A stretch of DNA of 64,000 nucleotides from Protoeuglena noctilucae (GCA_958009085.1 OY253680.1:806001-870000); one strand, 5' to 3'. Counted from the stretch's first letter, positions 1 to 64,000 are shown. Notes: generated by a model from the letters alone, not told the origin. Program-made: numbers and translations.

Positions 1-177
1 CGATGCTCTCGTCCGACGACACAAGACAGGACCGCAACGTCGGACTCCGCAAGGTAGGGGGCAACACTTAGAGTCTTGGCGAGATTGCGATGGTAAGCGG
101 TAGAAGCATGCGAGCGAACGATGAGCTCGTGCGCCACATGCGCAGGGGAACCTTTCTTGCAGCGTCGGGCGTGCCTG

Positions 178-2636
178 TCAGAGGGGCAGGGACCCTGTGA
201 TGCCGGGGGGAAGGAAAGAGAGTCCGAGGGTCCAGGCGAGTCCGAGGGCGTTGCTGACGGCCCAGGAGATGTCGTGCTCCGCAAAGGCCACGGCGACGCT
301 CATGACGCTGGCGAGGAGGTGGTGGAGGGCGAGAGGGTCCGCACCACCCGCGGCAGCCACGGCCGCGTTGGCCAAGCCGGACCCGAGGGCCGCGTCGGCC
401 TCGATCACGTCGCAGCAGACGCCGCAGCACGCGTCGGCGACGGACGCCAGGACCCCCCCGGGGCCTCGGGGCGGGCGGGGGACGTCGCATGGTGGGAGCT
501 TGGCGTCCTCGAAGGCCTCGCACTGCACGCGGCAGGTGGCGTCCCGGATGCGCTTGGCCTCGTCAGCCACCATGTACCCCAGGTGGGACTCGAGGGTCTC
601 GTCCAGCAGCGACGCCTCCAGCAGCGGCAGGTACGCCCCCTTCTGGCCCACCGTGGCGGCTAAGGAGCGCTCGAGGGCCAGTACCTGGGAGAGGGAGTCG
701 TGGAAGGACAGGAGTCAGCGGGACAAGTCTTCCTGACGTGCGTGCTGCCCTAGGGAGGGCTATTGCATTGCGTGGGCCTCCCCGCCGCGCCCCTCTTCAC
801 TCGCCTTCTCGGTGGCGGCGACGGTCCGCACCCAGAGCGCCCCGAGCGAGGCGTAGGCGTCGTCCCACACCTCCTGGAGCTGCCTCGCCGTGCTGCCCTG
901 CGCTGCGCTCGAGGCGGCGTGCTTGCGCTGCACGCGGCGGCAGACGGCAAGGAGAGGCCCCCACTGCTGCACGCGGTTGAGCGAGTCCTGGTGGGCGTGG
1001 AAGTGGACGATGACGGGAGAGAGGAGCAGCTCGGGGCGGTCCAGGAAGGTCCCACGGTCTCCGGCGACCACCCCAAAGACGACCTCGGGCATGTGATCGG
1101 CGAAGATCTTGAGGCGCAGATAGGACAGCGCGTTGTACATCTCCTTCATGGCCCGGCGCCAGAGCACCCTTGCCCGGGAGAAGGTCCCGAGGCCGGGCAG
1201 CACCGACACGGCACGGCTGGGCGGGGGGAGATCGACAGGGACGACTACCATTTGCCCGTCGGGCATCTGCTCGTAGGAGACCTGGCATGAGAGCAGGGAG
1301 CTGTCTGCGGGTGGCGGAGTGCATAGGGTCGTGAGAGCCGCAGCGGGGAGGCTGTGATGGGAGCGGCCGGCCACGACGGCAGAGCACGTAAGCTGTGCAA
1401 GGTTGCCAGGGGCCAGCGATGGCAGGCAAGCGATGCGCACCGACGAGTGGAAAGACTTTGGCAAGCATCTTCTCCGCGGCGGGTCCCGGCGCCCCCAGAG
1501 CCGTCATCAGTCCCTCCCAGGTGGGCCCGAGGCCATACTCCGACGTCGTGACGCGCACGTGCAGGTGCAGCTCCTGGCCGCCGGGGCCCTGCACCCACTC
1601 CCCGAAGACCTCGTCGCGCATCATGGCCTGGTAGAACCCTTCGTGGCACTCGTGCGCTTCGGAGACTTTGACCAGGCGGGTCCCCGAGAAGTCGTCGTGC
1701 GTGATGGTGTACCGACGCTGCGGCAGGCCGGCGCTCCCGCTCTCCTGCGGCGGCAAAGAAGCGGATCGTTCTACTTAGCCCGACGTTGTGCTGAATGACA
1801 GGTGCGTTCTTCAGCAGCCCAGGCCAGGGCACCTGGGCGTCGTGCGAGAAGACCACCATCAGGTCGTGGCCGTCCGGGGTGCTCGTCGCCATCGGCGCGC
1901 TGTCCGCGCCGCCGTGCGAGCGAGAGGCGACCACACGCAGATCAGGAAGGGTGCCGAGGAAGCGGCTGGCGTCCTGCGTCGGGCGCGGAGGGAGCAACAC
2001 TCATTCACATGCTGGAAGCGCGCGCCGCCCCGCCATGCGGCGCCGACCGCGCAGACAGCGCTGCGACAGAGAGAATATTGCATACTGTCAGCGGACGGAG
2101 GCGCGCCTCACCTCGAGCGTCAGGTGGTCGTCGGCGAGGGCCTGAAGCGAGGCCGACAGGGCGCCATCGATCTCTCCGACCGAGCGCAGCGCCAGGTGGG
2201 ACGCGCCGTCCAGGACCGTCATGATCCAGCTAGCGACCTCGCGGGAGACGGCGTCAGCTCGCGCGGCACACGGCGCGGGGCCCGAGGGGGCGTCGCATGC
2301 AGGGCTCCCGGTGCCATGAGGCGTGGCGGTCGCGGCGCCGCGTGCGGAAGGCCACAACACGGAATAACGGATGGCGTTGACGTACATGAGCCACGCGGGG
2401 ACCTCGTCGGCGCCCGCGCGGACTGCCGCGGCGCGGCTCGGAGCTGCCGCGCCGAGCTGTAGCTGGCGCCGGCGATTCCGGCGCCGCAGGTGTCGGACCG
2501 CCCGCGCATGCCATGGAATGGACGACGTGACCTCGCAAGGTCGTTGCACTGCCTTTCCGACACCGCCGGGCGACGTCCTCGGAAGGGTCGGCGCTGAGCT
2601 GGCCATCCTGCAAGGTCGAGGGAACATCGCTCCCAT
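178..2636 (-). CDS. Staygreen (SGR)-family Mg-dechelatase-like protein, spliced, with long extensions
   Basis: Joined exons give LPQRRYTITHDD...MRDEVFGEW...LHLHV...LRLKIFADHMPEVVFGVVAGDRGTFLDRPELLLSPVIVHFHAHQDSLNRVQQWGPL, matching the Staygreen motifs (PRxYTLTHxD, RDEVxAEW, FHSxxxxFNRxExWGPL). Stop TGA at 178-180. The start codon is uncertain (2636, 2627 or 2606). Confidence 0.8.
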
Positions 2637-3348
2637 TCGCTCTCGGGGGCGGGGCAATTCAAGCAAAGACCCATTTATCCACTTAAACCGCTAAGAAGCG
2701 ACATATACAGCCGAGGACGGCGCGTAGGAGCAGTCGACGGGACCGTTACAGGTAAAAAAAGGCCCCGCCTCCCCCGCGCACCCAACGTCTCGGCAAAGAC
2801 CGCGTCGAGAGTGTAGGTCACTGAAATTGCGTGGAAGAGGACAATGGGCGGCTGCCCGAGCGAAAAGGGCGGCCTACAAGGCCTGGCATGCGAAAATCGA
2901 AAGCGTGGCGCAGACTGCCAAAGCGTGGAGACGGCCGAGTGTCGTCACCTTGCAATGAAATACTCCACGAGGTCTAGGCGGGGGCCGCGTCGAGCGGAGA
3001 GTCGTTGGGGCGGCAGGCGCTGGGTCACGAGGCCGCCGTGGACTGCTGGTTGACTATAAATGAAGAACGATCGCATCGGAGGTCGCATTAAAGCTTTTAA
3101 ACGCGCTTCTGTGTCGAGCAAGGCATTAACATCCTTCCCTTCGTTCTGAAAAACGAAAAACCCATGCCAGAGCACCACCTGTCAACGCGAAAGCGACTGG
3201 CGGGACAGCCAGCAGTCCATTACGTTTGCCGCAACGAGTCTGGGTGTGGTGCCGCGCGCCCTAGGCCCTGGCGGTCCGCCTCGGCCGCTTTGGCTGACGC
3301 GCTCCACGCTGCTTGGCACGCTGCCCCGTGGACCTCACGTCCCGGCCG

Positions 3349-5577
3349 ATGGAGGAGCACGGGGAGCTGCTGGCGCTCGGCCTGGACCGCATCCAGAGAG
3401 AGCCGGAGCTCTTGAGGGCGGAGGCGGCGCGCCTGAGGTCCCAGATCCAAGTGCGTCGCAGCCGTGATTCTCGCGACCTCGTGCACCACTCAGCCCCATC
3501 GCTGGGCCTTGTACTCAGACATCTGTCAGCCACCTTTGAGCGCTCACTTGGCCCCGCGCACCCCGCAGGAGGCGGCGATACGCAGCTGCGGGGCCTTCGT
3601 GGACGTCGCAGATGCGGCCGAGGCGATGCGCGCGGCCGTCGAGGCCATGGGCCCCGCCACTGAGTCCACCGTGGAGCATCTAGCAGCATTCCAGGATTCG
3701 CTTGGCGAGGACCGCGCCGAGCCAAGTGTGCACATCGCTCCGTCCCCTCTCCCCGCGCGCTCGCGGCACACGGAGCTTTGTCCGACTCCCTCTGCTCGCA
3801 GACTCCCTTGCTCGACTCAGCGACGAGCTGGCAGAGTCCCAGGAGCGCACGCGGGCGTTGTACACCAAGGTGCAGTCCGTGCAGCCCTTGATTGAGATTC
3901 CCTCCCTCCTCGAGGCGTGCATCCGCACGGGATGTTTTGACGAGGCGCTGGACCTTCAGGTGCGTACATTCCTGGCGCTGCGGACCCGGATGCCATCGAG
4001 AGAGCCGCCCGCCTTTGCCACCGTTCACCAAAGACCACCGTGCATCCTCACAGGCCTTCGCCGGGCGTCTGGCCATCATGCACGGCGGGGTGCCGGCTGT
4101 GAGGGCGCTGGAGGCGCAGTGCAATGCCGCGCTGGGGTCCTTCCTGTATCAGATCGTCGGGCAGCTCTCCGGCAGCCTCCACCTGGCCCGATGCCTGCGC
4201 ATGCTGGGGTACCTGAAGCGCGTCACGCCCGCGGTGCAGCGCGCGGAGGCAGCGGGCCACTTGGGCGGGGATGCGGGGGAGCTGGCGAAGAAGCTGAGGG
4301 ACCTTAGGTGCGTGACGGGGCGAAGTGCCGACAGCGCACGATGAGTGCACCCTTCCCTCACCCATCTCCACCCTTTCTCTACCCTTCCCCCCCCTTCCAC
4401 ATCAGGTCCCTTTTCCTCGAGTGCCGCGACCGATGGATCTCCGACCTCCGCCGTGACTTGGACCCCCGCAATGCGTACGAATTCCTGAAGAGGCTCACGG
4501 ACCTGGTGCGACTGCAGCTGTTCGACGTAGCCACCCAGTACCGGGCGCTGTTCCCGGACGACGACGCGGCGCATCTGGGGGCCTTCGTGGCTCGACAAGC
4601 CCAGGCATACCTTGCGTGAGGGGCAGGGCAAAGGGGGCCGAGCGTAGCTGCAATGGCAGATGCCCAGCCAAGCCACCCTTTCACCCTCACTCTTAATGTA
4701 TGCCTATCTGTTCCATCATGTCTGCCACCCCCCCTCACTGCCTCTACTCCCACCCCGCCCTCACTGCCTCTCCTCCCACCCAGCACGCTGAAGGACCACC
4801 TCGGCCTCATCTCTGACGCGGGGAGCCTCGCGAGCCTCCTCGACCACGCCATGTATGCGGGGTCCAGCCTGGCGCGCGTGGGGTGCGACTTCCGGCCCAT
4901 GCTCGAGCCGCTGTTCGAGGGGAGGGCGACCGAGGTGCTGCGGGCGCATGTGGCAGCGGCCGCGGCGGCCTTCGATGCCCTCTTCACCTCGCACAAATGG
5001 GCAGCGGCGTCGGGGGTTGGGGGTGCGGGGTCGGCGGATGCGGGGCCACAGGGCGGGGCTGCAGCGCTGGGGCGGCAGGGCAGTGCGGGGTCACGGGGGG
5101 CGGACGCCACGGTGGCCCCTCCCCAAGACATCCTGGAGTTCCCATTCCTGGCTGCACTGACGAACGGCATCCTGGCGGGTGAGGGCGCAGAAGGTGTATT
5201 ATACTGTGCCGATCGGCACGCATCTTGATATTCGCGATGCTCTGTCTCCGCTTCTCGCTGCCCGTGCAGGTCTGAATGCCCTGCGTCAGCTTCCCGCTCC
5301 CCGCCTGCGGATGCTGGCCCTGGCTGAGGTTGCAGCTGCGCTGCAGAAGGCGGGGATGGCGATTGAGACGGCAGCGGGTGGCAGCGGGGGTGCGGCTGGT
5401 GGCGCCGGGGAAGAGCGGGGCGCGGGGAGGGGTGCGGGGCCAGGGGCGGCGGAGGCGGGCTGTGAGCGTGCGCTGGCGTGTCTGAGGGACAAGGCCGTCC
5501 CTCACATCGCGGCGTGCTACGACGCCCTGTTCCCCGGGACCAGGGACGTGCTGATCGCACGGACGGCAGTAACATGA
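3349..5577 (+). CDS. COG8: Conserved oligomeric Golgi complex subunit 8 (Dor1 family), spliced
   Basis: MEEHGELLALGLDRIQREPELL, LIEIPSLLEACIRTGCFDEALDLQ, RLQLFDVATQYRALF and MYAGSSLARVGCDFRPML are typical COG8 segments. GT-AG introns; TGA at 5575-5577. Confidence 0.88.
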
Positions 5578-5685
5578 CACAGAGGCTGGCTGCATGATGC
5601 CTGACTGAGGTTGCGCGATGGTTGAAGGTCGAATTTGCTTCCACTACCCCGCCTTTCATATCAATCCCTCACACTTGCGAGCGAG

Positions 5686-6843
5686 TTAGTCAGCCACCAG
5701 CTCCCAGTCGGGCAGCTTCCTGACCTGCAGCTCGTCCCCGCTGAAGCCCCGCACCTCGCAATTCTCAAAGTCCATGCCAGTGAGCGCGTTGATCACTCCC
5801 CAGTGGCACACCAGGGCCACGCATTTCTCAGGTCTCGCTAACAGCGCTTCACGCAGGCGCTCCATGCGCGGGAGGAAGTGACTGGGGGGCTCGTCCACCA
5901 CGACACGGGGGTCGCCTGCGAGATTGGAGCGATGGAGGAAGTGGCTGAGAGAGAGAGTCCAGACGGTGTGCAAGGGAGGGCATCAGCGTGGGGTGCCAAA
6001 GGCTGAGGGCAGAGTTATACTTCGTGTCCCATCCCACGTCCCCCATCACGCACACACACACCCCCACAAGCGTCTCTCACCCGTGCCATCGGTGTACCAC
6101 CACACGTCCCTCATGTCGTCCGGGAAAGCGAACTCCCTCCCCCACGCGTCCCTGAGCTCCGTTGCGACCGTCCCCACGTCACTCGAATGCCAGACCTTCT
6201 CGGCAGCCAGGGGCTCCACCACGCGGGGCACGTCCGGGAGACCCGCAAAGGCGATGGACGCCGTGTGGAGGGCGCGGGTGAGGGGGGAGCACACCACCAC
6301 CTCCGGCCGGGGGCTCAGCTTCGGAGATGGATGCGGAATGGCTCGTAACGCAGAGGCCCTTCCTGCAAGAGCCACGCTACGCGTGCGGCACGCACCCGCG
6401 CGACCTTCTCCCGCAGGCGCTTGGCCCCCGCGACGCCCTCGGCCGTCAGACGGGTGTCATAGAGGAGGGGGTCGAGCGACGCGTCCACCTCCGCGTCCGG
6501 GCCGTGCTTCACGCGGAAATCGCGGAGCCAGCAGTTCATCTCCGTGATGCCGTGGCGAATGAGGTAGACCAGCTTGTCGTCCGCATCCAGCCTGGGAGCG
6601 GGCACGAGGTCGCTAGGTTTGGCAGCTGAAACTCCCCAAAGCGCGAGTCCTGCACCCCGCAAAATGCACCAAGCAGGTCTGTTGTCCATGTTCATCAATA
6701 GAAAATACGCTCAGGCCTCTCGCGCGCGCGCACCGGACGGTGGAGGCCGTGTCCGACCGTGCGTGAAGGGGCTGCATGGCTCGGGGACAGGAATTCGCAG
6801 TGCGCGCGCCCAAGAGGTTCGTAAGTCTGCGAAAGAATCGCAT
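5686..6843 (-). CDS. Histidine phosphatase / phosphoglycerate mutase-like protein, spliced
   Basis: KLVYLIRHG (RHG motif), VVCSPLTRALHTA, VALVCHWGVINALTG (second His). TAA at 5686. The start MRFFRR at 6843 is inferred and looks like a transit peptide. Confidence 0.8.
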
Positions 6844-7426
6844 GCGCGCGTCGGACGCCTTCCCCAACGGCGCTGGGCTCCGTGGCCCTAACAGCCGCGG
6901 GCACGGCTGGAATCTCGAGTTGACCGAGAGATCAGAGCCAGCCGCCAATCCCAGCGGCACGGGACAAATATGAGCATGGCTCACACTGCGCGACATCGAT
7001 CCCCGAGAGCATGAAATCGCGCACCGCTGGTTCACCTGGAGCAGAAGACGCCGCGCAGAAAGGGGGAGGAGTTCGCGCCGGGAATCGAAATGACCATGCT
7101 AAGGTAAACCCAGTTACGCGTCCGAGGGGTGCAGTTCGATTAAATGGATCCGGTCACGACCTCAGCGAGCCAGCGAAGCGGGGCATAGGCGAGGTGCCTC
7201 TGTTGCTGACCTCTGCGTGGCGCAAGCAGGTCCAGAGGACACAAGACACCGTAGAGATGTTATTCGCTTGCGGGGGGCGCGCAAACAAGCTCTCACCAGT
7301 CAGACAGTGCAGTGCGGCACAAGCCAGCCATCTCGTCTGTCTGGAGCAGTTCAGTGTCTTTGGCACACAGATGCAGCTTCTTCGAGACTTCAACTATCTG
7401 CCGCTGCCCCTGACAGTTGCCATAGT

Positions 7427-9971
7427 TCAGCCCTTGAGGGACTTCCACTCGATGTTGTGCTTCTTGAAAAGCCTGATCACCAGCCGGGCCTTCTTCTCGT
7501 CCAGCCTCCACTTGCACCGCTGAGGAACGACGTTTCGGTACAGTCGGGGAACGTGGAGCCGGTATGCCGACTTGCTCGTCACGATCCACGCCTCGAGCGA
7601 TCGCTCCTGGATCAGGACGCGCGCCTCGGATGGCGCTTCCCCGACCTCCACTCGTACAGTGAACCTGCAGGTCAAATAGAGCCACAGGATAGCCTGTCAC
7701 GATCATCGGTCGCGCCATCGCCATGGAATTATGTCGCCAAACACGCGGGGCACGTTGCAGGCGCTCGCTCGCTTGAAGTCGTCGTCGATGGTGGTGTAGC
7801 TCTCGATGGTCTTCCTCGGCAGCTCCGGAGCCAGGTCGCTGACGTCCACACAGGACGCAGGGGCGCGTCGGGGGGGGGCAAACACATCAGTCAGCGGGAG
7901 GGTCTCTGCGGGCTCGGGCACCGCCGCCGGAGCGGCGCAATCCCCGTTCGCAGATCCGTCCGGCGCGACCTGCAGGCAACCGCCCGCTCGCCCCGCATGC
8001 TCCCCCCGGCTGCCGGTGATGGCCCCCACGACCGTTCGTGCTGTGGGTTGGGAGGGGGGTTAACTGGAGCCGCGGCCATAGCTGTGACGGTGCAGAACGT
8101 CTACAGTGCATCGGCACAGCCTTGTCGCTCGCGCTCCATCTGCAGTCTGCTGTTTTCGCATTGCATGCGGCGCTGCGCCCACCTGCCCGCAGAACCACGA
8201 TGGGATTTTCCGACAGGCACCCCTCCACGAGGGACGCGGACCTCCCGAGGAGGAAGACGGGCGACCCCGGCCACCGAAGCGTGCGCCGGTCGAGCACCGG
8301 GAACCCTCCCCACACATGCGTGGGGCAGTCCTCGAGCAGTCCCCGCAGCGGCGCCTCACTCGCCACGTCCACGTGGGTCCCGCACGCCACGACCACCACG
8401 TCACAGCGAATCTCCTGCTAAGAAAGCGTCGATCGGTCGTCACTCTGTCAGCCGCTCAGCACGAGGCTCATGGCCATGCAGCAAGGCCAGGAACTCGCCT
8501 GGGGCGCCTCCTCAGGACTGCCACTGCCCAGGTCCCGCATCCGCGCGTTCCCCACCGCTGACCGCTTGACCCGCAGCACCACCGCCCCGTCGGGGTCGTC
8601 CTCCACCACGGCCTCAGCCACCTCAGCGTTCTCGACCACTGTCACCGCGTCCCACCGCCCTACCGCGGCTGCTGCGCCGGCCCATGCCGCGACCCGCTGC
8701 AGCGCTTGCGCGTCCACGGAACCCCCGGGCCGCCCCTCCCGCAACATCCGGAGCCGCGCGCGGTCGTCAGCGGCGTCCCATGCCGCGCGGTGCTTGGCCC
8801 CGAGCCAGCCGGCCTCGGCATCCAACGGCTGGACTGCCAGGGGTCGGCGGCTCAGCAACGCCACGCGCGTGGCCCCAGCCGCCGCCGCCATGTCCGCCAG
8901 CTGCATCGCCGTCATGCCATTCCCCACCACTGCCACCGCCCGCCCCTCCACGGATGCGCAGTCCAAGGGCGCAGCACCGGGACTGGCGATGACCCGCACG
9001 CGGCTGGGGTGAGAGGAGGTCAAGTCAGCCAGGGCCTTGGGCACGCTGGGTTTGTCACAAGCCCCCGTGTACACCACGTGCTTGCATGCGATGGTGCGGA
9101 GGGCACCATCCGGGAGACGCTGCATAAGCGGGGGCAGCCACGCACAGTCTGGCCAAGAAGCCAAGCTCGTAGCATAGCACCGAGTGCTCAATCCATGATG
9201 CACAGACCTGCGACCTGCGTCCATCGCGCCCGCTCACCACGGTGACCTCGCAGCCGTGCGACATGCCGCCCTCGTCCGCGTCAATGTCGATCGCATCGCC
9301 CTGGATGGGCTCACGAAGACACGCTGGCCAGCCTTGTTGCAGCTCCGATGCGGTGAAGTCCCGGAGGAGCTCCACTGCGTGCAAAGACTGTGCGTGTATG
9401 CAAGTATGGCCCAAGGTGCTGGCAGGGGCTGGCGCCTCACGGCCAAAGGTTCTGACCTGTGGGGCACGGGAGGTGCGATGGGTCCTCTCTCAACTCCGCT
9501 GTGCGGCCCGTGCCTTGTGCGAACTTGGCCAAAGCCTCGGGGTCCCGTGGGTGGAGGCACATGTTCGAGAACCACCGGAGGTGCTTCGTTCCTGCACAGG
9601 AGGAACGCGAGGCACGTCAGTACAGCGATGCACCCCGTTGTGAAGTAAGTCACCCATGACGACGCGCACGGGTGTCACCTCGCACACGGTGAAAATTGCA
9701 CCAGGACTTGAGCCACGAACCGTGCCTGTCCACGACCAGAGTCTTCTCTGCAAGCGTTTTCTGCAGAGGGCGGGAGGTGGAGGGCCTCGGTCGCGGCCGG
9801 GGAAGGTGGCGATGGACCTGCTCCACCACTCAGCGTGCGGCTCACCGGAAGGCTCGCCGCGACTGCCAGTCCGCTGATGCCAGTTCCGATGATGAGAAGA
9901 TCACAGGACATGTCACTCTCGATGGCCTCGTTGCTGCCCTGGGGCGCTGGAGCCGGGCCATCTTGGGTCAT
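7427..9971 (-). CDS. FAD/NAD(P)-binding oxidoreductase (N-hydroxylase-like Rossmann family) with C-terminal CS/p23-like domain, spliced
   Basis: DLLIIGTGISGLA (FAD GxGxxG), AVAVVGNGMTAMQLA (NAD(P) motif), GFPVLDRRTLRWPG. Introns 8041-8182 and 7665-7772 join in frame to FTVRVEV...LHVPRLYRNVVPQRCKWRL...LVIRLFKKHNIEWKSL, which is CS-like. Confidence 0.72.
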
Positions 9972-10428
9972 CGTGGCGCGCGAGTGACGGGCCGCACAGA
10001 GACCAGATGGGTACGAGTCAGTACTTGATCACAAACAATGACGTTGTGGGAAGTTTCGCGGTCCGCGATGCAGCGAGCGCAGAGCGCGGGTCCGAAAGAC
10101 GATCAGTCTTCCAGGGTGTCGCTGAGCAGCACTGCGGTGCTTGAACGACCCAGTCTGTCTTGATACAGGACATGTTTGATTAGAGACGTACGGAAGCAGA
10201 GCAAGAGGGAAAGGCGCGCACTCTTGCGACCGCGCCTGCCAGAAGCCGCTGGAAGAGGCCGTCCCGTCAAGATCTGTCAGGGCAAACTGGCTGACCGATG
10301 TCGACATAATACATGTGCGTCGCTGGAAGAGCTTGCGACTGAGCTCCCGCGGCCCGATTGCTGCCCTGCGCGGGACCTGAGCCGACTGCGTCCCGCCTCG
10401 TGCCTCCAAGTCATCGCCGGTGTGTCAG

Positions 10429-12390
10429 ATGCCCGTCTCGTGCTCCGTTCGTGCCACGGTCGCACAACGGCTGCCTCCCCACGGGCAGGCGCGAGCTCGT
10501 GAGTGAAGCGCGCTGGAATCCACGTCCTGTGACCTCGACATGGCACCCCGTCGACCGCGAAAAGGACCCGCGATGACCATTGGCTAGCCCATATGCAGGG
10601 CGACCCCGTGCGGTGGCGGCAGATGCGCAGCGGGCCGAGGGTCCCCGCGTGCTCGGGTGCGGCGGCGTCGGCGTGGACTACCTCGCGTCTGTCGCGCAGT
10701 TCCCCAAGCCGGACGACAAGATGCGGACGGAGAGGCTGGAGGTGCAGGTGAGTGTCGCAGGGGGGCGCGGATTCCTTCTCCGTCGCGAGAAGATCCGTAA
10801 CACGCGGTCGCTTGAAGGAGCTGGTGCAGAGGGCGGGGCAGGACGAGCGGACGTCGCTGCCGATCTTCGCGTCCGGCATCCCCTGAGATCACACTCCTCA
10901 CTCGTTGCAGGGAGGCGGCAACACGGGCAACGCGTCGACCGCTGCGGCGCGGCTGGGCCTGCGCCCCACCGTTATCAGCGTCATTGGCAGTGACGCTCTG
11001 GGCGACGGCATCGTGAAGGAGTTCCAAGACGAAGGAGGTGAGACGACGTGTTTGTGTGTTTGACTCCTCGCCACGCTCACCAGCGAGGGCCATGAGCCAC
11101 TTGAGCGTCCTCGTCCGGCATCTGCAGTCGACACGAGGGGCTTGGTCCGTGTGCCTGACCACCCCTCCCCTTTCACCTACATCATCGTCGATCGCGAGGG
11201 CGCCACCCGCACGTGCATCCACACCCCTGGCGCCTCCATGACTCCCGACCGACTGAGGAGCGTCGATCCAGAGGCCCTCCTGCGTGGCTGCGCCCTGGCT
11301 TACTTCGACGGCCGCCTCACGGAAGCGGCGGTGGATGTGGCGAGGATCGCTGGCAGGCTCGGAGTCCCCTGCCTGGGTGAGGGCGGAGAGGGATGGGTGG
11401 GTATGGATAGCCTTTGGTCAGGCTCGTTTGTGACCGCCTTGCCGTCGCATCAACAGCAGCTGCCCATGTCTCACAACCCTCTCATCCCCTGCAGTGGAGG
11501 CGGAGCGTCTGAGGCCGGGCCTGGACGACCTCCTTGCCGAAGCGGACTTCATCACCACGTCTGCCACCTTCCCCCAAGTGAGCCTGTACATCTCCTGTGG
11601 CCCTTGGTGTCGTCACTCGTGGCTTCTCATCCCCGCCTTCTGCCCCCATCCCCAGGAGTGGACGGGCCTGGACAGCCTCGGCGACGCCGTGCTCTCTGTG
11701 CTCCTGGCGCATCCCCGCGCGCGCTTCGTGGTGACGACGCTGGGGAAGCGCGGTGCGGTCCTGGTGGAGCGGTGCGACGCTCAGGAGGTGCCGGAAGGGG
11801 CGGGGGCGGCACGGACGCTGGACGAGGTGTTAACGGAGCTGCAGGGGCTCATGCGGGGGGAGGCGGAGGTGGAGCGGCGCACGGGGAGGGCGGGGGCGGT
11901 CGCGTGCATGGCGGGGGAGGGGCGGGACGTGGCGGTGGGCACACCGAGGACGGCTGCCACGAAGGGGGCCGTGTGGCTGGGGCTGTCGGGAGATGGAAGC
12001 GGCGAGGTCGCGGAGGTGGAGTCTCGCAGGGAGGCAGCGGCGGCACGGGCGGCGGCTTTGAATGCCGAGGCGGGCGGCGGAGGGCGGTACCGGGGCGGCG
12101 CGGGGATGGCGACGAAGCAGGCGGGTGCGGATGCAGGTGCGGGTGCGGGCGTGGTGGCGGCGCGCGTGTTCGCGTGCACGGCGGCGGGGCTGCCGGAAGG
12201 GGCGGTGGCAGACACGACGGGGGCGGGGGACGCGTTCAATGGGGCGATGGTGTATGCGCTGTCGACGGGGATGGCCAGGGACCACGCGCTTCGGCTGGCG
12301 GCGACGGTGGCGGCGGCCAAGTGCATGATGCTTGGGGCGCGGCCGGGGCTGCCGCGGGCGGGGGACCTGGACCCTTCGTTGCTGCAGTGA
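10429..12390 (+). CDS. PfkB-family carbohydrate kinase (ribokinase/ketohexokinase-like), probably organelle-targeted
   Basis: VLGCGGVGVDYLASVAQFPKPDDKMRT, GGGNTGNASTAAARLG and the C-terminal signature DTTGAGDAFNG. First exon MPVSCSVRA at 10429 splices in frame. Confidence 0.88.
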
Positions 12391-12871
12391 CGGTGATGTG
12401 ATGTAGGTTTGGTTGCGAATCAGTGCTGTGGTCGAAACAGGACGTTGGTTTGCGACAGTGTCCAAATAACGTCTTTTCATTTGAAAACTTCCGTGCGTCA
12501 CAGAGCCGCCGGCAGCGAGATGCTGAAGGCGTGCCTTCTAGATAGGCTACACGTGACTGGTGTGGCCCTTTGCAAGAAAAGGAATCAAACACGCAAGTCA
12601 CAGTCACAGCATGCACTGCGACCCTATCAATCACGCTAAGCATGTGCAGCAAGGAGGGCCCGGTGACACGTATGCATCCATGCTAAGCCCTCTCCTGTCA
12701 TGCCAAGCCACGAGCACGACCGCGCCTCTCGAGCCTCCACGTCACTCTTGGACAATGGCCCACATCAGATCAAACGCCCACGACGAAACAGCACTCTCGC
12801 AGCTTGCCCTCATGGACGCACCCCCACGTTTTTTCACCCACGTACCCAGGCCCGTCATGCAACAGGGCCGT

Positions 12872-14131
12872 TCAGTCGAAGTCTGAGTCCTCGTCGGACC
12901 CCTCCTGCGGCGCCTGGCCCCCCCGCCGCACGTTCCTGGCAGCCTCGGGTGCGGGCGGCTGGTATTCGTCACCCTGCTCGTACTTGACGATGCCGTCCCG
13001 CGCCAGCCGAGCCGCCAGCAACGCCGTGGGGAAATCTTCGCCCCCAAACTCGTCCAGGCCCACGATGTAGTTGAGGATCTTCTCACTCTGCAAGAAAGGG
13101 GGCGACTCTGTCTCAGAAGGGCGACTGTCTCAGTGAGCCCTCCTGCAGAGCTCCAAGGGTCATTGGCGAGGTAAGAGCCAAAGACGTGAGGATATTGCAA
13201 GTGCCCGGCGCCACGGCGCCTGCCACCAGCCCCCCCTCGTGGGTCCTCGCCTTGATGAGCGCCACCGTCGGCAGCATCCAGATTTTGAGCTTCTCTGCCA
13301 AAAAGGGCGCCTTTTCCGCGTGGATCTTGATGAACTTGGTTTCCAAGTGCTTCTTCGAAAGGAGCTCCAAGTGCTTGTCCATCACCTGCGGGAGAGGAGC
13401 GGACGCGAGCGAGCGACTCACAAAACGACGCGTGCAGGACTGTGCGCTTGCAAGTTGAGATATCCCGCATGGCTGCGAGATTCGTTATCTATGCCCGCTC
13501 GCCTTGCAAGGCCACGACTCGCGGTAAAAGTGACAAACGGCCCGCTCCTCCTGCTTGATCTCGGCGAAGAAGTCCTTCTCGCTCGCGATCTCCGTGTATT
13601 CCCCGTGGCCGCGGGCGCGCCAGTCCTGAGCACTGTGAGGGAGCGAAGGGGAAGGGGAGCAACGCGTCAGAGCGCGGTTGCGACGCGCACAACGGGGACG
13701 CCAGCTGACGCCGGGCGCCGCGGACGCCGCAGGGGCATCGCAGGCGGTCCGATGGTAGCGGACGCAGAGAAATCGGCATACGAAGGCAAACGCAGTACCG
13801 CGGTGCCTGACGAAGCCGTCGCTCGCTGCCCCGGGCCCAGCATGCCTACAGAATTAGCGCGGACGCCCCCTGCCCCCGTCGGGGCACGGCGGATTGCCAT
13901 GACCACGCCGCCGCAGTCTCGAGTCGCGACACGCATCGTCCGCAATGCCCATTCCCGCCCTCACGCGCGAGCGTCCCGCTGGAGCTGCTCGAGCCGTTTG
14001 CGCCGCAGCTCCTCCAGATCGTCGTCCGTGAGCTTCTCGAGGTTCGCTAGCTCCGCGTCCAGTCGCTGTTCCACCTCCACCGCCGCCCGCAGAACCTGGG
14101 ACTCGATGGCCTGCTGAACGACCGCTTCCAT
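12872..14131 (-). CDS. PLP3: Phosducin-like protein 3 / thioredoxin domain-containing protein 9 homologue
   Basis: DLEELRRKRLEQLQ, GHGEYTEIASEKDFF, VCHFYRESWPCK|VMDKHLELLSKKHLETKFIKIHAEKAPFL, YIVGLDEFGGEDF and an acidic tail DEDSDFD. Confidence 0.9.
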
Positions 14132-14455
14132 GGCCCCACGACGCGCTGCAGAAGCGGGGGTCCGCGGCAGGCGACACGCGCGCGAAGAAGACGAGAGGCG
14201 TACGTGGATGCAAGGAGAGGGTGCAAAGTACGCGCTGACGATCTTGTGGCGCGCCGAGGACGAGCGCGCGACAAAGTTCCTGTGACGTCAGACACGCAAG
14301 AGTTTCGCCATGATTCGAGCGCCGGGCCTCCTGCTGCGCACAGAGCACGTCCCAGTCTGCCTCTCGTCTCCTGCCCGGCGGCCACCGCGCACTAGTCCTG
14401 CATTCCCCCTGCGATTGGCGTGGGCCCCGCGGGCACGAGGATCTGGACGGCGGCC

Positions 14456-15704
14456 ATGCTGCGGAGGGCTCTCGGAGGGGCCGTGCGGCAGGCCAGGTTC
14501 TTTCGGGTGCGGAGAGGGGGCCCGCGTCGTGGCAGCGGGGCGGGCTGGGTGCAGGCTGGGAGACCGTGGCAGGCGCCCCCTCCCGGCGCCCTCCCCGCGC
14601 GATCAGGCACGGTGCGCTCGGGTCATGAGGTCGTGATGAGTCACGTCTGAGTTGCGCGCCCTCGCAGGGGACCGGCGCGCCGCTGGAAGAGGCTGCCAAG
14701 GCATCAACATCCAAGTTCACGGAGGAGTTCCGGAAGCACGCACCGTCCTACCTGGCGAACCCTAGCTACCCCACGGACTTCGTCCCGCACGTGGCTGAGG
14801 CGGAGGCCTCGGCGGAGGTGCCGGCGGCCATCAAGCTCTCGTTCACGCTCCCCCACGTGAGCTGGGGCGCTGCGCGGGGCCTCTCCAGGCAGCCGGGCCG
14901 GCCGACCACCGAGACGGCGCTTTGTCGTTGCCAACTCGCCCCCGTACCTCGCCATCGCCGCAGATGACGGCGTTCCAGGGCCCTGCTGCCATGGTGAACC
15001 TCCCCGCGGCGAGCGGAGACATGGGCGTGACGCCGGGACACGTGCCCATCATTGCTCAGCTGCGGCCCGGCGTCGTGGAAGTGCGCAAGGAGGCGGACAA
15101 GGAGGTGCGGTCGCCCCCCGTCGCGCCAATTCCAAATCCTCCCGCGACCACGCTGGCCATCGTGTGGAATGGACATTATTGCCGCTACATATGCCATCGC
15201 CCCGGTCGCTCCGCCTCGGCTCAGCTTGCTTCCCTTTTTTTGTTAGAGTGCTCCCTCCCGGCCGACTCTTTCCCCGCCCCGGGGCCTCCGTGCAGGGTGA
15301 GAAGTTCTTCGTGTCTGGCGGGTGGGCTTTCGTGCACCCGGACTCGTCCATGGACGTGGTGGCCGCGGAGGGCGTGCCGGTCGCCGACATCGGTGAGCTC
15401 CTGGGCCGAACGGGGCCCAACTTTGCCGGCTGCTGGTGGATGATGGGTCACTGGGCACTGAGGCCGCTCCAGTGCCGCGGAGGCCGGGAGCGGGCCTTGA
15501 TTCGGCATGCGCGCAACGTGTGAGGCCCCAGCAAGCGACCGTTGCGATGGCCGGCGGATATGTGCTTTGTTTGCAGATCAGGACAAGGTCCGGACGCTGC
15601 TGGCGGAGCAGAACGCGCGGGCGAACGACGCCCGGGAGGAGTACGACAGGGCGGTGGCCATGATCGGCCAGGAGGTCTACAACGAGATGTCTGCGGCGCA
15701 CTGA
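14456..15704 (+). CDS. ATP16: Mitochondrial F1 ATP synthase delta' subunit (bacterial epsilon homologue)
   Basis: Mitochondrial presequence MLRRALGGAVRQAR; VNLPAASGDMGVTPGHVPIIAQLRPGVVEV; FFVSGGWAFVHPDSSMDVVAAE. Confidence 0.88.
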
Positions 15705-15944
15705 TGGCGCTACCTTGCTCGGTTGGCCAAGAGCACGCGCCCTGCCGTGCCGGATCGCGGGCGCTGCAGCGGTTGCACGTGCCTTGCTTGGGATGACGGT
15801 GGGTTGCGTTGCTGGCTCTGTGCCACAGCGCGGTCGCAGCTGTGGCAGCAGCATTTTCAAAGACTCGATGACCAAAGCTCTGGACTGTTGCTATGTGCAC
15901 CCTTCATCTGCTGGTGCCTCCCCAAACAGCGGCGCACACGCTCA

Positions 15945-16545
15945 CCATGCACCAAGCATCTCCGGCAGCCCACTGCGCAGAAGCCGCGCTCACGGCCTGG
16001 GCCACCCAGCGCCTCAGTGCTGCAGGTGTAGGGCTACGGGCTGCAAGTGAGCTGATGCCGTCCGCAACCACACCTCATCCGCTCACCAGGCCTACCAACT
16101 CCAAATGCACAGCAAAGCTGTCTGAGAGCCGACACGGCCACGCTGCGGCCTGTCATCCCTGCTCTCAGCCGCTGTCTGAGTGGCTGCAACTGCTGTTCAA
16201 AGGCCCCGTGCGCTGCTGCTTGCGCTGGATACCAAACACTCGCCGCACCCTGCTGTGCTATGCTTGACCCCTCGACCATGCGCCACGCATCCCCGCCTGC
16301 CCACTGCGCGAATGCCGCGCTCGCGGCCTCAGCCACGGCGTCGCCACCAGTCGCCTCGCGTGGGCAGCCACCCAGCGCCTCCGTGCTGCGAGTGCAGGGC
16401 TAAGGGCTGCAAATGAGGTCATGCCAGCTACAGCCACTGCTAAGCCGGGGATCGGGCGCAGCCAATGGCGACACATGCCCCTGTGCGCCACAACAGCCCC
16501 TGCACATGCCCCATGCACAAGCACCTGCCGCACGGCCCATCGCCC
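15945..16545. repeat. Degenerate direct repeats downstream of the ankyrin gene
   Basis: gccacccagcgcctc(a/c)gtgctgc...gggct(ac/aa)gggctgcaa.tgag...atgcc at about 16000-16060 and 16367-16426; ccatgc...gcat...gcccactgcgc...gccgcgctc.cggcct at about 15945-16000 and 16277-16330, with a partial third copy near 16511. Confidence 0.6.
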
Positions 16546-16594
16546 TCACCGGTGTCTCGCCAACCCTGACCCCGCCCCTCCCACCCAAGCTGAA

Positions 16595-18531
16595 TCACTG
16601 GAGCTGGCCTTGACTACACTGGGCCCGCAGCTCCTGCACCCTGCGCTGCACCAGCCCCGGCTCCCCGCCCGTGTTGACCAGGTCCGCGCCACAATCGGCC
16701 AACCGCACCAAGGCCTCGGCATTCCCACTCGCGTCAGTCGCGACAGCGTAAATAGGCGTCCTACCCTGTCTATCCCGTGCCTCCAGTTCCGCCTCCGCGT
16801 CCACCAGCAGGTCCACGCACGCCGCGCTCGTGGCGAAGTGCAGGGGCGTGCATCCGTCCCTGTCCAGTGCATTGACGTCCGCCCCCTCCGCCAGCAGTCG
16901 CCGTGTCACCTCCGCAGCCTCATCCGCCGTTTCCGCGGCGGCGTGGAGAGGCGTTTGGCCACCGACGCCCCGCGCCTCCAGGTCCGCCCCAGCTCCCAAC
17001 AGCAGATCCACGCACGCCACGTACTTGGCGTGATGCAGGGCCGTGTGCTCCTGACAATCCCCAGCGTTGACATCCGCCCCCGCCGTCAGCAGCGCCCGCG
17101 TCACCTCCACAGCCGCTTGCTCCTCACCCAACTGCACCGCGCAGTGGAGAGGCGTCATGCCATCGAACCCGCACGCCTCCACATCCGCCCCCGCGTCCAC
17201 CAGCACGTCCACGCACGCCGCGTGCTTGACGAAGTGCAGGACCTCGTTCCCGTCAACATCTTCAGCGCGAATATCTGCACCCGCCGCCAGCAGCAGATGC
17301 ACCAACTCCACAGCCTCTTGCTCCTCCTCCACTTGCACCACGTGGTGGAGCGGCACCATGGCGCCAAGCCCTTCGGGTTGGTTGACGTCCGCGCCCAGCT
17401 CCACTAAGGCGCGGAAAGCGTCGAGGCAACCGTACTCGACGAGGGTCTCATAGAGCAGGGCGCCATCGTCCTGCATGCTCGCCCCACCCGCCGCCAGCCA
17501 CCGCACCACCTCGCCGTTCGCCGCGAACCATATCGCGCTCCGCCGATCGCTGGGATCGACTTCGGCTCCCAGCTCCACCAGAAGCCCCATCATGGCCACA
17601 TCGCCGCGATTCGCGGCTTGACACAGGGCAGGGGCAGTCATGCTCCTATAAGGACCATTGACGTCTGCCCCCGCCTCCGCCAGCCGCCTCACGGTGCCCG
17701 GCATCGGAGACCCCTTGCACACCGTCGCCAACGTGTGATCCTCGCCGCCCGGCCCGACCTTAGCCGACGCCCCCGCCTCCAGCAGCGCCTCCACCACTGC
17801 CTCATGCCCCCGGTACGCGGCAACCACCACCGCCGTCCACCAAAACCAATCGTGCCAACTGATTGGGAACCCCTCACCCTGAGCGTCCACCTCCGCCCCT
17901 GCTGCCAGGCACACCTTGACCGCCTCCAAGCACCCACGCCCCGCGCAGTATGTCATCAGCAGCCATGCTCCCTGCAGCCCCCGATTGACGTCCGCCCCCA
18001 TCGCCAGCGCCCTCCGCACCGCCCGCGCCACCTCCTCGTCCCCCAGCGCGTACGCCCACTCAACCTGCCATCCGCCCTGCGCCCCACCGGCCGCCGAGCC
18101 AGCACTGCCACCGTCAGCGGCGACTGCTGGTAAGCGTCCATGCACCACGATATGTCGTGGAGGTCCGACGCTCCCGTCACCAGCTCCGCCAGCCACCACA
18201 GCCCCAGGCTCGCCAGGTGGTGCGCGTGGGACCCGCCAAACACATGCACCGCCACCGGGCCGTAATCGAGCTCCATCTCGCGTATGCGTCCCTTGAAGTA
18301 TTCGCGGAGGTCGTTTCCCTTGTCCTCCACCGTCGCCTGGATGCCCCACGCCCTCCACACCACGTCCACCTCGTCACGCATCTCCCGCGACACCGCCCGC
18401 GCCGCCGTCGCGTCGCGCAGGGGCACCAGCCGCAGGATCTCGCGATGCAGCTCCCCGGGCAGGTCGTCCCACCCTGCGCGCGCGAGCGGCCCGCGCGCAA
18501 CGCTGTAACGAGGCGAGCACAGCGGTTGCAT
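16595..18531 (-). CDS. N-terminal F-box-like plus ankyrin-repeat protein; frame break near 18065-18111 (short intron or pseudogene frameshift)
   Basis: WDDLPGELHREILRLVPLRDATAARAVSREMR is F-box-like. Multiple GADVN...TPLH ankyrin repeats lie in ORF 16595-18358. The two parts are in different frames. Confidence 0.75.
16790..17410 (-). repeat. Nucleotide-level tandem repeats (about 200 bp unit) encoding paired ankyrin repeats
   Basis: Recurrent ccac(c)agcag(g/c)tccacgcacgcc near 16800, 17000 and 17197, and gacgtccgccccc-like motifs. The protein repeats ACVDLL...GADLEA. Confidence 0.7.
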
Positions 18532-19595
18532 CCCTGAGCCCCTCTCTGCGCGACTCACCGACGCGCGGGGCCCCCGGCGTGGCCTCAGACGTCTGTTGGG
18601 TCTCATGTCCGTCCGCCATCGTACACCGACCTGCGGACACGGGCCCCGCGCGCCGTCCATGCTGCCCCCGCACCCGTCCCTTTCAAGCGCCGCGCGCGAG
18701 TCCCCGATGCCCGCCTTGCCCCTCCGTGCAGCTGCATCCCCACTCACCTGATGCACCGACCCGCCTCGCGCGCTGCACGGACCGGGCTGGGTGATGGGAC
18801 GACCACCTCGGGTGTTCTCCGACCAGCGCAGCACTCTCCGATCGCACGCTCGCGGTTCGCGGCTCGCACTCGCACTCGCTCTTCCGCTGCGCAATGTGCG
18901 CTGCGCCTTCCCCCGGCCCCGCGGTCGAGCCCGGCAGCCTGGGGAGGACCCCCGCAGGTGTGACATGTTGCAAGACGCGACGAGGCAGCCTGCCGCGGGG
19001 TCCCACTTCCCGCGAAAACCTTACCTCCTCCAGCAGACCTCTCGTGACGTGCCAAGCATCCGCATCTGCCTCTCAGTCGCCAGCCGGCCCAGCCATCGCC
19101 TTGCGCGGCATCGCCGACCGTGGCTGCGTCAAGCTACCCAAGGCTGGCGGCCCAATGTAGCCTCGTGTCCGGCCGCTGCAACAACTGCTGTGCATGGCCA
19201 GATAAGCCGGGCAGAGCTGTGGCTGTGCAGGGCCCGCAGCACAAGCGTATCACGTCTGTGCCATCCATGAGAGCCGGCGACATCTTGGGAGACGCGCAGA
19301 GCAGCTGATGCCCGTATGTCTGCCGTGTGTCCGTCCAGCGTGGCGATGACACTGGAGTCGCACCGGACAGGGCCAAGGTGCCACGCGTCGGGAAGCCGCG
19401 GATTTGCTTCACGAGGAGGCTCTGCAGCCCCACATCGGCATGCTTGTGTAAAACTTCAGAGCGGAGCGCCCTGCCGCCCCCCATCCGCGTCCTTGTGAGC
19501 ACGCATCGGGGTCCCAGACGTCGAGGAGCCGATTGAGACAGAGCCGCTCGTACCTTGCATCTCCGCGACCCTCCGCTGCGCATTTGGTCTGCACA

Positions 19596-21954
19596 ATGTC
19601 GGTGCTTGTGTGGATTACGGCGTTGGCCCTCCTCCTGAGCGCCTCGACCCTCGTGCAGGCGGCCCACGAGGTGTTCCCGGTAACAGCGCCATGCAAGGGC
19701 CCTCACCCCGCGTGGGATTCTGCCATTGATCATACGGGTTCTGCACCTGGGCCCTGGATGGTCCCCAGCGTCCCCCGCGGGGACACCTGCACCCGAGGCT
19801 CCCGCGCATGCCGAGGCCCGTTTCGTCCGACGGGCCCGCCCTCGCAGGTGCCGCCCCCGCGAGCATGCAACTGCACGGACGTCTACCCGCACGTGGGTTA
19901 CAACGCCGGCGTCGTGTCGTCCTGCCTCGAAATGCAGCGCTACAAGAAGTGCGGGGAGCCCTTCATGATGAACGCCATCAAGGAGCTGCCCGAGGGGTAC
20001 TGCCAGGTCACGTGCGGGCGGTGCTCGTGCTGCAAGCCCCTCTGGGACACCATGCAAGGCATGTCGGACCTGAGCATGTTCCGCGACTACGCCTCCGCGG
20101 TCGGACTGACCGATGACCTGAAGAATCCGGGAATAATGTGGACAGTCCTGGCGCCCACCAACCCCGGTGAGCGCTGCCTCTCGAGCTGGGACAGAGACCG
20201 CCCCGCGCAACTCCCCGCGCCCGCCGACGTTTGAGCTCCCCGCGTCGCCCGCAGCCATGGAGGGCATCCAGTCCCAGTTCGGCCCCGCCTCGTCGCTCTC
20301 GGTGAGGAATCGCATGACCCGTCCGTGTTTGTCGGGCTAGGAAGTCAGCTTTATGACCTCGGCCACCCCGGCATCGGCCTGCACGACTCCGACGCCCCGT
20401 GTCTCCTTCCAGGGCAACAAGGACGCCTACAACCGCGTGCTCGACATCCTCAAGACGCACATCCTGCTGCCCTACGACCTCCTCGACGCCCTGTGGACGA
20501 CGCCCTTCATGACGGTCAGCGGCGCCAAGATGGCCACGGTCGGGGGCAGCACCCTGTACGGCTCCCTGGACGGAGGCGACACCTACGTCCACGCGGGGCG
20601 GTCCAAGACCAAAGTGGCGCCCGAGTACGTCGAGGCATGCAAGGCCATCATCATCAAGGCGAGCGGGGGCGCACATGAAGGCATGCAGAGCCATGCAAAT
20701 GATCGGCCAGGCGAGCCCGTCGGCGAAAGCTGGGGGTCCATGCAACATCCGGGTCCGTCATACTTTGTACAGAGCCTGGAAAGGCAAGAAGTGGTGCAAC
20801 AGTAACTGGGTGGCCAAGACCACACTTATGGAGACGCATCCGTCGAGCCCCCTCACCCCGCAGGCGGACTCGATCCTCTACCCGCCCGGGTCGTCACAGC
20901 CCAGCTCGGGCACCGTCGTGCAGGCCCCACCCGCCCAGCCCTCCATCCCCGTGCGTCCCTCGCAACCCGTCAAGCCCGTCAGCTCCGGCGAGGTCATCGT
21001 GCAGCCGGCCCCGGCCAACCAGCCCGTGTCCTCGCACAAGGCTCCCGAGTCATCGGAGTCGCCTTCGCCATCCCAGTCGTCGTCGTCTGGACAGTCGTCG
21101 TCCCCGTCTCCGTCCTCGGGGTCCTGCACCTCGCCGCTGCAGGCCTTGAAGGACAGCGGCGACTTCACCAAGTTCATTAGCGCCCTGCAGGCGAGAGGGG
21201 TGCTTGCTTAGCCACGCTACTCAGACGCGCTGGCCATGGCACAGCAACACCCCTGCTTGCCGCATCACATCACCCTGCACCACCTGACTCTGGCACATCA
21301 GACATGCGCCGTCAGACATGTCATCGCAGCTGTCATGTTTAGCTTTCGATCTCTCGAGTCTCACTCCCGTCATCTGTTGGCGCGCGCAGAAGGTGGGGTA
21401 CGAGGACAAGCTCGAGAGCACCAGCACGAACTGGACGGTGCTGGCCCCGCGGGACTGGGCCCTGGAGGGCTTCCAGAAGGACCACGGGGACCTGCTGAGC
21501 GACACGAACAAGCTCAGGGACCTCATCAAGTACCACATCCTCACCAGGTGCAGTAGGGGGCATGGTGCACGGATGGCATGAGTGGTGAGGGAGCTTGTCC
21601 AATCAACGCCATGTGCTCACCAAGTATGTATCGAAGCGGGTGCATGTGATTGCTCCAGTCCCACGCCTCAGTGCCACTGCCCTTCTCTGAGCTTCACCCA
21701 CGACTCGCCACTCGTGACAGCACATTCACGATACAGCTCAACACTGACAATCCCCTTCTTCACGCAGCGTCGAGACCTTCCCCGTGTCGGGCAAGACCCA
21801 GGTCAGCACTCTCCTGGGACCCCAGCTGACGCTGTCAGGCAACAACGTGTCAGGGCCCAAGGGAGGGGCGGACGTGGTGAAGAACAACATCGGCAACGTA
21901 TGCAGCGGCAGCGTGCAAGAGCTCGACTGGGTCCTCATCCCGCCCAGCAACTGA
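19596..21954 (+). CDS. Secreted fasciclin (FAS1)-domain protein with Cys-rich N-terminal module and Ser/Pro linker
   Basis: Signal peptide MSVLVWITALALLLSASTLVQA; two FAS1 motifs (WTVLAPTN...ILKTHIL and WTVLAPRDWA...LIKYHIL...VQELDWVLIP); S/P-rich linker. Confidence 0.8.
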
Positions 21955-22487
21955 CGGAACCAATGCATGATACGCCAGATGCTGGGCACGCGGGCGCGGC
22001 TGCCACTGCTGCATTGTTGATGTTGCCTGGTCGGCCGTTCGATGGAACAAAACGATTTGAATTGGCGCAAGCTTGAGAAACGCGCGACATTTCTTCTACA
22101 AGCTGCGGTGCCGCAGGTGCAAGGGGGCATGACCGGGATGACGCTCATTACTAGAACGTCAGATGACACGATCAACTGAGTGAGAAACAGATAGTAAACG
22201 TTGCAGCTGCGCCGTCAAAGGGTGTGGAACAAGGAAATCGGCTCTGCGATCTGCAGCAAGGGTTGATGTGCGAGACCAACCAAGGGCTGGGCCGCCCGAA
22301 TGTGCTTTGTGCTTTGCCCGAACCTGGTTGGCTGGAAGTACCGCCCCCGTCGCTGGCGTCGCTTAGACGTACGATGAATACGGCCGATATCGCCGAATGC
22401 GTCGACATAACATGCAAACAACGGATATCAACGGATATCTCCCCTGAGTAAAACCTTCCCAAAATTGCCCCCTCCACGCCCCCGCCT

Positions 22488-31231
<8,744 letters not shown>

Positions 31232-31928
31232 GCGAGCGGGGCGCCGCGTGTCCCGTCCGGGCTCACGGCCCGGGACATGAGTGGCGCGCCGCGTGGCGAT
31301 GCCGCCAATGTCTCCGATAGCCAGGGGTCGGTCTGGCCGGCCCGACCCCCCCTCCCTACCCACCCCTGTACCCCTTAGCCTCTTGCGGCGTGCCTGCCAC
31401 GCTTGAAGCCGTGTGGAGAGTACCAGTGACACCTCCCGAAGCTCCATCTTTGCGATGACGCCAGGCCAGTGCCCGCTGCTGGGCATGCAGTGTTGGCCGA
31501 GATAGCCGCATCGTGATCTGGCGTCAGGGTCATTGGGGCAACCCTGTACGCCTGTTACCGCAAGCTCTCCTCTGTGGGCGTGGGGGCGAGCAGATTCCTT
31601 GTCACGTCCTTGACCAAGCGTGCCCCTAGCTAGTCGAGGTATCAACAACTTGCTTGCTGCACTCCATGCCGAGCTGGCCTGGGCCCAGCGGCCTCTCCCT
31701 AGCAAACGCTGCTGCGGGACTCGCAAGCTGACTGACTTTTGGTCCGCGTCGGGCTGTCCAGGGGCTTCGTGACGGGGTCTGGGCAGCGCATCGGCGCAGC
31801 CCAGGGCTTGTGTCGCCCTGGCCGGGCGCCGGCCCCGCCGCGGCATGGGCTGAAGAGGCGCGATGCAATCTATGCCTCTGCCAGGCAAACCCGGCCAGGG
31901 AGCGGGCATCGGGAGGGGCCCACAGGAC

Positions 31929-34900
31929 ATGATGGGCGATGGTTTGGCGTCCACGGCTCGTGCCGGGGGGACGGAAGCGGATGGCGCGTCCGGGAAGGCA
32001 CCCGTACACCGCCGGAATGCTACCTACGGCGGACCGGTACAGGTGCGGGACTCGTTTGAGGCTTGCGTCGCGCTCTAGGGATGCAACGCTCTGGGTCCTC
32101 TTTGGGTCGCAATTCGTCGCTCTCTGTCTTTGTTTGATATCCAGTCTGGAGTCGCACCTCAAGAGCATCATCGCTCGCCGATTGGGAAGCTCTTCAAGCG
32201 TAAATCGGAGCGGGTGCCCTCCGCGGCCCTGCCCGCCTCGGCGAGCAAGGCGGTGGGCAAATCCACGGACATGAGCAGCCCCTTCAAGCTCGGCAAGGAC
32301 ACCAACGTGAGCGAATGTGGATGTGTCGTGCGCAGGCAGCGCCGCTGTGGCGCAGAGTGCCGGCGTGGATGCAGTCATTCGAGTGCAAATGCGCCCTGCC
32401 CTCCCGCGTCCCGCAGAGCGCAAAGTCCGGCGCGGGGACTTCGGGAACGAAAAACAAGAAGCTTTTGTCGGTGCTTAAGGGCGGCTTTCGCCCGAAAACG
32501 CAAGCGGGGGGCGGCTCTGCGGCGGGGGACTCGGATGTGTCGCTCATGTCCGTGGAGGGGGAGGATGGCGCGGAGGGCTCGGGAGCAGGGCAGCCGGGGG
32601 TGGATCTGTCAGCGAAGAATGTGCGGGGCACGGGGCTGCGCGGCGTGCGGCTGTTCGACGAGAGGGGCCGGCTGCTGGGGAACCGCGGGCAGCAGATCGA
32701 GGTCTTCCAGGCAGCGGCGGTGAGGGGCTGCCCTGCCTGTGGGGAGCGTGTGGTGCATGGCGGGGTGTAGGAGGGAGGGATGAGGCATGTCTCCTGTCGT
32801 ATCCAATTGAAAGAATGTTAGTGCGTCTCTTTGCATCCCTTCACGTCACATCGCTGGGCCCGTCCTCCGCCTCACCCCTCCCTCTCCCTCCACCCCAGTC
32901 CATCGACTTGCGCGAGTTCTTCCTCACCCACGCGGCCCTCATGGACGCCCGCACCGTGGCCGCCGCGCACGCCAGCCTGTCCCGGCTGCACCAGGAGTGC
33001 GGGGAGCACATCCAGAGCGCCGTGCGCGCCAACTACCAGAGCCTCATGCACCTCCCCGCCGCGCTCGACGCCATACGCGTGGGACTCGAGGGAATACGCG
33101 CGGCGCTGCTGGCGTGCCAGGCAAGTGGACAAGTGGAAGGGTACAAGACTCCTGGCATGCTCATGCAGTGTCAACGCTGCACCCTTACTGCCCGCAACTC
33201 TTGTAACTAGTATCAGACCTTGTCCTTCGCTGTCGCTCCCCCACCTCACCCCAGTCACTCCCATCACTCCCCTCTCTTCCCCTGCCCCCCCAGTCCTCCG
33301 GCCGTGGCGCTCGTGAGGCCGTCTCTTCTTTGGACCTCCGTGACACGGTGGACATGGCCAGGGGGGACGCGAGGGGCCACGCGTCGGTGTGGAGCATATC
33401 GGGGGAGCTCATGGGGTCCCCGGCAGCAGCGGCACTGGTCGGGGCACTGTCAGGGTGCGAGGGCGCCATGAGCCGAGGCAACCTGACCAGGGTGAGCGGC
33501 ACTGCTTGGGTGCATGAGAGAGACACGATGTGATGTTTATTGAGGTTTCCATGGGAAATCGAGGCAAGTGCGTCTCTTGTCATCTGTCCTACATATAGTC
33601 GTCAGCCTCAGGTGTCCCTCAAAAGCTCATTGCGACAGTGGCCCCTCTTCCCTCCCTCAGGCGGCCGAGCTGGTCACCCAAGTCCCTGCATTGCTGGCTG
33701 ATCTCCTCGCCAAAGGCACCGCCAAGGGACCTCCCCAGCGGGCGCTGTCGGGCCCCACTGGGCAGCGGTCGTTGCGGAGACTCGTGTCCTCAGGTGACTG
33801 CTCAACTTGCGTGTTGGCACTACGGATGCATTATGAGCACAAATGTGACTGTGACGATCTGCGACAGCTGTGCGCCATGGCCCATCTTCCTTCCAGCGTT
33901 GATGGCCCACCACCCCACCCCACCCCATCCTCACTGCCCTCGCCCCCAGTCGCCAACGCCTCGGTCTTCTCGGCGTCGACGGTCATGGACGACAGCGACG
34001 ATCCGATGGGAGGGTACCAGTCGATCCTGACGGGGCTGGCGGCGTCGGACCGCCCCTCGGGCCCAGACCCCGCGGTGGCGCTGGTGCGGCTGGTGCTGAC
34101 GATGCGCACCCGGCTCGTGGAGAGGCTGCAGGAGCGCATACGGGCGCCGGGGGCACTCGACCAGGACATGGCTGAGGTATGAAGAGAGGCCGCGGGGTGT
34201 GGGGAGGATGTAGCAGCTCAGCACTTGCTCACCGATTGCTCAACCAACTGCCCCCAGGCGTTGGTGGCTCTGGAGACCGTGTCCGGTCGCCAGGTGGCCC
34301 TGCGTTCGCTGACGTCCGCCGCGGCGGAGCTGACGGGGTCCTGCCTCCCCGCCACGCGCACGGGCGCATCCCTGCAGGCGGCCAGTGACCTCGAGCGCAC
34401 TGTCATGCTCTGCCAGGCCCACTGCTCCACCGTGGCGCGTGCTCTGGACGTGGCGGCGCTCGCCTTCGGGGACGACAAGGGCGTCGCGCCGGGGCTCATG
34501 GCCTTCGCCCTCGACACGGCTGAGCGGTGAGGGGGGTCGCAGAGAGCTGGGATGAGAGGAGGGGTGACAGTGAGGGTTGCGGTGTGCAGGGACGAAGCGG
34601 TTGGTGTGACATGACCCACACTTCTGCAATCCACGCCTAGGTCGTCCTCCGATCTTTCACCCCCACCCCCGCTTCGTCCCTTGCCGCAGCCTGGCCGACC
34701 GGCTGGTGCAGACGGTCATGGCACCCGGGGGCCACCCCGCGGAGCTCGAGACGAGCGCCGCGTGCATGGCAGCCACCTCCGTCATGCTGCGCGTGCTGCA
34801 CCGGGCCAGGGGGGTGTCGCTGCAGCACGCCGTGGCAGGGGCTCTGGCACCCGCGCTGCTGCTGTCCGTGGAGAGGCGCGTCTCAGACATTAAAGCGCAC

Positions 34901-35437
34901 CTCCCAGTGGCCATGGCGGCGCCGTCGGTGGAGGTGCGCATCCACGGGGGGCGGGGCGGGGCGGGCAGCAAGGCCGGGGCTACGGCGGGGGCGGGGGCGG
35001 GGGCGGGTCCGTCGCTGACGTGGCGGGCGCAGTGGCTCGCGGACCGGGTGGGCGAGCTGGCGCGTCCGCTGGCGGGCGTGGCGGACGCGACGGTGGCCCG
35101 GGCCGTGGGGGCGCTGGCCGTGGGCCTCTTCAGCGCTTACGCCGAAGCGCTAGTGGCGGCGCTGATGGGGCCGCGGGGGGAGGACGGGGAGGCTGGGGCG
35201 GACGGGGATGGCGCGGACGGCCGCGTGCGGGGTGCCGTGGTGGGCCTGGCGGAGCGGGAGGCGGAGCTGCAGGCGGCAGAGGCGCTGGCGACAGAGTGGA
35301 TCCCTGAGGCCATGGCTCCCCTGGGGCGCGTGGCGGGGGAGGTGGTGCCGGTGGAGGCGCTCATGGAGGTCGTGGAGCACCTGGCGGAGTGCGTGGAGCT
35401 GGGGGGCGAGGAGGGGTCCGCGCAGGGGGGGCGGTGA
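31929..35437 (+). CDS. Exo84/Vps51-like tethering-complex subunit (divergent), spliced
   Basis: IDLREFFLTH...LSRLHQECGEHIQSAVRANYQSLMH...LEGIRAALL resembles the Vps51/Exo84 N-terminal domain. The rest is helical. The start is inferred. Confidence 0.5.
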
Positions 35438-35589
35438 CGCGCAGGGGGGGCATGTTGGGCGAGTGCGTTTACAGCGCGTGCAAAGGGAGGGAAGCAAATG
35501 GGGTCAGCAATGGTGTGGGGAGCCGCTAATGTTGCGGCACGAGCGATGCTCTGCGATAGGTTGAAACGTGCAAGTCAGTGTCCCGGGGC

Positions 35590-36196
35590 TCAGCCCTCGC
35601 CGGGACCCCCCGCCACCTCGGCCCCCGCCGGCCCCGCCTCTGCCGCCGCGTCCGCCTCCTTTTGCATGACGGCCACCTGGCGCTCGGCCAGGGCCGACAA
35701 GAAGATGATGTTGGTTTGGAGCTTCTCCTGCAAGCCATGGCAGACACAAGCACGGCTCGTGGCGAGACTGGCGCCTCGGCAGCCTCCCTGGTGGACTGTC
35801 CGTCCGTCCTCGGTGCCCACCTGGTACTTGATGCACTCGTTCAACCTCCCCACGTTCTGGTTTTCCACGATGGCCTTGATCAGCAGCTCGTTCTCCTCCA
35901 AATACCGCTGCGGGCAAGGACGACACGTTGTGGGCACGCAGGCGCGCGATGGACCGCGGTTGCCCCGCCAGACAGGCACAGCGGTCGATCACAAACCTGC
36001 ACGACGTCCGTGGTGATCTGGGGCGTCGCATCGGCAGCCTGCGAGGGCAACAAGTGTGGGCGGGCCGTCTTTACGCGCGTCGGGAGGCACGAGAGCAGGT
36101 GCAGGGTCAGGCTCTCGGGTCTCTCGTCCAACCACACACCTCAGTCTTGCCGCCGTCCTGCGCACTCCCCGGATGGGCCCCCGCGCTGGCCTCCAT
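35590..36196 (-). CDS. SSXT-domain protein (GRF-interacting factor / SS18-like coactivator)
   Basis: TPQITTDVVQ|RYLEENELLIKAIVENQNVGRLNECIKYQ|EKLQTNIIFLSALAE matches the SNH/SSXT domain. Confidence 0.88.
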
Positions 36197-36528
36197 GCGG
36201 CGCAAGGCCGAAAGGCCGGCCCCGAGAGGGTCAGCGGGCGCTTCTCCCCGCTCGCGTCCTCGGCAGCTATCGTTGTGGTCGCAACGCACGTCGCAGGAGG
36301 CCCTGAGCACCCCGCGGGATTGGTAAGAATGACGTGCCAGAGTTCCAAGCTTTCCGCGCTCCTCGGGCCGTCCTCTCGCCCGTCCCGCCGCGTGTCGTGT
36401 TGGTCGATTCGTTCCGCGAGGCTGCCGCGTCGTGTCATCGGGTCAGCGCTCCTTTCCGGGCCACCGGTCGTTGCAGAGTCGCGGGGAGGGGGTCGTCCGC
36501 CGCAGCGAGGCCGGCAAAGGGGGGGAGA

Positions 36529-38125
<1,597 letters not shown>

Positions 38126-38858
38126 TGGCAGCGCTGTGCTCTCGCTTGGGTGTGCTAGCCGGAGGGCTCCGTCATGAGAGAGGCCGCTGGCGCCGTTTTC
38201 TGGCTTAATGACCGTTGAAAGAATTAGACCCTTCTTGCGAGGCGCCCAGCTGTATCGTGGGCGAGATCCGATCCGATAGCATCACAGAGTGCGCGAGCCG
38301 GATGTCTCGACATGCAAAAGGAGGTGGGTCAGATGTGATCGTTCCCCCGGTGCCCTTTTCGCTCGGCCGACCAGGACTCGACATGCCGCTTCGCCCTGCG
38401 CTCGCAGTGTGACGCCATCATCGCACGCGACGGAATGGAGGACGCAAGCGGCGCTCAGTGCAGGCGAGCTGGCTGGGTGGTTAACCGTTTCCTCACGGCC
38501 CGTTTGCGGCGCCAGGGGGGCGTTCGCCTGGCTCCTGCGCATCCAATTGGTCAGTGACTCATTCGAGGAGCGCGATGCGGCTGCTTGTCGGACCGCGGCG
38601 CTGCTTTTTGCCTGGGAAGTGCGTCGGGCGGCGACAATCGCCCTTCCATCGCCGTGGCGCGGTTCGGATTAGTGGAATGAGCCATCGCGAGCATCGCGCG
38701 GCCCGGCTCGGCCCCAGCGAGAAAGTTGCCGGCACTTTTTCCGGAACCCCCGAGCGGCCCCGCCTTACCGCCCATTCCCGCTATTGACGAACCTTGAGAT
38801 TCCTCGGGCATTTTCGGGGCCTTCGCGGCCCTCCTTCCGCGATTTCCGCGCGCCTCGC

Positions 38859-40178
38859 ATGCCAACTGCATCTGCCGTGCCGCTTTCCCGCAGTAGCGGC
38901 GATGCCGACCCCAGCGCGGGCGTGGGACCCCTGCGCTGCGCGGAGACTTGGATCGCAGGGCTCCTGCAGGGGCACTTCTTCCATTCGTGCCACGCGCACC
39001 TGCTGAGGCGGAAGTGCGAGGTGTGCGCCGGTCCGCTCAGCCACCGGCAGCCAGGCGCAGCTCCTTGGCATTCGTTCCTCACTCTACCCCCAACCCTCGC
39101 CCCATCTCAGACCACCTTCTTCTGCACCGACTGCTGCTCCTTGCCCCTCTGCATCCACTGCCTGGACGACCACCGCCACCACCACGTCATCCAGGTGCGT
39201 GAGCGTGTGGGTGGCAGGCCTGCGCCACTGTTCTACCTGCCCTGAACGGTTTGGTATAACGCCTTTACCCTTCACACACCCCCCGCCGCCCTTGCAGGTT
39301 CGCAAGTACGTCTACTGCGACGTGGTGCGCACCCAGGACGTCCAGAGGTACGTCGACCTCTCGGGCGTCCAGACGTACATCATCAACGGCGCCCGCGTGG
39401 CCTTCCTCAACCCCAACCCGCGCCGCCGCGCCGTCAAGGGTCCCACCACGTGCGTCGAGTGCCGCGCCGCCACCAGGGAGGGGTGCAACTACTGGTGAGC
39501 GCAGGAAGCGACATGCGGCTACTGGTGCGAGCTTCCTGCCAATGGGGGACCTTCCCCCATCTCGCGTTCCCTTCCCCTGCCCCGCAGCTCCCTCGCCTGC
39601 CGCGTCGTGACCCTCGCCCGCGCCGGCGTGCCCCTGCGGCCCCCCGTGGACATTTCCAGCTGCGACGAGGCAGAGGACATCGTGGCGCCTCCCTCCAAGG
39701 TGAGGCGCGAGTGCGATGCGAGCGCCACGCACCGCCCCTTGGACCACCCACCAAGGCAGCACCGGGCCAGGCGCCCTGCTTCTCATGTCCAAAGCACTGC
39801 AAAATTAATGTGCCATTTTCAGGCCCTCCTTCCCGCACCCCGACCTCCCCGCAACCCCTCGCCCCCACAGCGCTTCCGCACCTGCCCGACGCCAGACGGG
39901 GGCCCCAACCCCCACTTCCTCCGCTCCGCCAGGGCCCCCGTCGTCCGCCCTGCGCCGCCCCTCCGTCCCCCTGCTGCGGGGCCGCCCTTGACTCCCTCGC
40001 CACTGAGACGGTCGCCCCCGCCACGGGCGCCGCCCCCGCCGGCCTGGGCCGCGCCGACTCCGGGCAGGAGGGCGAGTGGCTGGGCGCCAACCCCGGGCCG
40101 CGGGCCCCCGTGCCCAGCCGGCGCAAGCAGTTCTCGCCCCACCGCAGCCCCGCGCCCCAGTGGCAGGCGCTGTTCTGA
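38859..40178 (+). CDS. PLATZ zinc-dependent transcription factor
   Basis: WIAGLLQGHFFHSCHAH, FCTDCC...LCIHCL...HHVIQ|VRKYVYCDVVR...VQTYIINGARVAFLNP, CVEC...YCSLAC and the C-terminal SRRKQ...PHRSP. Confidence 0.9.
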
Positions 40179-41300
40179 GACCCGACACAGCTTGACTGTC
40201 TAATGCAGCGCCGAGGCCGGAGCATCCGGCTCGGCTGCCGCGGCCCGCAGAGCAGCCGAGGTTTCCCGGGATGACCGGGTCGGCATGTCTCTGCTCCTGC
40301 ATGCCTTGCCTTGCATCCCTATGTTGTGCAGCGGGGCAGACCCGCGCGCCGCGCCCCACACGTGCGACGGGGCTGAGATGGCGCAGAGACGCCCCCGCTG
40401 ATTCGAGTGGCCGGGGCACGAGCCGCCCGCTGTCTGAGCGAGCACTGTGCGCCGGCGCGGCTCCTAGAAAGACTTTCCAACCGCCTTCCCGGGGGCACCT
40501 GCGGTCGCCGCCCTTGCTGCCGGGGCGCGTCCCGCGCCGCTCGGCCCGACGTTCGTCACTCTCTCCGCCCCGACCGGCGGGACGAGGTTTCTGGACTCGC
40601 CCATTTTCCCGCTTCTGCCGGGCAGTCCGAGCAGCCTCACGAGTGCTTGGCAACCTGGATCATGACCCCACGACCCTTTTCTCCGCATCCGCCGCCTGCC
40701 CTGCACCATTGTCTCCCTGGCCCGAGCTGTGGCAGCCGCCCCTCTCGCGACACCAGTCCATGCCGGCAATGCCCGCCGCGCATTGTCCCTGAGCCCATGC
40801 CACGCATCCCACCGCCCGCCTTGCTGACAGCATAAACATAGCCCACTTTGCCTTTTAGCTTCCCGTTTAGTCTGTCCCCGCCCGGCGCGGCCCCCTCGCG
40901 TCGGCCCGGCCTTTTCCCAGCGCCTCGGCCGGACTAGGGTGGGGCCGGGGTTTGGGTAACATCACACCGGGTGCCACCGACAGGGCGTGAGCGACCCCGG
41001 TATGACCATGGTCGCAGAGGCATGTGTCTGTTGCGCTACCATGCCTCAAGGAATGTGCCCACGGCACCTGAGACCCAGTGTTTCTTTTAAGAAGACCCAT
41101 TGGCGCTCGCCATACCCACGTTTGCGTTGCAGTTCCTTATACTCACTCACAAGTGGGGGTAGCTCGGGACGTGGGCGGCCACTGTTTGAACGTCATTTGA
41201 AGCAGACATGCTCACATAGGAAGGACACCCTAGGAGGCCAGCACTCGCACAGAATTGTGGCACCGTTGCACCCCAGCCACAAATGGGTTGGCTCTCTTCA

Positions 41301-43879
41301 TTAAGCGAACTGCGTAGTGTGCCCCGCCCGCGTCTCCTCCTCAGGTGGGGTGCCCGGCAGCGCGGCCCCGTCCTCATCGTCCTCCGAATCGTCGTCATCC
41401 GTCAGCAGCCTGCGCACGTTGCGCCGCCAGCCGCGGCGTGCGGGCATGGCCGCCACCCGCGCCGCCATCTGCGCCCGCACTTGGGCGTAGTCCCCGTCAA
41501 CGCCCTTCTCGTCCACCTCGACCCCCACGGCGCCCGCCCACGCCCTCTCAGCCGGGGCTGGTGCTGCCGCGTACCTGGCCTGTGCGGCAAACGCCGCAGG
41601 GCTTTCTCTCGCACCGGCTGCTGTCCCCGCAGCGTCGGCCCTCGACGGGAGGTCGAAGGCCGCGGGCGGGGGGGGCTGCGAAGGGGCAAGTGGGCGAGAC
41701 TCGCGTCAACTCGATGCACAAGGCACAATCACGAGGGCAACACAAGCATAACCCACCCTAACCCAAATAATAGAACACGCGCTCGTTTTCAGTCCCCCCA
41801 TCCCTCACCTCGTCCGCCTCGTCGTCGTCCAAGATGCGCTCCGCCAGCAGCTGCGACAGGCGCTTGCCTGGCGTGGACTGAGAAGAGAGGGCAGCGCGAC
41901 TGATCGTAATGCAGACACACGATTAGCTTAGCAAATGTGCGCCCCATCCACCGGCAATCAGCAAAACCTCACCGGCGCGGTCATCCCTGACCCACGCGCC
42001 GCATGCCCTGTCTCCGGGCTACGCCACGCCCCTGTCCCGGCCCCCGTTCCCACCCCTGTCCCCGCACCGTCACTGCCCCCCACTCCCCCTTCCCTCTCGA
42101 ACCGCCCGCTCGCCACCCCCGCCCCGCTCCGACCCCCGCTCCGCGCCCACGCCGGCGTCCCCCCGCCCGGCACCACGGCGAAACCCGACCCAATCCCGCT
42201 CCCGCCGCTCCCTCCCCGCGCATCCCCCACCCTCACGCCCTCCATTCCCCGCACCACCCCCGCGACCCCTCGCTGCTCCTGCGACCACCCCGCGCCCCCC
42301 GATCCCGTCCCCCACCCACGGGCGTGGGCCGGCGGTGAGGGCGTGGAGGCGGTCGGCGCCGTTCGGGGGAGAGGATGCGAGCCGCGAGCGCCGTCCCACG
42401 CACTGCCGCCCGCCTCATTCCCCGCCACCTCATCCCCCGCCGCCGCACTGGCCGGCCCCGCTCCCTGTGCCCCTTCCGCGTCTGCCTCGCCTCCGTCGTC
42501 CTCCACGAAGGTCGCCAGCATCAGCTCAGCACGCACCAACTCGTCTGCACGGTTAACGAAGACAAACACTGAATGCTTGATGCGACACGTGGCACGTTAG
42601 AATCGCCCCTCATTCGACCAGCAGCTGCCATCCCACCTGCCCCCTCCTCGGGCCCGTCCGGCCCCGGTCGGTACGGCTGGATGACGAGGGGCGCGCTGGG
42701 CTTGTCCAGGAAGACCAGGACGTGGCGCCGGAGGGCCTCGCAGAGCGCCACCCCCGCTCGGAAGTCCCTCAGCTTGAAGGTGCCGCGGGACTTGGCACCG
42801 GGCCTGTGGTCGTAGTTCTGGAAGGCGTGGCTGGCCTGGACGTTCATGCGGGTGCGGAGGACCTCGTCGGCCTCCGGGCGCCGCGCGGCCTGGCTGTCGT
42901 GGTAGCTGCCCAGCTCCACCGTGATGCCACCCATGGCGTCATCCACCTGAGGCAAGACGAACGAGGTTCCTTGTGCTACCATGGCTGGGGAAAGGTAGGC
43001 AACGGCCGCGTTGGGAACGTGGGTGCTTGAAAGGAAAGCGGAGGTGCTCACCCGGGGCTCCACGGCCAGGGTGACCTCCGTGACGGCTTGGGAGAAAGTG
43101 GAGAGGAGCTTGTTGAGATCGGCGGGGTCGGCGGCGAGCTTTGTGGCCATGCGGCTGGTATCCGCTGCGGGGCAGGGGGCCGTGCAGTGATGGCGCTGCG
43201 CCTCTCGCCAAGGTCCCTGGCGCAGCAGTGCATTTTCGCAATATCCAGATGCTCGCCTGTGCCGCGCAGGTTCTCCACCTCCGTCACCGCGACGCGGTAG
43301 GTCTTGACGAGGCCGCTGGGGACCGTGACCTCGAAGCTGGCCTGCCCCAGGCGCGTGTCGGCCGAGAACCGCAGCGTCTCCATCTTGTGCGACCTGCGGC
43401 GCCGCGGCGCAAGCGTATGGATAGAATTCGCAACGATAGAGGTCCGAACCAAGCCAGATGCCCGCAGCGATGCCTCCGCGGGCGCCCGGGCACCTCAGCG
43501 CGGCCAGCACGGCCTTCATGGGGAGGCCGCCCCAGACCTCGGCCTGGGTGACGTGCAGCGACTCAAAGCACGCGGCGAGGAACGTGACGGACAGGTACGC
43601 GGTCTTGGACGTGTTGATGGCGCGGAGGTGGACGACGGCGGGCGTGGCATCCAACACGAGGTCGGTCGAGACCCTCTGCGGGGCGGAAGGGGGTCGCCTG
43701 GTATTCCCAAGTCACGTTTATATAACGAGCTTGCGTTGAGAATGCAGGGACCGCCGCGAAGGGGAAGGCCTGCGCCACACGCGGACCTGCAGCGCTAGGA
43801 TGGCGGCGCGGAAGGTGCGGAGGGCCTTCCCGGACAGGAGGAAGGATACCCTGCCGCCTTCTTCATCCCCACGTGCCAT
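41301..43879 (-). CDS. RAD9: Rad9 checkpoint clamp (9-1-1) subunit
   Basis: LSGKALRTFRAAILALQ|RVSTDLVL...LRAINTSKTAYLSVTF, SGLVKTYRV, TFKLRDFRAGVALCE...FLDKPSAPLVI and an acidic tail with PGTPP. Confidence 0.8.
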
Positions 43880-44312
43880 TGCTGAGGCTCACGGGCCGCG
43901 CGGGTCCCGTCTCCGCCCCGCAAAGACCGCAGCACGAATGGGACGAGTTGCAGCGGGGGGGGGGCGACGGAGCGCTTGCGCAGGCTTGAGAAAGCAGGTC
44001 AGGCGGCACCGGTGACAGCGCCTTTTTCGCGGGGAGCGGGAGCCGGCAATGAGAGGAAACGGCGTGCCTGACACTCTGCGGATGGCGCAAGGACAAAGCC
44101 AAGCCGGCGATCATCGACCTCGCCATGCGTCATGTGGCCATGTGTCTTCTCTTCGTTGCTGCCATCGCTGTCAGTTGTTGATTCTCGAGCCTGCAGGACT
44201 TTCTTGCCGTTTGCACACCCTTGGGCTTCAGAGCGGGCAAATTGAGTGCAAAGCTGTCCAACACCTCTGCTGCTTGTCTGTTCATTGTGTTAGGGGTCGT
44301 ACAACAGCCAGG

Positions 44313-45821
44313 ATGGGCGACGAGGACGAGCAGACGCGCCTCACGCGTTCTCTCACATCGGTGTGTCTTTTCAGCAGCTTCCCGCCTCCCGCGCACGCTC
44401 CCATGATGTAGTGCATCGCTAGTGTCGCTGTACAGCTGATCCCTGCGGTCATCGACGGGTGGCCGCGTCGGTCGAGGCGTCCCCGGGGCTCGATTCCTCG
44501 GCCGTTGTGGCAAACCGCCTGCGTCCGATCCGGCTTCGCAGCGCAATGCGTCCATCAGCGACTACGACCTGGTTGACGTGATGGGCCGCGGGAAGTTCAG
44601 CGAGGTGTGGAGGGCCAAGAGCAAAGGCACGGGGACGCCCGTGGCGCTGAAAAAGGTCTTCATCTTCGAGATGATGGACGCCACGCAGAGAGGGGACTGC
44701 ATGAAGGAAGTGAACCTGATGCAAAAGCTTCAGGTGCGGGCCGGTGCAGCCGATGGGCCGTATTCTGGTCCCTTGGCACTGCCCCCGCTCTGCGCCGCCA
44801 CGGCACTCTTTGCGCGCCGCAGCACCCGCATATCGTCTCCATCCTGGACGCCTTCTTGGATGGCAACGATATGGTGCTCGTGCTGGAGTGCTGCGAGGGC
44901 GGGGACCTGGCCGGGGTGCTGCAGCAGTGCGCTCAGAAGAAGCAGCCGCTGAGCGAGGCGGAGGTCTGGAAGTGGTTTGCGCAGGCGAGTCCGCGATCGC
45001 TGCGGCCACTCGTGGCATCGCAGTCGACCCGGATGGGCTACTTGCACCGCTGGACCCACACCTGTGACGATGCCATACCCCGACGCCCACCCTATGCTCC
45101 GCAGGTCTGCGACGCCGTGTTCCACATGCACAGCCTCCGCATGATGCACCGGGACATCAAGCCAAGCAACATCTTCGTCACTGGCACGGGCGACGTCATG
45201 CTGGGGGACCTGGGGCTGAGCCGCTTCCTGTCCAGCCAGACAGTGCAGGTCCAGAGCATGGTGGGGACGCCTTGCTACATGTCCCCCGAGGTGACTGAAG
45301 ATAGCCATAACCAAGGAGACCCAATTGTGCCCTGGGTTTCATCTGCTGTTTCACTCACCCTTCCCCGTCTCATCACTCCCAGGCCATCCGGGGCATACCC
45401 TACGACTTCTCATCCGACGTGTGGGGCCTCGGATGCCTGCTCTACGAGCTCGTGGCCCTCAAGAACCCCTTCATCCGGAGCGGACTGAATTACTACACCC
45501 TGGGGAAGAAGATCACCAGCTGCGACTACGAGCCGCTGCCAGAGTGGGCGTCGGAGGCGGTCAGGGACACGGGTGAGTGGCGAGGGCGGGGCGTGAGTGG
45601 GAGGTGGTGCTATGCGAGTTCTATGTGACGGAGCAGGGCGGATGGGTGCAGATGTGTGGGACTGACTCTGATTGTGTCATTGCTTAGTACTATCTGTGAC
45701 TGCAGTGGCGTGGATACTCAAGGCCGACCCCACGGCGCGTCCGTCAGTCAAAGAGGTGCTCGAGTCTGTGCGGAAGCGGCTGGGAGAGCTGGGGGTGGAG
45801 ATGGCAGGGCCGGGGCAATGA
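44313..45821 (+). CDS. NIMA-related Ser/Thr kinase (NEK6/7-like)
   Basis: MGRGKFSEVWRA, VALKKVFIFEMMD...DCMKEVNL, MHRDIKPSNIF, LGDLGLSRF, VGTPCYMSPE, SDVWGLGCLLYEL. The start is uncertain (44313 or 44049). Confidence 0.88.
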
Positions 45822-46041
45822 TTGCTAGCTATGCGGGTGGAATGGGGGGGGCCTCAGCCCAGCCACATGAAAGCCGAGATGGACACAGGCGCTCTGCTGC
45901 ATTGGGAGTGAGCAGATTGAATGTCCTCGATGTCTCCAGTGATTCGCGAGTTCAGACTGACCCCCCAGAACATCTCACGCTACCCCTCGCACCACGAACC
46001 CCAGCCAAGAGTGCCCCCGCGTCAGAGTGCTCCTAACCCCT

Positions 46042-47535
46042 CTACCCCCTCGTTCGCTTGATTTTCACGATAACGCCTCCCGTGACCTTGATCGAGTCCA
46101 CCAGCACCCACGACTTGAGACCGACCGACATGCGGTAGTGCACCTCCCAACGCCCCGGGCCCACGTGACACGGATCCCCAGCCACCAACCGCTGCCGCAC
46201 CGCATCCGCGCTCATGGGCCCCACCCCTGCGGAACGGAAGCGCACCAGGACGCTTTGCGACCAACATCGCGTGCCTGCCCTCACATGTATGCCATGGAAC
46301 GTGGAGAGCTTTCCGCTGGGCTCACCGGCCTGCTTGGCGGCCCCCACGATCTGCTCCACGGCCAGGTTGAGGCGCTTGGCCACCATGGCCCGCCCCGGCC
46401 CCCACTTCTGCCCGTCCGTCGTCACCAGCACGCAGCCCTCGTGGCAGACCTCCTTGCACAGCGCCGTCGCCCACGTGGTGCTCCCCTGCGCCACCGCATC
46501 TAAAAACGCCGCCGAGAAGCGGGACACGAGGTTCCTGCAGCACGGACGCGGGGGCCAGTCAGCGGATTCGATCCCTTACGCAACTCTGCCCCGTCCTGTG
46601 GCACGCCAGGCACTCACCTCTCCTTCTCCTCCGCCGTCAGCACAGCCTGCCGCATCCCGGGAGTGCCGCTCGCCGTCGCCTGTCCCAACAGAGATCTGCG
46701 GGAAGGGACCGAGAGCGCACGCCTCGCAATGCGCCTCAGTTCTAGTTCTACTAAGCACCCGTGGCGCGTGAAGCCCGAGTCGCCGCGTGCTCTGCCAGTG
46801 GCGGCTTATGACGCACCGAAGGATGCCCTTGGGCGACTCGGGCTCCGTGAGGGGAACGTGCTCCGGGGCCCCTTGCCCCGACCCCCTGCCGCTGTGCCGC
46901 AAGCCACGCAGGCTACGGGCGGGCCAGGTGTCCGTCGCCGTCGTCGCGGACTGCTTCTGGTGCGAGGCTATCCGCGTCTCGACGCTTTCCTCCTCCGCCT
47001 GCACCCATAGGAGCGCATGTATGCTTGGGACTGGCAGTGTGTCATGGCAAGGGCGTGCGGCACACATGTGGGCCCGCTGGGCGGGTGACGGCGCAAGACG
47101 CTGCACACCTCGGGGAGCTTCCTGGAACGTCGCTCGGGCAGGAAGCGGCCCAGGGGCATCAGCGGCGGGGTTGCGGCGCCCGGCCGCAACGGCGGGCCCG
47201 ATAACCGCGGCTCGCTCGACTGAGCCGAGCTGGCGTCCCCCCGGTCACAAGGCTGCGGACACGGATTACCGGCGACCGCGTCTCATTGCGTGGATACGGC
47301 GGCTTCGCGGGCGCAATCACCAGCACACTCCCGTCAGCAACCTAGGACGGGAGGGCCGCGCCAGGCCCGCTGCGCGCGCGTTCGCCGAGGCGTGCAGCGT
47401 ACTGACCTGTTCATCGTCGAGCCCGGGGCGTCCGAGCTTGTAGACCGTCGCGTCTGCCGTGGCGGCCACAACCAGCGGGATGGGCGCAGGCCGTTGCCCC
47501 AGCGCCGAGGCGATGGACCACGGCGCGCAGCTCAT
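46042..47535 (-). CDS. Hypothetical protein, spliced; C-terminus possibly NTF2/SnoaL-like alpha+beta fold
   Basis: Exons with GT-AG boundaries (MSCAPW...LDDEQ|, AEEESVETR..., VSRFSAAFLDAVAQG...VLVDSIKVTGGVIVKIKRTRG). I do not recognise a family. Confidence 0.4.
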
Positions 47536-48454
47536 GGCCCACACGTGATATTCAGCGACGTAAGATCGCGCCAATCGCCCTTGATTGGGTCTCCAGCCTC
47601 GCGGCGCGCTCTCTCCACCCCGCTGCAGAGGTAGGGGCCATGGAAGGGAGTGGGAGGCGCAGCAGGGGGTGCTCCGATGGCAGCAAAGGAGCACGTGAGC
47701 TCTAAGAATCACATGCATTCACTGCGACCTTGCGCGTGTGCAAGACCCGGGGTCGGCTTGGTGATGTCACCCGTCTGTCCCGCCATGCCGTCGCAGGAGT
47801 GAGACATTCGCGGCCTGCCATCAACATCTCTATCATACGCCAGCAGCGAGGGATGGGAGCGTGGCGTGCGATGGCCGGGGACGCGCATTCCGGGCCCAGC
47901 AGCCCCCGCGGGTGTGGCAGCCTCAGTTGCGCCTGGGGAGCCCCTCCTGCCTCCGCGTTCACCGGCCTCCGGTCTTTGCTCGCCTGAATGACCCCCCTGG
48001 TACCCTCGCCGCACCCCCTCCCGCAGCCGGCGTGCCAGGGAGGGAGCTGGACCGCAACCACCGCTCTCGACGCGCTCGAACGCGCCCTGAACGGCGGAAG
48101 ATGATCTCCGGTCTCCCCCAGCGACTGGTATGTGCATGTCTAGCGCTCACGCGCATGGAACGCGCGACCCGCCGCAGGGGACGAGGCGAGTGCAGTGTCA
48201 GAGCGACTGACGCAGCGGGCCCGGCGACGCGAGCTGCGGGGTGCGATGCCGCCCACCACTAGTTTACTATCCTCTTCGGTGTGCGCATGCGCTGACAGAA
48301 CCGTACGGCCAGGGAGAACAGGGGTTTGCTAGGGCGTCCATCCTCGAGGCCCGACGCGTCGGCTTTGCCGTGTCCAGTGGCTGCGAGTGGCGACAGTCGC
48401 TCAGGGAGACCGCGGTTCTGCCCTGTCGGGCGCGGGGGGCGGTGAAGGAGCACC

Positions 48455-51131
48455 ATGGGGATTCAGGAGCGGTGAGGGACTTAGAGAGTGGGTCTCTGCT
48501 GGATGTGCGCATCGAGGATCCACGCCTTAGGCAGGATGCATGTCAGGGTTGCTGAAGGGGGCGTCGCGGCCCGCTCTCTGCTGCGCGGCTGGGCACGCAC
48601 CGCCCCGCACGGTGCGCCCCTGCTTCCGCCAGCTCGGACGCCCTATAGCGTCTGCGCCGGACGCCGTGCGGTGCATTCATGCACCTGCTGCATCGTGCTA
48701 TCGACGATGCGGCTTAGCGAAGTCGCTGGGGTTCCTCGTAGCCCTCACTGCTCGCCCGCCGCTGCCGACGCGCAGGATAAAGGAGATTGAGTTCGAGATG
48801 TCTCGGACTCAAAAGAACAAAGCTACGGAGGGGCATCTGGGTCTCCTGAAGGCCCGCCTAGCGAAGGCGAGCGGCGGGAGAGTCGCGAACCGCGCGTCCG
48901 TCCGTGAACTTGCACGCCTCTGCGACAGCCGCGTCCCCTCGCGCCGCCCGCAGCTTCGCACGATGCTTCAGGAGGGCAGCCAGTCGAAGAAGACGGAGGG
49001 AGAGGGTTTCTCCGTGCAGCGCTACGGCCACGGGTGCGTCGGCCGCTCCAGTCCTGGCCCTCAGTCTTAAAAGTCACACAACACCGAGGCTGAACCGGCC
49101 ACCATCGGCCCTGTCCGCAGCCGTGTCGCTCTGGTGGGCTTCCCGTCCGTGGGTAAGTCCACGCTGCTCACGATGTTGACGGGGACGGAGTCCGAGGCGG
49201 CCGCTTACGAGTTCACCACCCTCACGTGCATCCCCGGCGTCATCCACTACAACGGCTCCAAGATTCAGCTGCTTGACTTGCCGGGGATCATTGAGGGGGC
49301 CGCGCAGGGGAAGGGGCGGGGGAGGGAGGTGAGAGGGTTTGGAGGGGGGCTTAGACAAGGTGCGGTGCGGTGGGGTACAGGAGAGCATAGCAGAGGGGTG
49401 GTTGCAGCGCATGTGTGGGAACTGGACAAGTCACGTACCGCCCCCTGGGTACCACCTTCAGGTGATCGCGTGTGCCAAGTCGTCGGATCTGATCCTGATG
49501 GTGCTGGACGCGTTAAAGCCCTGGAGCCACTACGAGATCCTCACGCGGGAGCTCGAGAGCATGGGCATCCGCCTCAACCGCAAGCCCCCGGCCATTTACT
49601 TCAAGAAGAAGAAGACCGGGGGGCTCACCATCAACAGCCAAGTGCCGCTCAAGAAGGTGACGAGGTGCAGACAGTGTTGTTTGGCTTGTGTTTCTGTAAG
49701 CTTGAGTTGTTCAGCGATACGGCTGTCTGACACCCACGCCCACACCCACACTCACACCCGCACCCTTCGCATCTCCCGCAGATGGAGGAGAGCACGGTGC
49801 TGCGTGTGCTGCAAGAGTACAAGATCCACAACTGCGAGATTCTCTTCAAGGAGGACTGCGACGTGGACGACCTCATCGACGTCATTGAGGGGAACCGGCG
49901 GTGCGTGAAGTGCGTGTACGTGTACAACAAGGCGAGTGGGGCAGGGAAAGCGTAAGTTTTTTTGATCGAGTGTACCTGTGTGGCATCCATGAGTGTCTAC
50001 CATCGCGCCCTTTCTGTCAATTCTCATAGTACCACCCGACGTGCTGTTGTGCTTTGCAGATCGACATGCTGTCCATTGAGGAGGTGGACGCCATCGCACG
50101 CCGACCCTACTCGGTGCCCATCTCTTGCAACATGAAGCTCAACTTGGATGGCCTGCTCAAGGTGAGAGGGGCAGGCGGCGTCGTAGCAGCTAACAAGTGC
50201 TTATGCAGACGCGGCACCATGCACGGTCCATTCCATGCACATCGCTGCTGCACATTTCAGTCAACATGTGTGCCACCTCCTCTGCTATATTCCTGTCATC
50301 GCTTGCAGACCATGTGGCGCGAGATGGACCTGGTTGGCATATGCATATCCAACTCCAGTGACTCTCCTCGCGAATCGCAGACGATGTGGCGTGAGATGGA
50401 CCTGGTTCGCATCTACACCAAGAAGGTCGGCAGCAAGCCCGACTTCAGTGACCCGGTGGTGCTGTCCCACGACCGGGGGGGCGTCAGCGTGGGGGCCTTA
50501 TGCAGGCAGGTGCACAAGGTGAGGAGAGTACGCGAGGGGATGCGACAGTGGTTCTTGTTAACACAGGCAGGTGCAGGAGGTGGACCTACCATCACGTGGG
50601 CAGCCAACGAGGGTCGCAGCGGCGCCTCATGACATCTGGTTGCCTTGGTATATGCTTGATATGAACAACACATCGTTAGTGTAAGCGCTGCTATCCTTCA
50701 TCACCCCCAGACCCTGGAGCGTGACTTCAACTACGCCCTGGTGTGGGGGCGCAGCTCCAAGCACATGCCCCAGCGCGTGGGTCTGTCGCACGAACTGGAG
50801 GACGAGGACGTGGTGCAGGTGAGAAATAGGGATGGGAATGTGTGAATGTAGCATTGGCTGTGGGCGAGAGTGGCTGTAGAGGGGTAGCTGTGGGGTAAGT
50901 GAGGTTTGCTTGCGTGAGTGGCCCATGTTCACGAGTTGTCGGCAAGCGTGGCTCTTGGTCTATATAGATTGATTTTTTTTATGGTGCTCTTCATCTCCTA
51001 TTCATAATTCATCGCAGGTGGTGAAGAAGAAGGTGGCGGACATGGGTGAGGCGCGGGGCAAGTTCTCCCAGCAGAGTAAGAAGCCTGGGAAGATCGACGA
51101 GAGGGAGAAGAAGGCCAAGCTCAAGACATGA
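48455..51131 (+). CDS. DRG2: Developmentally regulated GTP-binding protein (DRG2/Rbg2-type OBG-family GTPase)
   Basis: [75 protein letters not shown] and the TGS domain [26 protein letters not shown]. Confidence 0.94.
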
Positions 51132-51349
51132 ACATGAGAGGGTGTTAGTGAGCGTGGCGGAACTGAGACATTGGTTGCCTTCGCTTTGCAACACAGCCCT
51201 TTGCGCTCGCTTGGGCTCGGCATGCACGGTGCAGCGAGTGTATATGAAACACTAAATACCATTCTTTCTCGTCACGCTTCAAGCACGTTTGGAACCTTGC
51301 ACCAAACGGCCCTCAGCCCAGCGACATCCCAGCCAGCCTCGCAGCTTCA

Positions 51350-53593
51350 TCAAAAGAGCGGCACTGTGTCCCTGGCCATGCCCAGCAGCCTCTCAAACAC
51401 CCTCTGCCCGTCGTCGCGGATGCCCCCGTGCATGAGCTCCGACGTCACCCACACGCGCAGCCCCTGGATGCCAGCCCCGGTCCGCTTGGCCAGGTCGAAG
51501 TCGACGTACATGTCATCGAAGTACGCCGTGGCGGCACATGGCACCTTGTTAGCAGCCAGCGCTGTGGGGTCGTAGAGAACAGGCCAGGAGGGCTGCTGGG
51601 CAATGGCCTCTGCCACATCAGCGATGGGGCGCAACGCCGCGACGTCCTGGAAGGTCGAGGGGAAGACCATCTCGCCCGTGAAGAGAACGGGGCGGTCGTC
51701 AGATGACTGCGAGGGGGACGAGGTGTCCCGAGGGAGGATGAGTTGGATGCCACAGCGGTCCAAGGCGGTCACAGGTTCTTCATCCGCCTTGTCACCTTGG
51801 CCGCCGCCACTGCGTCAAAGTCGGTCCTGTTGGGCTCCTCGTCCCTCACGCGCTGTGCCGCCCACGCGAGGGCACCGGGGCCGGAGGCATAGCATGCTTC
51901 GTGGAGGAGGGCGTAAAGGCAGTTGGAATCGAAAGGAATCGAAGCGTCGACGGCCTTGAGGAAGTCGATGGAGAGGATGCCGGGGGATTCAAAGGCGCCC
52001 TGGGTGGCGAGGGGAAGGGGCCGGGGTGAGCGATGTCCAGGGTGGGTCGAGAGTGTGTAAGGCCCTGCTTACGTGCACCAGTCTGTGATCACCAAAGGCT
52101 TACCTCGAACAAGAAGTAAAGCTTCTCGAAACCCCCCACGCTGCCCAGCCCGCCCAGTCCCAGACCCTGCGTGCGAACGAGGCATCGCCACATCTTCGCA
52201 TCGGCAAGGCAGCTGTTCTCAATTGTTGCTTGTTCCTCTCGCTTTCACGCCGGCGGTATAACCACCATACAGTATGCGCCCCCTCACACCACCCTACAGG
52301 TCTCTGCACCCCCAACACACCGTCATCCACTCGCCTGCAAGAGCGTCGGTGTCAGGCGGTTCCCAGCCGGCGTCTCCACGGCGCCCCCCGCTGCCTCAAT
52401 CGCCCGCACCACCTCCCTGACTACGCCCTTCAGCTCCGGGAATCGCCGGTACAGCTTTTCGTTCTGCGCCCGCACCCGTGTGAAGAGAGCACGATACGCA
52501 GTCTCTGCCACAGGGCCCGGCTCGAGGCTGGGGGGCAGGCCGCCCGTAATGAGCACTTCCCTGCGGGAGGGGGAGAGGGGCAGTGCATGAGCTCGGTGCT
52601 GTAGTACTACTCTCTGTTGCTCAGAGTCGCAGTGTCTTCAGCTCAGTGGCCGAGGCGGGTGGTGCAGCGGTGATGCACTGGCGCAATGGTGCAGTGGCCC
52701 AAGTGAGCAGTGGCGCTTGCCTGAGCGAGTCGGGGCATCGCGAGAGGTAGAGCACCGCGCAAAAACCCCCAAAGGACTGGCCGAGGAGGGTCCCCTGCGT
52801 CGCACCCAGAGCTTTCCGGATCGCCTCGCAGTCGCGGACGATGCTGTCGGCGCGGAAGTGCCCCAGATGCGCGGCCTTGTCGGCAGCGCTGCCTGGGAGG
52901 CGCGCTACCACACCCGGGGTGATCTTGCTGGACAGGCCCGTGCCCCGCTGGTCTAAGAGCAGGACGCGGAACGAGGAAAGCGCAGCCTTGGCCCACGCGG
53001 CCGGTTCCGTGAACCTGAAAAGGGGCAAAGCACGGAGCGCGTCGCTCAGGACGTGCTGCGGCACCAAAGCACGTCCGGCGGACCCGCGGAGCTCAGGTCA
53101 CCTGGGGCACTCGAACCCTGGACCTCCCTGGAGATACACCAGGTAAGGGAGGTCGGGGGCGGCTGCTCCCGAGGACTGGTACAGCTCACGAACGAAGACG
53201 TCCACCGTGCCCTTCGCTGGGTCTGCATGTTGGAGCAAGGCGTTGCAGCGACGTGAAGGTGATTGCTTGAAAGCCGCAGATTGCTCATGCATCCGTGACG
53301 AGGGCACCTTCGTAGTCGATTGGGACGGTGAACGTGTGGTTGCGCATCGAGAAACCCTTCATCTTGTGCTCCCCGCCGACGCGATGGCTGCCGGGGACTA
53401 TGGCTGGCACGACGGCATCGGCCGCCCTGGCCTCGACGCGCGCCCGCTTCACCCCGGGCGGCATCGTGCGTGTTTGGGCGATGGACCGAGGGATGGGACT
53501 CCGCACGAGCGGTGCCGGTGCAGCTGCCGGGAATGTACGAGCGGTGCCGATGAGACCTTTGACTGCTGCGCGTGCGAGGCAAGCTGCCCGCAT
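51350..53593 (-). CDS. PIP: Proline iminopeptidase (peptidase S33 alpha/beta hydrolase)
   Basis: YLQGGPGFECPR, LLDQRGTGLS, HFRADSIVRDCEAIR, nucleophile LGQSFGGFC, YFDDMYVD, ELMHGGIR. Confidence 0.92.
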
Positions 53594-53879
53594 CTGCGGG
53601 GAATGGGGACGCGGAGCCTGGCCACCGCAGCTCTGGGGCAATCGTGCGCTATGGCACAGCCACGCAGCGATCGCCAATGCTTTGTACACACGTGCTCCCG
53701 TCCGCAGCTTTGTAGCGCCGGTGGAGCGTCTGTAAGACGTTCACGTTCGTGCGCGTTTCCAGCACGCGTCGATGCCAGCCAGCGGCTCTGACGGATGGAT
53801 GAGCTTGATTTTATTAATAACGGGTCATATTTCGGCGATTGTTCCACATATGACTGCGCGGATGGCACCTACGTGCCCC

Positions 53880-56800
53880 ATGGCGGCATCTCGGGGGCTC
53901 CTGTCGCTACGCCGTTGCTGGGTGGCCCACTTCGAGGGAAATGATGGGTTTTAGCCATTCCTAGTTACAGACGAGACAGGAATGATGGACGCAGACGAGA
54001 TAGATACGTGTTTGGACCTCCCGCTGCCCCATCAGGCACGTCGAGAGGGTGCTGCTCGCCACCTGCCCGCGCCCTCCCTTCCCCGCTCGCCGCCGAGCAT
54101 CTAGATGTTCCCGATGCCTGCGAGAATAATTCGTCTACCTCGTCGACGTGTCCGCAGTGGCCTTCGCCCGCTGGGATCGAGGCGCGGGGGTGCCTCGTCA
54201 CGGCCGCTGCCCTGCGCGTCCCCGATCACACGGGGAGCACGCCGCTGTGGCGTCACCGCATAGGTAGACTCGTGAAGGATGCGGTGCGGCGCGGAGAGGA
54301 CTCGCCGTTCGCGGCCCCGGGCCTCCATCGCCGGTCCCGGCGCACACGGGAGGCTCTCTATGCCACGCACCTCCCGTGGGACCCGCACCACGTCTCTGCC
54401 GCCCCGGGGATCGAAGCCATGCGCGTGCACCACGTCGCGGACGACGAGGAGGCCTCCGCCATGGCCTCGGCGGGTCTCCCCACGGCACTGGGCGGGCGGG
54501 CGACGCGCGTTGATGTGGCGGGGGAGCCGCGCTCGAGCTCCGATGAGGAGTCCGGGCCCGGTTTCGGCAGCGGAGGGTTTCTGTTCGGCAGGGACGGCGC
54601 CCGGAGGCGCATGGCGGCGGCACGCGAGGAGGAGAGCGAGGTGGGGACGCGCGTCGGTGCCGAGCGTGCGCGTCTGTGCATGTGCAAGACACATACACGT
54701 GAACCATCATCGACCATGCAGTGCGGTCAGTGGCAGGTAATAGGCTTGCCATCGCTGTCCCTGTCGCAGGCTCTACGGGCGACGCTCCATCTGTTCCAAG
54801 CGGTGGATGAGGTGGTGGCGTTGCTCCATGCGCTGGCTGCTGCCAACCCACGCGCGCTGGGGCGGGTAGCGGGGAGCTTGCATCTCGGCAACCGGATGCG
54901 GGGCGCAGAGATGAGCGGGGGTGGGGCCGCACAGGGGCAGACTGGAGCAGGTCCTCGAGAGATGGGGGATGGGGTGGAGAAGGGTCGGGGTGTGTCATCG
55001 GCAAAACGCAAGAGGGGAGGAGTGCCGGAGAATGTGGGGTTAGAGCATGAAGCACGTGGGGTGTTGCAAGAGAGGGTGCGAGATAGGGAGGAGACGGGCA
55101 TTGACGTGCGGAGCGGTGGGGATGCTGGGGTGGTGGGCGTCAACGCAAGCGGTGCGGATGGGATGGGCGAGGGGGCGGCGGATGCTAATGCTGGGGCAGG
55201 CAAAGGGCGAGCGCTGCTGCTGCGTCGATTGGGCGAGCGGAGAGGGAAGCAGGGGGCAGCAGCGGGGGTGGCGGGAGATTCCAAGCGAGGTGCTGCGACG
55301 CTGCGGGCGGGGGCAGATGTCGCGGATGCAACCAAAGGCGCGGGGGTGGCAACCGAGGGGCCAGGGGTTCAGGGCTCAGCTGGGGACGGTCGTTGGCACC
55401 AGGCGGTGGATGTGGGGAGCGGGCACATGTATTACTACAACGAGCGACTGGGGATCACTCAGTGGGAGGAGCCCGCGGGGGCGCAGGTGGTGCCCTTGGC
55501 TGAGGGGTGGCGGCGGTGGCTGGCCGAACGGTGGGCGTGGGGCTCGCTGGAGGTGCCAAAGCATGGCGGGGGTGAGAATGGTGACGGGGAGGCGCAGGCG
55601 GCGAGGTTGCCGCGTCCAGAGACGTCCGGGCTGCTTTGTGGGGAGCACGCCAGGGGCAGCGGGGTGCACGTGCGGTTCGGGAGCGACGGCGAGAGTGATG
55701 AGGGAGAGAATGTGAGAAGGGCAATGAAGCGGACCGGCGTGGCACAGGTTGCGCATGACGAGGTGACTGATCGATGTCTGCGTGCCGTGCCGCGCAGGGC
55801 AACGTGGATGCCACGGCGTCTTGGGCTGAGGACATGGTGCGTGCCCTGCAGGACCGATGGGTGCCCAACGCGGGAGAACTGCCGCCCATGGGGTGAGGAC
55901 CTTGCTTACCAATTCCCCTTTCATTGCTATGCTACTTGTAAGTCTGTCTTATGTGCATTCCAACCCCCTTGCTGCTCTGCCCTTGTCCAGTCGCGCTGCC
56001 AAGCATCGCGTGGTCCGGCTGGCCAAGCGCGCGTGGCGCCTGCTGACCAGGGCAGGCCTCGCCCAGGGGCACTGCGATGGGGATGTTCACCTCGACCCTT
56101 CGTCTCAAGGAGACGAAGACACGGGGCTGTCAGCAGAGGGTGGTGGCGAAGCGGCCATTGGGGAGGCCGACGGGAGCAGCGACGGCGAAGGCAGCGGGCG
56201 AGGCGGCAGCGGCCGGGACGCAGTGGTGGCCGTGGCTTCGCTGGCGGGTGCCGCCTTGGCTCTGGCCGACCACCTCCCTGCTGCCGCATGCCACGTGGCG
56301 CCTCTCTTGGCATGGCTCCGTGACGCCGCTTCCCAGGCCGACGAAAGCGGCAGCGGGGCTGACGCGTGCGCGCCGCGCGCCCCTCCCGTCGCCGGGCCGC
56401 TTGTTTGCCAGTGCGTGCGCCATTGGTCGCATCTGGATTGGGTGACACCTGTCCGCGAGTGCATTCCCAGTCATCTGGGCAAGTACTTCTTCCAGAGATA
56501 CCGATACTTCTCGCTGTACGACCTTGGGTGCGCCGTGGACGAGGAGGGGTGGTTCTCCGTCACCCCCGAGGTGACCACCACGGGGGATTAAGAGCGAGTC
56601 TCACAACGGTCGATCTCTTAGCCTTGGGCAGCGCATTCCTCATCGTGTCCCCTTCCATCCGCAGGCGGTGGCGCAGCAGCAGGCTCTCCGGTGTGCTGGC
56701 GCCGCCACCGTCGTCGACGCCTTTTGCGGGGTCGGGGGCAACACGGTGCACCTGGCCCGCCGGTGAGAGTGACACGGCCTCATGCCCGCCGCTAGCAGTA

Positions 56801-57529
56801 TGTCGATGTCCTCTGTGTTTCTGTCTTACCATCTCTCCATCTCCACCCTGATCTTTCCTCTGCCAGCGCAGGTGCGGCGAGGTGGTGGCCGTCGACCTGA
56901 ACGCCTCGCGCCTGGCCCTCGCCCGCCACAACGCAGCGCTCTACGGCGTCGAGGACCGCGTCCGATTCTGCCACGGAGACTTTCTCGAGCTCGCCAAGAC
57001 CTCGCTCGCGGCGGGTGAGCGCCAGTGCCGCAGCTGGCGTGGTGGGTGTCGCTACGAGCACGGCACGTCTCGACAGCAAGCGCCTCTACGCCGCCGCAGA
57101 CGTCGTGTTCCTGTCCCCGCCCTGGGGCGGCCCAGAATACGTCAAGTCGGAGGTGTTTGGCGTGGCGAAGGACATTGGAGGCCTCGGCGTCGGCCTCGCG
57201 GGGCTGCTGGCGCTGGCCCTGTGGGTGGTCGACCGCGGGGGCCCGCGCGCCGCGCCGCGCATGTGGGGCGTGGCTGTGTTTCTCCCGCGCAACGCCAGCC
57301 TGGTGGAGATCGCCGACGAGGTCGGGGCGCTCCGGCGGCAGGGGCTGCTCGCGGAGGACCGGCACGAGGTCGAGGAGTGCTGGGTGAGCGCAGCGACGGC
57401 GGGAAATGTCCCGACCGACCTGGAAGAAGCCAGGCAGCCACCCGTCCACCCCCACATTGACCGCAGGTGAACGGCAAGCTCGTGGCGGTCACGGTCTATG
57501 TGGGGCGCATCGCAGCCGCCCAGGGCTGA
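53880..57529 (+). CDS. TGS1: Trimethylguanosine synthase (RNA cap hypermethylase) with WW domain
   Basis: WW domain WHQAVDVGSGHMYYYNERLGITQWEEP; KYFFQRYRYFSLYD...DEEGWFSVTPE; VDAFCGVGGN; DVVFLSPPWGGPEY; FLPRN. The start is uncertain (about 53880-53982). Confidence 0.88.
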
Positions 57530-57728
57530 GTCGGGCGGCGCGGCGTGGCTGCTGGCGATTCACTCTCTGCCCTGCGCACGCGCCACAGCTCGGACCTTGC
57601 AATCGCGACCTGCCAGTGAAATTGGTGTGCCAGAGCAGCTGTGGCCAGCGAAGGAGGGCCGGTGGCGCATCCGCCCCGCAGTCCCTGGCGCGTTCGGCAG
57701 TTCCCCGGTGTGTGGCTCGATTGTGAAG

Positions 57729-59892
57729 ATGGCTCTCTCCGCCAAGACGTTCCTTGGCGCGGCCGTGGCCGCGAAGGCCAACGGGCCCGTCGCCCAGCGC
57801 CAGGCCGTGGTCGTGAGGGCCGGCAAGTACGATGAGGAGCTTATGCAGACCACGGTGAGCGGCGCGCCCGCCCGTGCGCCCGCGCGCGTCGCCCAGATCG
57901 CCCCGGGCTCGACGGGGGGCCCCCGAGCGCCATCCTGCCCGCGGGCCCCGCCCGCGCGCCGCCCGGGAACGCGCATTTCAGTGGGCGTTCTTTTGGAGCC
58001 TCCGGTGCCCCGCCATACCCGCCCGCGGGCGTGGCGAGGGTGGATGAAGCATTGTCCGGGCCCCACGCCTGCGGATCCCCCGGGGGGGCTGCCGCCGCAG
58101 CAGACCGCGTTTTCCTCGTTCCGGAGAATCGCTTGCCGGCTCGCTCCGGCGCGGCCGTGGCCCCGGGCGACCACGATGGCCGCGGCGAGGGGGCGACCGC
58201 GAGCCCGCCACCCCGGTCGGCGCCCGCCACGGCCCCGGGGTAGGCACCGTCCGTTGCCTCTCTTTCCTGCCCCTCTTTCGTCCGGGCATTGCGATCTCCC
58301 CGGCAGCCCCCGGGACTCGCCGACCCTGGTCGCCGTTTTGGTGGCAGCCCTGCGGCACGCTCGCCCCGCGCCCGCCGCGCCTGGGGGAGCCGTGCGCCAG
58401 CTGCATTTCGTTTGCTATGTGTCGGCCGCGCCGCCGGTTTGGGTCGCGGGTGCTCAGGCGGCGCGCTGCCGGCTCGGGAGTGCGACCGGGAGCATCTGGG
58501 CCGACGTCGCCCGCCGGGGCCGCGCCGACCCCCGATCTCACTCGTAGCAGTCGCTCAAGCGCCGCCGCCGCCTCCCACGCGCGCAGAAGAAGATCGCCAC
58601 GCCCGGCCGTGGCATCCTCGCCATGGACGAGTCCAACGCCACCTGCGGCAAGCGCCTCGACTCTATCGGCGTGGCCAACACGGAGGACAACCGCCGTGCG
58701 TACCGCGAGCTGCTCGTGAGCGCCCCCGGCCTCGGCAACTACATCTCCGGCGCCATCCTCTTCAAGGAGACCCTGTACCAGAAGACGGCCGCCGGCAAGC
58801 GCATGGTCGACGTGCTCAACGAGCAGGTGAGGCGGCGCAGTTTGATCGTTTCGACCCATCGCGCCGCGCATCGGGCCCCGCGGCCGCCGCTCGACGCCGG
58901 CTATGGGGGGCCTGACCTTGCCTGCTCTTCCATCCTGGCCGCAGGGCATCGTCCCCGGCATCAAGGTCGACAAGGGCCTTGCCCCGATGGCCAACGCCAA
59001 CGAGGGCGAGACCTGGTGCCAGGGCCTGGACGGCCTGGCGGGCGAGTGCGCTGAGTACTACAAGACCGGTGCCCGCTTCTGCAAGTGGCGGACGACCGTG
59101 AACATCGCCGCGGGCGCCTCCAACAAGGCCGTGTTCGACGCCGCCTACGGCCTCGCCCGCTACGCCGCGATCGCCCAGAACGCCGGCCTGGCCCCCATCA
59201 TCGAGCCCGAGATCCTCCTCGACGGCGACCACGACATCGACACGTGCCTCGAGGTGGCCGAGCGCGTGTGGGCCGAGACCTTCAAGCAGATGGCCGACCA
59301 GGGCGTCCTCTTCGAGGGCATCCTCCTCAAGCCCTCCATGGTGACGCCCGGCGCCGACAAGAACCGCGCCAACCCCGAGACGGTCGCGGCCTACACCCTC
59401 AAGCTCCTCCGCCGCCGCGTGCCCCCCGCGGTCCCCGGCATCATGTTCCTCTCCGGCGGCCAGGTGAGAGCCACGGGCCGGCAGTGTTTGTTGGTTGGTC
59501 ACATGGATGATTGCAGCCCCACCTCCCATACCAGCCCTTCTCTTACACCCCCGGCATGATGTCTCCGCCCGCCGCTGCTCTGCTCTACGCATAACCCCCG
59601 ACTCCCTTCCACCCGCCCACCGCAGTCTGAGCTCGAGTCGACGCTCAACCTGAACGCCATGAACCAGTCGCCCAACCCCTGGCACGTGTCCTTCTCGTAC
59701 GCGCGTGCGCTCCAGAACACGTGCCTCAAGACGTGGCAGGGCCGCCCCGAGAACGTGGAGAAGGCCCAGAAGGCGCTCCTCAAGCGCGCCATGGCCAACT
59801 CCATGGCCCAGCTGGGCAAGTACGACCCCAAGATGGAGGGCGAGGACTCGTCCGCCGCCGAGGGCATGTTCCAGAAGAACTACTCGTACTGA
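57729..59892 (+). CDS. FBA: Plastid class I fructose-1,6-bisphosphate aldolase
   Basis: Transit peptide ending [68 protein letters not shown]-terminal Tyr. Confidence 0.97.
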
Positions 59893-60572
59893 GCGGCTCG
59901 CACTGAGCCATGCCGGCCGGGCGCGGCTGGCGGGGGCGGTGGGGTGGGGCGGCCGGGGGTGGCCGGGGTGGCTGCGGCGGGGCGGGGCAGCGAGCGATAG
60001 GCTCGCGCCGCACCCCGCGCGGCACGGGGGATCGTGGGGCGCGGCTAGTGTGCTGTGGCTCGCGTAGGGTGGGGTAGGCAGGGGTGTGTGGCGCGCGATG
60101 TGGGTGCGTTCGCGCGTGCGGCGTGCTTACATCGCGGGGCTGGGCGTGTTTGAACTGCACAAGTGTCCATGAGATCTGGTCACGGCTGTCAACTACCTGG
60201 TTGCGTCCATGCGACCATGCCGTGTCTCCTATCAGCGAGGCGTCGTGTGTCGTGTGGCAACTTCACATTCAAGGCACTGATGTTGAGAGGAAAGCTCTGC
60301 AGGCGGCAGAGCGCCGGGAACGGAGAGGCGGAAAGGGGCCGCGGGTCGGGGAGTGGGCCCCACCCTGGGAGGAAGGGCCATGACGGTGTGACCCTGGGCA
60401 ATCACGCGAGCTAGGTTGGTGGTTAGGGAAGAGGCGCGGAGTCTACGCGCGCAGGGGTGGCGCTCGCGCCTAGAGAGTGGCGCGGACACGCGTCCTGCTG
60501 CTGGGGAAAGGCATGGTGACAGGGTTGGCGAGGTCGAAACGCGGGAGCCTGGCAGCGTCTCTGGCGGCGCCG

Positions 60573-63500
60573 TCAGTTGGCGACCCACACGGCCCAGTCC
60601 TTCCCCGCCGCTGCCTTCTGGAACTTGTTCCTGTCAGGGTGCCAGTTGCCCGGCCCGATCTTCATGGCCACGCGCCCGTCCACGATGGCCGCGTAGCAGC
60701 TGTGGTTGGCCTCAGCTATCTCGAGAGAGGAGCGGCAGTGGATGTGGTTGTCGCGGCGGATCTGGGGGGAAGGGAGGGAGGTACAGGCGATGTGGGCGAC
60801 AGAGACGAATGGGTCGGGCTGATGTGGTGGGGGCAAGTGAGGCAGCACTGCCCGCCCCCGCATTGGTCCTTGCCATGCCCCAGCACTGCTCAACCCCCGC
60901 ATTGGTCCTTGCCTTGAGCAGCTGCTCGATGGCCTCGCGGCACTGCATGTGGAGGTGGTCGTAGAAGACGCAGGGGGTGCTCGGGTGAGTCAAAATGTAG
61001 CAGTAGCCCTGCTCAACGCCATTGTCAGGGAAGCGCCAGTGGCCCTGGCTGCTGCCTGCGGGCGGGCGAGGGGTGAGTGGGAGGGGGTTTGGATGGGCCA
61101 AGGGTTGCAGCGAGGGCGGGGTGGGGGCGTTCTAGTAACCACAGTAGATATGGAATGGCCCATCGTTCACCACACCCAAATCGTAACCACACCCACTACC
61201 CCCAATACCACCACACCACCACTCCCCATCCCCCTCACCCGTGTCGTGGTTCTCGAGGAAGGTGACGGCGCGCGAGGGCCACCACCCCAGTAACCCCGGG
61301 GCCCTCCCCTGCCCGTCCCGGAGGCGCCAGTACTCCCCCCGCTCGAACACGGCGTGCAGGATGCCCTTGGTGGTCATGTCGAACGCCGCGCTGAGGGACG
61401 CGGTGGCGTCGATCCAGTTCACGATGCGCTGGCGGTGGCCGTCCTGGTTGTGCTGCGGCACGGGGCCCTCGTAGGCCAGCGCGTCCCAGTACTCGCCCAC
61501 CGTGAAGTACGGCTTGCTGGCCTCGATGTAGGTCTTGACGAAGCGGCCGTCGATGCCGCGCACGAAGTCGAGGCGGAAGCCGTCGAATCCCACGGCTGTG
61601 CGCAGCCACACGAACCAGTCGCTCAGGTCGCGCTGGACGAAGTCCTGGGGGCAGAGGGGTGGGGTTGGGGTGTGGTGAGATGGGTGAGGGAGGTGGGGCG
61701 AGACAGGTGGGTGGGTTGGGTGAGACGGGTGGGGTGGGCGAGCGCAGCGAGGGCGGCTCGCTTGGCATGTGCTCCACACCCACGCAGTACAGGATGACTG
61801 CCCCGCACTCATCACAGCTGCTCGCCTGGGAGTGGTCGATGTTGGGCGCCCCCGACCATATCTGCTGGTTCTTGTGCCGCCCACGCCCGCGGTAGCTGGG
61901 GTCGTTGCCCACGATGGCCCGCTGGTCCCACGCCAACTTGCCCTGGGGTGAAGGGGAGTGGGGGGAGACATGTGAGGGGGGGGTAGACATGAAGGGGTGC
62001 ACGTGTGAGGTGTTTTGTTCTGAAGACGTATGGGGAAGGTGGTGATGGCGACGCAAGGATGGGTGGCATTGGTACCGACACTGCCACCCCACTCGCTGCC
62101 CACCCATCCACCCCGTCCCTCCTTCCACCCCCCACTCTGCCCATCTCATAATACCCCTCACCCCGAACTTGTTCCACACTCCGTTCTCGTCCTGGAAGTG
62201 GGCGCACCGGTGGTTGATCACCGCATCCCCGATGGCCTTGATGCCATGGTCGTGCATCGTCCTGTAAGAGAGGGAGATGGGGATGTGTGGTGAGATGCTG
62301 AGATGGGGATTTGGTGAGTCGCGGAATGGTACGGTATGGCTAGGGTAGCTGCTGTGGCACAGAGGGCACTGAGAGGGTACCCAGAGGGCAGCGGCGCAGC
62401 GAACATGTGGATATGGGACGCCCCACCACCCCCGCTCATGCACACTCCCACACTCGCACCACCCCTGCTCATGATCAGTAACACCACCCCTCTGCACTAC
62501 TCCACTCACTCGATGAGTTCCTTCAGCTCCTCCATCGACCCGTACTTGCTGTTGAGGTCGTACAGGTCACGGGGCATGTACCCCTCGGGGGACACCGAGT
62601 CCGTGAAGGGGGGGAGCCACATGAGGGAGAAACCCAGGCGCTGGAGCTCGGGGACCTGGGGGACGAGAGGTGAGGGGTGGGGGTGAGGCACGGGTGAGGG
62701 TTGCATGTGTGGTGAGGGTGACAGTGGGGAGGGTGGGTGACGGCGGAGGCGGAACACGTTTTTTACAGTAAAAAAGCACAGGGCGGGGATCCATGCAAGC
62801 ACCGCACACCCATCACTCGCACCACCCGCGCCCTGTTATCTACCTCCCCCACCCCCGTCCCGCACCCCCCGCCCCGCCCCTCGCCTGCGCGGCCAGCTTG
62901 CGGTAGTGTCCCTTCTTCCAGCTCTCCCAGTTGAACCCCTGCAGCATGATCTCGCGGCCGTTGCCCGTGGCAGGGTGAACGTCGGAGGCCACCTCGGGCA
63001 CCACGCTGAAGGGGGCTGCCTCGCGGCCCAGGGCGGGGTCATCCAGGGCGGAGCGGCCCGCGATGCCGCCGGGGAGCCACGTGGGGGGCTTGGGGAGGCA
63101 CAGGGGGCTACTGCGGGGGTGGGAGGGGTGGGGTGGGGTGGTTCAGGTGACGAGGTGCCTGGCTGGGTGAGGAGGTGCTAAGGGAGGTGGGCACGTGAAA
63201 AGGGTGTGTGAAGAGAAGGCAAAGGGACAGCGGAGGTGCTGGGAACAGTGCCATGGTCGGCGACACGCTCGCACCCCGCCCGCACCTCCACCCCGGCCCC
63301 GACACTGCATCGAACCCCACCGGCATCTCCACCCCTATTTGGCAGCCCCTCCTCACCCCTTGAGCAGCTCGAGGTTGTCGACGACCTTCTCGGCCCGGGC
63401 CCCCCGCTCCTCCAGGGCCGCCATCGTCGCCTCGGCCTCCTCCATCTGACGTAAGAACCCCTGAATGTCAGACTCTGCGTCCTCCACGCGCTGCGCCGTG

Positions 63501-64000
63501 GCCTCGGCCGCCTGGGCGCCGAAGTGCACCGCCTCGAGGCCGCAGCGGGACGTGCGCAGGAGCAGCATCTGCCCCGACGGACCCCGCGCCTCGACCCACA
63601 GCGGCGCTCCTGCGCGGTGGGCCTGCCACCTGCGACGAGGAGGGCGGGGGTGAGAGGGTGAGGTGGGCAAGGGTGAGCGGGAGTGCATGGGGGTGAGCTG
63701 GGGCCGAGCTCCCACCCCTGCCCCTCACCTCTCCTCCTCCCAGTCAACGCGACTCTTCCCACGTCCCTGCCGCTCCCCGTCCCCGCCGCCCGTTGAATCC
63801 GAAGCCTTGCCGGCGTCCCTCGCCCCGCTCTGCCCGAAGGCCCACCCCCATGCGCTCCCGTTCCCGTTGCCCTTACCCTCGGCGTGGCCGTTCGCACGCC
63901 CCTGCTCCTTTGTGGGACCCTCCGCCTCCTCGCCCTCCTTCTCGCGCACGCCCGCGCGCCCGTTGGAGTGACCGTTCGAGTGACCGTTGGAGTGGCCGTT
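60573..64000 (-). CDS. Plant-type alpha-amylase (GH13); 5' end lies beyond the window
   Basis: EIMLQGFNWES, WLPPFTDSVSPEGYMPRDLYDLNSKYG, DAVINHR, and catalytic GFRLDFVRG / VGEYW / FLENHDTG, plus the C-terminal beta-sheet domain. Confidence 0.93.
63959..64000 (-). repeat. 12-bp coding tandem repeat (NGHS)n in the amylase N-terminal region
   Basis: ccgttggagtga ccgttcgagtga ccgttggagtgg ccgtt. Confidence 0.7.

Follow-up and report, generated by a model that had tools for sequence, protein, structure and literature searches.

GC-AG introns are frequent in a 64-kb window of Protoeuglena noctilucae (the whole stretch of DNA that was analysed, 66.7% GC), and this high frequency is genuine and far above the usual 1%. 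The curated gene model has 120 introns in about 23 genes, so the window is intron-dense, far more so than Micromonas pusilla. GC-AG introns account for 20 of the 120 (16.7%, 95% CI 10.5–24.6%) and occur in 12 of the genes; GT donors account for 83%. They are probably U2-type introns in which +2 T has drifted to C under GC pressure at otherwise consensus donors, with snRNAs unchanged and no mobility. Green-lineage genes in the window include nuclear psaD, PLATZ, Staygreen and class I aldolase.

A sequence-only reading had listed 17 GC-AG introns and put their share at over 10%. All 17 have GC at +1/+2, (G/A)AG at +3 to +5 and AG at the 3′ end, exact to the coordinate, and exonic AG precedes the donor in all except 7665–7772. 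One interval was left open-ended from 33121; its end was set at 33293 by the gene model. Three further GC-AG introns were found in the gene model (8415–8498, 43165–43256 and 62656–62884). The 20 introns, with donor (exon/intron) and evidence, are as follows.

685–804, minus strand: aag/GCGAGT, phase 0, Staygreen-domain gene; in the gene model at all GC priors used, 0.001 included; two in-frame stops inside; best GT alternative 0.9 vs 6.5 for the GC donor.
7665–7772, minus strand: caa/GCGAGC (exonic AA), phase 2, Pyr_redox/CS-domain gene; gene model, two stops; the next exon has a weak CS-domain match from profile position 14 at residue 3 (E 0.021).
8415–8498, minus strand: cag/GCGAGT, further predicted GC-AG intron; gene model alone.
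13088–13250, minus strand: aag/GCGAGG, TXNDC9-homologue gene; homologues colinear directly after ...ALIK; acceptor of relative L003 at the same codon.
13386–13502, minus strand: aag/GCGAGC, TXNDC9-homologue gene; full-length homologues read ...WPCK/VMDKH... without indel.
20659–20863, plus strand: aag/GCGAGC, two-fasciclin-domain gene; gene model, stop and frameshift; GT alternative −6.0 vs GC donor 6.0; the gene's sole protein match is the genome's own read-through ORF.
21191–21389, plus strand: cag/GCGAGA, fasciclin gene; gene model, non-coding interval; the following exon matches fasciclin profile 13–63 from its residue 2 on; a GT alternative lying 9 nt downstream has a score of −2.2.
24546–24746, minus strand: aag/GCAAGA, WD40 and coiled-coil gene, probable GC-AG intron; gene model, clearly non-coding interval (codon score −0.69, GC3 0.45); rival in-frame GT donor gcg/GTGAAG 6 nt upstream, 0.6 vs GC donor 4.1; lost from the gene model at GC prior 0.001.
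28520–28638, minus strand: cag/GCGAGA, WD40 and coiled-coil gene; gene model, length 119 shifts the frame; WD40 matches on both flanking exons, with PDB coordinates ambiguous owing to repeats.
30752–31000, plus strand: aag/GCGAGT, nuclear psaD; Pfam PsaD profile continuity, 21–59 stopping exactly at the donor and 60–134 resuming exactly at the acceptor.
33121–33293, plus strand: cag/GCAAGT, Vps51/COG1-like gene; gene model, stop and frameshift; GT alternative −2.1 vs GC donor 4.4.
43165–43256, minus strand: cag/GCGAGC, Rad9 gene, further predicted GC-AG intron; gene model alone, PDB comparison of the Rad9 gene giving no support.
44985–45104, plus strand: cag/GCGAGT, protein-kinase gene; Pkinase profile 57–106 and 107–167 meet exactly at the junction.
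48867–48953, plus strand: aag/GCGAGC, DRG-type GTPase gene; RNA joint skips the 87 nt in runs X2, X3 and X4.
49932–50059, plus strand: aag/GCGAGT, DRG-type GTPase gene; RNA joint in X2, X3 and X4; MMR_HSR1_Xtn profile 64/65.
52167–52334, minus strand: cag/GCGAGT, alpha/beta hydrolase gene like Arabidopsis AT3g61540; PDB 8jgn_A colinearity 240/241.
52561–52720, minus strand: cag/GCAAGC, phase 2, AT3g61540-like hydrolase gene; PDB 8jgn_A colinearity, upstream exon to residue 164, split codon 165, next exon from 166.
60762–60912, minus strand: aag/GCAAGG, alpha-amylase gene; RNA joint in X2, X3 and X4; intronless orthologues L001 and L003 colinear.
61645–61825, minus strand: cag/GCGAGC, alpha-amylase gene; RNA joint in X2, X3 and X4; NIDHSQ/DFV colinear in L001 and L003.
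62656–62884, minus strand: cag/GCGAGG, alpha-amylase gene, further intron; gene model; colinear with intronless L003 across residue 257/258.

Independent verification was obtained for 10 of the 17 claimed introns, and none was refuted. Four were verified by RNA contigs, two by Pfam profile continuity, two by homologue colinearity and two by colinearity with a solved Arabidopsis protein. With 62656–62884 added, 11 GC-AG introns are verified as spliced out (four by RNA, seven by profile, homologue or orthologue colinearity). The RNA contigs are from runs X2, X3 and X4, all of one study. Use of nearby GT donors by transcripts had been named as the counter-evidence to look for; contigs, which drop rare splice forms, are only GC-spliced at the four covered sites. 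At 52167–52334, the upstream exon ends at 8jgn_A residue 240 and residues 2–21 of the 21-residue next exon align to 242–261, which puts residue 1 at position 241. Two anchored exons are separated by exactly 908 nt in an RNA contig; the exon sum of the model is identical, and this length fits the intron. For the other seven (685–804, 7665–7772, 20659–20863, 21191–21389, 24546–24746, 28520–28638 and 33121–33293) the basis is the gene model, non-coding statistics and donor consensus; codon statistics, stops or a frameshift mark all seven intervals as non-coding.

The estimate of over 10% was borne out within the window. A share of 20/120 has P = 3.6e-17 under a 1.2% rate, and the verified introns by themselves (11/120) have P = 2.6e-7. 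Among the RNA-contig joints listed (15 of 43), 4 of 15 are GC-AG (P = 2.5e-5 under the same rate). Uncurated models gave 22/125 at GC priors of 0.05 and 0.01, and 17/124 at 0.001. The motif AGGCRAG occurs 40 times in the window vs 25.4 ± 5.3 in shuffled sequence (100 shuffles, all below 40), and 19 of the 40 occurrences are curated donors (rows matched to the gene model).

Donor flanks differ sharply between the two classes. A perfect AG/GYRAG is present at 19/20 GC donors vs 22/100 GT donors (p = 6.7e-10), AG at −2/−1 at 19/20 vs 52/100 (p = 0.0003), RAG at +3 to +5 at 20/20 vs 59/100 (p = 0.0001), and A or C at −3 at 20/20 vs 64/100. The proposal that flanks compensate for the +2 C is thus strongly supported, with the qualification that the statistics are mostly model-based: the gene model calls GC donors solely with well-scoring flanks and misses weak ones. 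The model-free RNA set shows a small contrast, with perfect flanks at 4/4 GC vs 5/11 GT donors. GC makes up 19 of 41 perfect donors (46%) and 1 of 79 imperfect ones; C/(C+T) in intron interiors is 0.61, close to the 46% at perfect donors. The suggestion of relaxed 5′ splice-site recognition was not supported, since GC donors are the strictest in the window, as ordinary pairing predicts, which points to standard U1/U5/U6 pairing. Acceptor, pyrimidine tract and length are alike in GC and GT introns. By the donor consensus MAG/GYRAG and AG acceptor, we read the GC-AG introns as U2-type. None of the 120 introns starts with RTATCC. Minor (U12-type) introns, with donor /RTATCC(T)T, were considered and rejected on this count.

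GC-AG introns make up about 1.2–1.3% of introns in ordinary plants and animals (Pucker & Brockington 2018, PMC6310983; PMC3033335). The introns described here resemble them in being U2-type with AG acceptors and donor flanks nearer consensus than those of GT introns, but are about 14 times more frequent. Reported GC-AG shares are 22.2% in Micromonas pusilla (genome 65.9% GC), 7.7% in Chlorella sp., 39.6% in Aureococcus anophagefferens (69.5% GC) and 2.7% in Micromonas RCC299 (64% GC) (Iwata & Gotoh 2011, BMC Genomics 12:45, PMC3033335), and 56% among 241 manually mapped junctions in Emiliania huxleyi (Feldmesser et al. 2014, PMC4028052). The sequence-only reading had placed elevated rates in haptophytes and dinoflagellates, which stands but is incomplete, as GC-rich green algae are also in print (PMC3033335). 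The same phenomenon has been in print since 2011 for other GC-rich algae, and a new kind of splicing is not revealed.

Like M. pusilla and Chlorella, this is a green alga with GC near 66–67% and GC-AG introns an order of magnitude above the usual 1.3%; the window's share, a figure from 64 kb, lies within their reported range. Compared with theirs, the introns in this window are without repeat families. Aureococcus is likewise a marine picoalga of very high GC content in which GC-AG introns abound, but it is a pelagophyte with a higher reported share, whereas the genes here are green-lineage. E. huxleyi is also a GC-rich marine alga that keeps AG acceptors and whose junctions are mis-called by GT-only predictors; unlike here, it is a haptophyte and GC is its majority donor. 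A high GC-AG share is shared with introner-derived introns of dinoflagellates, as described in a review (PMC11282704), but those derive from mobile elements, whereas the introns here have no shared sequence and at least two lie at positions apparently common to other taxa.

All-against-all blastn (word size 9) of 125 introns in the window detected no sequence families, the only matches being overlaps between models, plus three or four of 20–47 nt attributable to chance. Comparison of orthologous introns for GT-to-GC turnover had been proposed, and GT is apparent in four other taxa at one intron, as read from protein ORFs rather than DNA. After ...ALIK in the TXNDC9 gene (13088–13250), apparent intron-reading ORFs start with Val (GTN) in P0002, P0081, P0118 and P0133, one of these taxa being an 89%-identical relative, and the own-genome ORF starts with Ala (GCN). 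At the 13386–13502 site, P0043 has an in-frame 56-residue insert (V...Q) that we read as a retained GT...CAG intron, and many short ORFs end in ..LQ just ahead of the downstream exon. This intron seems to occupy an old position common to other species. Relatives lack most other introns in the compared genes, which we read as losses.

In the explanation we favour, these would be ordinary U2-type introns of a GC-rich, intron-rich marine green alga, with +2 T replaced by C in about one-sixth and the C tolerated solely at donors that otherwise conform throughout to (A/C)AG/G-C-(G/A)-A-G. We infer that remaining pairing to standard U1 and subsequently to U5 and U6 would offset the single +2 mismatch, and that the driver would most likely be GC-biased substitution pressure on perfect donors where +2 C is nearly neutral. 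Neither a changed snRNA nor a mobile intron family would be part of it. GC content alone is insufficient because Micromonas RCC299 is so low at 64% GC, so some lineage-specific tolerance of GC donors is likely. A more specific proposal is a recent lineage-specific change in spliceosomal reading of +2 through protein or snRNA modification, not U1 sequence. Its basis is the 46% GC at perfect donors vs a 61% neutral expectation and the GT that relatives seemingly keep at one shared intron, together with their loss of most other introns in the compared genes; we regard it as unlikely. If true, comparing this alga with its syntenic relatives would be a natural way to map the determinant described by Iwata & Gotoh as an "enigma". 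An altered spliceosome more generally, with a variant U1 5′ arm, U6 ACAGAGA box, snRNA modification or U1/U5 protein making +2 C acceptable, would account for a GC share close to neutral at perfect donors (19/41) and for values of a few percent in other green algae of similar GC, such as RCC299 (PMC3033335). Iwata & Gotoh suggested base modifications or U1 snRNP proteins; they judged U1 sequence an unlikely cause of the GC-AG differences of Aureococcus, M. pusilla and RCC299 and described a 5′ arm matching the consensus (PMC3033335). Those consensus arms and the strict flanks required by GC donors, which point to standard pairing, make such an alteration unlikely. No snRNA genes were found in the 64-kb window.

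The favoured explanation also has to be set against errors in the gene model and against other origins of GC donors. Several of the seven model-based introns could use nearby GT donors, in which case the true share would be nearer 9% than 17%. In-frame GT alternatives lie 6–108 nt from all seven (just 6 nt upstream at 24546–24746), and these introns have the model, non-coding statistics and donor consensus as their basis. We find this quite improbable: in 11/11 checked cases the GC donor proved correct and the GT alternative incorrect, the best in-frame GT alternatives of the seven score −6.3 to +0.9 vs 3.5–6.5 for their GC donors, and the verified cases would still be far above 1%. A regulatory role, in which GC donors are kept weak on purpose so that splicing can be controlled (for example through intron retention or alternative donors), is very unlikely. 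Plant GC-AG sites are reported to be less used than GT-AG sites (PMC6310983) and in-frame GT alternatives are nearby, but the flanks are maximal rather than weak, the genes are a plain housekeeping mix (psaD, DRG GTPase, amylase, kinase), and the RNA contigs, allowing for their loss of rare forms, show only GC splicing. Recent insertion of an introner-type mobile element carrying a GC donor, as in some dinoflagellates, is extremely improbable. Amylase and aldolase introns are absent from syntenic relatives, and dinoflagellate introner-derived introns mostly have GC-AG borders according to the review cited above (PMC11282704); against this, the blastn comparison found no similarity among the 125 introns of the window, at least one GC-AG intron is at a position seemingly common to other species, and one is common to a relative that apparently has GT.

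With these results, an intron-dense green alga joins the small set of GC-rich genomes in which GC donors are abundant. Quantitatively, the GC share at perfect donors is near neutral, whereas imperfect sites have almost none; this pattern is relevant to the unexplained disparity among species whose GC content is alike. Predictors had been expected to mis-model such genes, and they do: all 22 GC donors of the uncurated model disappeared in a GT-only run, with 21 introns moved to another donor and one intron retained, and for the 11 verified introns this outcome is known to be incorrect. Predictors that accept only GT, or favour it, would shift or lose about one in six of this genome's splice junctions and corrupt over half of its multi-exon genes, judging from the 12 of about 23 genes here that carry one or more GC-AG introns. 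ORF-style entries from this genome that run on into introns are already present in public protein catalogues (P0001 and P0276).

All 17 GC-AG introns proposed in the sequence-only reading begin with GC(G/A)AG and end with AG at the exact bases claimed. Exonic AG precedes the donor in 16 of them, the exception being 7665-7772 (caa/GCGAGC, the slash marking the junction). Ten of the 17 were verified and none was refuted; one further GC-AG intron was also verified. Our curated model of the window, which has a GC content of 66.7%, contains 120 introns, 20 of which are GC-AG (16.7%, Clopper-Pearson interval 10.5–24.6%). The observation of frequent GC-AG introns is confirmed and slightly enlarged, and the earlier hand estimate of more than 10% of introns holds in these 64 kb.

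Four marine metatranscriptome runs of one study (X1–X4), each sharing about 0.3 of its words with a 10-kb part of the window, supplied contigs that were placed on 42401-62400. Among the 15 joints listed out of 43, 4 are GC...AG and 11 are GT...AG after permitted cut shifts. The four GC-AG joints agree to the base with claimed introns 48867-48953, 49932-50059, 60762-60912 and 61645-61825, and each is present in X2, X3 and X4. None of the 15 listed joints is present in X1. At 49071-50404, hundreds of X1 contigs pile up at 90–95% identity and a depth of 832–3670; these are probably conserved DRG GTPase transcripts of other organisms, not of this alga. X1 contig ends carry poly(A) at 51261 (+ strand) and poly(T) at 51265, so that only about 4 nt seem to separate the ends of the convergent GTPase and hydrolase transcripts. 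An additional poly(A) end at 60169 agrees with the 3′ end of the aldolase gene.

Protein alignments were used to check single junctions. Pfam was run on 135 exon translations, and three GC-AG introns interrupt a profile match that continues without a gap:

30752-31000, GC-AG intron: PsaD profile gapless at positions 59/60
44985-45104, GC-AG intron: Pkinase profile gapless at positions 106/107
49932-50059, GC-AG intron: MMR_HSR1_Xtn profile gapless at positions 64/65

GT junctions taken as controls are gapless too (aldolase 87/88 and 261/262, Ras 32/33, PsaD 20/21, Dor1 129/130, Pkinase 56/57). The 45-residue TXNDC9-type exon between two claimed introns was searched against 1.84 billion representatives and gave 695 matches with E up to 0.001; among the 150 listed, most are colinear beyond the exon, and the named clusters are land plants only. 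When 34 full-length TXNDC9 matches were compared with the spliced model, most rows had no indel at ...WPCK/VMDKH... or ...ALIK/SEK... A protein search in "longer" mode with the last TXNDC9 exon gave no match. In the hydrolase gene, Arabidopsis AT3g61540 (PDB chain 8jgn_A) aligns with three successive exons at 69-164, 166-240 and 242-261, and the residues left out between these alignments correspond exactly to the codon split by 52561-52720 and to the first residue following 52167-52334. The third alignment is weak (E 0.25), yet it is the top match and in register. X2 contig 10 has 908 nt between anchors 53308 and 51706, which is the sum of five model exons of this gene (121 + 294 + 226 + 63 + 204). 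A metagenome scan with one amylase exon found 32 loci, three of which (L001, L002 and L003) encode the amylase in a single frame without interruption. The spliced amylase model aligns with that frame without gaps at 61645-61825 and 60762-60912, and is also colinear across 62656-62884, the GC-AG intron added to the earlier list. For the aldolase, a 100%-identical spliced protein in a marine catalogue confirmed two GT introns. An Atlas search gave family assignment only.

The seven other claimed introns are predicted by the gene model and sequence statistics:

685-804: predicted GC-AG intron
7665-7772: predicted GC-AG intron
20659-20863: predicted GC-AG intron
21191-21389: predicted GC-AG intron
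24546-24746: predicted GC-AG intron
28520-28638: predicted GC-AG intron
33121-33293: predicted GC-AG intron

Their mean codon scores are at most 0.02 (flanking exons 0.04–0.55), and every interval contains in-frame stops, has a length that shifts the frame or is low in GC3; by these measures the intervals look non-coding. Pfam and NCBIfam at loose thresholds added almost nothing for these junctions. The only match of a fasciclin exon in protein searches was the genome's own read-through ORF, and for the Rad9 gene, which has an extra predicted GC-AG intron outside this list (43165-43256), a PDB search with its exons gave no usable match. WD40 exons had many PDB matches, with chain coordinates that are ambiguous at 28520-28638 because of the repeat structure.

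Nearby GT donors would be an alternative to GC splicing. When only GT donors were allowed, the model retained 48867-48953 and, for each of the other GC-AG introns, found a GT donor in frame at a distance of 6–108 nt; the earlier warning that gene predictors would mis-model these genes was borne out. By our own donor matrix without +1 and +2, the alternative GT donors score -7.7 to +0.9, compared with 3.5 to 6.5 for the GC donors, and wherever a junction was checked, splicing used the GC donor. The weakest of the seven predicted introns is 24546-24746, where gcg/GTGAAG lies in frame 6 nt upstream.

Gene models came from a Viterbi gene finder that scores codons by log-odds and splice sites by donor and acceptor matrices, and that admits either T or C at +2 under a prior that can be varied. 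High-GC3 ORFs and the 15 RNA joints served as training data, after which the parameters were estimated again from the program's output. Strong penalties were adopted; a run with weak penalties grossly over-called exons. With a GC prior of 0.05 or 0.01, 21 gene models with 125 introns were obtained, 22 of them GC-AG; the share was 23/125 at a prior of 0.2 and 17/124 at 0.001, but the latter lost the RNA-proven intron 61645-61825. Forbidding GC gave 123 introns and lowered the coding score from 2576 to 2520. The model contains 17/17 claimed introns and 15/15 RNA joints, the joints having been part of the signal training. Five model introns were false joins of neighbouring genes and were removed before counting (35434-37011, 38102-38407 (GC), 38464-38893 (GC), 43661-43792 and 43815-44541). 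A GC intron at 57505-57700, called only at the prior of 0.2, bridges two genes and was left out of the count. The false long introns at 35434-37011 and 38102-38893 fused + strand Vps51/COG1-like, Rab-type GTPase and PLATZ genes, and a - strand SSXT-domain gene (35590-36196) lies inside the first.

Of the 21 model rows, 12 contain GC-AG introns; one row fuses three genes. Against a background of 1.2%, the probability is 3.6e-17 for the 20/120 modelled introns, 2.6e-7 for the 11/120 verified ones and 2.5e-5 for 4/15 listed RNA joints. AGGCRAG occurs 40 times in the window, a count that none of 100 dinucleotide shuffles attained (25.4 +/- 5.3). Nineteen of the 40 are curated donors (rows matched to the model), so the remainder is about at chance level. 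AGGTRAG occurs 32 times, compared with 10.8 +/- 3.5 in dinucleotide shuffles.

Flanks of GC donors are stricter than those of GT donors; since the model calls GC donors only with good flanks, the perfect-donor contrast is partly built in.

Donor features of curated introns (GC donors; GT donors; p)
AG at -2/-1: 19/20; 52/100; p = 0.0003
RAG at +3..+5: 20/20; 59/100; p = 0.0001
Perfect AG/GYRAG: 19/20; 22/100; p = 6.7e-10
A or C at -3: 20/20; 64/100; p = 0.0008
Phase 0: 17/20; 55/100; p = 0.013

In the model-free RNA set, donors are perfect in 4/4 GC and 5/11 GT listed joints. GC accounts for 19/41 perfect and 1/79 imperfect donors, and C/(C+T) in intron interiors is 0.61; C at +2 is therefore near its neutral share at perfect sites and almost excluded elsewhere. 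The GC and GT classes are alike in acceptor base -3, pyrimidine content and length, and no U12-type donor was found among the curated introns of the window. The 125 model introns share no similarity beyond model overlaps, so within the window they are not introners.

An altered U1 or U6, proposed earlier as an example of relaxed or altered splice-site recognition, is disfavoured as a candidate cause because of these strict flanks and of published U1 data from comparable algae. An Rfam scan of the window gave no matches at the gathering score. Passages of Iwata & Gotoh (2011, PMC3033335) give GC-AG shares of 1.3% overall, 39.6% in Aureococcus anophagefferens, 22.2% in Micromonas pusilla, 7.7% in Chlorella sp. 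and 2.7% in Micromonas RCC299. They tie high GC-AG to high G+C and term its origin an enigma. For Aureococcus, M. pusilla and RCC299, the 5′ arm of the putative U1 RNA is described there as matching the consensus exactly; U1 sequence is judged unlikely to account for the differences between these algae, and base modifications or U1 snRNP proteins are proposed instead. Elsewhere, GC-AG shares are reported as 1.2% across 121 plant species (Pucker & Brockington 2018, PMC6310983) and as 56% in Emiliania huxleyi, from 241 junctions (Feldmesser et al. 2014, PMC4028052), and a 2024 review (PMC11282704) describes dinoflagellate GC-AG introns that derive from introners. No passage on splice sites occurs in the Prasinoderma genome paper. 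Abundant GC-AG introns in GC-rich algae are an already known phenomenon, to which the window adds another case.

Gene neighbourhoods identify L001–L003 as syntenic relatives: aldolase adjoins amylase in L001 and L002, convergent as in the window, and in L003 the neighbours of amylase are a cap-methyltransferase gene and a fragment of TXNDC9. The syntenic stretches are 57729-64000 in the window and L001:2038-4530, L002:469-2961 and L003:2116-5523, the relatives' loci having 72–76% GC. Their amylase and aldolase are single frames without the window's 8 and 3 introns, which means either loss of many introns in the relatives or retention or gain of introns in the window's lineage. The relatives are not devoid of introns: in L003, a ...CCGCAG acceptor lies at the same codon as in 13088-13250. 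Catalogue ORFs that seem to enter this intron start with Val (GTN) in P0002, P0081, P0118 and P0133, whereas the window's own ORF, P0001, starts with Ala (GCG); the tail of P0002, which is 89% identical, matches the start of L003. The Val-start ORFs and the L003 acceptor place at least one GC-AG intron at a position common to taxa that appear GT. At the protein level, and for one intron, the comparison of GT-to-GC turnover proposed earlier fits T-to-C drift in this lineage. P0043 has an in-frame insert of 56 residues, first V and last Q, at the other TXNDC9 intron; the insert may represent a GT...CAG intron that was retained. In the TXNDC9 stretch 13251-13631 (- strand), the intron preceding the VMDKH exon seemingly occupies a position common to other species, and many short ORFs of the catalogue stop at ..LQ directly ahead of this exon. 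In the public protein collection, P0276 (20353-20802, + strand) and P0001 (13088-13385, - strand) run from an exon into a GC-AG intron; both are ORF-style products of this genome and reflect prokaryote-style gene calling applied to eukaryotic DNA.

Its genes (nuclear psaD, Staygreen, PLATZ, class I aldolase) mark the window as green-algal DNA, and the named aldolase matches, at 75–79% identity, are spread over core chlorophytes and ulvophytes. Over 16001-28000 the GC skew is strongly negative (-0.17 to -0.20); two long genes on the - strand, F-box/ankyrin and WD40/coiled-coil, coincide with this stretch, and their coding strand would be G-rich.
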